Virus record (IMG/VR): IMGVR_UViG_3300025012_000956
Span: 10,538 to 74,537 of that record
Length of the DNA stretch: 64,000 nt
Reading direction: 5' to 3' (one strand)
Origin: a virus
In this document: piece after piece, positions 1 to 64,000 of the stretch
Layout: each line of letters begins with the position of its first letter
Position numbering within the stretch: position 1 is the first letter of the stretch
Notes under the pieces: generated by a model
Seen by the model: the letters and a program-made list of their open reading frames with translations, nothing else
Databases searched by the model: none
Told to the model about the DNA's origin: nothing
Position numbers and translations under genes: made by a program

Positions 1-486
1 ATTACACATGTTAAAAAATATAAATCCATGGGGTTAAACCCTGACTTAATTGTAGTAGATTATGCTGATTTACTTAAGCCAGAAAAATTTTACAAAGACA
101 AACGATTAGAATTAGGTAACATATATGAGGAACTAAGAGGAATGGCTGGTGAACTTCAGGTACCAATTTGGACTGGAAGTCAGGCAAACCGTTGTCTATT
201 TTTAGATACAAATGTTATAACATGTGATAAGGGTACTATAAAAATAGTAAATATTACTGTAGGAGATAAAATATTAACGCATGCTGGGTTTAAAAAAGTA
301 ACATTTATATATCCTATAGAAAAACAACCCGTTTATAAAATCAAAACAAAGGGAGGAAAAGAAATTTTGGTTTCTGCTAAGCATTTATTTCCAGTTCAAT
401 ACAATAAGTTCAAATCAATTGATAGTGGTCTAGTTCCAGGTGATAAATTATTTATTAAAAAGCAAAAATTGACACCTAGTTCATAA
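1..486 (+). CDS. T4 gp41/DnaB-like replicative helicase, N-terminal fragment (5' truncated by the window) fused to split-intein N-half (193-486)
   Basis: Frame is open from position 1. Helicase motifs LIVVDYADLL and VPIWTGSQANR are followed by CLFLDTNV...GKEILVSAKHLFP (intein blocks A/B, resembling the gp41-1 IntN), then a stop. Confidence 0.92.
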   Translation: MTHVKKYKSMGLNPDLIVVDYADLLKPEKFYKDKRLELGNIYEELRGMAGELQVPIWTGSQANRCLFLDTNVITCDKGTIKIVNITVGDKILTHAGFKKVTFIYPIEKQPVYKIKTKGGKEILVSAKHLFPVQYNKFKSIDSGLVPGDKLFIKKQKLTPSS

Positions 487-494
487 GAATTTTT

Positions 495-532
495 TATTTT
501 TCTATATATTATTATAATAAAATAGGAAAATA
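495..532 (+). promoter_or_regulatory. Phage promoter-like motif (CTATATATTATTATA) inside an RBS-occluding hairpin
   Basis: TATTTTTCTAT (495-505) pairs with ATAGGAAAATA (522-532), which contains the AGGA RBS of the ATG at 534. Confidence 0.6.
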
Positions 533-533
533 C

Positions 534-1663
534 ATGGAAACAATATCATTCGATGATTTTACAAAATTCAAAAACATTAAAACATATAGATTAACTAACA
601 AACAAAAACAGCAACTGGTAGACATATTAAATTCATTTGATAAAAATATATATCATCAAATAGATATATAATAGAAAACTTTATAAAGTATGATGTAGAA
701 TTTGATCCTACTTGGAAAAACAGGTTTATTAAAATTAAAAATATTTTAAAGCATGATTCTTGTTCACTAGATTCTTTCGTAACCAGATATGGAAAAAGCA
801 ATGGACATACATTGTGGTTAGAAAGAAGAAAAGGTATTAGTGTAACTAAAGAAAAATATGCAAAAAAGCACGGAATAGATAAAGCTAATGAATTATCACG
901 TAAGAAGGCATGTATTGGTAAACATATAATGATAAATAAATATGGAATTGAAGAAGGAACAGATAAATGGAATTCATATTTAAAAAAATGGAAACATAGT
1001 TATAAAGAAAATAAACAATATCATAAACCATCAAATACCAAATCTCTGAATTTTTGGGTAAATAGATTAGGAAAAGAGGAAGGAACTAAAAAATACAATT
1101 TTATTATAGGAAAACAGAAGTATAGATTCTCTAAGCAATATTATATTGATACATACGGGAAAGAACAAGGAGAAATAGAGTGGCAAAATTATATAGCTTC
1201 AATGAATAAAACATCATTAACTTCTTTTATAAGTAGATATGGAGATAAAAAAGGAAACAAAAAATTTAAAAAATACTTAGAAAAATTAAAAAGAAGCCAT
1301 CGATCGACATATTATAGTAAAGTTTCTCAGGAACTATTTTGGTCAATTTATAATTTACTACCTCAAATCACCCAGCAATATTGTAGATTTGCTGAATTTG
1401 GTGGAGAAGAAAAAATATACTACATAAATGATTATGATATCTTTTATCCAGATTTTAAGTTGTGCAATGTTGTAATAGAATTTGATGGTGATTATTGGCA
1501 CAGCAGAGAAACTACAATTATAGCAGATAAACTCAGAGAAGAAAAATTGATTAGCAAAGGATATGAAGTATTGAGAATTAAAGAAAAAGATTATAGTTTA
1601 AACGAAGAATTAATACTTGATAATTGTATTGAATTTATAAAGGAAAATATAAATGAAACATAG
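534..1663 (+). pseudogene. Vsr/DUF559-like free-standing homing endonuclease between the helicase halves; apparent frameshift near 641-645
   Basis: C-terminal FYPDFKL..VVIEFDGDYWH..GYEVLRIKE domain with N-terminal YG..EG repeats. The ATG at 534 has an RBS, and adding one A at the A5 run joins it to the 812-1663 frame. Confidence 0.75.
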
Positions 1664-2114
1664 GTTAAAGAAGGGGGACTTTATAATAGATGAAATAGAG
1701 TCTATAGAATTAGTAGGAGATTTGCCAACAATAGATATTGAAGTAGAAAAAACGCATATGTTTTTTGCAAATGATATATATGTGCATAATTCTGGTTCCT
1801 CAACAGAGTTTATTTCAGGAGAACAAATTGCAGAAGATTACAGTAAAATAATGACAGGAGATTTTATATTTTCTATTTCACGTAAAATAGAGGATGCAAT
1901 GCATAAAACTGCTAGAATTTTTATAATAAAAAACAGATTTGGAGTTGATAAAATAATATGTCCTGCAAAATTTGATGTTTCAAATGGAAATTCTGTAATT
2001 CATGATCCATCATCTTTACTAGGCAAAGAAACTAAAGGTCAGATGAATAAAGATGATAATATAAAGAGTTTAATAAGAGAAAGATTGTTTTCTGACAAAA
2101 AAAGAAAAAAATAA
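1653..2114 (+). CDS. Split-intein C-half (1653-1790) fused to helicase C-terminal fragment
   Basis: TIDIEVEKTHMFFANDIYVHN|S (blocks F/G, His-Asn|Ser), then helicase motifs IAEDYSKIMTGDFIFSISR and IIKNRFG. Confidence 0.92.
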   Translation: MKHRLKKGDFIIDEIESIELVGDLPTIDIEVEKTHMFFANDIYVHNSGSSTEFISGEQIAEDYSKIMTGDFIFSISRKIEDAMHKTARIFIIKNRFGVDKIICPAKFDVSNGNSVIHDPSSLLGKETKGQMNKDDNIKSLIRERLFSDKKRKK

Positions 2115-2263
2115 AAAATATTTTAAAATTTTTTAGTAAAAAAGAAATTCGACTACTAATTATTATATGTGCACATAACGCGTTATTGAATCTAAAAATA
2201 TATTAGATATCCTTATTAAAGGTACCCTTTAATAGCTAGCCATATTATAAATACTGTATTTAT

Positions 2264-2319
2264 ACTTTAAAACTTTAAAACTTTAAAACTTTAAAACTTT
2301 AAAACTTTAAAACTTTAAA
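2264..2319. repeat. Perfect tandem repeat (ACTTTAAA)x7 in the helicase-nrdJ intergenic region
   Basis: Seven exact 8-bp units read directly, preceded by several short palindromes. Confidence 0.95.
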
Positions 2320-2380
2320 TCTATTTTAAATTAATTAATAACTTTTAAATTATAAATACCACCTAACTGGAGAAGTTTTA

Positions 2381-3697
2381 ATGATAAAGTTTGAAGATGT
2401 AAAAAATATTACCAATGAAGAATATTTCAATGGAAATCAATTTTCTATTGATGCTTATAATAAAAAATATGCAGCCTATCCAGAAGAAACTTACGTAAAA
2501 GCCCTCAAACGAGTATGTGATTTTGTAGCATCTGTTGAGGCTACAGAAGAACTTAAAAAATATTGGAGTGAAAAATGGTTCGATGAAATTTATAATGATT
2601 GGTGGCATCCTGCTGGGAGTATAATGCAAGGAGCAGGTTCTGGTAGAAAAATTTCATTATCTAATTGTACTACAATTTCAATGGGTGTCCTAGATGATAA
2701 TAAGGAATGGGATAATTTAGAATCTATAATAAAAAATACAGGTTATACATTAGCAAAAGCTGCTGCATATCGTCAAGGATCAGGAATCGATGGTTCACGA
2801 CTTCGTCCAGAAGGATCCTCAGTTTTAAATTCTGCTAATACTAGTACTGGAGTATTACACTGGCTACAGTGGTTAGATAGTATGGCATATTGTGTAGGGC
2901 AAAACGGACGCAGGCCGGCAATGCTTTTCTCATTATCTTGTTCCCACCCAGATATAGAAAAATTTATAACTGTTAAATCTGATTACACTACAATTCAAAA
3001 TGCTAACATTAGCGTTCAAATTACAAATAAATTTTACGAAGCAGCAGAAAAGAATGAAGATTGGGAATTATATTTTAAGGTATCTAAAACTAAAAAAGGT
3101 GACAAAATATATTTGGATATACATTCTATAGACATAGATTGTTTATGGGATAAAGAAGTTAAGTCTTGGTATAGAATTGCCACGCACGATAAAAAAGAAC
3201 AGGTTATAAGAAAAACGGTTAATGCTAGAAAGCTTTTAGAATTGATTGCCGAAAATATGAGTAACAATGCAGAACCAGGAATTCAAAATATTGACATAGC
3301 CAGAGAGTACTCAAACTCAGACGTTTTTTATGATCCAGAAAATAAAGAATTCGATCCTAGAATTATTTCTACAAATGCCTGTTGTGTAGTAGAAGAAACG
3401 AAGGTGATGACTGACAAGGGATGGTTAACGATGGAACAGATTTATGATACAATGATTAATAAAAAAGAAACATTATTAGGAATGAGCTATAATATTAAAG
3501 AAAAATTATATGAGTTTAAACCTATATCAAATGTATATCAACATAGAAATGATGTTACTGTTAATTTAGAAATAGAAGAAGAAGGAAAAATTTATAGAAT
3601 AGAGTGCTCATCTGATCATCCTATATTAACAGAGAATAGAGGATTTGTAAAAGCTATTAGTTTGTCTAAAGATGATAACATAGTAATTTATAAATAA
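2381..3697 (+). CDS. nrdJ: Class II (B12-dependent) ribonucleotide reductase, N-terminal fragment plus split-intein N-half (3383-3697)
   Basis: PAGSIMQGAG..SLSNC, GSGIDGSRLRPEG, GQNGRRPA, NANISV, AEPG and STNAC, then CVVEETKV...CSSDHPILTENRG (resembles the NrdJ-1 IntN). Confidence 0.9.
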   Translation: MIKFEDVKNITNEEYFNGNQFSIDAYNKKYAAYPEETYVKALKRVCDFVASVEATEELKKYWSEKWFDEIYNDWWHPAGSIMQGAGSGRKISLSNCTTISMGVLDDNKEWDNLESIIKNTGYTLAKAAAYRQGSGIDGSRLRPEGSSVLNSANTSTGVLHWLQWLDSMAYCVGQNGRRPAMLFSLSCSHPDIEKFITVKSDYTTIQNANISVQITNKFYEAAEKNEDWELYFKVSKTKKGDKIYLDIHSIDIDCLWDKEVKSWYRIATHDKKEQVIRKTVNARKLLELIAENMSNNAEPGIQNIDIAREYSNSDVFYDPENKEFDPRIISTNACCVVEETKVMTDKGWLTMEQIYDTMINKKETLLGMSYNIKEKLYEFKPISNVYQHRNDVTVNLEIEEEGKIYRIECSSDHPILTENRGFVKAISLSKDDNIVIYK

Positions 3698-3761
3698 AAT
3701 ACTGTTCATTTATTATAGACTTCTATATTTATAATAAACAATACTTAATAGGAGATTTATT

Positions 3762-4778
3762 ATGAATAATTGTATAAGGATGAAAGGTAGAATAAAAAGA
3801 GGAAACTATAGTTTAGGAAGAGGATATAGTGGTTGGTATACCACTAAATATAATAAAAATGTGTTCTTACGATCTTTACAAGAATTTGTTTTCGCTAAAG
3901 AATTAGATTTTAATAAAATTCCTTTCTTAACAGAACAAACAATATTTAGGATTAACAAAGAAAATTATAAACCAGATTTTTTTATATATTCAGATAATAT
4001 ATTTAAAAACTTGATAAAAATAATAGAGTTAAAAAACTCTGAAGATGATTTTAAAAGATATTTAGATTATATTCCGTATTTTAAGAATATAAACGTAGAG
4101 TATGAATTAATAACAGGAAAGGATTTAAGAAAAAATTATATATTCTGTTCAGTTGATGATATGAATGTGTGGAGGCAGAGTAGTATAAATTCAAGTATCA
4201 TACTTTCTGGTATACATAATCCAATGTATGGAATGCACCATACAGAAGAAACAAAGAACAAAATAGGAAATAAAACTAGAGAATATATGAAGGACCCCAC
4301 CACAAAAAGAAAACATTCAGAAAATATAAAGGCATTTTGGAATAGTAGTAAATCAGATCATGTAAAGAAAAAATATAGAAAATTAAGAAAGATAGAAAAA
4401 ATAAAAAGATTAGAATTAAAAAACATATTAGATCCTATTATAAATTGTAATTGTATTATATGTGAATCAAAGTTTAAAAAAAGAAAATCATCTAAGAGAT
4501 TAACATGTTCTGGAAGTTGTGAACAAAAATATACATGGAGAATAGGTAAAAGAAAGTATGTCGATTATGCGGATATTGCAAAAAAAACATATAGAAAACG
4601 AATACTGGGTTATATGAAAATAATGAATGAAGATATAAATTTGAATAGTATGAGTACGTTGATAGATAAGTATAAAAATAATAAATTAATTCCAAATACC
4701 TTTGGGTTGAATATTAATATTATTAATAAATATTTTGGAAACTTGGACAATCTGAAACTGGAGATAAATAATGGGTAA
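3762..4778 (+). CDS. Free-standing endonuclease (TnsA_N-like PD-(D/E)XK + NUMOD3-like + CxxC) between the nrdJ halves
   Basis: LRSLQE..YKPDFF..IIELK nuclease motif, NPMYGMHHTEETKNKI repeat and C-terminal Cys motifs. Confidence 0.75.
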   Translation: MNNCIRMKGRIKRGNYSLGRGYSGWYTTKYNKNVFLRSLQEFVFAKELDFNKIPFLTEQTIFRINKENYKPDFFIYSDNIFKNLIKIIELKNSEDDFKRYLDYIPYFKNINVEYELITGKDLRKNYIFCSVDDMNVWRQSSINSSIILSGIHNPMYGMHHTEETKNKIGNKTREYMKDPTTKRKHSENIKAFWNSSKSDHVKKKYRKLRKIEKIKRLELKNILDPIINCNCIICESKFKKRKSSKRLTCSGSCEQKYTWRIGKRKYVDYADIAKKTYRKRILGYMKIMNEDINLNSMSTLIDKYKNNKLIPNTFGLNINIINKYFGNLDNLKLEINNG

Positions 4779-6477
4779 ACTATTATCTATAGAAATATGT
4801 GATAAAATAAAAAGGTTATATGATATAGAGATCAAAGACAATAATAATTTTATTGTTAATGATGGAATAGTCATACACAATTCTGAACAATACCTAAACC
4901 GAGACGGAGGATGTTTCTTAGCGTCAATAAATATGGAGAAATTCGAAACAAATTCATCAACATATAGACCTCAGTTAATTTTAATAGGAGAATCTATAAA
5001 TAGATTTTTAGATAATGTTGTTTCATGTGAATTGGTTTATCATACTTATGCAACTCCTCATCAAAGACTTTCAAATGAAATGCTAAGAAGAACAGGTGCA
5101 GGGGTTACAAATATCGGTGGGTGGTTATTTAAATTAAATTTGGAATACGGAAGTAAGATAGCAAATGAAAAAGTAGAGGAATTTTTAGATGTTTATAATT
5201 TTAGCTTATACTTATCTACTGTTAATTTAGGTAAGGAAAAAGGAAATTTTAAATTATTTGATAAAGAAAAAATACTTAAATCTAAATTTATAAAACAACT
5301 TATTAAGAGATGGCCAGAATTAACATTTAATACTATGAGAAATGTTACTGTTTCCACCATAGCTCCATGTGGCACTCTAAGTCTTATGTTCAGACATATG
5401 GGTATGGGTTATGGAGTCGAGCCATCATTTGGAATATATTATTGGAAGAGAACAAGAATAAGTGGTAAATATGAATATTATTTCATAGTTCCTTATATTG
5501 TGAGAGAAGCATTTGACACAGCAGGAATTCCTATTCCAATGAAATCAGACACTATTAAAGATACGTGGGATGGAAAATATGGTATACCAATAGCACAATT
5601 CATAGATGAAAATAAATCTAAATTAGACATACATTTTAAATCTGCAACTGAAATAAATCCATTAAATAAATTAGATTTAATGATTAGAGCAATGAAGTCA
5701 GTTGATTCTTCTATCTCAGTAACATACATGTTACCGGAGAGTAGCAACCCTAAAGATGTATATGAGTTTATATTAAAAGCACATGAAGGTGGAGTAAAAT
5801 CTATTGCTGCATTTCCTGATAGAAAAATGTATGGGATTATTTCTTATGTTCCATTTAAAGAATTAGCGAATAAATTATTATCAGAAAATACCATTATAAC
5901 ACCACAGAACTTTACTGAAGGGGAATTGCAAGAATTGAACATGTCATTAGATTTTATTAAAGCTAGTTCAGCTCCGAAGAGGCTTAAAAAATTACCAGCA
6001 GATATTTATAATATTACAGTTAAAACTGAAAAATTTATTGTTGCTATTGGTTTATTAAATGGAGCCCCATATGAAATTTTTTGCGGTAAAATGAATGGAT
6101 TAAATTTTAAATTTGTTCATAAGAAAGGTATAATTGAAAAGGTTAAACGCGGTCAATATAAATTAGATATAGGTGAAGATATTTCAGTAGAAGATTTCTC
6201 CGGATATTTTAAACCTGTAGAAGCAGAATTGTTTAGGATGGTTTCTACTGCGCTTAGACACGGCGTACCCATTAGATTTTTGGTAGAACAATTAAGTAAA
6301 TCTGCAGAAGATTTACAATCATTAACAATTGCAGCTGCTCGCGTATTGAAGAAATATATAAAGGCAGGAGAAGTAACTGGAATTCAATGTCCTCAGTGTT
6401 GTTCTTCTGTTATATATGACGAAACAGGGTGTACTACATGTACAAACTTACAATGTGGATGGGCTAAATGTTTTTAA
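4771..6477 (+). CDS. nrdJ: Split-intein C-half (4771-4881) fused to NrdJ C-terminal fragment
   Basis: YDIEIKDNNNFIVNDGIVIHN|SEQYL restores NAC-SE. Also RRTGAG, TIAPCGTLS, GVEP, SSISVT, a TSCPD-like domain and a terminal CPQC..C..CGWAKC. Confidence 0.9.
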   Translation: MGKLLSIEICDKIKRLYDIEIKDNNNFIVNDGIVIHNSEQYLNRDGGCFLASINMEKFETNSSTYRPQLILIGESINRFLDNVVSCELVYHTYATPHQRLSNEMLRRTGAGVTNIGGWLFKLNLEYGSKIANEKVEEFLDVYNFSLYLSTVNLGKEKGNFKLFDKEKILKSKFIKQLIKRWPELTFNTMRNVTVSTIAPCGTLSLMFRHMGMGYGVEPSFGIYYWKRTRISGKYEYYFIVPYIVREAFDTAGIPIPMKSDTIKDTWDGKYGIPIAQFIDENKSKLDIHFKSATEINPLNKLDLMIRAMKSVDSSISVTYMLPESSNPKDVYEFILKAHEGGVKSIAAFPDRKMYGIISYVPFKELANKLLSENTIITPQNFTEGELQELNMSLDFIKASSAPKRLKKLPADIYNITVKTEKFIVAIGLLNGAPYEIFCGKMNGLNFKFVHKKGIIEKVKRGQYKLDIGEDISVEDFSGYFKPVEAELFRMVSTALRHGVPIRFLVEQLSKSAEDLQSLTIAAARVLKKYIKAGEVTGIQCPQCCSSVIYDETGCTTCTNLQCGWAKCF

Positions 6478-6510
6478 ATTTTAGAATTTCTATATTTATA
6501 ATAAAAACTG

Positions 6511-6539
6511 TTAACTTTAAATTGAAAAAAGGATATATT
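6511..6539 (+). promoter_or_regulatory. Sigma70-type early promoter TTAACT-17-TATATT
   Basis: Exact 17-nt spacer and the same ACTG upstream context as the copies at 59242, 60779 and 61136. Confidence 0.55.
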
Positions 6540-6544
6540 ATAAT

Positions 6545-7132
6545 ATGAAAAATAAGAAGATATTAGACTCAGGTTTTTCTGTTTATTTTAAAACTCTTAA
6601 ACATAAAATAGAACCTAAAAAACTAATAAAATTAGTAAAATTAGATGAAGCAGAAAGTGTTTCAAAAGGTGGTCCCCTGATTTCTAAGAAAACTAGAGCA
6701 TTTTATCATTGGTCATATCAAATAAAACCTGCAATATTTGATATCGACTTTAAATATAATGTGGTCTTCGATCTAAATAAAATAAAATTAGATTATACAG
6801 ATCCTGACAATCCTAAAAAGGCAGATTTTAATTCGTTTTATACTGAACATATTCAGCCTATGTTTTCAGAAAGAGGAATTTGGATAAAAGGTAAGAGTAT
6901 AGCAGTAGATAATTTTAAAGTTGATTATATTACCTATCTTTCAGATACAACAGATAAGGCATTGAATCCAAATAGAAAAAATAAATATACGTTTTCCCAT
7001 ACATTTACAATCGAAGCATTAGATAATAAGGATTATAATAAAAAGGATATCCAAAAAATTGCTCAAGAATTTGTAAATAAAATTGAGAATCAATTGTATC
7101 AAGACACAGAGTATTATAAGATTACAAAATAA
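6545..7132 (+). CDS. Hypothetical phage protein
   Basis: 195-aa ORF with its own upstream promoter motifs; no recognised family. Confidence 0.6.
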   Translation: MKNKKILDSGFSVYFKTLKHKIEPKKLIKLVKLDEAESVSKGGPLISKKTRAFYHWSYQIKPAIFDIDFKYNVVFDLNKIKLDYTDPDNPKKADFNSFYTEHIQPMFSERGIWIKGKSIAVDNFKVDYITYLSDTTDKALNPNRKNKYTFSHTFTIEALDNKDYNKKDIQKIAQEFVNKIENQLYQDTEYYKITK

Positions 7133-7194
7133 GGAACTAAAATGGTTATATTATATCCTATTAGAAAAATAGAACTACTGAGTGAATAGAGTTT

Positions 7195-8796
7195 ATGGTT
7201 ACTACAAAAGACTGGAAACAATATTTTCCATATCCTGAGATAAGGCCAATTCAAGAAAAGTCAATTAATTTAATTTTAAATTCTTTTGTTAATTCCAACA
7301 TAAGGTACTTTCTTTTAAATGGACCTCCTGGTTCAGGAAAATCCGCGATTGCAATAACAATATCCAAATATTTTGAAAATATAGGTGTGTCTAATTCTAT
7401 TTTTAATAAAACATCTTGGATACTGACAACACAAAAAATTTTACAACAGCAGTATCAAAAAGATTTTAGTTGGTTACCAAGTGTTTGGTCTAAAAGTAAT
7501 TATGAGTGTGTTAAAAGAGTTGGAGTATCTTGTCAGTTAGGTCTTTGGATGAATTCAATATTTAAAGGTACATATTGTAATTGTGTATATCTAAAAGATA
7601 AAAAAAAATTCTTAGAAGGTAATATATCACTAACTAATATTTCATTTTTTATAAATCACGTAGAATATGGACATGGAGAAATATCACAGAGAAAATTGTT
7701 AATTGTAGATGAATGTCACGTAGTAGATGAAAGCATTACCAACTTCGTTTCAATAAAGCTTAATAAATATATAATATTAGATTATGGTATACTATGGGTC
7801 GGCACTTCTAAAAGCATTCAGGAAGTAGTATTGTGGATAAAAACAGAACTGCTACCTCCTTTAACAATTTTAAAGAATAAAATATCAAATGATATAAAAG
7901 CATCTGATAAGAATACAATCTTAGGTACTCCAGAGGGTAGAAATTTAGTTAAGAGATTTGATGATATAGATAGATATATGTGTCAACTTAATAGGTGTGT
8001 AGAAAGATTTAATAAAGATGAATGGGTAATGAGTATAAATTCTGCTTATGATGAAATATCTCTGAAGCCTATATTCTCTTCTAGATATTCTTATAATCAA
8101 TTATTTTGTATGGGTGAAAAAATACTATTAATGAGCGGAACTCTTTTAGATAAAGAAACATTCTGTAGGAATGTTGGAATTCCAGAACACAATGCAGAAT
8201 TTGTTTCACTGGAATCTCCATTTGAACTGAAAAATAGACCTATATTTTATATTAATGTAGGTTCAATGAGTTATAAAAATATAGATGAGACATTGCCAAA
8301 GATGGTAGTTGTTATAAAAGATATAATTTTTTCAGAAGATCATAAAAGAGATAAAGGAATAATTTTTTCCCATACCTATAAAAATGCAAAATATATATAT
8401 GATCACATTAAAACTAAAAGATTTCTATTACATGATTCTTCTAATAGAATGGAAGTTTATAATTTTCATTTAAATTCTAAAGAACCTACTATATTGCTTT
8501 CCCCTTCCCTGACAGAAGGAATTGATCTATTTGATAATCTATCTAGGTTTCAAATAATAGTGAAAGTACCATTTCCATATTTAGGAGATAAGTTTGTAAT
8601 AGAGAAGATGAAACGAATTAAGAATTGGTATAATTGGGAAACAATAAAAACTATAATACAGGCATCCGGACGCTCAATAAGAAATGTAGATGATTATTCC
8701 ATAACATATATCCTGGATAAAGATTTTGAATTTTTTTATAAAAATAATATTTCTATGTTTCCAGTTTGGTGGAGAAATTCTGTTCAATCTGTTTAA
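7195..8796 (+). CDS. DinG/Rad3 (XPD)-like SF2 helicase
   Basis: Q motif RPIQ, Walker A GPPGSGKS, DECH, MSGTL, TEGIDL, KVPFP and QASGRSIR. Confidence 0.85.
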   Translation: MVTTKDWKQYFPYPEIRPIQEKSINLILNSFVNSNIRYFLLNGPPGSGKSAIAITISKYFENIGVSNSIFNKTSWILTTQKILQQQYQKDFSWLPSVWSKSNYECVKRVGVSCQLGLWMNSIFKGTYCNCVYLKDKKKFLEGNISLTNISFFINHVEYGHGEISQRKLLIVDECHVVDESITNFVSIKLNKYIILDYGILWVGTSKSIQEVVLWIKTELLPPLTILKNKISNDIKASDKNTILGTPEGRNLVKRFDDIDRYMCQLNRCVERFNKDEWVMSINSAYDEISLKPIFSSRYSYNQLFCMGEKILLMSGTLLDKETFCRNVGIPEHNAEFVSLESPFELKNRPIFYINVGSMSYKNIDETLPKMVVVIKDIIFSEDHKRDKGIIFSHTYKNAKYIYDHIKTKRFLLHDSSNRMEVYNFHLNSKEPTILLSPSLTEGIDLFDNLSRFQIIVKVPFPYLGDKFVIEKMKRIKNWYNWETIKTIIQASGRSIRNVDDYSITYILDKDFEFFYKNNISMFPVWWRNSVQSV

Positions 8797-8905
8797 CTTC
8801 ATAGAAATTCATTTTATATTTATTAATAACAAACCTCACTAAAATAAAAGTTATAAATAAAGTGTATTTTTTTACACTTTTCCTATATATTATAAAGAAC
8901 ATATT

Positions 8906-9067
8906 ATGAAAACAATTAAAATTGATGATCTATCTTATGAAATACTGAAGAAATACTGTAATAAGATTGGATTAAAAATAACTAGATTTGTTTCTAATAT
9001 GATTGTGGAATATATAGAGAAAAAAGATGGAATTAAAATTAATAAGAAAATGTCCGAATCCAAATAA
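8906..9067 (+). CDS. Small ribbon-helix-helix-like protein (53 aa, not in ORF track) overlapping the nuclease gene
   Basis: MKTIKIDDLSYEILKKYCNKIGLKITRFVSNMIVEYIEK: alternating N-terminal strand, helix, GL turn, helix. Similar to the ORFs at 33274, 43028 and 54515. Confidence 0.7.
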   Translation: MKTIKIDDLSYEILKKYCNKIGLKITRFVSNMIVEYIEKKDGIKINKKMSESK

Positions 9068-9875
9068 TAATCCTAGATGTAAATGTATATTAAATTATAC
9101 AACTAAAAAGGGATATCTAGGTGCTTTACGTAGAAATACTATGTGTAAAAGTTGTTCAATGAGTAAATCTCCCAATAAATTAGTCTATGAAAGAATATGT
9201 CCTAATCCTAAAGATAATCCAGGTTGTAGAGTAAATTTAAAATATAAAAGTAAACAAAAATATTATATAGCATTAGAAAAAAATTCTACATGTCATAGTT
9301 GTTGTTCCTATAGTAATGCATATAATATCTGTAGAAAATGTTCAAATGAAACGAAGAAAAAATTATCTATTATATTTAAAGGTAGAAAATTTACTGATGA
9401 GTGGAAAAATAATATTAGAATTGCAAGATTAAAGATGATCGAGTCTGGAAAAAACTTTGGAATGTATGGAAGTAGTATGTATGATAGTTGGTTAATTAAA
9501 TATGGTAAAGAGGAAGCAGATAAAAAACAGATAGAAAAAATAAAGAAAATCAGATTAAAACTTCACACGAGATTGAAGGATAAATTTAATTGTATTAGTC
9601 CAGCATTCTTTAATCCAGAAGCATGCAAAATAATAGATGAATATGGTAAAACTAACGGCTATTCATTCCAACATGCTCTAAACGGTGGAGAATTTTATAT
9701 TAAAGAATTGGGTTATTGGGTAGATGGGTATGATAAAGATAAAAACGTTGTTATAGAAATTGATGAAAAGCATCATTTTGATAAAAATGGAAATTTAAGA
9801 GAATCTGATAGTAATAGACAGGCCGAAATAGAAAATTTACTATGTTGTAAAAAATTCATTAGAGTAAAAATTTAA
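9027..9875 (+). CDS. Zn-finger/NUMOD-type PD-(D/E)XK endonuclease (intact copy of a repeated family)
   Basis: Two RxCPNPxxNPxC repeats and C-terminal [46 protein letters not shown]. Confidence 0.75.
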   Translation: MELKLIRKCPNPNNNPRCKCILNYTTKKGYLGALRRNTMCKSCSMSKSPNKLVYERICPNPKDNPGCRVNLKYKSKQKYYIALEKNSTCHSCCSYSNAYNICRKCSNETKKKLSIIFKGRKFTDEWKNNIRIARLKMIESGKNFGMYGSSMYDSWLIKYGKEEADKKQIEKIKKIRLKLHTRLKDKFNCISPAFFNPEACKIIDEYGKTNGYSFQHALNGGEFYIKELGYWVDGYDKDKNVVIEIDEKHHFDKNGNLRESDSNRQAEIENLLCCKKFIRVKI

Positions 9876-12800
9876 TGTATACGAATATATATTATGATAG
9901 AGAGCGTAATAGAATATCCTTATGGGACGACAAATTTGGATATAGGTCATTCCCATATAAAAAATATGCATATATAGAAGATGCTGAAGGTGACTTTTCT
10001 ACCATCTTTGGTACTAAAGTGAAAAAAATTACAAGTTGGAATAATAATATGGAAGATAAATTATATGAATCAGATTTATCTCCAGAGATGAGAACTTTAA
10101 TAGATGTATATTATGATTCACCTGATAACTTATATCCAGACAATAATATTGTTATATTAGATATTGAAGTTGAGACATCTCATTCGCTACCAGATGTATA
10201 TAAGGCTGAAAATGCTGTTACTGGAATAAGTATTCATGAAAGCAAAAACGATAAATATTATTCTTTTATATTAGATCTTGATAATAAAATAGATGATAGT
10301 AAAATATTTACAGATTCAAAAGGGAATAATGTAATACTTAAAGCTTGTATTTCTGAAAGTCAGATGCTTCAGGAATTCATAAATTTGATAGTATTAATTA
10401 AACCAACAATATTAACAGGATGGAACATAGAATTCTTTGATATACCATATTTAATTAATAGAATAGCAGGTATGTTAGGTGAGGCGATTGTTAAAACATT
10501 GTCACCAATAAATATAATTAGATATTCCGAATTTAAAAAAAGATATATTATAGCAGGAATATCAATTATAGATTATTTAAGTATCTATAAAAAGTTTACA
10601 TTCTCAGAAGAAGCATCATATAGGTTGGATTCAATAGCTAAGAAAGAAATTGGAAGAGGTAAAACTGGATTTGATTGTTCTCTACAAGAATTATATGAAA
10701 AGGATATCCATAAATTTATTGAGTATAATATAAATGATGTTGAATTGGTTTTAGAAATAGATAAAAAGAAAAAATTTATAGATTTAGTAGTAGGTATTTC
10801 TCATAAAGGCAGGATTCCATATGAGGATATATTTTATTCTTCTCGTTATCTAGAAGGTGCAATTTTATGTGATTTAAAATCTAAAAACTTAGTTGCACCA
10901 AATAAACCAAATAGAACTTTAACTAGAGATGTTAGTTTTATAGGTGCATATGTTAAAGATCCAAAAGTAGGATTTCATGAATGGGTGTTTGATTTAGATT
11001 TAACATCTTTATATCCATCAATTATTATGTCACTGAATATATCTCCTGAAACAAAGGTTGGTAAAATATTAGATTGGAATGCAAATGAATTTACAAGTAG
11101 AAAACAGAGAACTTGGAAAGTTTTTAATTTTATAAAAAATGTTGAAGCGGATGTAGATACTAAAGACTTATGGGATTTTTTAGAAGTTTCTAAATATTAT
11201 ATATCATCAAATGGAATTATCTACCAATCAACGCATCAAAGAGAAGGAGTTATTCCGAAAATATTATCTAAGTGGTTCGATGAAAGAGTAGAATATAAAA
11301 ATCTAATGAAGAAATTTGGTAAAGATAATAAAAAAGACAAGTATGATTTCTATGACAGACTCCAAAATATACAAAAAGTATTATTAAATTCACTCTATGG
11401 TGTACTAGGGTTACCTATTTTTAGATTTTATGATTTAGATAATGCCGCATCTGTTACGGAAACAGGTAGATCTATTATAAAATTTTCCGAGAAAAAAGGA
11501 GATGAATATTTTAATAATGTTTTGAAAACTAATAATAATTATTGTTTAGCCGGAGACACCGATTCTGTTGGAAAAGACAGTGTTATTGATACTAATTTAT
11601 ATGGTAAAATTACATTATTACAGTGTTTTGATAACTTAACTATTAGAGGAGAATGCGATATCTATTCCGATATCTCTAACAGAAAATTTATATTCCCAGA
11701 CAATTTAGTTTTACCCTACTATGATGAAGATAATAAAGAAATATCATATGGTAAGGTGAAATATATTGAAAAACACATTATTAACAAGAGAATGTTTAGA
11801 ATTAAAACAAAATCAGGTAAATTTGTAGACATTACAGAAGATCATTCTTTAATGATTTTAGATGAATCGACTAAAAAATTAAAGGAAATCAAACCAAATA
11901 AATTAAAAAAAGGTGATAAAATTATTAAATTAAAGTATGACATAGATGAAGTAGACGAGATTATAGATTTAGGAATAAAGAAAGAAGTTGTTTTTGATGT
12001 GGGCATGGATGATAGTCCACATACGTTTTTTGCAAATAATATTTTAGTACATAATTCAGTATATTTCTCAGCATCTCCATTACTTAAATATTTATATCCT
12101 AATTTGGATTATTCAAATGAAAAACTTGCTACAGATGCAGTATCTCATATAGTTAGTGATGTACAAAAGTATATAAATGATTCATATGATGACTTTGCTA
12201 AAGAAATATTAAATATAACGACAGGACATAGATTTAATATAAAACAAGAATTAATTTGTAAGTCTGGGTTATGGACTGCAAAGAAACGATATGCATTAAA
12301 GGTTGTAAATAGAGAAGGAATATTAGTTGATAAATTAGAAGTTAAGGGATTAGATACTGTGAGGTCTAGTTTTCCTCCAGCATTTAAAGGATTTTTAGAA
12401 AAAATGTTAATATCTATATTAGATAAAGAGTCACAGGATAAAATTGATGATGATATAGTTAAGATGGAAAACAAATTGAATTCATTTACTATAAACGAAG
12501 TATCTAAAAATACCTCAATAACGGATATAGTAAAATATACAGATGAAGTAAGTGGTTATTATGCAGATAGAATATTTTCTGCTATAAAGAAAGCTACTCC
12601 TGCACATGTAAGAGCTGCAATTGCTTTTAATGATTTATTAAAGTATTATGGTTTAGATAATTCTATTAGTCCGATTAAAAATGGAGAAAAGATTAAGTGG
12701 TGTTATCTAAAAAATAATAATTTTGGTTTAGATAAGATTGCATTCAGAGGATATGATGATCCAAAGGAAATTTTAGATTTTGTAAATACATATATTGATA

Positions 12801-12916
12801 GGCAACGTATATATGAAAGTGAATTAAAATCTAAAATAGAAAATATATATGCAGCACTTCAGTGGAAATTTCCAAGTAGATACAAAAAGTTAGCTAAACA
12901 ATTTTTCAATATTTAA
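9875..12916 (+). CDS. Family B DNA polymerase (T4 gp43-like) with intein
   Basis: ExoI DIE, ExoII GWNIEFFDIPY, ExoIII YNINDV, DLTSLYPS, KVLLNSLYG, GDTD|intein|SVY, KKRY. Confidence 0.95.
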   Translation: MYTNIYYDRERNRISLWDDKFGYRSFPYKKYAYIEDAEGDFSTIFGTKVKKITSWNNNMEDKLYESDLSPEMRTLIDVYYDSPDNLYPDNNIVILDIEVETSHSLPDVYKAENAVTGISIHESKNDKYYSFILDLDNKIDDSKIFTDSKGNNVILKACISESQMLQEFINLIVLIKPTILTGWNIEFFDIPYLINRIAGMLGEAIVKTLSPINIIRYSEFKKRYIIAGISIIDYLSIYKKFTFSEEASYRLDSIAKKEIGRGKTGFDCSLQELYEKDIHKFIEYNINDVELVLEIDKKKKFIDLVVGISHKGRIPYEDIFYSSRYLEGAILCDLKSKNLVAPNKPNRTLTRDVSFIGAYVKDPKVGFHEWVFDLDLTSLYPSIIMSLNISPETKVGKILDWNANEFTSRKQRTWKVFNFIKNVEADVDTKDLWDFLEVSKYYISSNGIIYQSTHQREGVIPKILSKWFDERVEYKNLMKKFGKDNKKDKYDFYDRLQNIQKVLLNSLYGVLGLPIFRFYDLDNAASVTETGRSIIKFSEKKGDEYFNNVLKTNNNYCLAGDTDSVGKDSVIDTNLYGKITLLQCFDNLTIRGECDIYSDISNRKFIFPDNLVLPYYDEDNKEISYGKVKYIEKHIINKRMFRIKTKSGKFVDITEDHSLMILDESTKKLKEIKPNKLKKGDKIIKLKYDIDEVDEIIDLGIKKEVVFDVGMDDSPHTFFANNILVHNSVYFSASPLLKYLYPNLDYSNEKLATDAVSHIVSDVQKYINDSYDDFAKEILNITTGHRFNIKQELICKSGLWTAKKRYALKVVNREGILVDKLEVKGLDTVRSSFPPAFKGFLEKMLISILDKESQDKIDDDIVKMENKLNSFTINEVSKNTSITDIVKYTDEVSGYYADRIFSAIKKATPAHVRAAIAFNDLLKYYGLDNSISPIKNGEKIKWCYLKNNNFGLDKIAFRGYDDPKEILDFVNTYIDRQRIYESELKSKIENIYAALQWKFPSRYKKLAKQFFNI
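11564..12055 (+). mobile_element. Contiguous 164-aa mini-intein in the GDTD|S polymerase motif
   Basis: Starts SVGKDSVI, block B DITEDHSL, ends HTFFANNILVHN|S; no endonuclease domain. Confidence 0.92.
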
Positions 12917-12928
12917 TCAGAGGTTATA

Positions 12929-13681
12929 ATGAATATTACTAAAAACAGATTATTAAGCTTTATAAGAAAGTATAATCTAGGTGGAGAAGTCCAGACGGTT
13001 TTATGGACCATTAAAGATAATATATTAAATGTTAAATTTATAATAGATGATGAATCCCTTAGAGGAGAAGTTAACTGTGAGAATGTAGATCATGAGGATT
13101 TAGAATTCGTTATTTATGAAACAGATCCTTTAATAAAAATGCTTTCTGTTTTAGATGACAATAATTTTGATGTAACAATATCTCCAATTGCGTTAAATTT
13201 TAAAGATGGTAATTCTAAACTTAAATATGTATTAGCAGATAAAAGTTTAGGTCGACGTGTAAAAAATGTAACTTATCCTAAAGATTTTATAACTATATAT
13301 GAAACAGAAGATATATTAACAAAGTTTACAAAGGCACTTTCGTCTTTTACTAGGTGTGAAATTTTTGGAATAATTGCAGATGAATTAGAATCTAAAATAA
13401 TATTTTCTATGAGAGAAGGTAGTACGGTTGATGTAGATGAAAGCAATTTGTCAGAACAAAAGACTCATACATTTAATATTGATATAAAATCTGAAGAAGT
13501 TACTTTAGATATTCCTATGTTAAACTTTAATTCTAAAAGATTTAAATCTATAATTGACACTAATAAGGGCTTTACAATGTGTAAAATTAAAATATTTAAA
13601 GTTGGAATGTTAGAATTAATATTTAAACATGAAGATGATAAAATAGATACAAATTATCAATTAGTAGCATTACAAAAATAA
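12929..13681 (+). CDS. Sliding clamp (gp45/PCNA-like)
   Basis: 250 aa, acidic and beta-rich; lies between the polymerase and clamp loader as in T4-like genomes. Confidence 0.7.
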   Translation: MNITKNRLLSFIRKYNLGGEVQTVLWTIKDNILNVKFIIDDESLRGEVNCENVDHEDLEFVIYETDPLIKMLSVLDDNNFDVTISPIALNFKDGNSKLKYVLADKSLGRRVKNVTYPKDFITIYETEDILTKFTKALSSFTRCEIFGIIADELESKIIFSMREGSTVDVDESNLSEQKTHTFNIDIKSEEVTLDIPMLNFNSKRFKSIIDTNKGFTMCKIKIFKVGMLELIFKHEDDKIDTNYQLVALQK

Positions 13682-13689
13682 GGTGTATA

Positions 13690-14316
13690 ATGGAATTAAA
13701 AATTAATAGTCTGTTCGCAGAAAAATATAGACCTAATAATTTAGATGAATTTGTGGGTAATAAACCCATTATAGATAAATTTAAATTATATATAAAAGAA
13801 AAGGATATACCTCATTTATTATTGGTTGGCCCACAGGGATGTGGAAAAACTTCCATCTCAAAAATATTAGCAAAGACTATATCTCCAGATGACTATTTAT
13901 ATATAAATGCTTCTGATGAAAATAATATTGAAACCGTTAGAAACAAAATTAAAAATTTTGCTATCTCTATTTCTATGAATAGTACAATAAAAATAATTAT
14001 ATTGGATGAATGTTTAGATGAGAATACTCCAGTTTCTGTTCTTAGATGCGGTAAAGAAGTTTTAATAAAAATTAAGGATTTAGATGATTCTGGAGATTTA
14101 GTGAAGTCTTTTAATATTAAGAAAAATAGAATAGAATATATGCCTTTTAATTTAATTGATAAAGGCATCAGCGATGATTGTTTAGAAATAGAATTAGAAA
14201 CCGGTGAAATTGTTATATGTTCAAAAACACATGGATGGTATATTGAAAATGAGACCGGCGAAATTATAATGGTTAAAGCATCTAATTTGAACAAACACAT
14301 GCACATTATGACATAA
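13690..14316 (+). CDS. Clamp-loader AAA+ subunit (gp44/RFC-S), N-terminal fragment plus split-intein N-half (14011-14316)
   Basis: EKYRP, PHLLLVGPQGCGKT, INASDE and IIILDE, then CLDENTPV...IVICSKTHGWY. Confidence 0.92.
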   Translation: MELKINSLFAEKYRPNNLDEFVGNKPIIDKFKLYIKEKDIPHLLLVGPQGCGKTSISKILAKTISPDDYLYINASDENNIETVRNKIKNFAISISMNSTIKIIILDECLDENTPVSVLRCGKEVLIKIKDLDDSGDLVKSFNIKKNRIEYMPFNLIDKGISDDCLEIELETGEIVICSKTHGWYIENETGEIIMVKASNLNKHMHIMT

Positions 14317-14373
14317 TTTTATACAAAGTGTGATTTTTCTAGATCATACCTATATATATAATTAAGAAACCTA

Positions 14374-15828
14374 TTGGAGAAAGATGTGTTTGTAAAAATA
14401 TTAGGAAAAAAAATTGAATCAAATAGAAGTATAACAAATTTATTAAGAAATAAATTTAAAACTGTTGAAGTTGCATACTTATTGGAGCACGGTATGGATG
14501 CACCAAAGTGCAAATATTGTGGATTTAAGTGTATGTTTATTAGTTTTTTTAAAGGATATTTGGATAGATGTAATTCAAATGAGTGTATACATAGAAGCGT
14601 TGTTGATTCCAATAAAATGTTGGGAAAGAAACGTGTTTTGAACAAGTTGAATAAGGACAGTGATTTTTATAAATATATCATACAAAATTCAAATTTTTAT
14701 ATAAACAATTTTAAAAAGATAAATATAATAGAACCCTTTACAGGGATACGTACTGGAAAGCTAACTCTACGATCCTTTTTACGAAGACGTATTTCTAAAG
14801 AATGTTTTTACACATATAAAGATTGTATATATTGTAATTCATCATTCTTAACAGATATTTTTATTAATAGAAAATATTGTCATAATTCTAAATGTGTTGA
14901 AAAAGCACGTAGAAAATACATTATAAGTTCTAAACAGTTTACTCCTCAAGAGATAAACAATCTATATCAGGTTTTTAGAATAGATGGAATATCTCATGTG
15001 GATGCGATGACTAAGATAAGAACCGAATATACATCGGACTATGTGTTAATTAATAAAATTTACAAATATTATGACGATTACTCAATACTAAAAATTAAAT
15101 ACTTAACATGTCCAGTTACCGGGTTTATTATACCACTTAGATCAAGATCAAACATTTTAAAAAAACACTGCTTTATTCATAATATAGATATCAATTCATA
15201 TATAGAAAAGTATTTTCCGAATTTCATCAGTAGGTGTTTATTATGTGCCGACTTTTCAGAAGTGAAATCAGATCTTATTAAAGAAACACATAAAAAGTTT
15301 TGTAACAGGGATCATTATTTACAATACAAAAAAATTAACCCCGATAAATATAGGTGTAGTGATGATCAAAAGAATAAACAATCTAAAATAATTAAAAACT
15401 TAATTTTAAGTGGTAAATTTACTCCTAAGACTCAAAATAGGTTTACTCACTTTGAGCAAAAAATAGTAATTAATAATATAGAGTATAAGTTTAGGAGTTC
15501 TTGGGAAGCTGCATTTTTTGTATCTAACAATATAAATTATGAAAAATCGTATGAGAAGTTGAGAATTTTATATCGTGATAAGCTTGGTAAATCCCACATA
15601 TATATTTCTGATTTTTATTTACCAAACACTAATACATTATATGAATTAAAACCAAGAAATTTATATAAAATACAAAAATATAAAATGAATGAGGTAATTA
15701 AATATTGTAAGACTAATAACATCAAATTTATATGGATTAATGAAGATAATTTATTAAATTTCTTAAACATTGAAATAGTAAAAAATTATCCAACTATTTT
15801 CGATAAGATTAAAGGAATAATAAAGTGA
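14374..15828 (+). CDS. Free-standing Cys-rich endonuclease (C-terminal TnsA_N-like PD-(D/E)XK) between the clamp-loader halves; likely start GTG 14386
   Basis: FRSSWEAAF..YEKLRILY..YISDFYL..YELKP, many CxxC motifs, and GGAG 6 nt before the in-frame GTG. Confidence 0.75.
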   Translation: MEKDVFVKILGKKIESNRSITNLLRNKFKTVEVAYLLEHGMDAPKCKYCGFKCMFISFFKGYLDRCNSNECIHRSVVDSNKMLGKKRVLNKLNKDSDFYKYIIQNSNFYINNFKKINIIEPFTGIRTGKLTLRSFLRRRISKECFYTYKDCIYCNSSFLTDIFINRKYCHNSKCVEKARRKYIISSKQFTPQEINNLYQVFRIDGISHVDAMTKIRTEYTSDYVLINKIYKYYDDYSILKIKYLTCPVTGFIIPLRSRSNILKKHCFIHNIDINSYIEKYFPNFISRCLLCADFSEVKSDLIKETHKKFCNRDHYLQYKKINPDKYRCSDDQKNKQSKIIKNLILSGKFTPKTQNRFTHFEQKIVINNIEYKFRSSWEAAFFVSNNINYEKSYEKLRILYRDKLGKSHIYISDFYLPNTNTLYELKPRNLYKIQKYKMNEVIKYCKTNNIKFIWINEDNLLNFLNIEIVKNYPTIFDKIKGIIK

Positions 15829-16568
15829 ATAAAATAAAAATAAAATCAATAAAAAATTACACACAGCCCACTCACCTATATGATTTGCATGTATCATCGA
15901 ATCATAATTTTTTTATCGGCGAAATGGGTACAATTCTCACTCACAACTGTGACTATATGACTCCTAATGCCCAGGCAGCGTTGAGAAATTTAATGGAAAC
16001 TTATAGTAGACATACTAGATTTATCTTAACTGCTAATTATTATAATAGAATCTATGAACCTATAATTTCTAGGTGTACAGTTTTTGAAATGGGACAAATG
16101 CCAAAACCGGATATGGCAAACAGAGTTGCAAACATTTTAGATATAGAAAAGGTAATATATAAACCTGAGGATGTGGTTTTATTGATAAACTCTTTTTATC
16201 CGGATATGAGACAAATATTAAATGTAACCCAAAGATCAATTACAAATTGGAAACTTGAGGTAAATAGTAATGAGATATTAGAATCAGATTATAGGTTGAA
16301 AATAATAGATATACTAAAAGATAAAAAGTTATTAAGTGAAACTAAATTTGCGAATATTAGAAAATTAATAGCAAATCATCAGATAAAACAATTCACAGAT
16401 GTGTATAGAATAATGTATGAAAATATAGATGATATTGCAAAAAATGTTTCAGATGTAATCTTAATAATTGCAGAACAACAATATCAAGAATCATTTGTGA
16501 TAGATAAGGAGATCTCCTTTATTGCATGTGTCGTGCGTATATTAAATAGTAATGATATGGAAAGATAA
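15825..16568 (+). CDS. Split-intein C-half (15825-15947) fused to clamp-loader C-terminal fragment
   Basis: LYDLHVSSNHNFFIG..ILTHN|CDYMTPNAQAALRNLME; FILTANY, SRC motif, DMRQILN. Confidence 0.92.
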   Translation: MNKIKIKSIKNYTQPTHLYDLHVSSNHNFFIGEMGTILTHNCDYMTPNAQAALRNLMETYSRHTRFILTANYYNRIYEPIISRCTVFEMGQMPKPDMANRVANILDIEKVIYKPEDVVLLINSFYPDMRQILNVTQRSITNWKLEVNSNEILESDYRLKIIDILKDKKLLSETKFANIRKLIANHQIKQFTDVYRIMYENIDDIAKNVSDVILIIAEQQYQESFVIDKEISFIACVVRILNSNDMER

Positions 16569-16608
16569 TGTTTATTAAAAATGCCAGAAATTTTAAATAT
16601 GATTATCT

Positions 16609-16827
16609 ATGTCCTATATGTGGCGGAGATTTGATGTATTTAAGAGAATTAAATTTATGAGAATATTCGATGGTAATTCTGTATTTGAATGTTCTAATAA
16701 TAGAGAGCATAGATTTTGGAAAAATAGCAGAGAAGAACATGGTATTTTACATCTAAATAAGCATGCTACACAGTTTCTGTTCCATTCTGATAAAGATTAT
16801 GTTTGGAATGAAAGTGTGAGGGCGTGA
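16609..16827 (+). CDS. Hypothetical protein
   Basis: Short ORF in the + strand gene train. Confidence 0.4.
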   Translation: MSYMWRRFDVFKRIKFMRIFDGNSVFECSNNREHRFWKNSREEHGILHLNKHATQFLFHSDKDYVWNESVRA

Positions 16828-16833
16828 GAATAA

Positions 16834-17064
16834 ATGGCGATATATGACTTTGTTTGTAATAATTGCGGATCAGAAAGATTTGATGTACACACTGATTGGC
16901 AAACTGCACACTTTAATATGCCTAAATGTTCGATTTGTAAAATAGGGACATTAGTACCTAAGTTTCCAAGATCAACAACATTTAAATTGGTGGGTGACAA
17001 TTGGAGTAAAGACGAATACGGAATTAAACCAATAAAACAGGAGAAAAATAATGAATGGAAATAA
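16834..17064 (+). CDS. FmdB-like zinc-ribbon protein
   Basis: MAIYDFVCNNCG..F...PKCSIC. Confidence 0.7.
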   Translation: MAIYDFVCNNCGSERFDVHTDWQTAHFNMPKCSICKIGTLVPKFPRSTTFKLVGDNWSKDEYGIKPIKQEKNNEWK

Positions 17065-17308
17065 CAATCTAGGGAGAGACTTAAAATTAAATGTAGACTT
17101 AAGGACTGTTCCTAATTTAACATGTGAGTCATGTGGCAATGGTTTTTTTAAAACGGTTTTCGTTTTGAAGAGACTGTCTCCACTCATTACAGGACAACCA
17201 AAACCGGTAATAGTTCCAACTGAATTATTTGCATGTGAAAAGTGCGGTCATGTTAATGATGAAATTAATCCATTCCGTGTAATAGAAGATGAAAAGCCAA
17301 AAGTCTAA
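17051..17308 (+). CDS. Zinc-ribbon hypothetical protein
   Basis: CESCG...CEKCGH pairs. Confidence 0.65.
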   Translation: MNGNNNLGRDLKLNVDLRTVPNLTCESCGNGFFKTVFVLKRLSPLITGQPKPVIVPTELFACEKCGHVNDEINPFRVIEDEKPKV

Positions 17309-17699
17309 ACAGTTTTTCGATCATCTAAATCATTTGATGAAAATTCAGTCTAAGAATTACTGGTCTACGTTGTCTGAGGAGGAAAGAAAAACCTGGAGTA
17401 CTTTTATGATTAATCGGTATTTATCTATGGACTACAATTTAATAGAGATTGTAGATATATTTCAAAAGTATACCCCACAACTATCTAACGAAATGGTTTA
17501 TAGATTATATGCTGGCATTGTACCAAAGTCTAATAAATTTCTGAGGTATATCAAAAGAGATTCTAAAGATAAAATAGATAAAGATAATATAGAAAAAATT
17601 TCAATATATTATGGGTGTTCGCTGTCAGAAGCAGAACAATATTGTGAAATATTAACAAAAGAAGAAATTAAACAAATAACTAAAATGTTTGGAGGATAA
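17289..17699 (+). CDS. Clamp-loader small subunit (T4 gp62-like)
   Basis: FDHLN..LSEEERKTWSTFMINRYLS..KFLRYIK..YYGCSLSEAEQY pattern and its position after the gp44-like gene. Confidence 0.7.
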   Translation: MKSQKSKQFFDHLNHLMKIQSKNYWSTLSEEERKTWSTFMINRYLSMDYNLIEIVDIFQKYTPQLSNEMVYRLYAGIVPKSNKFLRYIKRDSKDKIDKDNIEKISIYYGCSLSEAEQYCEILTKEEIKQITKMFGG

Positions 17700-18458
17700 A
17701 ATGAGTGATGAAAAAACGAACAGTGGTAAATCAAACTTTATTAAAAAGTGGTTAATTAAGAAATTTAATCTAACATTAAAGGGTGATACTTGTCAAGGAA
17801 TTGCACCAAACATATCAGATTTTTCTTTAAATGATCGATATGTTTTTGACTTTAGAGCGGGTTATTGGAGAGGAGAGTCTATTGGTATTAATCAAACACC
17901 TATGGCCGCGGGCAACACATCAGAGTATACTGGGCAAAAAACTATTAAAAAAATATTTGTTAAGCCTGTTGATGTTTTAAAAGAATTAGAGGAAAAACCT
18001 AGATTTTTTGAAACTGATAATTTAGAAGAAAAAATAGCAATGATGAATGATAGAAGAGAATTGATAAAAGAATCATATTCTAGAAGAGAATTAGATGGTT
18101 TGGTCATGTGTCTAGAGAACAGAAAAAATATGACAGAGCATTTTTTGGTCAATTTACTACTACTACTTTAGAAAAAATAAACAATCTATTAGAAACGTAT
18201 GAATTAATAATGCAGTCTGCAGATTTATTTATTCTAGATTTTCCTAAAGAAGCAATAGATACAATGAAATTATATAAAGATAAGGTAAAAGAATTATTAG
18301 ATAAAGATGCTATTTTTTATGTTATAGCCACTAATAGTTCTTTTTCAAGTGTTACTAGTAAAAGAGATCCAATATTACTTGCACAGTCTCCATTTGGATT
18401 TTACTATGATATTTTAGGTGCGTGGGATGAAGAAATGTTAGTATTATCAAAATTATAA
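17689..18458 (+). CDS. Hypothetical protein split by an apparent frameshift near 18123-18128
   Basis: ORFs 17689-18171 and 18108-18458 join as LENRKKYDRAFF if one A is added at the A6 run; C-terminal RDPILLAQSPFGFYYDILGAWD. Confidence 0.6.
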
Positions 18459-18470
18459 GAGGAAAGTTAT

Positions 18471-18998
18471 ATGGGAAACAATTTATTTTTTACAAAGGTT
18501 AGAGATGTAAAATCACCTACACGTGGAACACCAGGCAGTGCCGGCATCGATTTCTATGTCCCAAAGTTTACTGAAAGTTTTATAACGGATCTTGTTAATA
18601 AAAATCCAGGTTATTATCACAGGCCAACTATTAATGGAATTGTTATGCATCCTCATGATAGAATTTTAATTCCATCTGGAATTTGCGTTAGCATACCCCA
18701 TGGGTATACTTTAATAGGTCACAATAAAAGTGGGGTAGCAAGTAAAAAAGGATTGGATATATTAGCAAGCGTTATTGACGAAGACTATCAATCTGAAATT
18801 CATTTAAATGTAGTAAATACGGGATTAACAATTCAGGATATACTTGAAGATGATAAGTTGCTTCAGTATATTTTAATTCCAGTTGTAATATCGGAAATAT
18901 TGGAAATTCCTACATTGGAGGAATTATATCCTGTAAAAACAGATCGTGGAGTCGGTGGGTTTGGTTCGACGGATGAAAGAGATGAAAGAATTGTTTAA
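18471..18998 (+). CDS. dut: Trimeric dUTPase
   Basis: GSAGIDF, KSG, VIDEDYQSEI and RGVGGFGST motifs. Confidence 0.92.
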   Translation: MGNNLFFTKVRDVKSPTRGTPGSAGIDFYVPKFTESFITDLVNKNPGYYHRPTINGIVMHPHDRILIPSGICVSIPHGYTLIGHNKSGVASKKGLDILASVIDEDYQSEIHLNVVNTGLTIQDILEDDKLLQYILIPVVISEILEIPTLEELYPVKTDRGVGGFGSTDERDERIV

Positions 18999-20170
18999 TG
19001 AGATGGGCAACTATCATACCGTTAATAGGTGGACAATCAATAGGAACATACCAATTTCTAAAGGAGGAACCAGAGGTTATTGCTTCCTTTAGACAATTTA
19101 AAAATAACGAAAGGTATTTAAAGCAGTATTGGCCATCATTTAATTATAAGATACTTGACAAAACTAATATTAATTTGAAATTAAAGAATATCGATTTTAT
19201 AAATACTTTGTGTCCATGTGCAGGGTTATCAGAATTAAATAGTGGGAAAGACTCAGAGTTAGCTCGTGGAGTCGAAGCATTACAAAACAATTGGATGTAT
19301 TTAACTGCAGAATATGTTCTGCAAAATGTTAAACCCAAGGTGTTTTATGGTGAGAATACAGATAACTTATTTTCAGGCAAAATAGGATCAGAGATATCTG
19401 ATAGGTTATATAAAATTGCTGTAGATAATGGTTATTCATTTTCGATGTTAAGAACAGATGCGAGATTTCACGGGCTTCCTCAGAAAAGAATTCGTACATT
19501 TTATTTTTTCTGGAATTCTAAACGAGCTCCTAGTATTCCTATTAATAGTTTAACCACCAATGAAGATTTAGGAATGTTTTTAGGAGAAGATTATTTAATA
19601 AATGAACAATTAAATAAGGCAACTGATAGATTAGTTAACAATATATATTATAAATATGTTATAAAAGAATTTGGTCAAGATTATAGATCTTTATATTCAG
19701 GAATTCCATTGACACTGATGGAGTTGATTGTTAAAAACAATAAGCTACTAGATTTTGAAATATTTGTCAAAGATATTATGGACCAAAAAGTTTTATTGAA
19801 AATAGAAAAACATAAAAATAAGTTAGGTTATTGGGATGACTCACCAATAATAGTAAAAGATTATACAAACTCGGCGACAAGTAGAAATATAAATACAATC
19901 CACCCTACAGAAGAAAGAATTTTAACCTTAGGTGAATGGATAAAAATTATGGGAATGCCACCACAATTTCTAACATATTTATCAGATAGAAGAACTTCAT
20001 ACTTACACTTATTTCAAAATGTTCCAGTAGATGTTGCTAGAGATGTTGCTAGATATGTCGTACAGTTTATAAATGGGGATTTAAGTTTTGCTAATACTGA
20101 TTATGTTAAGCAAGACTGGGTTACCACAAAATTTGAAGATATAGGTAAATTTAAACATTCGTTTTTTTAA
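18998..20170 (+). CDS. C5-cytosine DNA methyltransferase-like protein (divergent motif I)
   Basis: Motif I variant IIPLIGG, motif IV CPCAGLS, motif VI GEN, motif VIII HGLPQKRIRTF, and HPTEERILTLGE..IMGMP. Confidence 0.75.
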   Translation: MRWATIIPLIGGQSIGTYQFLKEEPEVIASFRQFKNNERYLKQYWPSFNYKILDKTNINLKLKNIDFINTLCPCAGLSELNSGKDSELARGVEALQNNWMYLTAEYVLQNVKPKVFYGENTDNLFSGKIGSEISDRLYKIAVDNGYSFSMLRTDARFHGLPQKRIRTFYFFWNSKRAPSIPINSLTTNEDLGMFLGEDYLINEQLNKATDRLVNNIYYKYVIKEFGQDYRSLYSGIPLTLMELIVKNNKLLDFEIFVKDIMDQKVLLKIEKHKNKLGYWDDSPIIVKDYTNSATSRNINTIHPTEERILTLGEWIKIMGMPPQFLTYLSDRRTSYLHLFQNVPVDVARDVARYVVQFINGDLSFANTDYVKQDWVTTKFEDIGKFKHSFF

Positions 20171-20180
20171 GAGGTATAAT

Positions 20181-20732
20181 ATGGAACCAAAAGTAATTGT
20201 GCTTGAAGGTCCGGATTCCGGAGGTAAAAGTACCCAAGCAAAAATGTTATTAAAATATTTATTAGATAAACCAACCTATGTAATTCATTTTTCTAATATA
20301 TCTGGAATCACTTCAGAGCAATCAAGAGAATATAGTTATAAGTTATATAATGATGCATTTGTAATGATGCAAGAAGCATATTCTAATAACAGAAATTTAA
20401 TATTTGACAGGTGTCATATCGGTGAGTATGTATATTCTCCAATATATAGAGATTATTCAGGAGATTTTATATTTGAAATAGAGAATAAATTTAAAAATAA
20501 AAACTTTTTTAAAAACGTATATCTATTTTTATTTGAAGATTTAATAGAAAATCTTATAAAGAGAGATGATGGTCATTCATTTTCTACTGAACCGGATGTT
20601 AAGATTAGGGAATTAAAACTGTTTAAAGAAGCATTTGAAAAATCTCACATTCATCATAAGTTTATAGTGAATATATTTAATTCTCCTAAAGAAGAGGTTA
20701 ATGATTTTATTGTTAAAGCATTAGGAATTTAA
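20181..20732 (+). CDS. dNMP (thymidylate-kinase-like) kinase
   Basis: VIVLEGPDSGGKSTQ P-loop and IFDRCHIGEYVY. Confidence 0.8.
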   Translation: MEPKVIVLEGPDSGGKSTQAKMLLKYLLDKPTYVIHFSNISGITSEQSREYSYKLYNDAFVMMQEAYSNNRNLIFDRCHIGEYVYSPIYRDYSGDFIFEIENKFKNKNFFKNVYLFLFEDLIENLIKRDDGHSFSTEPDVKIRELKLFKEAFEKSHIHHKFIVNIFNSPKEEVNDFIVKALGI

Positions 20733-21490
20733 TGTTAGAAGAAACATTACTTCCTTTTATTATACCAACGTTCAATTTAAATGAACTTAAAGATGAATAT
20801 TGGGAATTAATCGGTATACATAAATTTAAATATACATTACCTCAGAATTTTATAGATATGAGTGGTATAATGTTTCCCGGATTTAAATTTTCTAGTAAAG
20901 AAGCAGCTAAATTTTATGATGAAACTGTTTTAGACTTTGTAGTAAATGAATTAAAAGCATTTACAACTCCTAGAGGGAATTTAAGTAAAGAAAATAATAT
21001 AATAATGATAGGTCAAAGACCAGGTCATTTTGGTGCACATTTAAGTAAAGCAGAATCTGCTTGGTTGTTGGGTCCATCGAGTAAAATGTTGGTTAATTTA
21101 TGTAAAGAATTAAAAATATATCCATATTTTACAAACTTTTATCATTCGCACTATGTAGATCCAGATAGAGCTTGGTATAATATCTATAAGGAATTAGTTG
21201 GTATATTTACTTTATACAAAAATTTTTATAATAAATCCGATTTTAGAATCGTTTTCTTAGGTAACTATAGTGAATATGATGAATTGAAAATAGAGTTAGA
21301 AAAGCTTACAGACTTAAAATTACAATTTATTAAAATTTGGCATCCTGCATACTTGCTAAGAAACAGTAATCCTAATTTATTTAGTCAGTGGGTAACTAGT
21401 TTAGGAAGACAGTTAGTAAAAGAAGAAATTCCAGGTTATTATTTAGACCATAAATTTAAAGGTAAATACAAATATGATAAAATTATCTGA
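20732..21490 (+). CDS. Uracil-DNA glycosylase superfamily (family 4/5-like) protein
   Basis: Motif A variant MIGQRPG, YFTN, VFLG, and motif B IWHPAYLLR. Confidence 0.6.
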   Translation: MLEETLLPFIIPTFNLNELKDEYWELIGIHKFKYTLPQNFIDMSGIMFPGFKFSSKEAAKFYDETVLDFVVNELKAFTTPRGNLSKENNIIMIGQRPGHFGAHLSKAESAWLLGPSSKMLVNLCKELKIYPYFTNFYHSHYVDPDRAWYNIYKELVGIFTLYKNFYNKSDFRIVFLGNYSEYDELKIELEKLTDLKLQFIKIWHPAYLLRNSNPNLFSQWVTSLGRQLVKEEIPGYYLDHKFKGKYKYDKII

Positions 21491-22088
21491 TATTATTAAT
21501 TATTTAATTCAACAGAATAATTTTAATTCTTATTTAGAAATAGGAGTATCAACTGGAGTTTGTTTCGGTGCAGTAAATTGTAAATTTAAAGATGTCGTAG
21601 ATCCTGTTAAACAAACGTCTGATGTTAATTATAATATGACGTCCGATGCGTTTTTCAAAGTGGTCGACCCTAATAAAAAATATGATGTAATATTAATTGA
21701 TGGGTTGCACACCACAGAACAGGTATTAAAAGATTATAATCATTCATTATCTCACCTATCAGAAACTGGATATATTTTACTGGATGATACTTGTCCGTAT
21801 GATGAATCTTGGGTAATCCCAGAAGGAAATCCTGGTGGCTGGTGTGGTACTATATATAAGTTTATGATCGATCTTGCGTATAATAACTGTGATATTAATT
21901 ATAATACGGTTTTTGTACCCCATGGACATACAATAATAACAAGAGGAAAACGAGAACCCTTGTATCTTCAATATTCTGATGATTGGTCATTCTTTGATAG
22001 ATATAGATCTGTTATATTAAACTTAATTTCAGAAGAAGATTTTTATATGATGTACATGAAAAAACAAAATGAAACTAGCAGTTATTAA
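21474..22088 (+). CDS. Class I SAM-dependent methyltransferase (Methyltransf_24-like)
   Basis: YLEIGVSTG, YDVILIDGLH and GYILLDD. Confidence 0.8.
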   Translation: MIKLSDIINYLIQQNNFNSYLEIGVSTGVCFGAVNCKFKDVVDPVKQTSDVNYNMTSDAFFKVVDPNKKYDVILIDGLHTTEQVLKDYNHSLSHLSETGYILLDDTCPYDESWVIPEGNPGGWCGTIYKFMIDLAYNNCDINYNTVFVPHGHTIITRGKREPLYLQYSDDWSFFDRYRSVILNLISEEDFYMMYMKKQNETSSY

Positions 22089-23190
22089 ATTTGGTGGCAG
22101 AATGAATGCCAATGCAGATGGTGCAGTTGGTGGTGAGGTAATGGCTGCGATTGATCTATTAGTTAGAGGTGACAATGAAGTACATTACTATACACATATT
22201 AATAATAAAGATGTTGCACTACCAGGTGCACACGGTCAGAATATAGAATATTTTGGCAATGATACTAGTTTTGATGCATTAATAGTAATAAATGGTAATA
22301 TAAATTATTATGGTGGTGCTGAACCGGAACTCGAGATGAAAAATTTAAGATTGCTCAATTCTTTTCCGGGAAAAGTTTTCTATATAATGTTTGATCCTAT
22401 GCTACCACTTCGACAACATTGGAAAGGTGTAAGTAATAAGCAAGAAAAATATAAGTGGAATAATAAATATTCTAAAGAAGAAATAGAAATAGTTAGAGAT
22501 GATATTATTTATATTTCACAGCCGTATGACCTAACAGCAGTTAGAGAAATGTTAGATGGTTTAGGAGTACCTTATAAGGATGTATTACACTATCCTTTAT
22601 ATAAAATGCATTTAGTATTTTATGATAGGTTACTTAAAATAAAATCGCCATCAGGAGAATATAGAACTGTAGATTTGACATACGGTGGTACTTTTAGAAA
22701 TAAAAAACGAGAAGATAAACTTATAAAATTTTATTTTGGGTACCCATGTACTGTCAATGTTGAGATATTTGGTAAGATTAAGCTATCAGACTTCAATAAG
22801 AATAAGATAAAAGGACTGAGAGCACCTTTATTTACTGGACAAATTAAACATAATCTAGTTCGACGGAAGATGTCTAGGGCATATGCCACTGTATCAATTG
22901 GCGATAAGTGGTATGAAGGTAGAAATCTAGCACAGCGAATTTATGAAAGTATATTATCAAATTGTATTACATTTATTGATGAAGAATTAGATCCTCAACA
23001 CGTAGTATATGGAGAAGAATTGCCTAAATTTTATGTTAAAGATAGGGATCAGGTTCTTGAGCAACTATTATTAATTAAAATATTTGAGGAAAAATTTGAT
23101 GAAATACTTGATCAACAATATGATATAGTAAAGATAGATAAACAAGAATTTGTAAACGGATTAACTAATCTCATAGGTAATAATTTATGA
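22069..23190 (+). CDS. T4 beta-glucosyltransferase-like DNA glycosyltransferase
   Basis: Full-length similarity to T4 BGT as recalled: LIVINGNINYYGG (LIVVNSSINFFGG), MFDPMLP (catalytic D100, FTDIRLP), YGGTFRNKKREDK (YGGSFRSGQRESK), APLFTGQI, IGDKWY, QRIYES (LRVWET), FIDEELD. Confidence 0.88.
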   Translation: MKLAVIKFGGRMNANADGAVGGEVMAAIDLLVRGDNEVHYYTHINNKDVALPGAHGQNIEYFGNDTSFDALIVINGNINYYGGAEPELEMKNLRLLNSFPGKVFYIMFDPMLPLRQHWKGVSNKQEKYKWNNKYSKEEIEIVRDDIIYISQPYDLTAVREMLDGLGVPYKDVLHYPLYKMHLVFYDRLLKIKSPSGEYRTVDLTYGGTFRNKKREDKLIKFYFGYPCTVNVEIFGKIKLSDFNKNKIKGLRAPLFTGQIKHNLVRRKMSRAYATVSIGDKWYEGRNLAQRIYESILSNCITFIDEELDPQHVVYGEELPKFYVKDRDQVLEQLLLIKIFEEKFDEILDQQYDIVKIDKQEFVNGLTNLIGNNL

Positions 23191-23238
23191 CAACGTTGGA
23201 CTGGGAATTGGTAAAAGAAAAATAACAGATATAGAACT

Positions 23239-25050
23239 ATGATAAAAACAGATAAAATAAAAATAGTAATATTTTCAGGTGGGCACGGTGCCTCTAATAT
23301 TCTAGAAGGATTATATGCGTTAGATAAAACCGGAGAAGCACTTCAGATAACTCAAATTGTCAATGGACTAGATGATGGGGCATCAGGTGGAATTGTAAGA
23401 AGAGTAATGAATGTACTGTGTCCTGGAGATTTAAGAAAAAATCAATTTAAACATTATTGCCTTACTCATAAAGGAAACGTGAATATGGCGATTGTTGAAT
23501 TTTGTGACAAGCGATATGATTTGACTCTTGGTTCTGAATTACATGATGTGTTAAAACTATTAGATATTTGGGATTTTCCAGAAAAATTATTATTTAAAGA
23601 ATTAGCAACTAAATTCTTTAGTGTAGCGAGTTCTTTTAAAGAAAAATTTAATTTCTTCGGAATCAATATCTCAAATATTATATATGCATCTATGATTAAT
23701 AGTATTGGATATGATGAAACGTTTAAGTATTTTAAGAAGTTCTTTGGGATAAAACATGACGTAATGTTGATATCAGAAGATAATTTACAGTTGCGTGCGA
23801 TCACTAAAGACTGGACACTAATAGAAACAGAAACTCCTGGAATAATAAAACATAATAATAAAGAAAATTATATTATGGATATATTATTTGAACGATTTAA
23901 TCCTCTTAGTTCTAAATCTGAACATACGACTGCGTTAGCATCAAAGATAATAATATATTCTGAAGAAAAAATAAAAGACGCAGATTTAATTATATTTGCA
24001 CCTGGTACTCAATGGAGTTCTTTAATTCCAACATATGCTACAGTTGGACTAGATGATGTATTGAAGAAATCTAAGGCTAAAAAGATTTTAATAATGAATA
24101 ATGATGAAGATGGAGATTCAATAGGAAGAACTGCGGGTGATTTACTAAATAGTATATCAAAATATTTAACATTAGATAATATAAATATATTTATTAATAA
24201 TCTTGCCAGTGAGCCACTTCAGAATATAGAAAATTTTAAAAATAAAAACAATATAACGATCTATATTAAGGTATTAGGTCATGGTTTAGCTAGATCATCT
24301 AAAACTGTAGAAGAAATATTTAAGCTATATTATAATTTAACTAAACCTGATTTTATATTCTGTGATTTTGATGATACTATTTATTCTAGAGATCCAACAC
24401 ACAGTAAGATTTCAGAAGAAAATTTGATTTTATTGGATAAAATTTCTAAAAAAATTCCTACTATTATTGTTTCAGGTAATGATTATGAAACTATTCACAG
24501 TAAACTAATTAAGAATTTTGGAAGTTCTGGTCTAAATAATATTAAATTTGATATCTGGGCAGATGGTGGTTTAGTTAAATATGAACAGGGTATACCCGTT
24601 ATAAGAACAGCACTTTTGGACAATACTAAAGAAACACTGTCTTATTTACAAGGCGACATACTGGGTTTACCTAAAGATAAAATATTTCTTAGAGGTGATT
24701 GGCCAAAACAAGATATAAAAAATATTACGTGTATAGGAATAAAACCTCTTACGGAATTAGAAAAAACGTTATTGATAAATATTTTAAATATATTTTTTAA
24801 AGAAAATCGCTTTTATAATGTTGCCAAAAGAATAGGTTTAACTGGTATAGATATTATATCTGTTAATAGTGACAAGAAAAAAGTTTTACATTATTATAAT
24901 TCATCATATGGAAAAACTACATTGTACATAGGAGATGAATTGAGAGATGGAAATGATGAAAATATTTCTAGTGCATGTAATTTTAAATATAATGTTAAAT
25001 CACCATATGACACAAATATACTGTTACAACTAATAAATGAGGAATTGTAA
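23239..25050 (+). CDS. CofD/YvcK(GlmR)-family domain fused to a HAD-IIB phosphatase/phosphomutase domain
   Basis: N-terminal FSGGHG, DDGASGG, PGDLRK, ADLIIFAPGTQWSSLIP; C-terminal DFDDT, VSG, YIGDELRDGND. Confidence 0.8.
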   Translation: MIKTDKIKIVIFSGGHGASNILEGLYALDKTGEALQITQIVNGLDDGASGGIVRRVMNVLCPGDLRKNQFKHYCLTHKGNVNMAIVEFCDKRYDLTLGSELHDVLKLLDIWDFPEKLLFKELATKFFSVASSFKEKFNFFGINISNIIYASMINSIGYDETFKYFKKFFGIKHDVMLISEDNLQLRAITKDWTLIETETPGIIKHNNKENYIMDILFERFNPLSSKSEHTTALASKIIIYSEEKIKDADLIIFAPGTQWSSLIPTYATVGLDDVLKKSKAKKILIMNNDEDGDSIGRTAGDLLNSISKYLTLDNINIFINNLASEPLQNIENFKNKNNITIYIKVLGHGLARSSKTVEEIFKLYYNLTKPDFIFCDFDDTIYSRDPTHSKISEENLILLDKISKKIPTIIVSGNDYETIHSKLIKNFGSSGLNNIKFDIWADGGLVKYEQGIPVIRTALLDNTKETLSYLQGDILGLPKDKIFLRGDWPKQDIKNITCIGIKPLTELEKTLLINILNIFFKENRFYNVAKRIGLTGIDIISVNSDKKKVLHYYNSSYGKTTLYIGDELRDGNDENISSACNFKYNVKSPYDTNILLQLINEEL

Positions 25051-25806
25051 ATGTTGGGCCTAATTCTCTGTGCGGGTAAACAAACCAGATTTAATTCTGG
25101 AGTACCTAAGGCATTAATGCCTTATAATAAAGATAAAACTATTTTAGGTAAAAATATAGAAACTATGATAGAATTCGTAAATGATATTATTTTAGTACTT
25201 AATAAAGATAATAATAATACTTTATATGAGGAATATGCTAATAATTTTGTTAGGATTATAGAAATAGAATCAGGTCATGGAAGTGGAGATGCTATCCTTC
25301 AAATATTTAATCAGTTGAAGACTGTAGAAGAAATATTCGCAGACATTTTTTTAATCTGGGGTGATTCTATACAAGACAGTACTGCTCTATATAGAACTAC
25401 ATTAAATAATTATAATGATTATTGCACGGTTCCTATTAGATTAGAAAATGAACCCTATACTCATTTTGTATGTGATCATGATAATATTATCAAGTCAGTG
25501 GAATTTAAAAACAGAGGTGCTAAATATATTCAAGGTTACCATGATTTTTCTCTATTTTTATTTAATTTAGTTAAAATGAATGTTATTTTAGATTCTTATA
25601 ATTTAATGAAATGGTTACCGGAGAATAATAAATATGATACAATAAATGGTGAATTTGAATTTTTAGATATATTTAACCAATTTAATTATCTAGAATTTGC
25701 AAAAGCTGTTATAATTGATAATATAAAATCTAACAATGCATTCAATACAATGGAAGAATATTTGAAATTAATTAATGGGGTTACAGATGAGAATAGTAAG
25801 CAATAA
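25051..25806 (+). CDS. Sugar-phosphate nucleotidyltransferase (NTP transferase)
   Basis: LILCAGKQTRF..PKALM, GSGDAI and LIWGD. Confidence 0.82.
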   Translation: MLGLILCAGKQTRFNSGVPKALMPYNKDKTILGKNIETMIEFVNDIILVLNKDNNNTLYEEYANNFVRIIEIESGHGSGDAILQIFNQLKTVEEIFADIFLIWGDSIQDSTALYRTTLNNYNDYCTVPIRLENEPYTHFVCDHDNIIKSVEFKNRGAKYIQGYHDFSLFLFNLVKMNVILDSYNLMKWLPENNKYDTINGEFEFLDIFNQFNYLEFAKAVIIDNIKSNNAFNTMEEYLKLINGVTDENSKQ

Positions 25807-26689
25807 TTTTGCAGAAATATATAAAGATCTATTAACAACAATATATTATAATCCAGATCATATTATTTCTCCACGAGAATACCAGACAAAAGAGTGTTGT
25901 AATGTTGAATTAGTTTTAACAGATCCAACTTCAAACTTATTTACAAATAAAATTAGAAGTCCTAAGTTAAATTATTTATATCCTGAATTGTTATACTATT
26001 TTTTAGGTAGAAATGATTTAGAATTTATTTCTAAATATTCTACTTTCTGGAATAAAATAGCAAATAATGATAGAACTGTAAATAGTGCATATGGATATCT
26101 TTTATTTAGAGAGAGGAATATACATGGCTGGACAGAATATCAATGGGCATTTAATTCACTTATTGTAGATAAAAATTCTAGGCAAGCTATTTTAAGATTT
26201 AATAAACCAGAACACTCATATTTAGATAATAAGGATTTTGTGTGTACATTGAATGGTATATTTCATATCAGAAAAAATAAAGAATTAAACTGTGATGTAT
26301 TAAATTTTACAACAACAATGAGATCACAAGATGTTTGGTTTGGAATTATATATGATATTCCTTTTTATACTTTGTTGCAGCAACAAATGTTAAATCATTT
26401 AAAACAAGAAAAATATCCTGATTTACAGCTTGGTAAATATACTCATTATATATTAAGTGAACATATATATAAAAAAGATTTTGAAAATATAGAAAAAATG
26501 CTAAATGAAGAATTTATATCGGACAGTACTCCGTTACTAGTTAAAAATTTAATAGAACCCAGTGGTAATCCAACGCAAGAATTATATTTAATATTACAAA
26601 CAGTAGAAAATAATAATGAGTATACAGATTTTGGAGATGAACTAATAAATAAAATAGTAAAATTTTCTTTAAGGGAAAACAATGAATAA
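25775..26689 (+). CDS. dCMP-specific thymidylate-synthase homologue (T4 gp42 dCMP hydroxymethylase-like)
   Basis: VNSAYG, SRQA, catalytic DFVCT, and MRSQDVWFGIIYD with Asp at the position that is Asn in dUMP-specific ThyA. Confidence 0.82.
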   Translation: MGLQMRIVSNNFAEIYKDLLTTIYYNPDHIISPREYQTKECCNVELVLTDPTSNLFTNKIRSPKLNYLYPELLYYFLGRNDLEFISKYSTFWNKIANNDRTVNSAYGYLLFRERNIHGWTEYQWAFNSLIVDKNSRQAILRFNKPEHSYLDNKDFVCTLNGIFHIRKNKELNCDVLNFTTTMRSQDVWFGIIYDIPFYTLLQQQMLNHLKQEKYPDLQLGKYTHYILSEHIYKKDFENIEKMLNEEFISDSTPLLVKNLIEPSGNPTQELYLILQTVENNNEYTDFGDELINKIVKFSLRENNE

Positions 26690-27146
26690 ACAACAGAGAT
26701 TAGATAAAATATTTATTAATATTGCACTGGAATTTGCAACATTATCTCATTGTGTTACTTATAAAGTGGGCGCAGTTGCAGTTAATGATAATAGGATTAT
26801 TGCTACAGGAATTAATGGTACTCCAGAAGGAATGTTAAACTGCGATCGAGTATTTAAAAATTATAATTCTGAGACAGATAGAGAAGAACACCATATGTGG
26901 AGTGAAATACATGAGCTCCACGCTGAATTAAATGTTATACTTTTTTGTGCAAAAAACGGAATTTCATTAAAAGGAACAACAGTTTATTCTACTGTTCAAC
27001 CATGTCAACAGTGTCTGAAAAATATGTTGCAATGTGGTATAGTAAGAATAGTTTATAAATACCCATATGACAAAGCAGTTGAAAGTAAACTTATAAAAGA
27101 ATATATGAAAGAAAAAAATATAATAATAGAACAAATAGAGGAGTAA
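26682..27146 (+). CDS. dCMP deaminase
   Basis: VGAV, TGINGTP, HAELN and PCQQC. Confidence 0.92.
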   Translation: MNKQQRLDKIFINIALEFATLSHCVTYKVGAVAVNDNRIIATGINGTPEGMLNCDRVFKNYNSETDREEHHMWSEIHELHAELNVILFCAKNGISLKGTTVYSTVQPCQQCLKNMLQCGIVRIVYKYPYDKAVESKLIKEYMKEKNIIIEQIEE

Positions 27147-27148
27147 AT

Positions 27149-27520
27149 ATGAAAACAGATATAAAATTATCTAATGAAGATTTAATATTAACGACTGAGA
27201 TGGAGAAAAAATATCCCAAAATGACAGCTGAGTTTAGAAATATATGTGCAGAACAATATTTAATGTTTTTAAAAAAACAGCATGATTATGGTCCCTCAAA
27301 TATTGCAATAAACACACAACTAGAAACAGACGAGGATATCAAAAATTCATTGATTGGAATTACTGTTAGATGTAGTGATAAGGTAAGTAGATTGGTTAAT
27401 TTAATATTAAAGAGAAAAGATGAGAAACCAAAAAACGAATCGATTGTAGACACTTTTGTTGATATGAGTATTTATTCTAAAATTGCAATGATTGTCCTAA
27501 GAGGAAAATGGGCAAAATGA
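27149..27520 (+). CDS. Nucleotide-modification-associated domain 1 (DUF1599-like) protein
   Basis: KKQHDYGPSNI..RCSDKVSRL..ESIVDTFVDMSIYS. Confidence 0.7.
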   Translation: MKTDIKLSNEDLILTTEMEKKYPKMTAEFRNICAEQYLMFLKKQHDYGPSNIAINTQLETDEDIKNSLIGITVRCSDKVSRLVNLILKRKDEKPKNESIVDTFVDMSIYSKIAMIVLRGKWAK

Positions 27521-28377
27521 TACACTTATCTTTTTCACAATATAACATATGGAAGACATGTCCATTTCAATGGAAACTACTCTATATAGATAAAATTAAA
27601 ATACCTTCTGCTAGTATAGATTTGGTTTTTGGTTCATCACTTCACCATGTCCTACAGGAATACTTAGATACATTTTATAAGTTAACAGAAAAGAAAGCAA
27701 ACGAACTAGATTTAGAAAAATCACTTTTAGATTCTATGGTTAAAGAAATAGAAGAATATAGAAAAAAGGGTATAGAAGATTTTACAACACCAGAAGAATT
27801 AATAGAATATTATATAGATGGAATTGAAATAATTCATTGGTTTAAGAAACACAGAGCAGATTATTTTAGTAAAAAAAATATAAAGATGATTGGCTATGAG
27901 GTACCTATAGATATTGAAATATTACCAGGGGTTAAATTTATTGCAAAATTGGATTTTGTGACAGAGGATAAAAGAGATAATAATTATGTAATTGTAGATT
28001 TTAAAAAGTCTTATAGAGGATGGGGAGCAAATAAAAAAGCAAATAAAATGGTACAGGCACAGCTGCAATTATATAAACATTTTTTTTCAGAAGTTAAAAA
28101 GATAGTTCCAGCTAATGTTAATATTTTATTTTTAATTTTTAAACAAAAACTCTATAAAGATTCATTATATCCTCAAAAAAGAGTTCAAAAATTTGAACCT
28201 AGTAGTGGAAAAAATACGTTGATTAAGGTTAAAAACGAATTTATGGAATTTGCAAAGCGTGTTACAAAAGATGGTGATTATAATGCAAATATAGAATATT
28301 CAGCAAACCCATCTGACTTCAACTGTAAATATTGTCCATTTAAAAATAAAAAAGAGTTATGCCCAGTAGGAGTTTGA
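27508..28377 (+). CDS. PD-(D/E)XK (RecB/Cas4-like) exonuclease
   Basis: LSFSQ..CP, FGSSLH, E..KLD..IVDFK, QLQLY and CKYCPF..CP. Confidence 0.85.
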   Translation: MGKMIHLSFSQYNIWKTCPFQWKLLYIDKIKIPSASIDLVFGSSLHHVLQEYLDTFYKLTEKKANELDLEKSLLDSMVKEIEEYRKKGIEDFTTPEELIEYYIDGIEIIHWFKKHRADYFSKKNIKMIGYEVPIDIEILPGVKFIAKLDFVTEDKRDNNYVIVDFKKSYRGWGANKKANKMVQAQLQLYKHFFSEVKKIVPANVNILFLIFKQKLYKDSLYPQKRVQKFEPSSGKNTLIKVKNEFMEFAKRVTKDGDYNANIEYSANPSDFNCKYCPFKNKKELCPVGV

Positions 28378-28844
28378 TTATGAAAAAAATGAATATGTTT
28401 ATAATTAGAATAGAATTAGTACCTCAATTGGCTGATATTTTAGATAGTATAAATGACTTTATAGAAATATTTAAAAAAGAAACCAAAGCAGAATTACGTA
28501 TAATATTTTGGTATAATAAGTCTAGGGTGTTGAAACCAATTGAAGATAAATTTTTAGAATCTATAAATAATAAAATGAAACAATATTCACTTAATATTTA
28601 TGATCATTGTGTTTTTAAAAAAGGAATATTCTGTGATCTATATTTGAGTATTTCAGAAGATGCTAGATCCGGAAAAGATGATAATTGTAAATTTTATTTG
28701 ACTTATTATGACCCAAATTCGTTTATAATAAGTTTATTTGAATTGTTTAGTTTTATTAAAGCAAAACTTAATTATGAATCTCAGCAAGCTATTGACCGAA
28801 ATGTTAGAAAAGTAATATTTTCTAATAAAGTTAAAAATAATTAG
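28359..28844 (+). CDS. Hypothetical protein
   Basis: ORF in the gene train; likely start near 28380. Confidence 0.5.
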   Translation: MPSRSLIMKKMNMFIIRIELVPQLADILDSINDFIEIFKKETKAELRIIFWYNKSRVLKPIEDKFLESINNKMKQYSLNIYDHCVFKKGIFCDLYLSISEDARSGKDDNCKFYLTYYDPNSFIISLFELFSFIKAKLNYESQQAIDRNVRKVIFSNKVKNN

Positions 28845-28911
28845 ACAGAATAGTTACCTTTTTGTACTTTATCTATTAAATTGTAAATTTATAGAGATTA
28901 AAGAGTGGTAA

Positions 28912-29316
28912 GTGCGGTTAGGAATAATAGGAAACAAATATTACTATAAAAAATTAGAAATAAAGGAATTTCTGTGGAAAATAAAACAGAGAAATGATGA
29001 TGAAATTAAAGTTATTTCTATAGGAAGAAAATCCGGCGCAGATAAATATATAAGGGATTACTGTTTACAGTTTAACATAAATTACGGTGAATTTATTCCT
29101 TATCATGAGAACTATAATTCATTTTGTATTGAGGAGAGATATATGTTTTCGCGAGAATATTCTCCAAAATATTATTTTGCTATTTATAAGAGATTTGTTG
29201 ATTATTGTGATAACTTTGTTATATTTGAATATTCTAGTAAACGGGATGATGTGGTAACGAGAATTTTAAAAACTATCAACAAACAAAACAAATACCATGT
29301 AATTTTACAAGAGTGA
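28912..29316 (+). CDS. SLOG/YspA (DUF2493)-like protein
   Basis: LGIIG..ISIGRKSGADKY..YCDNFVIF pattern. Confidence 0.55.
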   Translation: MRLGIIGNKYYYKKLEIKEFLWKIKQRNDDEIKVISIGRKSGADKYIRDYCLQFNINYGEFIPYHENYNSFCIEERYMFSREYSPKYYFAIYKRFVDYCDNFVIFEYSSKRDDVVTRILKTINKQNKYHVILQE

Positions 29317-29351
29317 TATATATATAATTACATATATCTAAGAGGAAACTA

Positions 29352-29564
29352 ATGAATATAGGAGATGAGAAACTAACAACTGTTAGGGTATCTGTAAATG
29401 AATATGATAAATTTAAAATAAACTGCATAAAACAAAAAACAAATTTTAAAAAAGTAGTAGCTAAGATGCTTCATTTGATTAATAATTACGAAGATATAAA
29501 GTACTTGATGACAACTGATATTTTATATGTTTCAGGTAGTTTAAATTTAGGAGATGATGTATGA
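29352..29564 (+). CDS. Small ribbon-helix-helix-like DNA-binding protein
   Basis: LTTVRVSVNEYDKFKINC..NFKKVV; heads the glycosyltransferase gene train. Confidence 0.5.
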   Translation: MNIGDEKLTTVRVSVNEYDKFKINCIKQKTNFKKVVAKMLHLINNYEDIKYLMTTDILYVSGSLNLGDDV

Positions 29565-31009
29565 TAATAAATGGATATGAGTACATACCAAGAGAACAAA
29601 GAAAGCACATATTACTTCTTAGTGATGATCTCCGAATGAGTTCAGGGGTAGGAACAGCATCTAGAACATTTGTTATGGGAACAGCTCATAGATTTAATTG
29701 GTTTCAATTGGGTACTGCAATCAATCATCCAGAGATGGGTAAAAGATTTGATCTATCCCAAGACTTAAATAATAGATTGGGAATAACAGATGCTCAGGTA
29801 ATGGTACAACCTCATAATAATTATGGAGATCCAGACTTAATAAGAATGCTATTACATGAGTTTAAGTTTGATGCAATAATGCACTTCACAGATCCAAGAC
29901 AGTGGCTTTGGTTATATAATATGGAACATGAAATTAGGTTACAAATGCCCATATTTTTTTACCACGTTTGGGATAATTTACCATATCCTGAATATAATAA
30001 AACATATTATCAATCGTGTGATTGGATTGCGTGTATAAGTAAACAAACAGAAAATATTGTAAAGAATGTTTGGAATGAATTTGGACCAGAAGATTGGCAA
30101 GTTACATATATACCCCATGGTATAGATGAAAAAGAATATTACCCCACAACAGAACTAGAACCTGGGTTAAACAGAGAGGTTGAGGGTCATATTAAAACTG
30201 ATTATGATATGATGTTAGATATGAAAAAGAAGATATTTGGAGAAAATGAGTTCGACTTTATAGTATTTTATAATAATAGGAATATAAGAAGAAAAAGTCC
30301 ATCGGATATTATATTGGCATTTGTAGAATTATTAAAATCTTTACCTAAAGAAAAAGCAGATAAGTGTGCCTTACTTATGCACACTCATGTTGTAGATTTT
30401 AATGGTACAGATTTGAATGAGGTTAGGAATATGGTTGGACGTGGCTGGGAAAGAAATATTCATTTTCATGAGACTAAAGTTAATCCTATAGAATTAAATT
30501 ATCTTTATAATATGAGTGATATCACAATAAACATAGCTGCCGCAGAGGGATTTGGATTATCAACTGCGGAATCATTGATGGCGGGTGTGCCAATTTTAGC
30601 AACTGTTACAGGTGGATTACAAGATCAAATGGGATTTAAAGATGAAAACGGAAAATATATAAAGTTTACAAAGGACTTTGGTAGCAATCACGATGGCAAA
30701 ATAAAAGGTACTCATGGTGAATGGGTATTTCCTATATTCCCAGCAGCTAGAAGCTTAGTTGGATCTCCTCCTACACCATATATATTTGATGATAGAGTAC
30801 GATGGGAAGATACGGGAATATTGTTAAGGGAAATTTATGATTTGGGTAAAGATGAATTAAGAAGACGTGGGTTAGAAGGAAGAAAGTTTGTATTAAAAGA
30901 AGAAGTTGGAATGAGTGCTAGCAATATGTGTAATAGATTTATTACTGGAATGGAAAAGGCCTGGGAAAAATGGAAACCTAGAAATAGGTACAGCATAATT
31001 AAATTTTAA
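29561..31009 (+). CDS. GT-B (GT4-like) glycosyltransferase
   Basis: IPHGID, RNIRRK, EGFGLSTAESL..G.PI and TGGLQDQ. Confidence 0.88.
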   Translation: MIINGYEYIPREQRKHILLLSDDLRMSSGVGTASRTFVMGTAHRFNWFQLGTAINHPEMGKRFDLSQDLNNRLGITDAQVMVQPHNNYGDPDLIRMLLHEFKFDAIMHFTDPRQWLWLYNMEHEIRLQMPIFFYHVWDNLPYPEYNKTYYQSCDWIACISKQTENIVKNVWNEFGPEDWQVTYIPHGIDEKEYYPTTELEPGLNREVEGHIKTDYDMMLDMKKKIFGENEFDFIVFYNNRNIRRKSPSDIILAFVELLKSLPKEKADKCALLMHTHVVDFNGTDLNEVRNMVGRGWERNIHFHETKVNPIELNYLYNMSDITINIAAAEGFGLSTAESLMAGVPILATVTGGLQDQMGFKDENGKYIKFTKDFGSNHDGKIKGTHGEWVFPIFPAARSLVGSPPTPYIFDDRVRWEDTGILLREIYDLGKDELRRRGLEGRKFVLKEEVGMSASNMCNRFITGMEKAWEKWKPRNRYSIIKF

Positions 31010-31034
31010 AAATATAAATGAAATATATGAAAAC

Positions 31035-31163
31035 ATGGACAAAATTAAACATTATATAGTATATAAAACAACTAATCTAGTTAATGGTAAAATTTATATA
31101 GGAATACATTCTACTTTTAATTTATCAGACATAAATAATAAATTGGAGTATAATTATGAATAA
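31035..31163 (+). pseudogene. GIY-YIG (Seg-like) endonuclease remnant, 42 codons
   Basis: MDKIKHYIVYKTTNLVNGKIYIGIHST followed by an abrupt end. Confidence 0.7.
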
Positions 31164-32505
31164 ACCACTGTTATTATGTATTTCTCCTGTTAGAGCTCGG
31201 GCCGGGTACGGGTCGCATTCTAGAGATATCGTGCGTTCTTTGATTAAATTAAACAAATATGATATTAAAATTTTAAGTATTCGTTGGGGTACAACACCGT
31301 TAAATGTATTAAAACCTGGTATTGATGATGATATTTTAAGTAGACTTCTTTTAAGACCAGAATTATCTAAGAAACCTGAGATAACTGTTCAAATTTCGGT
31401 TCCAAATGAATATAATGGTGACTTAGGTTTGTTTAATATAGGAATAACAGCTGGTGTTGAAACAACAATTTGTTCTCCTCAGTGGTTAGAGGGGTTGAAT
31501 AGAATGAATTTTAATATAGTGCCATCTAAATCTGCTAAAAGCGTATTTGAAAATTCTGTGTATGGTAAAAAAGATCAAATGGGTAATATAGTTTCAGAAC
31601 TTCGATGTCAGAAGCCTATTTATGTTCTATTTGAAGGTGTAGATACAAATGTATTTAAGAGAAACGAAAATATTACTGGAAATATTAAAAGAAAGTTAAA
31701 TGAATTTCCAGAAGATTTTCTTTTCTTATTTGTAGGTCACTGGTTGAATGGTGAATTGGGTGCAGATAGAAAAGATACAGGTATGTTAATTAAAATATTT
31801 TTGGAAACATTTAAGAATAAATTAAATAAACCTGCACTATTACTTAAGACTGGAAATACTTTTTCTTATACTGAAAGACAGGAATTATTAGCTAAAGTTA
31901 ATAGAATAAAAAATGTGATACAGGGGGATTTGCCAAATATATATATACTGTTTGGTGATCTGACTCAAGAAGAAATGAATGATTTGTATAACCATACAAA
32001 AGTCAAAGTTCATATAACATTTACAAAAGGTGAGGGATTTGGACGTCCACTATTAGAGGCTAGTTTAAGTGAGAAACCGATAATCGCTAGTGGGTGGAGT
32101 GGTCATTTAGATTTTTTGCCAAAAGAAAAAGCAATATTATTGCCAGGTACTATATCCCAAGTTCATCCAAGTGCAGTTTGGAATGGAGTTATTGAACCAA
32201 ATTCTCAGTGGTTTAATGTAAATTATTCATATGCTTCTAACATAATGACTGATGTTTGGAAAAATTATCAGAAATATGTACCTATGGCAAAGTTATTAGC
32301 ACAAGAAAACAAAGAAAAATTTTCATTAGATAAGATGGTAGAAGAATTAGATAAATTATTTAATGAACATGTTCCAAAATTCGCAGAACAAAAAACTTTT
32401 AATATTCCACAGTTACCTCGTTTAACACCAATTAAAATAAAAAATGAAGGTAAAGAAGATAATAAGGAAACAGAAGAAATTAAAGAAGTACAAGAAAAAC
32501 AATAA
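31156..32505 (+). CDS. GT-B (GT4-like) glycosyltransferase
   Basis: GYGSHSRD, FLFVGHW..DRK and KGEGFGRPLLEA..PIIASGWSGHLDF. Confidence 0.88.
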   Translation: MNKPLLLCISPVRARAGYGSHSRDIVRSLIKLNKYDIKILSIRWGTTPLNVLKPGIDDDILSRLLLRPELSKKPEITVQISVPNEYNGDLGLFNIGITAGVETTICSPQWLEGLNRMNFNIVPSKSAKSVFENSVYGKKDQMGNIVSELRCQKPIYVLFEGVDTNVFKRNENITGNIKRKLNEFPEDFLFLFVGHWLNGELGADRKDTGMLIKIFLETFKNKLNKPALLLKTGNTFSYTERQELLAKVNRIKNVIQGDLPNIYILFGDLTQEEMNDLYNHTKVKVHITFTKGEGFGRPLLEASLSEKPIIASGWSGHLDFLPKEKAILLPGTISQVHPSAVWNGVIEPNSQWFNVNYSYASNIMTDVWKNYQKYVPMAKLLAQENKEKFSLDKMVEELDKLFNEHVPKFAEQKTFNIPQLPRLTPIKIKNEGKEDNKETEEIKEVQEKQ

Positions 32506-32516
32506 GGAGAACCAAA

Positions 32517-32750
32517 ATGTATTATATTAATAAAGTTACAAAAATGCTGGTCAATGCTAAAAAATATGATCGTGATGATCCAAAAGTTGAAATATTAACT
32601 GAAAATCATTTGGTTACAAAGTCAATAAAAGAAACGCAGTGGTTAGTTATGATATTGGATTCTGATAAAAACGTAAAAGATGTTATTATATTAGAGGATC
32701 AAATATTTAATTCTACCTTTGAACCATTTAAACAGATATTACACGGATAA
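32517..32750 (+). CDS. Hypothetical protein
   Basis: AGGAG RBS; short ORF. Confidence 0.5.
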   Translation: MYYINKVTKMLVNAKKYDRDDPKVEILTENHLVTKSIKETQWLVMILDSDKNVKDVIILEDQIFNSTFEPFKQILHG

Positions 32751-33216
32751 AATTATGGAAAAACAAAACTGTCCAAGCTGTAAAACAGAAAATGTAATAG
32801 TTGAAAATTTTGAACTTCATAATAAAACAGTGACTACTTTTTTATGCGTTAGATGTGGATATACGTCAAATTCAGAGTATAAGATAAATTCTCCTATAGT
32901 TCAGCAGATATTTGATAATAAAGATACATCTAAATTAATATTAGATTTACATATATTTGATGAAAATACTTCTCTATTTTGGTTTCCAATTGTACTAATG
33001 AAGAATGATGGAGGAATATTTCCAGAGGGTACACTAGAAGATTGGAAATGGTCATATGTGCCTATTATCAAAATAAAAGAAGATGAGAAAGAACAATACG
33101 GTTCAGAATTTGAAACTAGATTTGCGGTTGAATTAAAAGAAGTGTTTGATAAATATGATTTTTTAAGTGCATGTAAAAAATTAGGATTAATTTCCCAAGA
33201 AATAATGGTGGATTAA
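32719..33216 (+). CDS. Zinc-ribbon hypothetical protein
   Basis: CPSC...CVRCGY; likely start near 32755. Confidence 0.55.
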   Translation: MNHLNRYYTDKIMEKQNCPSCKTENVIVENFELHNKTVTTFLCVRCGYTSNSEYKINSPIVQQIFDNKDTSKLILDLHIFDENTSLFWFPIVLMKNDGGIFPEGTLEDWKWSYVPIIKIKEDEKEQYGSEFETRFAVELKEVFDKYDFLSACKKLGLISQEIMVD

Positions 33217-33273
33217 TGCTTAAATATTTTATAATTTTTTATAATTTTTTACAATTTCTCTATATTTATTACT

Positions 33274-33444
33274 ATGAAAACAATACAAATAAAAGAAGAA
33301 ACTCATTCAAAATTTAAAGATTATTGTAAACAGAATAATCTTAAAATCAATAGTTTTATTGATACTATCTTAGATGAACATATGGAGAAATTAATTGAAA
33401 AAGAAAAAAGAAGTTTGGACAAGAATTTGCTCAAATCCAAATAA
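33274..33444 (+). CDS. Small RHH-like protein (56 aa, not in ORF track)
   Basis: MKTIQIKEETHSKFKDYCKQNNLKINSFIDTILDEHMEK, a paralogue of 8906-9067. Confidence 0.7.
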   Translation: MKTIQIKEETHSKFKDYCKQNNLKINSFIDTILDEHMEKLIEKEKRSLDKNLLKSK

Positions 33445-34341
33445 TAATTCTAACTGTAAAAAAATAATAAAATGTAAAAAATCTAAATTTTGTACGAATT
33501 GTTCTAAAGTAGGTAAAAATAATCCCAATTTTAGGAAGCATCCGTCTAAAGAAACTATAAGTAAAATGTCTGAGGCCAATAAAGGTAAAAATAATCCATG
33601 GTTTGGTAGACATCGTTCTAAAGAGACTATAGAAAAGATAAGTAAAACCAAAACAGGAAAACACCATTCAGAAGAAGCTAAATCAAAAATGTCTGAGTCA
33701 CATAAAGGGAAACACCTTTCAGAAGAACATAAGAGAAACATATCTAAGGTGCGCAAAGGTAGACATCATTCTGAAGAAACTAAGAAAAAATATCTGAGGC
33801 ACGAAAAGGTAAAATTTTATCTGAAGAAACTAAAAAGAAATTATCTGATGTAAAAAAAGGTAAATCCGGGAACAGATTAGGAATACACCATTCTGATGAA
33901 ACTAAAAGAAAACTATCTGTTGCGCAAAAAGGTAAAAAGAGAAAACCATTTTCAGAAGAACATAAGAAAAAACTATCTGACGTGGCGAAAGGCAGAGCTT
34001 TATCAGATGAACATAAGAGAAAACTAAGAATAGCAGCTATAAAAAGAATAGAAGAAAATAAATTAAATGGTAATCAACTGTGTCCTTCTTACAATCCAAT
34101 AGCATGTAAAACGATAGACGAGTATGGTAAAGCTAACGGATATTCATTCCAGCACGCAGAAAACGGTGGAGAATTTCGTATACTAGAACTCGGTTACTGG
34201 GTAGACGGATATGATAAGACTCGAAACGTGGTAATAGAATATTATGAGAAAGCACATAAAAATAACATCAATAAAGATGAAAGAAGAAAACAAGAAATTA
34301 TTAATTTTTTAAACTGTGAATTTATAGAAATTAAAGAATGA
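33395..34341 (+). pseudogene. NUMOD3-repeat PD-(D/E)XK endonuclease (repeated family), frameshift near 33785-33790
   Basis: RICSNPNNNSNC, many KGKHHSEE repeats and [17 protein letters not shown]; one A is missing in the A6 run. Confidence 0.75.
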
Positions 34342-34356
34342 TAAACGAGGATTGTT

Positions 34357-34806
34357 ATGACTAATTTTATCGGTGAACATAAAATAAAAAGAATAGAAGA
34401 ATATATACCTACAAAATATAATGATATTGTAGAAGGAAATATTATTTATTTCAAATATAATAAATCTGTACACAATTCAAATCCACATGTGCTGGTTGTT
34501 AACAAGCAGTGGAACCACAAGTTACATGGCCTGGTAATAGATTATATGTCTTTATTAGAACTTCATAAACTTAGGGATTTTATTATTTCTGAAGCAGAAG
34601 AAGTAGAACCTAATACAAAAGATACACTTGCAGCTTCTATATATGAATTAAATAGATCTTCTCAGACACCTCTAACTTTTTATGATACAAGATTAAAGCC
34701 TTATTTGAAACAATATTTTAAAGATAGATCTATCTATAGAACATATGAGATAACAGAGATAGGTAATTTACAATTAGTAAAATATAATTTTGGGAAACTA
34801 ATATGA
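34357..34806 (+). CDS. Hypothetical protein, possibly T4 gp2 (DNA end protector)-like
   Basis: YFKY..P.VLV..GL.IDYM..YRTY pattern; weak. Confidence 0.4.
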   Translation: MTNFIGEHKIKRIEEYIPTKYNDIVEGNIIYFKYNKSVHNSNPHVLVVNKQWNHKLHGLVIDYMSLLELHKLRDFIISEAEEVEPNTKDTLAASIYELNRSSQTPLTFYDTRLKPYLKQYFKDRSIYRTYEITEIGNLQLVKYNFGKLI

Positions 34807-35000
34807 AAAAAATAAAACAATTACAATGCAGATATTCTGGAATTAAATCTAATCGATTTTGGAAAATTATAAATTCTAGTAAAAAAAATAAAGATGAATT
34901 ATATTCTCTTGGGTGTGTTTTACAAAATGTTGAAGATTTTGTTTTACGTAGAATAGAGGAAGCAAATCCAGGTTCAGTTAAACCTGATCAATATTATTAA
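34803..35000 (+). CDS. Hypothetical protein
   Basis: Short coupled ORF. Confidence 0.45.
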   Translation: MKKIKQLQCRYSGIKSNRFWKIINSSKKNKDELYSLGCVLQNVEDFVLRRIEEANPGSVKPDQYY

Positions 35001-35002
35001 AG

Positions 35003-35680
35003 ATGGAGAACAAAATGGAAACAATAAGTTATGCAGTATTAGTAAAAGATGAAGTTGAAGAAATTTCTAGACTTATAAAATTGCTGAGTCAATATAAAAA
35101 TGGTGATGAAATAGTCGTAGTTCAAGATATAAGTACGGAAACTGAAAATACGAAGAAAGTAAAAGAGGTGTTAACAAATTTAATTTTAACAAGTAAGATT
35201 ACAGATTTGTCATGGTATAAATTTGATGGAGATTATTCTAATATTAAAAACTTTTTAATATCTAAATGTGTGAATAATTGGATATTTAATATAGATGCAG
35301 ATGAATATCCAGATGTTTCTTTATTAGACAGTTTACATTCTATTTTAGAATCAAATTCTGGCGTAGAATTATTTTGGGTACCCAGAATAAATATTGTAAA
35401 AGGATTAACAGAACAACATATAAAGGAGTGGCGATGGGTAATGAGTAATATAGAAGGGGTTGCTGATGAACAAGTTGTGAATTTTCCAGATTATCAAGGT
35501 AGAATATTCCGAAATAATAAACAAATCAAATGGAAATATAGGGTACATGAAGTTATAATCGGAAATACAAATTATGTGCAGTTACCACCTGAACGAGAGT
35601 TTGCACTGTGGCACATAAAAGACATACAGCGACAGGTTTTTCAAAACGAATATTATAAAACAATAAAAAGGATTGAATAA
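35003..35680 (+). CDS. GT2 glycosyltransferase
   Basis: ISYAVLVKDE, WIFNIDADE, PRIN, PDYQGRIF and VHE. Confidence 0.85.
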   Translation: MENKMETISYAVLVKDEVEEISRLIKLLSQYKNGDEIVVVQDISTETENTKKVKEVLTNLILTSKITDLSWYKFDGDYSNIKNFLISKCVNNWIFNIDADEYPDVSLLDSLHSILESNSGVELFWVPRINIVKGLTEQHIKEWRWVMSNIEGVADEQVVNFPDYQGRIFRNNKQIKWKYRVHEVIIGNTNYVQLPPEREFALWHIKDIQRQVFQNEYYKTIKRIE

Positions 35681-35915
35681 TATGACTAAATTTTATTACA
35701 TTAAACTTCTCAAATTAAAAATAGATCTTCTTGAAAATTATGATGTTGAATTGGATAAGATAGAGGGAAGATCGTGTGGGGAACTACTAAAAATGAAAAG
35801 TGATTTTTTAATGATTCATATACCAATTGATATCAATTATAAATTACTTGAAGATCCTAGTTTAGCTAGAAATGAAGTTATAATAAATGATAAATTAGTT
35901 CGTTTAAATGAATAA
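35673..35915 (+). CDS. Hypothetical protein
   Basis: Coupled short ORF. Confidence 0.4.
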   Translation: MNNMTKFYYIKLLKLKIDLLENYDVELDKIEGRSCGELLKMKSDFLMIHIPIDINYKLLEDPSLARNEVIINDKLVRLNE

Positions 35916-36864
35916 TAAAAAAATACTTTTTATAACAGAAAATAATTTTGTTGGTAAAGTTCCTAGGAATTATCTTAATATGAGGACTGAATATAGCTGG
36001 ATGCATTCATTAGATGCTTATCATGTGCCCTTATTCGGTACCTGGAATTTAGATAAAGAAGATAATTATGATTTGGGTATAATTATTATTCCAAAAAAAA
36101 TTGAAAAGATGAATAAAGAATTAGATTGGATATCTTTATTTAGAAAATATTGTAAAAAGGTTGCAATTATGCAAGAAGGTCCTGGGGATTTTTTTCACAC
36201 CTATTCTATAGAGAATCAGTTTTTTTATTACAATTTGCTTTTAGATTCTGATTTTTTATTATGTCATAATTCTACTGATGTTCCTTACTATAAAGGGCTG
36301 ACGGGAAAAAATACATACCCATTACAAAGTTTAATGATTACAGATAATATTAAACCACGAGAAAAAGAAACCAAGGTTATGATAGGTGGCACATTTTGTT
36401 CTTGGTATTCAGGATTTGATTCTTATATTGTAGCACGCGAATTTAGCTGTCCTATATTTGCCCCATCTATGGGTAGAAAACAAGCTCAAGAAGATTATAT
36501 TTCTGGCCTAACTTATTTGCCATATATGATTTGGGCTGATTGGATTTATATATTATCGGAATTTAAATATGCAGTACATTTGATGAGAACATATGCAGCT
36601 GGTACGTTTTCACTTAATTGTGCATTTTTATCCATACCTTGTATAGGATATAATTCAATAGATACACAGAATATATTGCATACCAGATTGTCAGTTGATG
36701 AAGGTGATATAGAAGCAGCTAAATATTTAGCTGTAAAACTTAGAGATGATAAAGAATTTTATGAATATCAATCTAGGAAATGTAAAGAGAATTATAATTT
36801 ATTTTATAGTGAAGAAATATTTCTTCGTAAGTTTGATGAAATTCTTATGAGTGAAAATGTTTAA
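35908..36864 (+). CDS. Putative GT-B glycosyltransferase
   Basis: AAGTFSLNCAFLSIPCIG C-terminal GT-B-like motif and gene context. Confidence 0.55.
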   Translation: MNNKKILFITENNFVGKVPRNYLNMRTEYSWMHSLDAYHVPLFGTWNLDKEDNYDLGIIIIPKKIEKMNKELDWISLFRKYCKKVAIMQEGPGDFFHTYSIENQFFYYNLLLDSDFLLCHNSTDVPYYKGLTGKNTYPLQSLMITDNIKPREKETKVMIGGTFCSWYSGFDSYIVAREFSCPIFAPSMGRKQAQEDYISGLTYLPYMIWADWIYILSEFKYAVHLMRTYAAGTFSLNCAFLSIPCIGYNSIDTQNILHTRLSVDEGDIEAAKYLAVKLRDDKEFYEYQSRKCKENYNLFYSEEIFLRKFDEILMSENV

Positions 36865-36908
36865 ATTTTTGTTTTACTTTTTTTGTTTTACCTATATTTA
36901 TATATAAG

Positions 36909-37064
36909 ATGGGAAGAAAGAAACTATATATAACACCCAAGGAGATTAAATTGGCCAACACAAAAAAATCTCTTAAATATTATTATAAAAATAGGACTAC
37001 AATAAATAAAAAAAGAATGAAATTGTATTATGAAAGAAAAGATATTTCGAAGAAATTGTCCTAA
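36909..37064 (+). CDS. Small basic protein (51 aa, not in ORF track) overlapping the nuclease gene
   Basis: MGRKKLYITPKEIKLANTKKSLKYYYKNR...; occupies the RHH slot of the cassette, with its start 121 nt before the nuclease ATG. Confidence 0.6.
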   Translation: MGRKKLYITPKEIKLANTKKSLKYYYKNRTTINKKRMKLYYERKDISKKLS

Positions 37065-37646
37065 TCCAGACAATAATCCAAAATGTAAAAAGAAAATTGT
37101 ATATAAAAATAAAAGATATTATATAAATGGACTAAAGAAAAAAACTGTATGTAATAGTTGCCATTGCTATGGTATACATCCTTCTGAAGAAACAATAAAA
37201 AAATAAGCAAAGGTAATTTGGGTGAAAATAATGGAATGTATGGAAAACACCAAAGTATAGAAACTATAGAAAAAATTCGCGCTCGAGCTAAAAAAAGGTT
37301 TGAGGATCCAAAAGAAAGAGAAAAACAGAGACTTACAGCTATAAAAAGAATAGAAAATAATTTATCAATTGGTGGTCAAATTCAACCATGGTTTAATCCC
37401 AGGGGTTGTCAAATAATAGATAACTATGGAAATAAAAATGGCTATAAATTTAAACATGAAATGAACGGAGGCGAAATTTGTATCAGTGGATATTTTCCAG
37501 ATGGATTAGACGAAGAAAGAAAAACAATAATTGAAATAGATGAGAAACACCACTATGATACACATGGTAATTTAAAAAAGAAAGATGTTGATAGACAGAA
37601 ATATCTTGAAGGTTTAGGTTATAAGTTTATTAGAATTAAAATATGA
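37030..37646 (+). pseudogene. PD-(D/E)XK endonuclease (repeated family), frameshift near 37197-37203
   Basis: MKEKIFRRNCPNPDNNPKC from 37030. ATA AAA AAA TAA would read IKKISKGNLGEN with one more A. C-terminal FKHEMNGGE..GYFPDG..IIEIDEKHH. Confidence 0.75.
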
Positions 37647-38071
37647 AAAAAAATAAAAAAATAATAGGCGTAGTGGCTTCTAGCTTCGACATCTTCCACC
37701 CAGGCCACATAATGATGCTCAAAGATGCCAAAACCATGTGCACATATTTGATTGCGCTGGTACAAATTAATCCCGCTTCGGAAAGACCTGATAAAAATAA
37801 ACCAATTCAGACAATAGAGGAAAGACAGATCATGTTGAAGGGCATTAAATATGTTGATGAAATTTACGTATATACAACTGAGGAACAATTATTAGGTCTA
37901 TTGAAAGTTTTAAATCCTGATGTCCGAATAATGGGTACTGATTGGAAAGGTAAACAATTTACTGGTTATGAACTGAATATTCCTATATATTGGCATGAAC
38001 GCAATGCCCATTCATTTTCGACAACATCATTAAGACGTAGAATATGGGAAGAAGAAAATAAAAAAGGTTAA
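37643..38071 (+). CDS. Cytidylyltransferase (TagD/RfaE-II-like)
   Basis: SFDIFHPGH, EER..L..IKYVD and FSTTSLR. Confidence 0.85.
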   Translation: MKKNKKIIGVVASSFDIFHPGHIMMLKDAKTMCTYLIALVQINPASERPDKNKPIQTIEERQIMLKGIKYVDEIYVYTTEEQLLGLLKVLNPDVRIMGTDWKGKQFTGYELNIPIYWHERNAHSFSTTSLRRRIWEEENKKG

Positions 38072-38073
38072 AT

Positions 38074-38925
38074 ATGGTTATAAGTATTATACATAATCTA
38101 TATAAAAGAAATCCCTATATATTAGAAACCGTTAAGTTAAATATAAAGGCACTTGTTGATGCAGGTGTAGATTTTCAATATATTTTATTTAATGATAGTG
38201 GTGATAGAGAAATAGAAAATGATTTAGAAGATTATTTATCATATTCAATTGCATATGCTGGGTACAAGTTGAAATATTTTTATAGTCCTATAAACTACGG
38301 AATGCATATGTGTGCAGGAGGGTATGTTGGAGCTGAAAAAGAAGGATTAGTTAGAGGAGATATTATACACAACATCGGTCAAGATGATGTAATGACTTCT
38401 TTATTATATTCTAATGCTTTAAAATATTTTAAAACAGAACCTGATTTATACTTTGTAAGTTCAAATGGGTATAGAGTTGATGAATCATTGAGGTTTTTGG
38501 GAATCATGACTGACTTAAGATTTAATTTAGATTTTAGATATCCGTTAGATGCATTTAAATTGTGGTTTGGGATGGCACCTCCAGAATATAAAGTAACGCG
38601 CGCAAATAATTATTTTTTAGCAAGTGGTACCATGTATAGAAAAGAATTACATAATTTAATAGGATATCCAGATTTAGATAATTTTACAGGCGCAGCGGAT
38701 TTTGAATATTGGGCAAGGATATTATTTAATGGTTATAAAGGTCACTATACCCCTGAGCCAAGTTGGTATTATAGAATGTCTAAATATTCTGTTGGTGATG
38801 AAATAGTGGATGGTTTAATAAATAGAGGAACTATGGAGAAACCTGGACACCAACAATTAGCTGTTCAGAGAATAAAAGAACATTTTGCTAAGTTAGTAGA
38901 AGAACAAAAAGAAAGATTTATATGA
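38074..38925 (+). CDS. GT2 glycosyltransferase
   Basis: ILFNDSGD, GQDDV and ADFEYWARI. Confidence 0.8.
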   Translation: MVISIIHNLYKRNPYILETVKLNIKALVDAGVDFQYILFNDSGDREIENDLEDYLSYSIAYAGYKLKYFYSPINYGMHMCAGGYVGAEKEGLVRGDIIHNIGQDDVMTSLLYSNALKYFKTEPDLYFVSSNGYRVDESLRFLGIMTDLRFNLDFRYPLDAFKLWFGMAPPEYKVTRANNYFLASGTMYRKELHNLIGYPDLDNFTGAADFEYWARILFNGYKGHYTPEPSWYYRMSKYSVGDEIVDGLINRGTMEKPGHQQLAVQRIKEHFAKLVEEQKERFI

Positions 38926-39738
38926 AAGTATCAGTTATACATAATTTATTTAGAAGAAATCCTTATGTAAATGATAGTGTGATATTAAATTTAATAGCAC
39001 TCAGAAACGCACATGTAGAATTTGAATATATTTTATTTAACGACCATGGTGATATTGAAATAAAAGAAGATGTTAAGGAATATACTGATCTTCCTAACAT
39101 TAAATATATCTATTCTAATATTAATTATGGAAATCGGATGTGTAGTGGTGGTTGGGTAGGTGCACTTACATACATAACAGGAGATTTAATTCATAATATT
39201 GGTCAAGATGATGTATTCTCTAGTTTATTTTATGAGATATTTAGAAGCAGAACCTGATCTATATTTTATAAGTCAAAATGCTTATAAAGTATCAGAAACA
39301 TATGATACATTCGGTCTTATGTTGGATGAGAATATATATTTTGATTATAGATTTCCACGTGGTGCACTTATTCAATGGCTGGGCATATATCCTCCTCATT
39401 TTAAAGTTCAAAGGTTATCAAATTATTTCTTAGCACCAGGTACAATGTATAAAAGAAAATTACATGATTTAATAGGACCACCAGATATAGAAACATTCCT
39501 CGCGGCAGCAGATCTAGAATATTGGTTGAGAATTTTATATAATAATTATAAAGGGCATTATATTTCAACACCTACTTGGTTTTATCGAATGTCAAATTAT
39601 TCTACTCATAATGAGATAATCGATGGAGTAGTAAACGATGGAGGATTTGAAAACCCTGGACACGAACAGGCTGCGGGAAATAGAGTACAGGATAAATATA
39701 CAAAACTAGTTGAAGAAAATAAGGAGAAATTTATATGA
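38922..39738 (+). pseudogene. GT2 glycosyltransferase, tandem paralogue of 38074-38925, frameshifted near 39235
   Basis: ORFs 38922-39257 and 39199-39738 align end to end with the upstream GT2; about 11 nt are missing relative to the paralogue. Confidence 0.75.
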
Positions 39739-39765
39739 ATTATCTTATAACAGGGTTATTATAAA

Positions 39766-40710
39766 ATGAATAATATAATATGTACGGGGGGTGTGGGATT
39801 TATAGGGTCTCATTTAGTAGAAAGGTTATTAAAAGAAACAGATGCTCCAAAAATATATATTGTCGATAATTTGGTACGGACACATTCGTTGAGGAATATT
39901 CAGTATTTACTATTTGATCCAAGAGTTGAATTCATTTATGGTGATATTTCCACAATTAAATATGAAACCTATTTTAATCCACCTGACATAGATTGGGTTT
40001 TTCATTTAGCTGCAACTCGTATCAACAGATGTAATAGTTATAATTTAGAAGGACATCAATATATTGCAACAGGTGGAGCAAGATTAATAGATTGGGTAAG
40101 TAAATACCATATCAAAATATTTTTTGCGAGTAGTGCAAGTGTGTATCAATCACCAAAAACGTTGCCTATTAAAGAAGAAGATCCTTGCAATCCACACACA
40201 ATATATGGGGCTGGAAAATTATATACTGAAAATTTATTGAGAAGTTATCATATATTATATGGCCTAGAGTATGTAATAAATCGATTTTTTAGCGTATATG
40301 GTGAACGAATTGATTCCGAAGGAAGTTATACTGAAATAATATTTAATTTTTTTAATCAAATAAAAAAAGGAAAAACTGACATAACTTTATATGGAAATCC
40401 AGATGAAAAGATTTTAGATTTAATTTATGTAGATGACGTCGTCAATGCTATTTTATTGACTATGAAAAAATCAAAAAATGATGCATTTAATGTTTCTACT
40501 CAGACTGGGATAACACTCACAGAGTTAGTAAGCTTAATAGAAAGTATAACTAACACTAGATTGAATAAAATAATATTACCAGAGAAAAGAACAGATATAG
40601 AGTTAAAACGAATAGGTGATGTTTATAAATTAAAAAATTTAGGTTGGCAATTAAATACTACAATAGAATCTGGATTAACTAAAACGTGGAATTGGATAAA
40701 AAATTTATGA
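39766..40710 (+). CDS. NAD-dependent NDP-sugar epimerase/dehydratase (extended SDR)
   Basis: TGGVGFIGSH, FHLAA, ASSASVY, YGAGK and DLIYVDD. Confidence 0.9.
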   Translation: MNNIICTGGVGFIGSHLVERLLKETDAPKIYIVDNLVRTHSLRNIQYLLFDPRVEFIYGDISTIKYETYFNPPDIDWVFHLAATRINRCNSYNLEGHQYIATGGARLIDWVSKYHIKIFFASSASVYQSPKTLPIKEEDPCNPHTIYGAGKLYTENLLRSYHILYGLEYVINRFFSVYGERIDSEGSYTEIIFNFFNQIKKGKTDITLYGNPDEKILDLIYVDDVVNAILLTMKKSKNDAFNVSTQTGITLTELVSLIESITNTRLNKIILPEKRTDIELKRIGDVYKLKNLGWQLNTTIESGLTKTWNWIKNL

Positions 40711-41492
40711 AAAAGAAAAAATTTTTTAGGATATGTCCTAAGTGTGGAAATAAAGTTTGGCATACTCAAAAAAACCATAGAAACAGTGCTGATAAAAATA
40801 AAAAAATATGTAATAAATGTTCAACCCGAGGAGAAAAAAACGGATTTTATAATAAAAAACATTCTATAGAAACAATTGAAAAGATATCCATGAATACTAA
40901 GTTGGCTATGAAGAAACCTGAAGTTTTTGAAAAAATTAAAAAATATCACGATGATATTAAAAATAAAACTTATAAGGAAAGATATGGTAAAGAAAAATCA
41001 ATAGAAATTAGAAATAAACAAAGTAAATCAATTAAGGGAATGTTCAGTGGAGATAAACATTATCAATTTGGAAAAAAACAAAGTAGAGAAATTATTGAAA
41101 ATAGAATATTAAAAAATACTGGTAAAAAAAGAACTAAGGAGCAAATAGAAAATATAAGAAATTCATTGGTTGGAAGAACACTTTCTAGGGAACATATAAA
41201 GCGTCTTCGTTTGGCTGTCATAAAAAGAATAGAAGATAGACATGGTACCATATTTCCAAATTATAATATAGAAGCATGCAAAATCATAGAAGAATATGGT
41301 AAAGAAAATGGCTATAATTTACAGCATGCTGAAAATGGTGGAGAATACTACATCAAAGAACTTGGATATTTTTTAGATGGTTATGATAAAAATAAAAATG
41401 TTGTGATAGAATATTATGAAAGACATCACTATACGCTTGGTAATTTAAGAGAAAAAGATTTAAAAAGAAATTATTCAACAACTTGGTTGTAA
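40686..41492 (+). CDS. PD-(D/E)XK endonuclease (repeated family; likely start 40708; C-terminal tail frameshifted near 41465)
   Basis: RICPKCG, NUMOD3 repeats, [26 protein letters not shown]. The tail IIQQLGCKFIRINAFDK continues in another frame. Confidence 0.72.
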   Translation: MELDKKFMKKKKFFRICPKCGNKVWHTQKNHRNSADKNKKICNKCSTRGEKNGFYNKKHSIETIEKISMNTKLAMKKPEVFEKIKKYHDDIKNKTYKERYGKEKSIEIRNKQSKSIKGMFSGDKHYQFGKKQSREIIENRILKNTGKKRTKEQIENIRNSLVGRTLSREHIKRLRLAVIKRIEDRHGTIFPNYNIEACKIIEEYGKENGYNLQHAENGGEYYIKELGYFLDGYDKNKNVVIEYYERHHYTLGNLREKDLKRNYSTTWL

Positions 41493-41545
41493 GTTCATTA
41501 GAATAAATGCGTTTGATAAAAATAATTTAAAGATAGAGGTAATAC

Positions 41546-42004
41546 ATGGATAAGATTTTACCACCTTGGAATGAATTAAAAAACATAGTTGGTAAAAGAT
41601 TTAATGATTTTTGTATTATTAGAGGAGACGAATTTATTGAATGGGGTGATGATGTCTGGGTGGGTTATTTTTGTTTAATTGATGGAAGTGGTGGATTGGA
41701 AATAGGTAACCATGTATCTATTAGTTCAGGAGTTCACATATATACACATTCTAGTGTAGATTTTAGAAGACTAAATTTAAATAAAGATCCTATAAATGGT
41801 ACACACATTAAAAGAGCTCCAGTCAAAATAGGAAATTTTGTCCAAATCGGGGCAAATGCTGTTGTTCTTCCCGGGATAACAATAGGTAACAACGTGATTA
41901 TTGGAGCATTGTCATTAGTTAACAAAGATATACCAGACAACTGTGTTGCATTTGGTATACCAGCTAAAATAAAGGAAACAAATAATAGAGAAACTAAACT
42001 GTAA
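41546..42004 (+). CDS. Hexapeptide-repeat (LbH) acyltransferase
   Basis: IGNHVSIS, PVKIGNFVQIGANAVVLPGITIG and AFGIPAK. Confidence 0.9.
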   Translation: MDKILPPWNELKNIVGKRFNDFCIIRGDEFIEWGDDVWVGYFCLIDGSGGLEIGNHVSISSGVHIYTHSSVDFRRLNLNKDPINGTHIKRAPVKIGNFVQIGANAVVLPGITIGNNVIIGALSLVNKDIPDNCVAFGIPAKIKETNNRETKL

Positions 42005-42063
42005 ATTTATACGAATGAATGCATTTGATAAAAATAATATTAAAATCGAAAGGGTAAATTAGT

Positions 42064-42975
42064 ATGTTGCCTAAAGTGATTCTTTGTGGATTTGGTAGAT
42101 GGGGAAAAATTTGGTTTAACACAATAAAAAAATCAGGTTATCAATGTGTAGGAATAGTAGACCCAAAAATACTCATGACAGAGATAGAAGGAGTTACTGT
42201 TTATAATCGTAGTACTGAGGTACAAAATAGAGAATATACCCATGTTATCTTAGCAACACCACCAGAAACTCATCTTAAATTATTTCAATATTTTTCACAA
42301 AGAATAAATCCGAGAAATATTCTAGTTGAAAAACCTATGGGAATAAGCAGTTCTGAAGCAAGTAAGATGATAAATTGTTTTCCTGGATTAGTATTTCTTT
42401 ATGATCCAATTACTCACTATATTAAAAAAAATATGACTATTATAGGAGAACCACTTTTATATAAATCTACGCGAGCTAGTATGGGTCCAACAATTAGAAG
42501 TGAAATTTCTGTTGTTGAGGATTATTTAATACATGATATTAGTATTTTCATATGGTTATTTTGCAGAAAAATAAAAATTATTAATGCTTTTAAAACTAAT
42601 AAATTTGTTAATGATTCAGTAAAAAATGATACTGTGATTGTTGTAGGTGAATCAAATAACCTTATAATTGATATGTTTAGCTCGTGGATATATCCTATTA
42701 AAGAACGGTCAACTTATATTATAGGGACACGTGGTTCATTTATATGGAAAAATGATGAACTATACTTTGATGATACTCACTATAATTTTGACAATATTTC
42801 TATAGATAGATATAAGTTAATAGTTGGTATCAACAATAAAATAATAATAGATAAAAAATACAGTACTTTAGAACTTCAATTGAAACATTTCATAGAAGAT
42901 AAGAAGATTAATATGAATATTTTAGATATATGGGATACTATTGATGATATAAATATAAAATGTAATTTTTTGTAA
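42064..42975 (+). CDS. Gfo/Idh/MocA-family oxidoreductase
   Basis: GFGRWG, ATPPETH, LVEKP and LIHDI. Confidence 0.85.
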   Translation: MLPKVILCGFGRWGKIWFNTIKKSGYQCVGIVDPKILMTEIEGVTVYNRSTEVQNREYTHVILATPPETHLKLFQYFSQRINPRNILVEKPMGISSSEASKMINCFPGLVFLYDPITHYIKKNMTIIGEPLLYKSTRASMGPTIRSEISVVEDYLIHDISIFIWLFCRKIKIINAFKTNKFVNDSVKNDTVIVVGESNNLIIDMFSSWIYPIKERSTYIIGTRGSFIWKNDELYFDDTHYNFDNISIDRYKLIVGINNKIIIDKKYSTLELQLKHFIEDKKINMNILDIWDTIDDINIKCNFL

Positions 42976-43027
42976 AATACTGGTTACATTTTGAAAAATC
43001 TCTATATTTATATATAAAGGAGTTAAT

Positions 43028-43189
43028 ATGAAATATAAATCAAGACCGATTAGAATAGATGAAGAAGTTTATATTAAGTTAAGAGATTATTGTGATATAA
43101 ATTCTTATAAAATTTCTAGATGGGTTAGTAGAATTTTATTAGAGAAATTAAATGATTTACAAAAGAAAGTGTCCAAACCTAAAAAATAA
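43028..43189 (+). CDS. Small RHH-like protein (53 aa, not in ORF track)
   Basis: MKYKSRPIRIDEEVYIKLRDYCDINSYKISRWVSRILLEKL with an AGGAG RBS. Confidence 0.7.
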   Translation: MKYKSRPIRIDEEVYIKLRDYCDINSYKISRWVSRILLEKLNDLQKKVSKPKK

Positions 43190-43472
43190 TCCAAACTGTA
43201 GGGAGATTATTAGATATATAAGTGAAGGTGGATATTATTACTCGATAAAAAATAATTCTTTCTGTACTAGTTGTAGACACTTTGGAAAACCTGTAGGATT
43301 TAGTGGACACAAACACAAAAAATCTACAATAATTAAAATGAAAAAACCAAAGACACAAGAACACAAAAATAAAATAGGATTAGCATTAAAAGGTAGAAAA
43401 TTTTCTAAAGAACACATTAAGAATTTAAAAATTGGATCTGATAAAAGAATAGGAAAAAGTAGAGAAATGTGA
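43152..43472 (+). pseudogene. Truncated endonuclease (repeated family) lacking the nuclease domain
   Basis: RKCPNLKNNPNC plus NUMOD3-like repeats, then a stop; no FQHAxNGGE domain follows. Confidence 0.7.
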
Positions 43473-43558
43473 ATAAACAATATATCAAGGAATCAAGCGA
43501 GATGCCAACTTCAGAAACAAAATTAAAGAATCATGGAAAAAAAGAAAGGAAATAAACG

Positions 43559-44719
43559 ATGAAAAATCTACCTCTAGGTCGACCTTATTTAAAACCTGAG
43601 TTGATTTTAGAAGAAATAGAAAAAGTACTACAGACTCGTTGGATTTCCGGAGGACCCGCGATTTCCAGGTTCGAAACTGCACTGAAGGAATATAATGGAG
43701 ACCCGGATAGAAAATATATAGCAGTTTCAAACGGTACAACTGCGATAGAATTAGCATTATTAATGTTAAACGGTGGTTATAATTATAAACCTGACGATGA
43801 AATTATCACTCCTTCGTATTCCTGGGTTGCAACCGGATTTTCAGTTCCTAGAGTTGGTGCGAAACCTGTCTGGATAGATGTAGATATATTTGGAGTACCA
43901 ACTGCAAAAGAAATAGAAAAAAATATCTCAGATAAAACTGTAGCTATAATTGTTGTCCATCAAATGGGTATACCATGTGATATGGATGCAATAAATGATG
44001 TGGCTAATAGGTATGGGATTCCTATAATTGAAGATGCTGCATGCGCAATTGGGTCTGAATATAAAGGGAAAAAAATAGGAGCATTTACAAAAAACATAGT
44101 TACTTATTCCTTTCAAGCTAGAAAAGTATTGACTACTGGTGAAGGTGGTATGATAGTAGTAAGTGATGAAGAAGATGAAAAGTGGTTAAGATCATATAGA
44201 GCATTCGGTACAAATTCACCTCCACTTGATAGAGACAAAACAGCTAATATAAATAAAGAATATTTTGATAAACTAGGTGGTAATTATAAGTTATCAGATA
44301 TTGCTTCTGCAGTTGGATTAGCACATTTAAAATATTTAGATGAAGAAATAGAATTGAGAACAAATGCTGGTTATTATTATAATACTATAATTAAAGAAAA
44401 GAATTTAGATACACTTCTTGGTAATCAAATTCCAGAATATTGTACAAGATATAACTGGCAAAATTATCATATTATATTACCACCACATTATAATAGAGAT
44501 TTAGTGGTACAGAAATTAAAGGAAAAAGGAATTGGTTGCAAATGGGATATTCAAGCAATTAGTAGTGAACCTGTAATATCTAGTTCAAAGGTGTTACCTA
44601 TTACAGAGGAGTTTTCAAACCGGGGACTCTGGCTTCCGTTTTATGCGGAAATTACTAAAGAAGATCAAACATTTGTTATTGATAATTTAAAGGATATTTT
44701 AAATGAAACTAAATCCTAA
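43559..44719 (+). CDS. DegT/DnrJ/EryC1/StrS NDP-sugar aminotransferase
   Basis: VSNGTTAI, IEDAACAIG, SFQARKVLTTGEGG, NYKLSD and LWLP. Confidence 0.92.
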   Translation: MKNLPLGRPYLKPELILEEIEKVLQTRWISGGPAISRFETALKEYNGDPDRKYIAVSNGTTAIELALLMLNGGYNYKPDDEIITPSYSWVATGFSVPRVGAKPVWIDVDIFGVPTAKEIEKNISDKTVAIIVVHQMGIPCDMDAINDVANRYGIPIIEDAACAIGSEYKGKKIGAFTKNIVTYSFQARKVLTTGEGGMIVVSDEEDEKWLRSYRAFGTNSPPLDRDKTANINKEYFDKLGGNYKLSDIASAVGLAHLKYLDEEIELRTNAGYYYNTIIKEKNLDTLLGNQIPEYCTRYNWQNYHIILPPHYNRDLVVQKLKEKGIGCKWDIQAISSEPVISSSKVLPITEEFSNRGLWLPFYAEITKEDQTFVIDNLKDILNETKS

Positions 44720-45590
44720 GCTATGTTCTATATGTTGTAATGAATTAGATTCTTATTCTAAAGTTATTTATAAAGATAGTAGGCATAAATATGTAGTATG
44801 TGGTGCATGCGGATTTGTTTGTCAAAACCCAGGTTATAATAAAGAATATTATAAGAATTTGGGCTATGATACTCAACATAATTATATTGAACATGCTATG
44901 AACAGAGCAAAATATATTTTTAATTTTATTCAATATAATTTAATGATAACCAACTATAAACGAGATACAATTGATATATTAGATATTGGATGTGGGCGCG
45001 GCGGTGTATTATATTACTTAGGAATATCTATGAAACATTTTTATAATAATGTTCATTTAGATGCTATTACCCTACATGAAGATGATTATAATAACAAACA
45101 CCATAGTATAAATATGTCAGTGTTGGATATAGAAGATGAAATTGATGTCTTTGTTAAAACCCAACCTACTAGAAAATATGATTTAATAATCATGAGTCAT
45201 GTATTAGAACATTTACATGATCCAGGTAAGGCATTAAGACAAATAAAAGAAAAATTATTAGAACCATTTGGACAAATTTATATAGAGGTACCTAGTTTTT
45301 ACAGAGTAGAAGTTAGAGCTAAAAAGGTTTTTGTTCCTGTACATATATCATATTTTACCGAAACTTCATTAAATAATTTATTACTTCTATGTGGGTTTAA
45401 AACAATAAAAGTAAAAGATAGCAACTGGTGGGGCAACATTAAGTGTTTAGTTACAAAAATTCAAGACGATTATGTATATGATCATTTTAGAACGGAACAT
45501 CTTGTTAAGACAAAATATTATTTATATAAGATAATAAATTTATTTTATGAGTCTATTAGTAAATTCAAACATATAGAAAGTAATGACTAA
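44703..45590 (+). CDS. Class I SAM methyltransferase with N-terminal Zn ribbon
   Basis: CSIC..CGACG, LDIGCGRG, SHVLEH and IEVP. Confidence 0.88.
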   Translation: MKLNPKLCSICCNELDSYSKVIYKDSRHKYVVCGACGFVCQNPGYNKEYYKNLGYDTQHNYIEHAMNRAKYIFNFIQYNLMITNYKRDTIDILDIGCGRGGVLYYLGISMKHFYNNVHLDAITLHEDDYNNKHHSINMSVLDIEDEIDVFVKTQPTRKYDLIIMSHVLEHLHDPGKALRQIKEKLLEPFGQIYIEVPSFYRVEVRAKKVFVPVHISYFTETSLNNLLLLCGFKTIKVKDSNWWGNIKCLVTKIQDDYVYDHFRTEHLVKTKYYLYKIINLFYESISKFKHIESND

Positions 45591-46543
45591 TGAAGCGAAT
45601 GCTCTGGATAATGCAATTGAAGGACAAAACAGGTTATTACTATAGTCCGGGGATTATATGGTGGTATTCTGTGTTGGAAAATATGGGTTACGAATGTAAT
45701 TATTATTCATATGAGAAATATGACATAGAGGATTTATATAAACGTGTAAAAGAATATAAACCTGATTTTATAATAGTTTTAGCATACGATCACCTACACA
45801 CAGAATTAATTAGATTAAAGGAATTTACAAAAGTTGGAGTTTTGCAATCTGATGATAAATGGCGCTATGGAAATTTTTCAAGATTTTGGATCCCGTTTGT
45901 AGATTTTGTGTTAACATTTGAAGGTGAAGAAGCAAATTATGTTTCTGATGGATTAAAATCAGACAGTTTTTGTAAAATGAGATGGGCATTCAATCCTACT
46001 ACAATGGCATATTTAAATAGTGTTGAAGATACATTATCATATCATGTCTCACATACAGGTGGAATGCACGGAAATAGAAAAGAAATTATAAACGAATTTA
46101 GTAAAAGAGGTATTACTATACACATTGATCAAGATCCAAATTATGATGTAACAAAGGATATTTGGAATCACTCATCTTATTCACTCTGTATTACAAATAA
46201 TTCACTGAACACAGGTAAAGAATTAAAGGGTAGAGTTGTAGAAATACCAAACTGGTGTGTACTAGTAACTGAACCATTTCCTGATATGGAACAATATTAT
46301 GATATGGACAAAGAATGTGTATTGTTTAATTCTGTAGATGAGGCAGTAGATAAAATAAAATATTTAGATAATAATCAAACGGAATATAAGAAAATAAAAG
46401 AGGCTGGTAAAAGAAAATTGTGGAATTCTAATACTGTCTACCATCAATGGGATACTATTTTACATAAAATAGATCCTGATTATAAAAAAATAGATGTAAT
46501 TAAATTATTAAAAGAAAAACATGGAGAACATTATTATGAATAA
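45590..46543 (+). CDS. CgeB-like glycosyltransferase (GT-B)
   Basis: DDKWRY, ELKGRVVEIP..LVTE and E.VDKIKY. Confidence 0.7.
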   Translation: MKRMLWIMQLKDKTGYYYSPGIIWWYSVLENMGYECNYYSYEKYDIEDLYKRVKEYKPDFIIVLAYDHLHTELIRLKEFTKVGVLQSDDKWRYGNFSRFWIPFVDFVLTFEGEEANYVSDGLKSDSFCKMRWAFNPTTMAYLNSVEDTLSYHVSHTGGMHGNRKEIINEFSKRGITIHIDQDPNYDVTKDIWNHSSYSLCITNNSLNTGKELKGRVVEIPNWCVLVTEPFPDMEQYYDMDKECVLFNSVDEAVDKIKYLDNNQTEYKKIKEAGKRKLWNSNTVYHQWDTILHKIDPDYKKIDVIKLLKEKHGEHYYE

Positions 46544-46730
46544 CGATATAACACCAGATGATTTGATGAAATATTATCCAGCTGATAAATTAATAGATTT
46601 AACTAAGGATGAATTATTAATAATTGCACGTAAATTCGTTGAATTATCAAAAGAATATTTTCCTGGAACTGAAAAAGAAATAGAAGAAATTATTAATAAT
46701 GAAATAAAAAGAAAGGCTAATTTAAATTGA
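46521..46730 (+). CDS. Hypothetical protein
   Basis: Short coupled ORF. Confidence 0.45.
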   Translation: MENIIMNNDITPDDLMKYYPADKLIDLTKDELLIIARKFVELSKEYFPGTEKEIEEIINNEIKRKANLN

Positions 46731-47188
46731 TCAGAAAATTTTATTCAAAGATAGAAAAAGATAAATTGTTGCATATTGTATATGGACCTGATAAATATCC
46801 TGACTGGTCTCGTGGTAATTATATATTCAGAGAAGATATATCTCCAAATAAAATGTTTTTGCAATCTGCATTTATTTATATTCCCCAAGCAGGTCATAAA
46901 TTTAAAGCTCACATACATAAACCACTTTATAGAGCAAGTTTAATAACCCAGGAAAGTTGGATCGTGTTGAGAGGACTAATTAGAGTTACTTTTTATGATT
47001 TAGATTCTACTTATTTAGATGAAACTGTATTATATCCTACATGGATGAGCATTACGTTTTACGGTGGACATGGTTATGAATGTCTAGAAGATAACACAGA
47101 AGTCTTGGAATATAAGCTTGGTCCGTATTTTGGAGTAGAATCAGATAAAGAAAATATCAAGGAAGAAGTACGTGAACCAATTAATTGA
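46727..47188 (+). CDS. WbuC-like cupin
   Basis: HIH..QESWIVLRG..GGHGYE..LEYKLGPY. Confidence 0.7.
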   Translation: MIRKFYSKIEKDKLLHIVYGPDKYPDWSRGNYIFREDISPNKMFLQSAFIYIPQAGHKFKAHIHKPLYRASLITQESWIVLRGLIRVTFYDLDSTYLDETVLYPTWMSITFYGGHGYECLEDNTEVLEYKLGPYFGVESDKENIKEEVREPIN

Positions 47189-47894
47189 TGCATTTAATAA
47201 TAGAGAACGAGGTGGAATGATTAAGGAAACTCACTTTTTTGATATATATGATAGTGAATTAAATGCAATAAAGAATAATTTTATAAATATATTAATTCTA
47301 GGTGTTTATAACGCAGGTGATCTTTATATGTGGAAAAAATATTTTTCAAATTGTAAAAATATTATTGGGATAGATATTGATAAATATACAAAACAATTCG
47401 AAGATAGATCTAAAAATATTTTTATTGAAATTGGAGATCAATCTAATGTTAATTTTTTAAAAGAAATAAACAATAAATATGGAAAATTTGATTTAATAAT
47501 TGATGATGCCTCACATGAAAATTATCCTACAATCACATCATTAAAAACTTTATTTCTATTATTAAATGACAGTGGTATTTATGTTATTGAAGATACATTT
47601 TGTTCGTATGATAAAAATTGGGACAGTGATAGAGATAAAGATACATTTGGTAATATTACAAACATGATTCATGGTGATAATTCATATTCAGTTATGGAAT
47701 ATTTAAAATCGTTAGCAGATAAATTACATCCATATGCATATAATAGAAAATATGAGGAAGCTGATGAATTTGAAAAAAAATTATTTTCTATTCATTTTTA
47801 CGACGGAATTTGTTTCCTGTATAAATTTCCAAGAAATAAAGATATGAAATATGGTTATTCAAAATATTGGCATGCCAAGGAAAATTATGAGTAA
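47172..47894 (+). CDS. Class I SAM methyltransferase (sugar O-methyltransferase-like)
   Basis: LILGVYNAG, IGIDID, GDQS, FDLIIDDASH and GIYVIED. Confidence 0.8.
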   Translation: MNQLIDAFNNRERGGMIKETHFFDIYDSELNAIKNNFINILILGVYNAGDLYMWKKYFSNCKNIIGIDIDKYTKQFEDRSKNIFIEIGDQSNVNFLKEINNKYGKFDLIIDDASHENYPTITSLKTLFLLLNDSGIYVIEDTFCSYDKNWDSDRDKDTFGNITNMIHGDNSYSVMEYLKSLADKLHPYAYNRKYEEADEFEKKLFSIHFYDGICFLYKFPRNKDMKYGYSKYWHAKENYE

Positions 47895-48576
47895 TTATAA
47901 AAAAATAGATATAAAAGAATTAGTAGAAAAGGATATTTTATTTGAAAAAAATAATATCTCAGAAATTTTAGAAAAAATAGAAAAAATTGCAACATGGGAA
48001 GATATCAAAGTTTTTTATGAAAATGAAAAACCTGTGTTTGGAGCAACAGGTTTAAATGATCAATGGGTTTATAAAAAAGACGTAGTATCTCCTGAGATGT
48101 GGAGAGCAATATATAAATATAGTTATGAATATGGAAGCGTGATGCATTCAAATTGTGATTATCATAACGTAGATGAAAATATTCTAAGCAATGAAAACTG
48201 TAAATTATTAGATTTTGGGTCCGGACCAAATCCTACTATAGCAAATAACTACGCATGTCAATTTTATCTCGTAGAAATAAACGATACATCGGTCATTAAT
48301 CTAAAAGAAGGGTTTAAAAATCGTTCAAATATTAAAATTTTTAACTGTTTATCTGATGTTGTTAAACTGAATATAAAATTTGATGTAGCGTTTTCATCAG
48401 AGACCTTAGAACATGTTAGATATATAAATGAACACCTATATATTTTATATAATCTCTGTAAGGAAGATGGTCAATTTTATCTACAATATCCGTTTGATCA
48501 TGACTGTGGTGGTCATGTATATGGATTATATAAAGATACTATTACACGAGAAACATTTTTAACAATAGGACATTAA
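47851..48576 (+). CDS. Class I SAM methyltransferase
   Basis: LLDFGSG and FDVAFSSETLEHV. Confidence 0.75.
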   Translation: MVIQNIGMPRKIMSNYKKIDIKELVEKDILFEKNNISEILEKIEKIATWEDIKVFYENEKPVFGATGLNDQWVYKKDVVSPEMWRAIYKYSYEYGSVMHSNCDYHNVDENILSNENCKLLDFGSGPNPTIANNYACQFYLVEINDTSVINLKEGFKNRSNIKIFNCLSDVVKLNIKFDVAFSSETLEHVRYINEHLYILYNLCKEDGQFYLQYPFDHDCGGHVYGLYKDTITRETFLTIGH

Positions 48577-48580
48577 TGAG

Positions 48581-49513
48581 ATGAATAAACTAAAAATAAA
48601 TATTGTTACAGATTCTAAAATGAGCAGAACTCTAGGGTTCGAACCTGGTAAAATCCCAACTAAAATAGAATATGTTACAGGTGAATATAACTATGACGGA
48701 TTGACTATTTTTATTGATAAATGTTTCGATCCTGATCAGATAGATATTTTAGATAAAATTAAGGGTAAAATTCGCTGTGTGTGGATGCATGATCCAAGAC
48801 CAATTAATAATTTACAGGAAATTAGATACAAAAACGTAGAAAAATCATTAGACAAAGTAGATTATATTTTCACATACGATGAGTATCTTTTAGATAAGTA
48901 TCCAGAAAAATGTGTATTTGCTGCAGATAATGGTACGTGGATCCAAAATGATAATATAAAAATATATCCTAAAACAAAATTAATATCTATGATTTATTCA
49001 TGGAAAAATTGGACAGAAGGTCATAAACTTCGTCATGAAATTGCAGAACAAAATATAGAAGGATTAGATTTGTATGGTGACGGGTCAAATCATCCCATAC
49101 AATTTAAAGAAGAAGGAATCGCTCCCTACAAATTTTCAATTACTATAGAAAATTCAAGAGCCAAATATTATTATACAGAAAAACTATTAGATTGTTTGGC
49201 ATGTGGAACCGTACCCATATATTGGGGTTGTAAAAATCTTGATAATTTTTTTGATACTAAAGGAATTATTCAATTTGAAGAACCAAAGGAATTAATAAAT
49301 ATATTCTATAAGATTATGGAACCTGATTATTATGAGAGCCTAATGCCATATATTAAAAACAATTTTGACAAGGTATTAGAATATTCTATTTATGATGATT
49401 GGATGTATGAAAATGTTTATAAAAAAATATTACCAAAATATGAATTAGATAAATTAAATAAGGATTATAGAGATATGACATTACAAGAAAAATTTCCAGG
49501 AATAAAAAGATGA
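48581..49513 (+). CDS. GT10 (alpha-1,3-fucosyltransferase)-like glycosyltransferase
   Basis: YKFSITIENS..YYTEKLLDC..GTVPIYWG. Confidence 0.8.
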   Translation: MNKLKINIVTDSKMSRTLGFEPGKIPTKIEYVTGEYNYDGLTIFIDKCFDPDQIDILDKIKGKIRCVWMHDPRPINNLQEIRYKNVEKSLDKVDYIFTYDEYLLDKYPEKCVFAADNGTWIQNDNIKIYPKTKLISMIYSWKNWTEGHKLRHEIAEQNIEGLDLYGDGSNHPIQFKEEGIAPYKFSITIENSRAKYYYTEKLLDCLACGTVPIYWGCKNLDNFFDTKGIIQFEEPKELINIFYKIMEPDYYESLMPYIKNNFDKVLEYSIYDDWMYENVYKKILPKYELDKLNKDYRDMTLQEKFPGIKR

Positions 49514-49704
49514 CATATGAATTGTGGGATATTATTGGATTGACAGAAGGAGAAGTAGCTATTCCCTTTACTAGATTATATGAAGATGATTCTTTTATAA
49601 AGGTATATGATAAATTTTTAAAGCATATGCAAAATAATGAGCTCTGTGTTATTATAGTTAATAAAGACGATACTAGTTTAAAATATAAAAGTATATCATT
49701 ATAA
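49510..49704 (+). CDS. Hypothetical protein
   Basis: Short coupled ORF. Confidence 0.4.
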   Translation: MTYELWDIIGLTEGEVAIPFTRLYEDDSFIKVYDKFLKHMQNNELCVIIVNKDDTSLKYKSISL

Positions 49705-49786
49705 TGAGTATAATTTTTAGGTATTAAAGGAGGAAAAGGACTTCATTCGCAGAAATTGATGATGATAAAAAATAAAGGAGAACATA

Positions 49787-50383
49787 ATGATTAAATTACA
49801 TATAGGATGTGGTCCACGAGATTTTGGAACTAGTTGGATTAGTATTGACGGAGGAAAATTTCCTCATGTTAAAAATTATGATGTAACATTAAGATCTGAA
49901 GAAGCAAAAGATTTTGTAGATATAATATATTCATCTCATCTAATTTCTTATTTTGACAGAGAAGAAATTGTTCCAATATTAGCTAAGTGGTATTTAGTAT
50001 TAAAGCCAGGAGGAATATTAAGATTAGCAGTTCCTGATTTTGAGGCGATGTCCAAATTATATATAGATCACAAATACAAAAAAGGACCTAAGAGTACTAG
50101 ATATTCTTTAAAATCTTTTTTGGGAATGCTCTATGGTAAAATGAAGATGGACGATAAATTTATATACCATAAAACAGTATACGATAAAGAAACACTGACA
50201 GATTTATTACTTAATGTAGGATTCAAAAATATTAGAAAATGGGACTGGAAACAAATGAAAGCTGAAGGTTATCCGGACGATTGTTCACGTTCGTTCTTAC
50301 CCCACGATCTAGATTGTATATATAGAGGAGAGTTTAGAGATAATCAAACATTAATGAGTTTGAATTTGGAGGCTATTAAATGA
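49787..50383 (+). CDS. Class I SAM methyltransferase
   Basis: KLHIGCG, IYSSH and LKPGGILRLAVPDF. Confidence 0.85.
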   Translation: MIKLHIGCGPRDFGTSWISIDGGKFPHVKNYDVTLRSEEAKDFVDIIYSSHLISYFDREEIVPILAKWYLVLKPGGILRLAVPDFEAMSKLYIDHKYKKGPKSTRYSLKSFLGMLYGKMKMDDKFIYHKTVYDKETLTDLLLNVGFKNIRKWDWKQMKAEGYPDDCSRSFLPHDLDCIYRGEFRDNQTLMSLNLEAIK

Positions 50384-51540
50384 AAATGAAAATAACAGAT
50401 AAACCAACTGAAACTGTAAAAGGTACACGTGAGCCAGTTAATAATAATCTTAGTACAGGTTTATCTTTTTCATATGATTTTACATCTGATGGTTATTATA
50501 AATTTTTAACAATTGCTTATATTATACAAACAATTATAGATAAATATTTAAATATTACGGTTAAGAATGAACGCAGTTATGAATATAATTATGATTTTAA
50601 CAAATATAAACAAATAGTAATTGAAGGAGACATAATTTTTTATTATAATAAACAATTATTTATTTATAAGATTAGTACAGATGGTTTCAAAAATAAAATA
50701 TTATCTAATGGGTCGACCCATCTATTTGTCAAAATAATTAAAGATGAAATTAAAAATAATAATCCACTTAGAAACAAACATCTATATATATATGATACTA
50801 GTGACTGTTTAGCTGGTACTATTAAAAAAAGACCAACTGTAAATTTTTCAGATGTAATATTAGATGATACCTTAAAGTCTGATATATATGATAATACTAT
50901 ATTTCATTTGGAAAAAATGGTAGAAAATAATGGTATTATATTATTTGGGAAACCAGGTGTTGGTAAATCATTGGTATGTTCTGCTATCATAAATGAGGCT
51001 ATTAATAAGGGTTTTAGTACATGTTATTTGTGTAGTAAGGTAAATTTTGAGTCGCTATCTGAACTTATAAGAGAATTTTTAACTCCTTGTATCTTAATAT
51101 ATGAAGATATAGATTCCTTGGGTCAAGATAGAAAAGAAACTATAAATACAGAATTGTCGTCATTTTTACAATTTATAAATGGATTAACGGAAGGAAATGA
51201 TCGCATTGTATTTATAGCAACAACAAATTATCTAGAACATTTAGATGATGCAATTAAAAATAGACCTATGAGATTTAATAGAAAATTCGAATTTAAATAT
51301 CCCAATAATGATCAAATTAATAAGTTAATAACATTATACTTTGATAAAAAAACAAGTGATAAATATTCTACCACGTGCTATAATAAGAATTTCACTGGAG
51401 CACATATAAAAGAAATAAAAAGAACAGCTACTATTTTATCTGTAAAGGATAACACTGATATAGATAGTGTATTTGAAAAATCGGTAAAATTAGTATATGA
51501 TAACTTTAGCATAACACTAAGAAATAAACCTGGATTTTAA
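50380..51540 (+). CDS. AAA+ ATPase
   Basis: GKPGVGKS, IYEDID, ATTN..LDDA..RP.RF and TGAHI. Confidence 0.88.
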   Translation: MKMKITDKPTETVKGTREPVNNNLSTGLSFSYDFTSDGYYKFLTIAYIIQTIIDKYLNITVKNERSYEYNYDFNKYKQIVIEGDIIFYYNKQLFIYKISTDGFKNKILSNGSTHLFVKIIKDEIKNNNPLRNKHLYIYDTSDCLAGTIKKRPTVNFSDVILDDTLKSDIYDNTIFHLEKMVENNGIILFGKPGVGKSLVCSAIINEAINKGFSTCYLCSKVNFESLSELIREFLTPCILIYEDIDSLGQDRKETINTELSSFLQFINGLTEGNDRIVFIATTNYLEHLDDAIKNRPMRFNRKFEFKYPNNDQINKLITLYFDKKTSDKYSTTCYNKNFTGAHIKEIKRTATILSVKDNTDIDSVFEKSVKLVYDNFSITLRNKPGF

Positions 51541-51542
51541 AT

Positions 51543-52619
51543 ATGAAAACGGAAATAAGTCAATTTACTCCCTGGATAAGGCCTATATATGCACTAAATA
51601 CTACAAAGACTATAATGTCAAGTTTTATTGGTCCTGGAAAAGAAGTAGAAAAGTTTGAACTAAATATATTAAAAACAATCGAACATTCGAATGAATATTG
51701 TATAGCAACTACAAGTGGTACTGTAGCGTTAATAATGGTAATTAAAGCATTAGAATTAAAACCTGGTTCCACTATATTGTTTCCTGCATATACATTTTTA
51801 GCGGGAGCAAATGCTGCTAAGTTTTTAGGATATAATATAAAGCTAATAGATATTGATGAGGATAATTTATGTATGGATCCTAAATTAGTAGAAAAAGAAT
51901 TGAAGGAAATTAAGAATATGAGTGCGATAATATATGTTCATCATAATGCATACGATGGTGGTACAGAGTTAGGAGATATCAATGATTTATGTATAGATTA
52001 TAATATAAAACTTATTCAAGATGCCGCACAATGTATTGATGTTCCAATTCATTTATATGGAGAAATGGCCACTTATTCATTTTCAGTACCAAAGATAGTT
52101 ACCACCGCACAGGGTGGTGCGGTGGTAACTAAAGATGAAAATATATATAACAAGTTAAAACAAATTAGAGATCATGGAGATGATAATTGGAAAAAAACAA
52201 AGCTTCATACAAATTTAGGAGTAAATTTTAAATTTAACGATATTTTAGCCTCATTTGGAAATTCTCAATTCAATCATTTTAATGAAATAATAAAAAAGAA
52301 AGATAATATATTTGAGTGGTATAGAAATCATATTAAAATTAAAGATTTTTTTCAAGAAAGAACTTGGATGGTAATATATGAAAATTCACCTATAATTATA
52401 AATAAAGTAAAAGAACAACTTAAATTGAATAATATAGGTTCTGAACAATATTATAAACCAATTCATTGGAATCCACCATATAAAACAGAGGATAGTTTTC
52501 CAATAGCAGAAAAAATGTATGAAAGGTTATTGTATTTACCATCATCATTAACATTAAATAAATCAGATGTAGATAGAATTTGTAGTATAATAAAGAAAGT
52601 AGAAATAGAAAATGGGTAA
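51543..52619 (+). CDS. DegT/DnrJ family aminotransferase (perosamine-synthase-like)
   Basis: SGTVAL, QDAAQ, SFSVPKIVTTAQGG, NFKFND and LYLPSS. Confidence 0.9.
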   Translation: MKTEISQFTPWIRPIYALNTTKTIMSSFIGPGKEVEKFELNILKTIEHSNEYCIATTSGTVALIMVIKALELKPGSTILFPAYTFLAGANAAKFLGYNIKLIDIDEDNLCMDPKLVEKELKEIKNMSAIIYVHHNAYDGGTELGDINDLCIDYNIKLIQDAAQCIDVPIHLYGEMATYSFSVPKIVTTAQGGAVVTKDENIYNKLKQIRDHGDDNWKKTKLHTNLGVNFKFNDILASFGNSQFNHFNEIIKKKDNIFEWYRNHIKIKDFFQERTWMVIYENSPIIINKVKEQLKLNNIGSEQYYKPIHWNPPYKTEDSFPIAEKMYERLLYLPSSLTLNKSDVDRICSIIKKVEIENG

Positions 52620-52653
52620 AAAAGCCTGGATATCCGGAATCACTTACTTTTAG
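52612..52653 (+). pseudogene. Orphaned original 5' end of gmd (MGKKAWISGIT-YF*)
   Basis: Overlaps the upstream gene's stop; matches the canonical Gmd N-terminus that normally continues GQDGSYL. Confidence 0.7.
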
Positions 52654-52705
52654 TAATATCAGTAAAAAATGCAAAATCTCCATATATATTAATAACAGTG
52701 GAGAT

Positions 52706-53473
52706 ATGCATATGAAACTAAAAGATATTATTATAGAAAAAAATTGTCATCTTGCTTCGTGTAATAAATTATTTTTAACAAATTCTACTAAAAAAGGAAA
52801 AAACAGAAAATATTGTTCTAATATATGTGCGCGTATAGGAAACGGTAGAAATAATAAAGGAAGACACCACACACCTGAAGCAAGAAAGAAAATATCAGAT
52901 GCTATGTCAGGAGAAAAAAATTCTTTTTATGGTAGAAAACACACAGAAGAAGTTAAAAGGAGAATAGGTAAAATAAACAGTGGGACATATGAGGAGAGGT
53001 TTGGAGAAGAAAAATCAAAAGAAATAAAAGCAAAGTTGTCAGATGCACTAAGTGGACAGAATAATCCGTTTTATGGAAAAAAATTAACAAAAGAACATAT
53101 AGAAAAAAGAACAAACACCGTCGTAAATAGAGGTTCTTATAAGGGTGAAAATAATCCTATGTATGGAAAAGGTTATTTGATTTCAGGAGAAAAAAATGGA
53201 GCGTGGCAGGGTGGTAGCTCGTTTGGAGAATATGGATTAGAGTTTACAGATGAACTGAGAACAGAAATAAGAAAGAGAGATAATTTTACATGTCAGGTCT
53301 GTAATAGCAATGGATATACAGTCCATCACATAGATTATATAAAACATCACAACAATAAAAAGAATTTAATCACTACATGCACATCATGTCATGGAAAAAC
53401 TGGATTTAATAGAGACAGTTGGATAAGTTTTTTTAAAACTAGAATACAGGAGATTTATGGAAATACTGAGTAA
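52706..53473 (+). CDS. NUMOD3 + HNH homing endonuclease
   Basis: KYCSNIC, N.FYGRKHTEE repeats and IRKRDNFTCQVC..VHHIDY..NLITTCTSCH. Confidence 0.88.
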   Translation: MHMKLKDIIIEKNCHLASCNKLFLTNSTKKGKNRKYCSNICARIGNGRNNKGRHHTPEARKKISDAMSGEKNSFYGRKHTEEVKRRIGKINSGTYEERFGEEKSKEIKAKLSDALSGQNNPFYGKKLTKEHIEKRTNTVVNRGSYKGENNPMYGKGYLISGEKNGAWQGGSSFGEYGLEFTDELRTEIRKRDNFTCQVCNSNGYTVHHIDYIKHHNNKKNLITTCTSCHGKTGFNRDSWISFFKTRIQEIYGNTE

Positions 53474-54467
53474 AAAAAATAAGAGGCGCGCGTTTCTCAT
53501 GGGGATCGGAGGACAAGATGGAAGTTATCTGTCAGAACATTTATTGGACTTGGACTATGAGGTATATGGAATAATTAGACGTAACTCTGTTTCTGAACAC
53601 CAAGAAAGTAGAATTGCGCATCTTGAAAACAAAATAGAAACTATGTATGGAGATTTATCTGATACAAGTTCTTTAGAGCATTATATTAGAATAATTAAAC
53701 CAGATGAAATTTACAACCTTGCAGCCCAATCCCACGTAAGAATAAGTTTTGATATCCCCCAATATACAGTAGCTACTAATGCGCTTGGAGTCCTAAATAT
53801 TTTAGAAGCTTTCAAAAAATTTGTTCCGGGATCTAGATTTTATCAGGCCTCCAGTTCCGAAATGTTTGGAAATTCTGTAGACTTTGATGGTTTCCAACGA
53901 GAGACAACTCCTATGCATCCCACAAGTCCATACGGGTGCGCAAAGTTATTCGGATATTCTATAGTAAGACACTATAGGCATGCCTATAAATTATTTGCTT
54001 CTAATGGTATTCTGTTTAATCACGAATCAGTTCGAAGAGCATCTAATTTTGTTACTAATAAAGTAGTTAAAGCTGCTGTACAAATTAAGAAAGGATTGTT
54101 AGATAAATTAGAATTAGGAAATATGGATTCTTTTAGAGACTGGGGTCATTCAAAAGATTACGTAAAAGCAATGCATTTAATATTAAATAATTCAGAACCA
54201 GATGATTTTGTAGTTGCAACAGGACAAACTCATTCTGTAAGAGAATTATGCGAATATGTATTTAAGAAATTAGAATTAGATATGAATAAATATATAATCC
54301 AAAATCCGAAATATATTCGTCCAGAAGAACTTAAATACTTACGAGGTGATAGTACTAAGATTAGAACAAAGTTAAATTGGAAACCTGAATACACATTTGA
54401 AACAATATTAAATGAAATGATCCAGTTTTGGATTGACTATTATGAAAAATATAACGATAAAAAATAA
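53457..54467 (+). CDS. gmd: GDP-mannose 4,6-dehydratase
   Basis: GQDGSYL, YNLAAQSHV, FYQASSSEMFG, SPYGCAK, GILFNHES and RDWGH. Confidence 0.95.
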   Translation: MEILSKKNKRRAFLMGIGGQDGSYLSEHLLDLDYEVYGIIRRNSVSEHQESRIAHLENKIETMYGDLSDTSSLEHYIRIIKPDEIYNLAAQSHVRISFDIPQYTVATNALGVLNILEAFKKFVPGSRFYQASSSEMFGNSVDFDGFQRETTPMHPTSPYGCAKLFGYSIVRHYRHAYKLFASNGILFNHESVRRASNFVTNKVVKAAVQIKKGLLDKLELGNMDSFRDWGHSKDYVKAMHLILNNSEPDDFVVATGQTHSVRELCEYVFKKLELDMNKYIIQNPKYIRPEELKYLRGDSTKIRTKLNWKPEYTFETILNEMIQFWIDYYEKYNDKK

Positions 54468-54514
54468 AATTTCCCTATATTTATATATGTAATAATTAAA
54501 CAATGTAATAAATT

Positions 54515-54661
54515 ATGAAAAAACGAGTAACATATTATCTTCCTATTGATTTGATTGAAAAGTTAAAATCTATTCCTAGGAATGAATTACCTAATATTTC
54601 TAAATTAATAGAAAATTTATTGGAGAAATGGTTTGAAAGACGAAATAAGAAGTTGTCCTAA
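54515..54661 (+). CDS. Small RHH-like protein (48 aa, not in ORF track)
   Basis: MKKRVTYYLPIDLIEKLKSI..NISKLIENLLEKW, a CopG-type pattern. Confidence 0.72.
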   Translation: MKKRVTYYLPIDLIEKLKSIPRNELPNISKLIENLLEKWFERRNKKLS

Positions 54662-55366
54662 TTCTAAACACAATTCTAATTGTAGAAAAACATTAAAATG
54701 TAAAACGAGTAAATTGTGCACATCATGTGCTAGGAAAAAATATGATTATACTGTGCCATATGTGTCAGTTTGTAAAGAATGTGGAAAAGAAAAAACATTT
54801 AAATTAGAAAAACAAAAAATTAAATGGAAAAAAAATCGCTATGTAGATCTTGTGTAATTAAAGGTGGAAATAATCCAATGTTTGGTAAACACCATTCAGA
54901 AGAAGCTAAAATAGAAATGTCTAAAGGAAAAAAAGGTAAAATTAGAAAACCATTTTCTAAAGAAACAAAAAGAAAGATGTCTGAGGCACATAAAGGTGAA
55001 AATAATCCCATGTTTGGTAAACATCATTCTGAAGAAACCAGAAGAAAAATGAGACTATCAGCTATTAAAAGAATAGAACAAAACAACCTAGATGGTAACC
55101 AACTGTGTCCTGCTTATAATCCGAAATCAATTCCTATCATAGAAGAATATGGTAAAATTAACGGTTATAACTTTCAACATGCAGAAAATGGCGGAGAATA
55201 TAATATTAAGAAACTTGGGTACTGGGTAGATGGATATGATAAGACTAGGAACACTATTATAGAAATTTATGAAAAATTTCATAAACGGTGTGCTGAAAGA
55301 GATGGAAAAAGAAAACAAGAAATAATTAATTTTTTAAAATGCAAGTTTGTAGAAATTTATATATGA
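54633..55366 (+). pseudogene. PD-(D/E)XK endonuclease (repeated family), frameshift near the A8 run at 54828-54835
   Basis: RSCPNSKHNSNC (54633 ORF) plus NUMOD3 and [17 protein letters not shown] (54824 ORF). Confidence 0.75.
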
Positions 55367-56013
55367 TTAAAAATATAAATAATACTGATCACTGGAACAG
55401 GAAACACACACAACAATCCGACATATTCACGCCATACAATTTTTCTCAGATTACTGAAGACTCACTAAGTTATAATAAAGTTGCGAGTGATATTATTTCA
55501 TTGTCTATTTTAAAGAATGTGGTAAACAATAAATCTATATTGGAAATAGGTTGTAGTGGTGGTTACTTTTGTTCTTATTTAAAATATAAAATAGTACCAT
55601 CTGATTGGATAGTTGAAGGATGGGACTTTAGTGTAGTTGCAATTGAATCTGCTATTAGAAGAAATAAAGATAATACCAACATAATATTTAAAGAAGTTGA
55701 CATTCTAACAACTCCTGTAGAAAATAATTATGGTTTTATTTGTGTGTTTGAAACATTGGAACACTTTGACGAAGGAAAGAATTATGAATTATTAAATCAA
55801 TGGTTAGAACACTGTGAATATTTGATTTTAAGTACTGTTACGACTATAGATGATTGCTGCGGCGAGCATGTTTCTCATTATAAACTTGATACATTTGATG
55901 AAAAAGGATATGAGGTAATATGGAAAGATAATCTTGTTAAAATAAATATGGAAGCAGCTCAAGATTTAAATGATTATTATTATTTTATGGTTGTTTTAAA
56001 AGGGAAACTCTAA
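55339..56013 (+). CDS. Class I SAM methyltransferase
   Basis: LEIGCSGG, GWDFS and FETLEHF; likely start near 55363. Confidence 0.85.
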   Translation: MQVCRNLYMIKNINNTDHWNRKHTQQSDIFTPYNFSQITEDSLSYNKVASDIISLSILKNVVNNKSILEIGCSGGYFCSYLKYKIVPSDWIVEGWDFSVVAIESAIRRNKDNTNIIFKEVDILTTPVENNYGFICVFETLEHFDEGKNYELLNQWLEHCEYLILSTVTTIDDCCGEHVSHYKLDTFDEKGYEVIWKDNLVKINMEAAQDLNDYYYFMVVLKGKL

Positions 56014-56018
56014 TATTT

Positions 56019-56921
56019 ATGGAACAAAATGCATTTTGGAGAATCTTAGATAATAAACTATATTCAGTTGCTTCAGCCGACAGATTAGGATTTGATTGGA
56101 ATGACATTCCTAAGGATTGTTATATTCCAGAGAAATATTTAGTAGCTAAAAACTTTGTGCTAATGAGAACATGTCATGGAATAGGAGACTGGGGTATATT
56201 AACTGCGATGCCAAGAATACTAAAGAGAGAATATAAAGATTGTAAAGTATATATACCATCTACAAAATTATTAGAAACTTTATTTCATTCGTATAAAGGA
56301 AATTGGCCAGCTTGGTCTGATCCGTTTAATAACCAAAACTTGGTATTTGAAAATAATCCATATATAGATGGTAAAGTTGACGAGGTTGAAGGAGAAATAT
56401 ATCATGATCATTTTAGAATATATGATTCATATAATTTATCAATCCCACTCGTAATACAAATGTTAAAGTTCTGGAGAATAGATAATGTAGATTTTTTAGA
56501 CGTAAGACCTGAATTGTATTTTTCTCAAGAAGAAATAGATGAAGGTGAAAAGATAATAAATGACATATTTGGTAAAAATGATTATTGTGTTTTAGTAATT
56601 ACTAACAGACATAATTATGATGATAATAGAAAAAATCAAATGTTTCAAGAATATCTTGATAAATATAAAGATTTACCATTTTTATATTATAACGGATTGA
56701 CACAAGATATACCATATAATTTTAACAAACATTTAGATATAAAATCATTTGGATGGACAAATATTAGAAAACAACTATATATAACAACTAGGGCAAAAGC
56801 TGTATTTGGAACTCAAACTGGTGTAATAGATATAACTTCTAAATATACGCCAACATACGTACATTTGCCTGGAATGTACACAACAGAGAATTATGTAGAA
56901 GGTATTACCTACATAATATAA
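56019..56921 (+). CDS. GT9 (heptosyltransferase)-like protein
   Basis: HGIGDW..MPR.LK, FENNPYID, RPELYFS.EE and FGTQTG. Confidence 0.6.
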   Translation: MEQNAFWRILDNKLYSVASADRLGFDWNDIPKDCYIPEKYLVAKNFVLMRTCHGIGDWGILTAMPRILKREYKDCKVYIPSTKLLETLFHSYKGNWPAWSDPFNNQNLVFENNPYIDGKVDEVEGEIYHDHFRIYDSYNLSIPLVIQMLKFWRIDNVDFLDVRPELYFSQEEIDEGEKIINDIFGKNDYCVLVITNRHNYDDNRKNQMFQEYLDKYKDLPFLYYNGLTQDIPYNFNKHLDIKSFGWTNIRKQLYITTRAKAVFGTQTGVIDITSKYTPTYVHLPGMYTTENYVEGITYII

Positions 56922-56948
56922 CAACTTTATAAAATATAGGAAGATAAA

Positions 56949-58193
56949 ATGAAAAACAATGTTATATCCTTTGTGGTACCATCAAGGAATAATCTCAAAT
57001 ATCTAGAATGGTCATATAATTCTATACGAAAAAATTTAAAAACTGAACACTATATCTGTTTAGCAGATGATTTTTCTAATGACGGAACATGGGAATGGAT
57101 TCAGGAACAAATAAAAATTGATCCATATTTAAAAGCAATTAAAAATGAGGGACCCGAAAGATGTGGGCACACAGTTTTATATGATAGAATTGTTAACGAG
57201 TTAGTGGAGACAGATATATTTGTTATCCACCACGCAGACATGTATGCGTTTCCTGGATTAGATACTGCTATATTAAAATATATTAAACCAGGAACTGTTG
57301 TCAGTGCCACTAGAATAGAACCTGAACTTCATCCAAGGGGAAAGGAAAAAATAACACAAAATTGGGGAACTGAACCAGAACAGTTTGATGATGCAGCTGC
57401 TTGTGATTGGGTAAATGATTTTAAAGAGCATTATAAAGGTAAATACACATATGGAATATTTGCTCCGTGGGCAATTTATAAGTCTGATTTTTTAGACATT
57501 GGCGGACATGATCCTTTATATTCCCCCCAATCCCGGGAAGATTCGGACCTGTTCAATAGGTTTGTATTAGCAGGTTATAAACTTATTCAAACGTGGGAAG
57601 GATTTATCTATCACTTAACATGTAAAGGGAGTCGGTTTAATCCACTGTTGACAACTGTTGGTAAAGAAAGCGATGAATGGTTAGAACAAAATAAGAAAAG
57701 TGAACGCAATTTTATTAGAAAGTGGGGTTCAATGGTTTCTCACAATGAATTTATGTTTCCAACTATACTACCAAAATATAATATAGCATTTAAAATAAAA
57801 AATATATTAACATTTGAAATGCTTAAATTTTTAGAACCATATTGTGATAAATTATATTTAGAAATGAATGCCAGACAGGTAATAAATGAATATAATACAT
57901 TAGATTATATAAAAAATTCTTATATAAAATTAGAACAGCCTAATACTAAGTTTGATTTGGATTTAAAGATTAAGATTATATCAGATGAAGAATCTAATTT
58001 TCCTGAGGATGTGATTATAAGTTTTAATATGACAGAAATGGCAGGAAACCAACAAGCTTTTTATATTTTAACACATATACCTCAGATTTTACAAGATTCA
58101 GGGTCTGTAGGGGTATTTAAATTAGATAATTTTACATTTTTAATTAAAAAACTAGATCAATATCAACAAAATTTGATACATCTGAAACAATAA
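56949..58193 (+). CDS. GT2 glycosyltransferase
   Basis: SFVVPSRNN, DDFSNDGT, HADM, GGHD..EDSD and YH. Confidence 0.88.
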   Translation: MKNNVISFVVPSRNNLKYLEWSYNSIRKNLKTEHYICLADDFSNDGTWEWIQEQIKIDPYLKAIKNEGPERCGHTVLYDRIVNELVETDIFVIHHADMYAFPGLDTAILKYIKPGTVVSATRIEPELHPRGKEKITQNWGTEPEQFDDAAACDWVNDFKEHYKGKYTYGIFAPWAIYKSDFLDIGGHDPLYSPQSREDSDLFNRFVLAGYKLIQTWEGFIYHLTCKGSRFNPLLTTVGKESDEWLEQNKKSERNFIRKWGSMVSHNEFMFPTILPKYNIAFKIKNILTFEMLKFLEPYCDKLYLEMNARQVINEYNTLDYIKNSYIKLEQPNTKFDLDLKIKIISDEESNFPEDVIISFNMTEMAGNQQAFYILTHIPQILQDSGSVGVFKLDNFTFLIKKLDQYQQNLIHLKQ

Positions 58194-58221
58194 CAATACA
58201 TACAATAAAAGGAATATTAAA

Positions 58222-59043
58222 ATGAATACTTTTGATAAAATATTATTAGGCATAATTGTAATTCTTGTAATAATAGGAGGATTTCTATTCATACAGAATA
58301 ACAGTTTGAAAAAAGAACTTAACGGTAAAACAGTGGAAGTAAATTCACTTCAACAAAATTTGCAGGCATATAAGGATAGCTCAGAAATGTTAGCAAAGAA
58401 AATTCAAGATTATGCGATATTTGTTAAAGATTTGAAATATGTAAATTCAACTCTATATACTCAAAATAATATATTGAAAACCAAATTTAGAATATTATTA
58501 GATTCTGTTGTAGTATTAAACCAAGCAGCTCAAGTAGACACAAATGATAATATGATTGTTGTTAGGTTCGAGGGTTATCAAGGCAAGATAAATTATAAGG
58601 GTAAAGTAGTTTACTTTAAGCTAACAAACAAAGGTTCACTGGATTCACTTCTGATGCAGCATGATCCTATAAACATATATTCTAACATATATGTAGACGG
58701 TGGTATAATAAAGAATAAAATATACGCAGATGGAGAACTTATAGATAATGCAAATACTGTAGTAGATTCTACAGTATATAATGCAATGGGTAATATATTA
58801 TTTGCAATAGAAACAAAAGAACCTGGTTTCTTTGATTACTTAAAGATATTTGGTGAATTAGACAAACTATTTGTATTTAGTGGAGATAATAAATCTTATA
58901 AATCTTCAATTAGCTTAGGATTAAAATATGAATTACCATCGGGATTTTATTTAAGTGCTAAAAGAGACTTTATAAATGAAGTATATGTTGGTAATCTAGG
59001 TTATTCTATATCAATTTCAAAATTATGGAATATCACTTTTTAA
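58222..59043 (+). CDS. Membrane-anchored coiled-coil protein (possible spanin-like lysis or envelope protein)
   Basis: N-terminal TM segment ILLGIIVILVIIGGFLFI followed by a coiled coil. Confidence 0.5.
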   Translation: MNTFDKILLGIIVILVIIGGFLFIQNNSLKKELNGKTVEVNSLQQNLQAYKDSSEMLAKKIQDYAIFVKDLKYVNSTLYTQNNILKTKFRILLDSVVVLNQAAQVDTNDNMIVVRFEGYQGKINYKGKVVYFKLTNKGSLDSLLMQHDPINIYSNIYVDGGIIKNKIYADGELIDNANTVVDSTVYNAMGNILFAIETKEPGFFDYLKIFGELDKLFVFSGDNKSYKSSISLGLKYELPSGFYLSAKRDFINEVYVGNLGYSISISKLWNITF

Positions 59044-59055
59044 TCGGGAGATAAT

Positions 59056-59235
59056 ATGGCTAAAATAGACTTTGATATTTTAGAAGAGGGTGAAATCCTT
59101 CTTAAGGACTTATTAGAAATACCATTCGAAAAAATTAAAAAACGGAGACATCATTTCAAAGAAGAGGTACAATTAGAAAGAATTCATGACCGCAACAAAA
59201 ATAAAAGAAATTCTAATACTAAAGTTAGACCATAA
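59056..59235 (+). CDS. Small hypothetical protein (59 aa, not in ORF track)
   Basis: GGGAG RBS; MAKIDFDILEEGEILLK...KVRP. Confidence 0.5.
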   Translation: MAKIDFDILEEGEILLKDLLEIPFEKIKKRRHHFKEEVQLERIHDRNKNKRNSNTKVRP

Positions 59236-59241
59236 AAACTG

Positions 59242-59270
59242 TTAACTTTAAAGATTTTATTTCTTATATT
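59242..59270 (+). promoter_or_regulatory. Sigma70-type promoter TTAACT-17-TATATT
   Basis: 17-nt spacer; flanked by ACTG and TACATA like the copies at 60779 and 61136. Confidence 0.6.
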
Positions 59271-59294
59271 TACATATTAAAATAAAGTCAATAC

Positions 59295-59596
59295 ATAAAA
59301 CCTGAACTTGGAATGGGAGTTACACTTTTATTGGAAGCGATAGATATCCGGGTACAATAATTGATATCAGTGAATCTGGTAGAAAGATTTATGTACAAAA
59401 AGATAATTATAGAATGATATCTGGAAATGCTCAAAGTGAAATTCAAGAATATGAATTTACTCTAAACGAAAGAGGACCAGTTGAAACTTTTACTTTAAGA
59501 AAAGATGGTAGGTTTCATTTAACAAAAATTAAAATGAATTATTCATATAGTTTACATATTGGTAAACGAGATGCATATTTTGATCCATCGTTCTAA
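59295..59596 (+). pseudogene. Phage hypothetical protein ending DPSF, frameshifted near the T4 run at 59326-59329
   Basis: KPELGMGVTL joins IGSDRYPGTII..DAYFDPSF if one T is added; no clear start codon. Confidence 0.5.
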
Positions 59597-59846
59597 ACTT
59601 TAAGAATAAAATCTTAATTTTTCTAGTTTCTATCTATATATATATAGAATATAAAACTTAAACACATATGTTTAAGGAATACAGAGTTTATAAACATATA
59701 CATTTAAAAAAGAGAATTTCAATGTTTCAATATCAATACATATTATGTCTCCATAAATGGTTCACCTCAGAACCAACAGGTATTGAAGCGCCGTTTAATA
59801 ATGATAGACCCAGTTCGTAATCATTAAATAGCAAGCTTGAATATTT

Positions 59847-59919
59847 GGCGTGTTAGTATAATGGTTAAGTATCGGGGTCCCTCAAACCTCGGATGCGGGT
59901 TCAATTCCCACACACGTCA
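59847..59919 (+). tRNA. tRNA-Glu(CTC), atypical C33
   Basis: Acceptor GGCGTGT/ACACGTC, anticodon arm GGGGT-CCCTCAA-ACCTC, T-loop TTCAATT. Confidence 0.75.
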
Positions 59920-59999
59920 CGATTAACTATAAGTTGATTTTAATCTAATTAAAAGTTCGATTCTCCTATATTTATTATAATAAATAAGGAATTCGAACT

Positions 60000-60770
60000 A
60001 TGAAAAAATATATAATTTATAAAATAATAAATAATAAATAAGAAAAATAATAACATTTATATAGGAGTTCATTCTACTGAAGATATCGAAGATGGTTATA
60101 TGGGCAGCGGTACCCAGATAGTAGACGCTATTAAAGAACATGGTTTAGATAATTTTGAGAAATTAATACTTTATGTCTTTTATAATCAAAAAGATGCTCT
60201 AAAAAAAGAAAAAGAATTGGTTAATAGAGAATTTATAGCTAGAAATGATACTTATAATTTGTGTATAGGTGGTTCTTTTTAACATTAGACTTAGTAACTG
60301 TTAAAGATTCACACGGAAACACTTTTAGCTGTCACAAGAATGATCCTAGATATTTATCAGGTGAACTACTTGGTGCCAATGCCAACACGTTAATAGTTGA
60401 GGATATTCACGGCAACAGATTTGCATGTAGCAAAGAGGATCCCAGATACTTATCAGGGGAATTAATATCAATAAATAAGAATAAAATTGTTGTTAAGGAT
60501 AAAAATAATAATTTTTTGAAAGTTAGAATTGATGATCCCAGATATATATCTGGAGAGCTATTACCAATACATACAGGAAATAAACAAAAATTAGAAACTA
60601 TAGAAAAACGGGGATCCACATTTAAAATTATAAAACACCAACGAGGTAAGAGAAATTCTCAGTTTGGTAAACAGTGGATATATAATTCAGAATTAAGGTG
60701 TAATAAGAAAATATTAAAAACAGAATCTGTTCCTGATGGTTGGATTAGAGGTAGAAAAATAAAAATTTAG
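60000..60770 (+). pseudogene. GIY-YIG (Seg-like) endonuclease with DPRYLSGEL tandem repeats, fragmented
   Basis: MKKYIIYKI../IYIGVHST..GYMGSG..YNLCIGG; breaks near 60035 and 60280; three DPRY(L/I)SGEL repeats. Confidence 0.75.
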
Positions 60771-60778
60771 AAAAACTG

Positions 60779-60807
60779 TTGACTTTATATATTTAATTTT
60801 GTATATT
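60779..60807 (+). promoter_or_regulatory. Sigma70-type promoter TTGACT-17-TATATT upstream of tRNAs
   Basis: Near-consensus -35/-10 with a 17-nt spacer. Confidence 0.72.
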
Positions 60808-60929
60808 TACATATGTTAAAATATTATTGTGATAACAATCGTCATCTAATATGTAAACCATATTTAATAGAAAATTTACATGAAATGGCAAAGCGTTTGG
60901 AAATTAAAAAATGTTGTTTGAAATAATTT

Positions 60930-61025
60930 GGTAGAATAAGTCGAGGAAAAAGGCCTAACGACAACAATCCTGAAAATTGTATATCATCGGAAGATGGTGT
61001 CCGAGTTCGAGTCTCGGTTCTACCT
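60930..61025 (+). tRNA. tRNA-Ser(TGA), long variable arm, atypical D-region and C33
   Basis: GGTAGAA/TTCTACC, ACAAT-CCTGAAA-ATTGT, V-arm ATATCATC-GGAA-GATGGTGT, CCGAG-TTCGAGT-CTCGG. Confidence 0.75.
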
Positions 61026-61039
61026 CTGAGATTGAAAAT

Positions 61040-61115
61040 GCCCATATGGTGTAATAGGAAAACACAATAGTCTTAAGAACTATTTTATCTGAGAGTTCGA
61101 GTCTCTCTATGGGTA
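61040..61115 (+). tRNA. tRNA-Leu(TAA), short variable loop
   Basis: GCCCATA/TATGGGT, ATAGT-CTTAAGA-ACTAT, GAGAG-TTCGAGT-CTCTC. Confidence 0.82.
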
Positions 61116-61135
61116 CTAAAATAAACAAAATACTG

Positions 61136-61164
61136 TTGACTTTCTAGACAAAATTTTGTATATT
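61136..61164 (+). promoter_or_regulatory. Sigma70-type promoter TTGACT-17-TATATT
   Basis: Near-consensus elements with a 17-nt spacer. Confidence 0.72.
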
Positions 61165-61286
61165 TACATATTAGTTCTTAAATTATTATTTCTTTTCTAA
61201 AGAAATTTAGAATGTGAACCCGGAGTAACAATGCCGGGTTTGAATGAGATAATAAATATATTGAGTCGATACATAGATTTTATAAT

Positions 61287-61359
61287 GGGCCTTTGGTGAA
61301 ATTGGGATCACAGGTGATTTGCGCTCATCAGTTGTCGGTTCGATTCCGACATGTGTCCA
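61287..61359 (+). tRNA. tRNA-Ala(TGC), imperfect acceptor stem
   Basis: G3:U70, GGTGA-TTTGCGC-TCATC, GTCGG-TTCGATT-CCGAC. Confidence 0.72.
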
Positions 61360-61499
61360 CGAGATAAAATATCAGACAACCGGCTTTGTCGTGTGGGTTG
61401 GACCGAAGAAGCTCACCACATATATTTTATTTATGCTCTTTGAAATTTTGACTGACAGAATTTAATATTATTCTGGTAAATAAAAAATATAAGTAAATA

Positions 61500-61675
61500 G
61501 AAATTTAGTATGTAGACTGGTATAAGTGAGGACGAAAACTCCTTGCAAACCTCTAAGTATTAGTAGGACAGGTTCAGTAATGGGAATGTCTGAGAATATT
61601 AAATAGAAGTGCAGGTTCTAACCCAGTTATAAATGGTGTATCGCTAACGGAACTAAAATGCGAGTACTAAATTTC
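61500..61675 (+). ncRNA. Unassigned structured RNA candidate
   Basis: 11-bp closing helix GAAATTTAGTA/TACTAAATTTC with internal helices such as ACTGG/CCAGT. Confidence 0.45.
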
Positions 61676-61747
61676 AAATAATCGTTCTTCCTTTGATGGG
61701 CTAATAGTAATATTAGAATCATATAAACGATTGAGAACGATTTTTAT

Positions 61748-61819
61748 TTGAGTGAAGTGTTAATGGCAGCATGACGGTTTTGGGAGCCGTTGGAATGGGT
61801 TCGAATCCCATCACTCGAA
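61748..61819 (+). tRNA. tRNA-Pro(TGG)
   Basis: TTGAGTG/CACTCGA, ACGGT-TTTGGGA-GCCGT, ATGGG-TTCGAAT-CCCAT. Confidence 0.85.
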
Positions 61820-61945
61820 CGTGGGTGGAAAATTTTTAGAATTAAATAGTATAATCAAGTTAGAGAAGATCATAAAAAATTATTATATGAACAAATAAAT
61901 GAATTTAAGAATTTTTATTATAGCATAAGTTAAAACTTTGGATTT

Positions 61946-62018
61946 GGGGTGGAGATGTTAGTGGTAACATGTCGCACTGTCACTGCGAATATTGAGGGTT
62001 CGATCCCCTTGCACCCCG
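61946..62018 (+). tRNA. tRNA-Asp(GTC)
   Basis: GGGGTG/CACCCC, TCGCA-CTGTCAC-TGCGA, T-loop TTCGATC, G73. Confidence 0.85.
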
Positions 62019-62033
62019 CAATCTTGTAACTTT

Positions 62034-62120
62034 GCTAGTATATACCGTATGTGGTCGCGGGACTGACTGTAGATCAGTTGCCTTTGGGTTCGGGTGGTTC
62101 GACTCCATCTACTAGCACCA
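62034..62120 (+). tRNA. tRNA-Tyr(GTA) with encoded CCA
   Basis: GCTAGTA/TACTAGC-A-CCA, ACTGA-CTGTAGA-TCAGT, long V arm. Confidence 0.88.
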
Positions 62121-62127
62121 AAACTAT

Positions 62128-62374
62128 TAAGAACTGTTGTGGTGGAATGAAAGACACTAAGAGGTAATGTGCAATAAAGATGGTACCTTTATGTAATATC
62201 GAAAGATATAATAGCATCCCAAAACTTACATGGGTAGGAAAATTGAAAAATTATGTACATATATTCCCAAGTGAAGTTGTATAGTAAAAGATTTGCTTGT
62301 CTTTTGTTAATTGTACAATCAAAAGCGTTGTAAAGCACAGTGTAAAGGGGAAGGTCCTTTACCAACAGTTCTTA
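62128..62374 (+). ncRNA. Unassigned tRNA-like large structured RNA
   Basis: 12-bp closing helix TAAGAACTGTTG/CAACAGTTCTTA, Leu-type D-arm-like GGTGGAATGAAAGACAC, terminal hairpin GTAAAGG/CCTTTAC and an internal GAAA tetraloop. Confidence 0.55.
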
Positions 62375-62412
62375 TAAATTTATGCCGTAGTAAACTGTTT
62401 TAAGAGAAAATT

Positions 62413-62487
62413 ACCGTCGTAGTTCAATGGATTTAGAACAACAATCTTCGAAATTGTAAGGTGAGAGTTCGACCCTCTCCGACGGTA
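62413..62487 (+). tRNA. tRNA-Arg(TCG)
   Basis: ACCGTCG/CGACGGT, ACAAT-CTTCGAA-ATTGT, GAGAG-TTCGACC-CTCTC. Confidence 0.88.
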
Positions 62488-62502
62488 CAATAAAAATTAT
62501 TA

Positions 62503-62577
62503 GGTGGAATAGCTCCAATAGGTAGAGCTCAGGTTTGAAGCATCTGGAAGTTGTAGGTTCGAGTCCTACTTCCACCA
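62503..62577 (+). tRNA. tRNA-Phe(GAA)
   Basis: GGTGGAA/TTCCACC, CAGGT-TTGAAGC-ATCTG, GTAGG-TTCGAGT-CCTAC. Confidence 0.88.
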
Positions 62578-62807
62578 CATTTTCCAAGCGTAATAGGCGT
62601 AAAAAATATTATAGACGTATAATATTATTAAATGGTAATTGGTGAAAATCCATACTGGGAATCCATTTATTTTTATAGATTTTACATTAAAAGATAACAC
62701 ATATTACAATATGGCTTTGTAAAAAGTATACCATTATTGCAATAGATGATTAGCTAATTATCGATAAGCTGTATTTTAGATACAATGAGCGGCACTTTTA
62801 ATATTTT

Positions 62808-62879
62808 GCACCTGAAGCTTTAGTAGATGAGCACGATCCTTTTAAGTTCGGGAAGCTGGCGCGATACCAGACAGGTGCA
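62808..62879 (+). tRNA. tRNA-Lys(TTT), non-canonical T-loop
   Basis: GCACCTG/CAGGTGC, loop CTTTTAA, T-loop CGCGATA. Confidence 0.75.
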
Positions 62880-63000
62880 CTAAATATTAAAAATATTTTA
62901 AGTGGAATAAGAGTTTTAGTTGTTGATTTAAAAGTTTCATTAGTAGAAGCAGGTCAATATACACTGTTATCTGACAGTCTCAGATTAAGGAAGATCAAAT

Positions 63001-63204
63001 ATGCAAAAAGGAACTGTAAAGTGGTTCGACGCGAAAAAAGGATACGGATTCATCAAACCTGAATATGGTGAAGATTTATTTGTACACTTTAAATCTATCG
63101 TAAGTGATGGATATAAAACGTTGGATGCAGATAACAAAGTTGAGTTTGAAGTAGAAGCTGGGAAGGACGGAAAATCTCAGGCTGCTAAGGTCAAAGTTGT
63201 TTAA
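63001..63204 (+). CDS. cspA: Cold-shock domain protein
   Basis: GTVKWFDAKKGYGFI..DLFVHFKSI..GYKTL. Confidence 0.95.
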   Translation: MQKGTVKWFDAKKGYGFIKPEYGEDLFVHFKSIVSDGYKTLDADNKVEFEVEAGKDGKSQAAKVKVV

Positions 63205-63214
63205 CTAGTTATAA

Positions 63215-63287
63215 GATGATTGGTGAGACTTCGCCGGGTGCACTGCGCACATTGAAGTTACCTACAGGTATTTACTCACCAGTCGTC
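63215..63287 (+). ncRNA. Unassigned small structured RNA or terminator-like element
   Basis: GATGATTGGTGAG/CTCACCAGTCGTC closing stem with internal helices ACTTCG/TGAAGT and TACC/GGTA. Confidence 0.4.
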
Positions 63288-63359
63288 ACTTATTATTTAA
63301 TAATATGTGTCAGTTCGAAATTCTACCTATATTTATTATTAAATAATTAGGAGAATTAA

Positions 63360-63854
63360 ATGAAACTCTGTGAATATTGTGGTGATGAGCACAGTGGTAC
63401 CTATGGAACAGGAAGATTTTGTAATTCTAGATGTGCCCATGGATTTAGTACAATAATTAAAAGAATAGAAATTAATGAAAAAGTATCTAAAAAATTAAGT
63501 GGTAGAAAAACGTGGTCGTCTGGTTCTTTTAAACGTGGATTTGATATCCGCAGACACATAATAACATCTGGAGAAAGAACTAAATCTACAATTGCATTAA
63601 GAAAATATTATGAAGAAAAACTAAAGGATATACCATACGAGCATAGATGTAAAAATTTTAGAATATCAGTTTTATTAAATGAACAAGCCAACAGATGTAA
63701 TAATTGTAAGTTAGATAAATGGCTTAATAAACAAATTAAATTGGAATTACATCATAAAGATGGAAATAAAAATAATAAACTTAGGAGTAATGAAGAATTA
63801 TTATGCCCAAACTGTCACAGTTATACAGATACTTGGAGAAGACAAAAGAGATGA
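63360..63854 (+). CDS. HNH homing endonuclease in the tRNA cluster
   Basis: CEYCG..RFCNSRC and CNNC..LELHHKDGNKNN..N..LLCPNCHS. Confidence 0.9.
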   Translation: MKLCEYCGDEHSGTYGTGRFCNSRCAHGFSTIIKRIEINEKVSKKLSGRKTWSSGSFKRGFDIRRHIITSGERTKSTIALRKYYEEKLKDIPYEHRCKNFRISVLLNEQANRCNNCKLDKWLNKQIKLELHHKDGNKNNKLRSNEELLCPNCHSYTDTWRRQKR

Positions 63855-63855
63855 T

Positions 63856-63927
63856 GCCGTCGTAGAGAATGGAATATCAACTCGCCTTAGAAGCGAGAGC
63901 TTATCGGTTCGAATCCGATCGACGGTA
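63856..63927 (+). tRNA. tRNA-Leu(TAG), short variable loop
   Basis: GCCGTCG/CGACGGT, CTCGC-CTTAGAA-GCGAG, ATCGG-TTCGAAT-CCGAT. Confidence 0.82.
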
Positions 63928-63950
63928 CTTCGATTAAATTAAGTTTCAAT

Positions 63951-64000
63951 GCATGCCAATGTTCCAAGGATAAGGCGAGAGAATCTCCAAAATTTTCTGG
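63951..64000 (+). tRNA. tRNA-Trp(CCA), truncated by the window end
   Basis: Anticodon arm AGAAT-CTCCAAA-ATTTT; the 5' boundary is approximate. Confidence 0.55.

Follow-up and report, generated by a model that had tools for sequence, protein, structure and literature searches.

Anatomy of the endonuclease loci

The window, the whole 64,000-nucleotide stretch of groundwater phage DNA that we analysed, carries in its sequence several homing endonuclease genes, each with a promoter-like motif and a tiny overlapping upstream gene. At five loci the promoter-like motif is followed by an ORF of 48–56 aa and then by a nuclease start that lies 118–124 nt downstream in the +1 frame. The offsets between the two starts in cassettes 1 to 5 are 121, 121, 121, 124 and 118 nt (each 1 mod 3), and the nucleases start at 9027 (ATG), 33395 (TTG), 37030 (ATG), 43152 (ATG) and 54633 (TTG). 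Four of the small genes are assigned below to the ribbon-helix-helix (RHH) class. The features are as follows.

Cassette 1
8859–8880: inverted repeat AAAGTGTA-T6-TACACTTT, ending 2 nt 5' of the promoter motif; candidate operator
8883–8891, + strand: promoter-like motif CTATATATT
8906–9067, + strand: RHH gene, 53 aa (profile and predicted fold)
9027–9875, + strand: predicted Vsr-like homing endonuclease gene, 282 aa, with two CPNP zinc ribbons, NUMOD3 and a C-terminal nuclease domain

Cassette 2
33227–33246: tandem repeat TTTTATAATT, two copies; its core TTATAA-N4-TTATA is kept in a related cassette, L037
33260–33268, + strand: promoter-like motif CTATATTTA, 5 nt upstream of the ATG
33274–33444, + strand: RHH gene, 56 aa (profile and predicted fold)
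33395–34341, + strand: predicted Vsr-like endonuclease gene with a TTG start; its frame is broken where the A-run 33785–33790 is 1 nt short

Cassette 3
36866–36891: direct repeat TTTTTGTTTTAC, two copies, abutting the promoter motif in a layout common to MGRKK-family cassettes
36892–36900, + strand: promoter-like motif
36909–37064, + strand: gene for a basic protein of 51 aa, MGRKKxY...YY.KN...YYE family, not an RHH
37030–37646, + strand: predicted Vsr-like endonuclease gene with an ATG start; its frame is broken where the A-run 37197–37203 is 1 nt short

Cassette 4
42972–42987: imperfect GTAA-N8-TTAC element, upstream of the promoter-like motif
43002–43010, + strand: promoter-like motif
43028–43189, + strand: RHH gene, 53 aa, with 62–71% identity to the RHHs of cassettes L028 and L035
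43152–43472, + strand: truncated nuclease remnant, 106 aa, without the catalytic domain

Cassette 5
54475–54483, + strand: promoter-like motif
54487–54511: direct repeat ATGTAATAA-N7-ATGTAATAA, lying after the promoter motif and before the ATG
54515–54661, + strand: RHH gene, 48 aa
54633–55366, + strand: predicted Vsr-like endonuclease gene with a TTG start; its frame is broken where the A-run 54828–54835 is 1 nt short

The stop codon of every small ORF falls within the R.C.N...N..C codons of the nuclease, as the original prediction had it, and the coordinates, offsets and +1 frame that it gave for the five loci all held on rechecking. It had also placed a CTATATWTA motif ahead of all five small ORFs; a motif does stand there in each case, but the copy at 8883 is one mismatch from that consensus. 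GGAGAAA or GAGAAA lies 6–8 nt upstream of the nuclease start, within the LEK codons of the RHH gene, and in cassette 3 the nuclease ATG sits within the YE codons of the small ORF.

The C-terminal catalytic domain of the nucleases was assigned a Vsr-type PD-(D/E)xK fold from Pfam, AlphaFold and Foldseek results. Domain matches were to Pfam DUF559 (E 4e-6), NUMOD3 and MTES_1575. The AlphaFold model of the C-terminal domain had a pLDDT of 91, and its best Foldseek matches were RAP-domain proteins, I-Bth0305I (3R3P, probability 0.99) and Vsr, with weak E-values (0.02–0.9); a profile search by sequence gave no match reaching 3R3P. In the nuclease alignment (A6), GGE, Y and E are invariant and D, E, H and R nearly so. 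The NUMOD3 repeats and the common C-terminal GGE...DG.D...E.DE..H domain noticed earlier were thus confirmed by domain search and alignment, and the cassette nucleases appear to belong to the known family of free-standing homing endonucleases that are Vsr-like (I-Bth0305I-type).

Among the five cassette nucleases, 9027–9875 alone is intact; one is truncated and three are frameshifted once in an A-run, so that the copies at 33395, 37030 and 54633 are not single ORFs and need a −1 shift at the A-runs given above. Homing endonuclease genes typically decay after fixation, and most nuclease bodies in the window appear to be at this stage, with the small genes still intact. Vsr-like endonuclease genes without a small partner are also present:

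534–1663 (nuclease 812–1663), + strand: a seventh gene for a Vsr-like endonuclease, preceded at 502 by the same promoter motif
40686–41553, + strand: partner-less Vsr-like endonuclease gene without a promoter of its own; +1 shift at 41462–41466

The nuclease at 812–1663 sits between the split-intein halves of a 'fractured' helicase gene. The gene at 40686, a sixth nuclease originally placed at 40708 and said to have no small-gene partner, indeed has none; it overlaps the gene upstream of it, and in contig G002 its site is occupied by the RHH-bearing cassette L037. Cassettes in related contigs occupy different neighbourhoods, and the contig ends at 33220 and 40726 are variant junctions. The view that the loci are mobile homing-endonuclease cassettes is supported.

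The small proteins and their linkage to nucleases

The small ORFs at 8906, 33274, 43028 and 54515 are predicted to encode Arc/CopG-type RHH proteins. They match PHROG Arc-like repressor families (down to E 7e-6), and the RHH profile matches PDB 2KEL (SvtR, E 4e-6), ParG, CopG and CcdA. The AlphaFold monomer model is strand-helix-helix (pLDDT 80) with top Foldseek matches that are all RHH proteins, so that profile and fold searches bear out the RHH assignment made earlier for these four. An N-terminal strand plus two helices in ~45 residues was found in all four and not in 36909. The RHHs are 48–59 aa long, and the ~10 residues beyond helix 2 are set by the overlapping nuclease codons. Mutual identity of the four is only 25–40%, whereas for two of them the nearer RHHs are found on contigs of other phages (55–71%). 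The proposed spread within one genome is not supported; the cassette copies are old lineages rather than products of recent spread within this genome.

The fifth small protein (36909), which had been regarded as an unrelated peptide in the same slot, is a member of a widespread second family filling that slot. This conserved family, MGRKKxY...YY.KN...YYE, comprises 104 protein clusters at E ≤ 1e-3, none of which is annotated; the protein is basic and two-helix, with an AT-hook-like start. Using the small ORF alone, we retrieved 57 viral loci, and at least 40 of these have an endonuclease-type gene directly 3' of it: Vsr-like in 7 (by HMM), HNH in 13, GIY-YIG or NUMOD-bearing in ~17 and LAGLIDADG in 1. 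In these other viral contigs the ORF precedes the endonuclease gene in the same overlapping slot, with the nuclease ATG at nt 121 or 97 in the +1 frame.

Linkage of a small ORF to an overlapping +1-frame nuclease, put forward originally as a test, is conserved in other viral contigs, in which the nucleases are intact. The promoter motif, RHH gene and overlapping +1-frame nuclease recur at loci L028/L033, L035, L037, L082 and L029, and in L036 a SegE-like GIY-YIG gene is headed by an RHH. Details of the related RHH cassettes are:

L028/L033: offset 121, intact nuclease of 232 aa
L035: offset 130, nuclease of 318 aa
L037: offset 127, nuclease of 298 aa
L082: offset 118

One or the other small partner was present in only ~15–20% of sampled Vsr-like endonuclease genes, so the small-gene module is optional; some relatives have an in-frame N-terminal HTH domain where the small ORF would stand. 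The two-part design of small gene and endonuclease gene is widespread in uncultured phages and seemingly undescribed.

Small ORFs of both families are under purifying selection: in the non-overlapping part, the RHH pair has a dN/dS of 0.22, and MGRKK pairs range over 0.03–0.21. Such amino-acid conservation, together with recognisable folds, makes it extremely unlikely that the small ORFs are translational leaders, with the act of translation tuning nuclease initiation, or that a programmed +1 frameshift joins both ORFs. The nuclease Shine-Dalgarno sequence and start codon do lie within the small ORF, and every overlap uses the +1 frame, but we saw no conserved slippery site in the overlaps and the nucleases have start codons of their own.

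The MGRKK loci also bear on whether the small gene belongs to the mobile unit at all or is instead a landing pad, a conserved phage gene beside which many endonucleases insert. The junction with the MGRKK ORF falls at the same codon in four endonuclease classes, and some copies are followed by no endonuclease gene or stand ahead of one for a methyltransferase or helicase (L159, L160, L163), as a landing pad might. This explanation nevertheless seems distinctly unlikely. A single genome holds several divergent copies, which have different endonuclease genes beside them and lie in neighbourhoods unrelated to one another, and independent insertions would not yield an identical out-of-frame 40-nt overlap with the ATG in conserved codons. 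Moreover, the endonuclease-less copies resemble leftovers: L151 retains a 47-aa nuclease stub, and the order small ORF, HNH gene, helicase gene in L172 compares with small ORF, helicase gene in L163.

Promoter motif, repeats and the proposed control module

CTATATWTA is enriched in the window (19 matches vs 9.2 expected). Besides the cassettes, it occurs just 5' of the partner-less endonuclease genes 534/812, 3762, 14374, 59997 and 63360, and just upstream of an uncharacterised gene at 6545. Position, strand and enrichment suggest promoter activity, and the motif probably represents a promoter class common to nearly all endonuclease genes of this phage rather than a private cassette operator. 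Because the DNA is AT-rich, a sigma-70 scan (73 found vs 77 expected) was uninformative. A look for RNA sequencing runs containing this DNA turned up none among those listed.

In most cassettes, two element-specific repeats adjoin the promoter motif. Repeats of at least 8 nt within 70 nt upstream were found in 11 of 15 cassettes, compared with 22% of shuffles; repeats of at least 9 nt were found in 66% of 35 distinct MGRKK upstream regions, compared with 7.7% of shuffles and 2.4% of random windows. The repeats are heterogeneous, being inverted or direct, and lie upstream of the motif, but downstream in cassette 5; cassette 4 and the L028 cassette have only weak ones, and 9-nt inverted repeats are also present at two of six partner-less promoters. 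Repeat sequence tracks the small-protein subgroup and not the nuclease class, a co-variation that is confounded by common descent. Thus, in the MGRKK family, CTTTTAGTT pairs with subgroup WAKEYYHRN, TGTTATYAY with ARKYYLKN, and TTTGTTAG with WSKKYYWKN; a single repeat type is found with HNH, Vsr-like, GIY-YIG-like and LAGLIDADG bodies. Each RHH subgroup likewise retains its own repeats across phages.

We consider it probable, though far from certain, that each homing endonuclease gene is headed by a portable module comprising a promoter, an operator and a small regulator that binds DNA and most likely represses its own synthesis. Each locus would then be a free-standing Vsr-like homing endonuclease gene with its own 5' control module, consisting of a phage promoter, a short element-specific repeat pair, a gene for a ~50-aa DNA-binding protein (Arc/CopG-type RHH or basic MGRKK protein) and, within that gene, the nuclease start signals, with the Shine-Dalgarno sequence and start codon embedded in its 3' end in the +1 frame. 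The small protein would be translated first, from a bicistronic and often nearly leaderless transcript, and would bind its own repeats and so determine how strongly or when the cassette is transcribed, most likely via negative autoregulation, which would keep nuclease dosage low. We infer the binding to the repeats and the sign of regulation from sequence; autoregulation gains indirect support from the promoter-adjacent, element-specific repeats that change with small-protein subgroup. The module would be portable in that, in many uncultured phages, the same heads appear joined to nucleases of several catalytic classes.

At about −15 to −45, the repeat pair occupies the region bound by activators when a promoter has no −35 element, and restriction-modification (R-M) C proteins can activate as well as repress. 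The small protein might therefore be a positive regulator or timer that activates a weak cassette promoter, as R-M C proteins do at low dose. We hold this to be improbable because in nearly every case studied a small RHH protein that stands alone (Arc, CopG, omega, IS605 Arc) acts as a repressor, because partner-less endonuclease genes have the same promoter motif without such a factor, and because the cassette 5 repeats, downstream of the motif, are in a position suited to blocking transcription.

Alternatively, the small protein could be a detached DNA-binding or targeting subunit of the endonuclease, or a homing helper, that attaches to the nuclease or to target or donor DNA and shapes cleavage specificity or repair and not transcription. 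In L073 the N-terminal part of MGRKK is fused in frame to a Vsr-like nuclease; this Rosetta-stone fusion fits a DNA-binding part of the enzyme, as do the in-frame HTH domains that other relatives have at the same place. Homing endonucleases have a modular build, and so close an overlap ensures that both genes are expressed together. We nevertheless think a subunit role unlikely. The L073 fusion is the only one among 5.8 billion proteins searched for longer forms, and one small-protein subgroup with its repeats serves four unrelated nuclease folds, making a specific protein–protein fit unlikely. The nucleases already have zinc ribbons and NUMOD modules, and the repeats are located at the cassette's own promoter.

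Comparison with known systems

The Vsr-like/I-Bth0305I-type endonucleases of phage 'fractured genes' (Dassa et al. 2009, PMC2677866; Taylor et al. 2011, PMC3239194) belong to the same nuclease family and likewise lie between or inside conserved phage genes, including split-intein halves (here 812–1663). There, as here, a promoter-like element comes with the gene, and the gene overlaps the one that follows it. The control elements in those reports are promoters and RBS-sequestering hairpins, and the terms 'ribbon' and 'small ORF' do not occur in PMC2677866; in the present loci, unlike in those descriptions, a separate gene for a small, putatively DNA-binding protein overlaps the nuclease start.

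Type II toxin-antitoxin (TA) operons with RHH antitoxins resemble the cassettes in gene order, overlap and the RHH fold of the first gene. With the small RHH gene leading and running into that of a nuclease that could be toxic, and with the antitoxins MazE, KacA, AtaR and ParD among the RHH structural matches, the pair might be TA-like, the RHH neutralising the nuclease by direct binding and repressing the operon, so that the cassette is addictive. This is very improbable: the RHH tail of ~10 residues is dictated by nuclease codons, leaving no toxin-binding extension, the partner nucleases have unrelated folds, and many relatives lack any RHH. PADLOC returned marginal matches only, to a restriction enzyme model and a homing endonuclease model, and no TA family. 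A type II TA system was accordingly rejected, there being no toxin-neutralising extension past the RHH fold and the domains being those of a homing endonuclease; the cassettes also lack a known toxin family, and their partner is optional. C-protein R-M operons similarly have a small regulator gene directly upstream of, and co-transcribed with, the nuclease gene, and repeated boxes at their own promoter. They differ in encoding an HTH C protein and a protecting methyltransferase; here the nuclease is a predicted homing enzyme, the putative regulator is an RHH or basic two-helix protein, and none of the five cassettes has a methyltransferase gene, which led us to reject this identity too. The TA and R-M analogies drawn in the original prediction therefore fail on defining features (antitoxin tail, toxin family, HTH C protein, methyltransferase).

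Closer in kind are the Arc RHH proteins that repress promoters of IS605 elements encoding TnpB (bioRxiv 10.64898/2026.09.24.754181); the same 2026 preprint notes in passing Arc/RHH genes beside homing endonuclease genes. Both cases have a tiny RHH on a selfish element beside a nuclease gene, and IS605 Arc binds and represses its own promoter, as is only predicted for the cassettes. Unlike IS605, the cassettes have no TnpA, TnpB or transposon ends, their small gene is on the same strand as, and overlaps, a gene for a protein-only homing endonuclease, and a second, non-RHH family can fill the slot. An Arc-regulated IS605 transposon was rejected as the identity of the loci, the neighbours being phage replication and sugar-metabolism genes and the nuclease a protein-only homing endonuclease.

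I-TevI of phage T4 represses its own late promoter via an overlapping operator (Edgell et al. 2004, reviewed in PMC2988022). In that case, and as proposed here, endonuclease expression is limited by a protein at an operator of the gene's promoter. I-TevI, however, is its own repressor, whereas in the cassettes the proposed repressor would be a separate product, interchangeable among nuclease classes.

Anatomy of the cassettes and reach of the promoter-like motif

The window has a G+C content of 26–30% and carries all its genes on the + strand. Inspection of the sequence confirmed the positions originally predicted for five small open reading frames (ORFs) and for the starts of the nuclease genes overlapping them, together with the offsets between them, always in the +1 frame, and the lack of a small partner gene at a sixth nuclease:

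8906, + strand: ribbon-helix-helix (RHH) small ORF; nuclease start at 9027, offset 121 nt
33274, + strand: RHH small ORF; nuclease start at 33395, offset 121 nt
36909, + strand: small ORF of the MGRKK family; nuclease start at 37030, offset 121 nt
43028, + strand: RHH small ORF; nuclease start at 43152, offset 124 nt
54515, + strand: RHH small ORF; nuclease start at 54633, offset 118 nt
40686, + strand: partner-less nuclease gene

As had also been predicted, each small ORF terminates inside the stretch coding for the first zinc ribbon of the nuclease, R.C(P/S)N...N..C; for this reason the Lys/Ser-rich tail and the stop codon of the small protein are by-products of the nuclease CPNPNNN codons being read in a frame displaced by one base.

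The motif CTATATWTA does precede the cassettes and is enriched (19 matches in the window, against 9.2 expected), but it is not the private cassette signal that it had been taken for. With the variant CTATATATT at 8883 included, eleven copies occupy short gaps between genes, directly upstream of a first ORF, and six of these precede genes without a small partner:

534/812, + strand: Vsr-like
3762, + strand: NUMOD3
6545, + strand: function unknown
14374, + strand: TnsA-like
59997, + strand: GIY-YIG
63360, + strand: HNH

The motif is thus a promoter class for nearly all endonuclease genes here, its putative promoter activity being judged from position, strand and enrichment; a scan for sigma-70 promoters and terminators was uninformative in window DNA. 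In many cassettes (loci L126–L146 and others in viral contigs; 33260–33276 in the window) the small-ORF ATG lies only 5–8 nt past the –10-like motif and has no Shine-Dalgarno sequence, a spacing that suggests leaderless or nearly leaderless transcripts.

The linkage and its offset recur across viral contigs. Complete cassettes of motif, RHH gene and intact nuclease were found at L028/L033, L035, L037 and L082 (nuclease start at nt 118–130, +1 frame); the related pair at L029 overlaps by ATGA, and at L036 the same kind of RHH gene stands ahead of a SegE-like GIY-YIG endonuclease (offset 136). Within RHH helix 2, the LEK codons contain the nuclease Shine-Dalgarno sequence, GGAGAAA/GAGAAA, in each of the eight RHH cassettes that were compared, a set without L082, L080 and L029. 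The partner is optional, being absent at L025, L026, L032 and window 40686; at the site upstream of an acetyltransferase gene, the endonuclease gene is partner-less in the window and RHH-headed in the related contig G002. No orthologue of gene 37643 was found among five related contigs, and the orthologous oxidoreductase/DegT junction of G002 is not an empty site, being occupied by a different, 140-aa gene; among contigs from four sequencing runs, fragmentation at paralogous repeats prevented cassette-free alleles from being recognised. At L030 (490–1092), the gene ahead of a CPNP-ribbon endonuclease relative encodes an 88-aa protein and stops 1 nt short of the nuclease start; by eye, this protein resembles a sigma-70 region 4-type helix-turn-helix and may be a third small DNA-binding partner.

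Two families of small proteins and their upstream repeats

The assignment of four small ORFs to the RHH fold was borne out by matches to Arc-like repressor PHROGs and by a profile that reaches solved RHH structures (SvtR, 2KEL, E 4e-6, then ParG, CopG and CcdA). The AlphaFold model comprises an extended N-terminus and two helices (pLDDT 80), and its top Foldseek matches are all RHH proteins. At 48–59 aa the RHH proteins have no room for an antitoxin-type extension, which argues against the rival reading of them as toxin–antitoxin (TA)-like antitoxins.

Spread within one genome, as originally proposed, is not what the identities indicate. The window RHHs are mutually only 25–40% identical, and two of them share 55–71% identity with RHHs of other contigs (33274, 55% with L037; 43028, 62–71% with L028 and L035), so that the copies represent old lineages common to phages rather than a recent burst within this genome. 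The database proteins P0005 and P0007 are close relatives of RHHs 33274 and 54515; a viral-contig scan with RHH 33274 as query gave no match. Unlike the RHHs, the nuclease C-terminal domains cluster by genome, a grouping that points to probable exchange between heads (promoter, candidate operator repeats and small gene) and nuclease bodies. A 95-aa protein, P0006, from a 1088-nt ENA contig matches RHH 33274 exactly over residues 1–43, with a GatB/YqeY-like segment (PF02637) following; either the assembly is chimeric here or the 33274 head has been joined to another gene.

The fifth peptide, at 36909, had been regarded as an unrelated basic peptide in the small-ORF slot; its homologues occupy that slot ahead of Vsr-like genes at L063, L096, L110 and L120, again with an offset of 121 nt. 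The profile of this MGRKK family (MGRKKxY...YY.KN...YYE) gathered 104 protein clusters of 44–67 aa, all without annotation. It had no match in Pfam, PHROGs or the PDB, and the peptide had none in GenBank phages; ESM Atlas matches were unnamed small proteins only, with an AT-hook cluster at 0.88, and the start of the protein is AT-hook-like. Scanning viral contigs with the small protein alone yielded 57 loci, at least 40 of them immediately followed by an endonuclease-type gene (Vsr-like, HNH, GIY-YIG or NUMOD-bearing, LAGLIDADG, or DUF723/treble-clef), whose ATG lies within the conserved YYE codons of the MGRKK ORF, at nt 121 or, for the GIY-YIG type, nt 97. An unlikely rival reading makes the small ORF a mere translational leader; dN/dS is 0.03–0.21 for the non-overlapping part of the MGRKK ORF and 0.22 for an RHH pair. 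Another rival makes the small protein a detached DNA-binding subunit of the nuclease; in-frame fusion of MGRKK and nuclease was seen in a single case (L073/P0112).

A few MGRKK copies precede a methyltransferase gene, a helicase gene or a nuclease stub, and look like heads remaining after loss of the endonuclease body. At L172 the order is MGRKK ORF, HNH gene, gp41-like helicase gene, whereas in L163 and in L169 the helicase gene directly follows a small ORF that is more distantly related; loss of the endonuclease may here have left the head in place or freed it for another use.

Of 35 distinct regions upstream of MGRKK ORFs, 66% contain two identical units of 9–14 nt, separated by a short T-run and adjoining the promoter-like ATATTTAT, compared with 7.7% of shuffles and 2.4% of random windows. 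The unit is constant inside an MGRKK subgroup across HNH, Vsr-like, GIY-YIG-like and LAGLIDADG bodies, and RHH cassettes likewise carry inverted or direct repeats, each specific to an RHH subgroup.

Repeats upstream of the small ORFs, by subgroup or locus
MGRKK subgroup WAKEYYHRN: CTTTTAGTT
MGRKK subgroup ARKYYLKN: TGTTATYAY
MGRKK subgroup WSKKYYWKN: TTTGTTAG
MGRKK cassette of the window: TTGTTTTAC
RHH, 8859–8880: AAAGTGTA-T6-TACACTTT
RHH, 33274 and L037: TTATAA-N4-TTATA
RHH, L028 and L035: GTAAT-N6-ATTAC
RHH, L036: 28-bp palindrome
RHH, 54487–54511: ATGTAATAA, twice

Such subgroup-specific repeats fit candidate pairs of cognate regulator and operator, a correspondence qualified by shared descent, AT-rich sequence and a few cases in which it is weak or absent. 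They do not fit a nuclease recognition sequence, since they follow the small-protein subgroup and stay the same across nuclease bodies.

Nuclease decay and the load of selfish elements

The nucleases comprise at least one CPNP-type zinc ribbon, NUMOD3 repeats and a C-terminal domain matching Pfam DUF559 and MTES_1575. No solved structure was matched by sequence in sequence and profile searches with the nuclease; the model of the C-terminal domain (pLDDT 91) had its best structural matches in RAP domains, the I-Bth0305I catalytic domain (3R3P) and Vsr. GenBank phages gave only six nuclease matches, all distant, from Lak and other huge phages.

Among the window cassettes only the nuclease gene at 9027–9875 is intact. 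One A is missing from an A-run in each of 33395, 37030 and 54633, the partner-less 40686 has one A extra, and the 43152 copy is truncated, as predicted, its catalytic domain gone. Sequencing error was rejected as the cause of the frameshifts because the endonuclease genes have about seven disruptions over 9.9 kb, while the other genes, 54 kb with 35 A-runs of at least 7 among them, show no evident disruption. The A-run at 33785–33790 is identical in one listed spanning contig, whose run may be the window DNA's own source, and contigs from three further runs reported no indels at the A-runs covered. Programmed frameshifting is unlikely, as the A-runs are out of phase for a canonical slippery heptamer and at L027, in a related contig, it is a stop codon that interrupts the same endonuclease gene (intact at L028). 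The disruptions are ordinary post-fixation decay of homing endonuclease genes.

The 64-kb window belongs to a 74.5-kb IMG/VR viral contig with an estimated completeness of 37%; near-identical DNA is present in groundwater, soil and sediment metagenomes (13 studies), the listed runs with this DNA included no RNA sequencing run, and none was found in the GenBank phages searched. Selfish elements are dense on the contig: three genes are 'fractured' by split inteins and carry endonuclease inserts, and there are HNH and GIY-YIG genes as well as seven nuclease genes of the Vsr-like type. A split intein divides one helicase gene into two halves (1–486 and 1653–2114); the Vsr-like endonuclease gene lying between them seems to span 534–1663 via a –1 shift near 665–671; if so, the 45-aa ORF 534–671 is the endonuclease N-terminus, not a partner gene. 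A viral-contig scan with the helicase at 7195 gave no match. From its translation, the family-B DNA polymerase (9875–12916) appears to contain a mini-intein of ~150 aa, without an endonuclease domain, within the DTDS motif (...AGDTD / SVGKDS...LVHN / SVYF...). The GIY-YIG gene at 59997–60770, broken by two frameshifts and preceded by the same promoter motif at 59966, adjoins tRNA-Glu on the border of a nine-gene tRNA cluster (59847–63928). In the sugar-biosynthesis cluster, an HNH and NUMOD3 gene (52706–53473), directly upstream of and overlapping the GDP-mannose dehydratase gene (53457–54467), adds to the endonuclease load. Contigs of two independent runs skip a 183-nt stretch (32493–32677) within the 77-aa ORF 32517–32750 and mark a population variant lacking this segment.

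A proposed portable regulatory head and its known counterparts

In the preferred reading, each locus consists of a homing endonuclease gene preceded by a portable head, in which promoter and operator accompany the gene for a small regulator. This protein would most likely repress its own bicistronic transcript, and the nuclease translation signals inside the regulator gene would couple regulator and nuclease. Three elements of this picture are inferred: that the protein binds DNA, in which direction it regulates, and where transcription begins. Two further rivals, both less likely, make the small protein an activator or the small gene a landing pad. We tentatively propose, as possible rather than probable, that free-standing homing endonuclease genes of uncultured phages have a self-contained head, made up of a promoter, a tandem operator and a gene for a DNA-binding protein of ~50 aa with the nuclease ribosome-binding site and start codon in its 3′ end; that at least two unrelated folds (RHH and MGRKK) fill the slot; and that this head, freely recombining among bodies of the HNH, GIY-YIG, LAGLIDADG and Vsr-like classes, survives their decay and may then act in trans (for example, by silencing incoming copies that share its operator) or be captured to drive a neighbouring phage gene.

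Protection of the carrier from homing endonucleases is usually explained gene by gene, through promoter choice, RNA hairpins or the self-repression of I-TevI. A dedicated, exchangeable regulator module would, if real, be a general answer to the question of carrier harm, and would explain the swapping of nuclease bodies of different classes at a fixed junction. An uncharacterised small-protein family of more than 100 clusters gains a name and a concrete, testable role, and the putative natural regulator–operator pairs of ~50 aa and 9–12 bp could serve as compact orthogonal switches. The recurrent overlapping gene heading many phage endonuclease genes escapes standard annotation.

The nuclease family, the fractured genes and the self-carried promoters are already known. 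The literature searched contained no separate overlapping small regulator gene, drawn from two unrelated families and common to nuclease classes, at the head of homing endonuclease genes, the sole exception being a passing mention of Arc genes adjoining homing endonuclease genes (bioRxiv 10.64898/2026.09.24.754181). The originally suggested analogies to TA and restriction–modification operons did not hold, each lacking a defining feature. Models for the proposed repression come from two self-repressing systems: the RHH protein Arc represses in IS605 elements (bioRxiv 10.64898/2026.09.24.754181), a precedent for the role proposed here for the small protein, and I-TevI represses itself (Edgell et al. 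2004, reviewed in PMC2988022), as the cassettes would do through their small regulator.

Follow-up and report, generated by a model that had tools for sequence, protein, structure and literature searches.

The question raised by this locus is what a virus does with a protein that joins a CofD/YvcK-like domain to a phosphomannomutase (PMM)-like HAD domain, and whose gene is directly followed by that of a nucleotidyltransferase. All features given here with coordinates lie on the plus strand of the window, i.e., the whole stretch of 64,000 nucleotides that was analysed. The open reading frame at 23239-25050, assigned from its translation and its full-length homologues, encodes a fusion protein of 603 residues comprising a CofD/YvcK fold (residues 1-345) and a HAD-IIB domain (residues 366-603). 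All six motifs quoted in the original prediction are present in its translation: SGGHG (13-17), DDGASGG (45-51), PGDLR (62-66) and APGTQWSSLIP (254-264), followed in the HAD part by DFDDT (376-380) and GDELRDGND (565-573). Foldseek searches with the AF2 model of the fusion (pLDDT 91, pTM 0.89) returned YvcK structures first and PMMs after, and the proposed structural check thereby recovered both expected folds. Together with Pfam and family profiles, these results bear out the assignment of CofD/YvcK, PMM-like HAD-IIB and coupled NTP transferase. Since both domains carry catalytic residues that do not change among homologues sharing 26-57% identity, the two-domain fusion with its motifs is, judged at the sequence level, far beyond chance.

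The PMM-like HAD-IIB domain (24334-25050) was assigned by comparing a family profile with PMM structures and by its conserved motifs. As a single sequence, the C-terminal part alone matched Pfam PMM (PF03332) weakly, just below the cut-off (E 3e-4, 21.1 bits vs. 22.4), whereas the family profile matched PMM2/PMM1 structures over the whole length at an E value of about 1e-15 (7myv, 1.4e-15; PMM2, 4.5e-13; Lactococcus lactis alpha-phosphoglucomutase (alpha-PGM), 1.7e-12). The closest solved relatives are eukaryotic-type phosphomannomutases. As in these enzymes and in the L. lactis alpha-PGM, all four HAD motifs are present (D376, D378, T380; S412-G413-N414; K546; G565-D566-E567..G571-N572-D573), and DxDxT, S/T-G-N, K546 and GDE..GND align with PMM2. 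D376, D378, T380, K546, G565, E567 and G571 are invariant (n = 36 sequences), while D566, N572 and D573 are kept in viral and Christensenellales-type members. K502 and R/K509, two basic positions of the cap, line up with the 'SPIG..EER' (distal-phosphate) region of PMM, compatible with either a mutase or a bisphosphate phosphatase. Apart from its Pfam score, the domain differs from HAD-IIB mutases in being fused to a CofD fold and in the first cap arginine, R485, which is lost in some subgroups.

The adjoining gene (25051-25806) encodes a GlmU-N-terminal-like sugar-phosphate nucleotidyltransferase of 251 residues without a kinase domain. Its ATG at 25051 abuts the fusion stop (TAA, 25048-25050), as originally described, and a GAGGA lies 8 nt 5' of this ATG inside the fusion gene, consistent with translational coupling. 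The protein matched the MobA-like profile PF12804 with 33.6 bits (cut-off 27), and its family profile was closest to the uridyltransferase domain of GlmU (E 1.8e-14). The G-x-G-x-R...K signature and the metal-binding Asp that characterize sugar-1-phosphate nucleotidyltransferases were both found; G9, R13, K20, D105 (in WGD) and N232 are invariant (n = 33 sequences), and N232 presumably corresponds to GlmU N227. Neither the window protein nor the family profile matched CofC; a distant cellular homologue (L113) did so at a sub-cut-off E value of 0.004. A complex prediction for the fusion and the nucleotidyltransferase gave a score of 0.00 (mark 0.32), which bears neither way on binding.

The two genes, hereafter the cassette, are flanked by genes of cytosine modification. 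Upstream, at 22069-23190, lies a homologue of the T4 beta-glucosyltransferase (BGT), a DNA glycosyltransferase (PF09198, 52.4 bits vs. a cut-off of 27; phrog_7922, E 1e-52). Downstream, at 25775-26689, follows a thymidylate synthase (TS)-family protein whose top PDB matches are the CMP hydroxymethylase MilA (8.5e-17) and T4 gp42 (3.9e-7), and which has the catalytic Cys, an Asp at the position of gp42 D179, and Asp rather than Asn at the ThyA-169 position. It is therefore predicted from sequence to be a cytosine hydroxymethylase forming 5-hydroxymethyl (5-hm)-dCMP. In 5-hydroxycytosine (5hoC) synthases the ThyA-169 position is Asn (D169N; PMC13326640), and a 5-hydroxycytosine pathway was rejected because the window protein keeps Asp there. 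The block further contains a dCMP deaminase (26682-27146; PF00383, E 3.5e-20), a thymidylate-kinase-like dNMP kinase (20181-20732; phrog_761, E 4e-18), homologues of which lie near the cassette in 17 loci, and a UDG-fold protein (20732-21490) with a weak, sub-cut-off match to PF03167 (E 0.0026), whose homologues adjoin the cassette in two other loci, L012 (2e-58) and L025. Additional glycosyltransferases between 29561 and 35680, identified by Pfam and phrog_2170, are two GT4 (29561-31009 and 31156-32505) and one GT2 (35003-35680) proteins; in the related phage contig L012, the same GT4, GT4, GT2 trio directly follows the nucleotidyltransferase.

The fusion defines a conserved family, which at 50% identity splits into about 138 clusters, most of them viral. 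An alignment-based query of viral contigs retrieved 33 loci, and a single-sequence query with the fusion retrieved none; linkage was counted by phmmer of window proteins against 115 loci. Among the IMG/VR loci, 32 of 33 have the nucleotidyltransferase next to the fusion, as does every bacterial fusion locus. Within 8 kb of the fusion, a BGT homologue occurs at 29 of 35 phage loci as compared to 0 of 35 bacterial loci, and the phage loci carrying it often also contain dCMP-hydroxymethylase and dNMP-kinase genes. In the cultured jumbo phage RsoM2USA of Ralstonia, BGT, fusion and nucleotidyltransferase genes are contiguous across the record ends; the genome paper describes ORF2 as a beta-glucosyltransferase, and gp1 is annotated as hypothetical in GenBank. 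The nucleotidyltransferase gene was detected by profile in RsoM2USA and LR756500, and tblastn against phage records returned no match. In bacteria, the pair is found beside GT2 glycosyltransferases or within polysaccharide clusters. The original prediction had envisaged, as evidence against it, a bacterial architecture unlinked to DNA modification, and this is half borne out: the bacterial loci are cell-surface glycan loci without DNA-modification genes, whereas in phages the linkage to the BGT homologue and hydroxymethylcytosine (hmC) genes is tight.

The same domains also occur in other arrangements. One locus (L031) has CofD alone together with a HAD–NTP-transferase fusion; some bacterial and DPANN-archaeal MAGs encode NTP-transferase–CofD–GT2 and beta-PGM-like HAD–NTP-transferase–CofD–GT2 fusions; and a further arrangement is CofD–GT2 with a HAD–NTP-transferase gene upstream. 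Such reshuffling of the same parts suggests a single pathway. The literature searched, including the jumbo-phage survey of Iyer et al. and the RsoM2USA genome paper, contained no description of the cassette, and the searches returned no link between CofD and DNA modification in phages. This agrees with the earlier statement that the fusion is no characterised enzyme.

Based on these observations, we consider it probable that the fusion and the nucleotidyltransferase form a phage supply line for activated sugar (NDP-hexose), which the BGT homologue uses to glycosylate 5-hmC DNA. From the observed domain identities, conserved catalytic residues and gene linkage we infer all activities, the sugar identity and what the CofD-like domain does; sequence support is good for the mutase and nucleotidyltransferase steps. 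During the first step, the TS-family enzyme (25775) would produce 5-hm-dCMP for incorporation into DNA by way of the dNMP kinase and the phage polymerase. The PMM-like domain would convert hexose-6-phosphate to hexose-1-phosphate, with an aspartyl-phosphate and a bisphosphate as intermediates, or would alternatively trim hexose-1,6-bisphosphate to the 1-phosphate. The GlmU-like enzyme would then form NDP-hexose from hexose-1-phosphate and NTP, and the BGT homologue would place the hexose onto the hmC hydroxyl, where the downstream GT4 and GT2 enzymes may extend it. The cassette was probably taken over from cellular (bacterial and archaeal) surface-glycan pathways. Of the two readings offered in the original prediction, the mini-pathway from sugar phosphate via sugar-1-phosphate to NDP-sugar fits best, because the HAD domain is of the PMM type and the NTP transferase is closest to the uridyltransferase domain of GlmU; the CofC/CofD-like phosphodiester reading fits less well, even though the FbiA metal ligands are kept.

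Several points count against the supply line. Among HAD-IIB and beta-PGM-family domains, phosphatases are commoner than mutases, which weighs against the mutase step. In the closest relative (L003), no nucleotidyltransferase lies beside the fusion in the part of the contig examined. T4 draws on the UDP-glucose of its host and carries no genes for donor synthesis, so that its BGT reaction proceeds without phage donor genes. Finally, a mutase and a nucleotidyltransferase suffice for NDP-hexose; the CofD-like domain is therefore not required by the supply-line model, and the step assigned to it is a guess.

Like T4 with its 5-hmC glucosylation set (gp42, gp1, cd and BGT), the window combines a TS-family cytosine hydroxymethylase bearing the gp42 D179 Asp with genes for a BGT homologue, for a dNMP kinase and for dCMP deamination. 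Unlike T4, it has a three-domain donor cassette between the BGT and hydroxymethylase genes, and the sugar may therefore not be glucose. The locus thus has the hydroxymethylase and BGT-family transferase of T4-type hmC glycosylation, but not its exclusive use of a host donor. A precedent for a phage-made sugar donor is the UDP-arabinofuranose pathway for arabinosyl-5-hydroxycytosine in RB69, DLP3 and HY126, which comprises a KdsD-like isomerase, the nucleotidyltransferase-kinase AfhE, the HAD phosphatase AfhF and Aat transferases (PMC13326640). Beside a TS homologue and a DNA glycosyltransferase, both systems have a third phosphoryl-transfer domain in addition to a nucleotidyltransferase and a HAD enzyme, and in both a phage-made NDP-sugar serves, or in our case would serve, base glycosylation (PMC13326640). 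In contrast to the Afh pathway, the window HAD domain is PMM-type IIB and not GmhB-like, the third domain has a CofD/YvcK fold in place of a kinase fold, its fusion partner is the HAD domain and not the nucleotidyltransferase, the transferase is BGT-like, and the TS homologue lacks the D169N signature; a KdsD-like isomerase was not seen among the window proteins scanned.

The N-terminal CofD/UPF0052 (YvcK-like) domain, which extends with its linker helix from residue 1 to about 364 (23239-24330), is the part for which the readings diverge. Its assignment rests on Pfam CofD (PF01933; residues 9-334, E 7.6e-27, 94.7 bits vs. a cut-off of 30), the family profile and Foldseek (2hzb, E 2e-14; 3c3d, E 1e-7). 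G14, G15, G17, D45, D64, R66, K67, T257, W259, S260, S261, N287, D291 and D293 are invariant. Going by the YvcK motif, W259 may correspond to Y265 of GlmR, which would count against a sugar-nucleotide sensor. D45 and D64 align with D45 and D57 of FbiA, its catalytic-metal aspartates (PMC7253369); in an hhalign comparison that reached a probability of only 42%, they fall on the GDD and PDLD aspartates of an FbiA orthologue. Membership in the GAK-system CofD-like proteins was not indicated (TIGR04357, 49 bits vs. a cut-off of 340). An identity as F420 CofD was rejected, as TIGR01819 (F420 2-phospho-L-lactate transferase, CofD proper) scored 15.2 bits against a cut-off of 257, the partner is not CofC-like and the F420 context is absent. 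Likewise, true YvcK/GlmR identity was rejected on account of a sub-cut-off TIGR01826 score (92.1 bits vs. 196) and the absence of a yvcJ-glmR-whiA operon, the neighbours being the BGT homologue and the nucleotidyltransferase.

Within the supply-line model, the CofD-like domain would transfer phosphoryl or nucleotidyl groups in a Mg-dependent manner, drawing on the same pool of sugar phosphates or sugar nucleotides. It would most likely catalyze the entry step (sugar phosphorylation) or an accessory nucleotidyl transfer, comparable to the uridyltransferase activity of GlmR, which was reported to make UDP-GlcNAc from GlcNAc-1-P and UTP and to require the DD motif for it (PMC10128056).

The alternative that survives best, while in itself unlikely, follows the logic of CofC/CofD (FbiD/FbiA) in coenzyme F420 synthesis, where a nucleotidyltransferase of MobA-like fold also accompanies a CofD-fold transferase. 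The nucleotidyltransferase would form an NDP-linked phospho-compound (a sugar-1-phosphate or other), and the CofD-like domain would move the whole phospho-group to a hydroxyl with release of NMP and formation of a phosphodiester; the acceptor would be a sugar already on hmC, or hmC, and the PMM-like domain would only supply the 1-phosphate. Attack of FbiA/CofD on the beta-phosphate of a GMP-linked donor is the only chemistry structurally and mechanistically established for the fold (PMC7253369). The two metal-binding aspartates are invariant in the fusion family, fusions of CofD-like domains to other group-transfer enzymes, namely MobA-like NTP transferases and GT2, recur, and the reading makes the CofD-like domain necessary. 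However, the family profile places the domain far nearer to YvcK (2ppv/2hzb, E 2e-29) than to CofD (E 0.004), the NTP transferase is GlmU-like, and the mutase-like fusion partner suggests small sugar phosphates as substrates over DNA. To our knowledge, and in agreement with the searches, a DNA base whose final form bears a phosphodiester-linked sugar has not been described, which also counts against this route. Its more specific form, in which the CofD-like domain transfers hexose-1-phosphate from the partners' NDP-hexose to the sugar of glycosyl-hmC or to hmC, releasing NMP as CofD does on Fo, appears quite unlikely. If true, it would mean a phosphodiester-linked, teichoic-acid-like DNA hypermodification, and the cellular NTP-transferase–CofD–GT2 fusions would represent soluble phospho-sugar transferases of glycan synthesis, a class not recognised before.

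Improbable as well is a non-enzymatic role, in which the domain senses sugar nucleotides and regulates the fused mutase, as in Bacillus subtilis GlmR, and the pathway consists of mutase and nucleotidyltransferase, chemically complete without it. YvcK/GlmR proteins (UPF0052; Firmicutes, Actinobacteria) are indeed its nearest solved relatives and match residues 1-345 best in both sequence and structure, the fusion keeps their DD motif and G-rich loop, and GlmR binds UDP-sugars; two papers describe it as a UDP-GlcNAc-binding regulator of GlmS (PMC7525490, PMC6171935). The Listeria GlmR paper cites Y265 and R301 as the two residues that B. subtilis GlmR requires to bind UDP-GlcNAc (PMC10128056). 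Unlike these proteins, the virus-encoded window domain is fused to a PMM-like domain and paired with a GlmU-like enzyme, and its residues matching catalytic metal ligands are invariant. Moreover, a purely regulatory domain of 360 residues is rarely kept by phages, yet the CofD-like domain is present at every locus examined, as a fusion or as a separate gene.

The window also harbors a sugar island separate from the cassette, with a true GMD (7e-93 to human GMD), two DegT aminotransferases, an SDR epimerase, methyltransferases and about seven glycosyltransferases, and the cassette product could therefore serve non-DNA targets. That the cassette feeds this island instead of DNA (e.g., with GDP-mannose for the phage GMD), to decorate virion proteins or host surface structures, is very unlikely: it would suit the PMM-like HAD domain and the surface-glycan role of cellular cassettes, but the cassette sits inside the hmC gene block, coupled to BGT, both here and at 28 further phage loci, all of which lack a GMD orthologue within 8 kb, and use for DNA and for the island are compatible. 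A second nucleotidyltransferase (including PF00483), the lack of which would favor this route, was not detected in the 74.5-kb record, a weak negative given that the PF12804 search missed 25051-25806 too; the sequence available covers about 37% of the genome. A SIS-domain gene was not found among the subset of window ORFs scanned.

The enzyme pair thus most likely makes an activated sugar for phage DNA and was borrowed from bacterial or archaeal surface-sugar pathways. Whether a phage escapes a given restriction, CRISPR or glycosylase defence depends on its base glycosylation, and the cassette implies that the hmC sugar in these phages may differ from the glucose of T4. Phage-made sugar donors have been shown only recently, for arabinosyl-5hoC; the cassette would be a second, unrelated and widespread donor module, encoded on dozens of viral contigs and in one cultured jumbo phage, and possibly by giant viruses as well. 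The YvcK/CofD-like fold also gains a biochemical setting, as in phages, bacteria and DPANN archaea it always occurs with a phosphosugar-mutase-type HAD domain, a nucleotidyltransferase and a glycosyltransferase, a setting that bears on the unsettled catalysis of GlmR/YvcK proteins.

The window is poor in GC (about 27%), carries all of its long ORFs on the plus strand and belongs to a 74.5-kb IMG/VR virus record that CheckV estimates to be about 37% complete, so that the whole phage genome is probably around 200 kb. The fusion ORF 23239-25050 encodes a protein of 603 residues, and every motif quoted for it in the original prediction is present in its translation. The start of the nucleotidyltransferase gene (25051-25806) directly after the fusion stop was also confirmed, the last base of the fusion TAA being 25050 and the following ATG beginning at 25051. 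A GAGGA is found 8 nt upstream of this ATG, within the fusion gene; together with the abutting TAA and ATG it forms a predicted translational-coupling layout. Elsewhere in the window, the ribonucleotide reductase large subunit is divided between two ORFs, 2381-3697 (phrog_84 196-489) and 4771-6477 (phrog_84 501-973), consistent with earlier remarks on split genes and split inteins in this DNA.

Residues 9-334 of the fusion match CofD/UPF0052 in Pfam (E 7.6e-27). The NCBIfam models for YvcK (score 92, cut-off 196), the GAK-system CofD-like protein (49, cut-off 340) and true CofD (15, cut-off 257) all scored far under their cut-offs, which places the domain, by sequence, on a separate branch of the CofD/UPF0052 superfamily. 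A family profile built from 24 full-length homologues matched five solved YvcK-type structures (2e-29 to 1e-21) and true CofD at only 0.004. With its C-terminal half, the same profile matched PMM2, PMM1 and protozoan phosphomannomutases (PMMs) over their full length (1e-15 to 1e-10), as well as, in the same range and also full length, the atypical alpha-phosphoglucomutase of L. lactis; trehalose-phosphate phosphatases gave far weaker matches. The PMM comparison was also run with the C-terminal profile alone. Modeling with AlphaFold2 on the 24-homologue alignment, a check suggested with the original prediction, yielded a confident structure (pLDDT 91, pTM 0.89), and Foldseek again returned the YvcK-type and PMM structure sets.

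Among 36 diverse members, D376, D378, T380, K546, G565, E567 and G571 of the HAD domain do not vary. An S/T412-G-N motif is likewise retained, as are two basic residues, K502 and R/K509, which align in HMMER with the PMM cap segment that binds the distal phosphate. A Lachnospiraceae-type subgroup (MAG loci L048-L067), in which the NTP-transferase precedes the fusion inside polysaccharide clusters, has an altered motif IV (D566N, N572A/S, D573E) and R384E; HAD chemistry may be different or absent there. The nucleotidyltransferase is a MobA-like NTP-transferase family member in Pfam, with G9, R13, K20, D105 and N232 invariant. Closest to a profile of 33 homologues was the uridyltransferase domain of GlmU (1.8e-14), followed by archaeal dual sugar-1-phosphate nucleotidyltransferases, IspD and TarI; CofC was not among the matches listed.

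Relatives of the fusion number at least 229 in a 90%-clustered collection and form 138 clusters at 50% identity (E < 1e-30) among 1.84 billion representatives, the Atlas clusters being mostly viral. Gene linkage was assessed on 33 loci from IMG/VR, 80 from genomes and two phage records, whose ORFs were searched with the window's own proteins. The nucleotidyltransferase directly adjoins the fusion in 32 of the 33 IMG/VR loci and in all bacterial fusion loci. A homologue of T4 beta-glucosyltransferase (BGT), mostly the gene just upstream, lies within 8 kb of the fusion in 29/35 phage loci and in 0/35 bacterial loci; dNMP-kinase and thymidylate synthase (TS)-family genes are other frequent neighbors. 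In the cultured jumbo Ralstonia phage RsoM2USA (MG752970.1), the nucleotidyltransferase is the last gene (343050-343805), the fusion is gp1 (29-1888) and the BGT homologue gp2, so that joining the two arbitrary ends of this linear record brings the three into one unbroken run. GenBank annotates gp1 as hypothetical, and the genome paper does not treat DNA modification. One viral contig (L031) encodes CofD as a lone gene and the HAD fused to the nucleotidyltransferase. A structure-similar ESM Atlas cluster of CofD-domain proteins (about 773 aa, 13% with NTP_transf_3) is mostly assigned to Nucleocytoviricota, and giant eukaryotic viruses may hold a related module.

The TS-family gene at 25775-26689 is closest to the CMP hydroxymethylase MilA (8.5e-17) and T4 gp42. 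Its product has Asp at the position of gp42 D179, and Asp, not Asn, at the TS position where Asn is diagnostic of 5-hydroxy-dCMP synthases (PMC13326640). Taken with the dNMP kinase (20181-20732), the dCMP deaminase (26682-27146) and the BGT homologue (22069-23190), these features identify the block as a predicted T4-type 5-hydroxymethylcytosine (hmC) system. A 5hoC system was rejected on the Asp kept at the Asn-diagnostic position. The block also holds a C5-cytosine-methyltransferase-like gene (18998-20170) and a Methyltransf_24 gene (21474-22088).

The pair of fusion and nucleotidyltransferase probably has a cellular origin, in surface-glycan pathways. In Christensenellales-type gut MAGs, a membrane GT2 gene precedes the pair amid ribosomal and glycolytic genes, and in one such contig GT2 is fused to the pair. 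Lachnospiraceae and other MAGs carry the pair in polysaccharide clusters that also encode GT2, GT8, Wzx-type flippases, acyltransferases and LicD. Among more distantly related CofD-like proteins, multi-domain forms that join the CofD-like domain to a MobA-like NTP transferase and GT2, sometimes with a beta-phosphoglucomutase (beta-PGM)-family HAD, were found in MAGs (L085, L088, L098, L099, L103, L106, L108, L073) of Bdellovibrionales, Moraniibacteriota, SAR86, one unclassified bacterium and the DPANN lineages Nanoarchaeota, Pacearchaeota and Woesearchaeota; no description of this architecture was found in the literature searched. The order is NTP-transferase–CofD–GT2 in the Bdellovibrionales, Moraniibacteriota (CPR) and unclassified bacterial MAGs and HAD–NTP-transferase–CofD–GT2 in the Nanoarchaeota MAG. 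Elsewhere the domains are spread over two successive genes: HAD–NTP-transferase precedes CofD–GT2 in Woesearchaeota MAGs, and GT2–CofD precedes an NTP transferase in SAR86. The Nanoarchaeota HAD belongs to the beta-PGM family (TIGR02009, 150 bits, cut-off 153) and appears to replace the PMM-type HAD. The repeated co-occurrence of these four activities (a HAD from a family that includes mutases, a nucleotidyltransferase, a CofD-like domain and a glycosyltransferase) in varying order strongly supports a single pathway whose last step is a glycosyl transfer.

In the best-supported route, the PMM-like domain would convert hexose-6-phosphate to hexose-1-phosphate, the GlmU-like enzyme would form NDP-hexose and the BGT homologue would transfer the sugar to give glycosyl-hmC. 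G14, G15, G17, D45, D64, R66, K67, T257, W259, S260, S261, N287, D291 and D293 are invariant in the CofD-like domain. In M. smegmatis FbiA, D45 and D57 bind the catalytic metal (PMC7253369); when an FbiA orthologue, numbered against PDB 6uvx, was aligned to the family profile with hhalign, these aspartates aligned with family D45 and D64 at modest probability (42%), a mapping consistent with the Pfam match and fold. The uridyltransferase activity reported for Listeria GlmR also depends on this DD motif (PMC10128056). Conservation of this metal site argues for a catalytic domain, and as its predicted role we favor the transfer of a phosphoryl or nucleotidyl group during donor synthesis. Alternatively, the domain may pass hexose-1-phosphate to an acceptor in the manner of CofD, or act as a GlmR-like sensor.

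Downstream of the hmC block, a large sugar-nucleotide/glycosylation island (29561-58193), which may act on DNA, the virion or the host surface, encodes about seven glycosyltransferases beyond the BGT homologue. It comprises GT4 genes at 29561 and 31156, GT2 genes at 35003 and 56949, a Glyco_trans_1_2 protein (45590), a GT10-like protein (48581), an SDR epimerase/dehydratase (39766), a GFO/IDH/MocA oxidoreductase (42064), two DegT aminotransferases (43559, 51543), two methyltransferases (44703, 47851) and a true GDP-mannose 4,6-dehydratase (53457-54467; 7e-93 to human GMD). The island also contains inserted ORFs resembling homing endonucleases, NUMOD3 and HNH (40686-41492 and 52706-53473). Since homologues of the glycosyltransferases at 29561, 31156 and 35003 directly follow the nucleotidyltransferase in a related viral contig (L012:10587-15265), these three may be part of the same modification pathway, e.g., by adding further sugars to the base one after another.

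In the literature searched, we found no description of the cassette formed by the fusion and the nucleotidyltransferase, nor any link of CofD/YvcK to phage DNA modification. The UDP-arabinofuranose route of phages, with its isomerase, kinase-nucleotidyltransferase and HAD phosphatase, offers the closest precedent. The cassette is a probable case of phage-encoded sugar-donor synthesis for base glycosylation, in which the sugar may be mannose and the base may carry longer glycans, given the GDP-mannose 4,6-dehydratase, the island and the glycosyltransferases that follow the cassette in the related contig.
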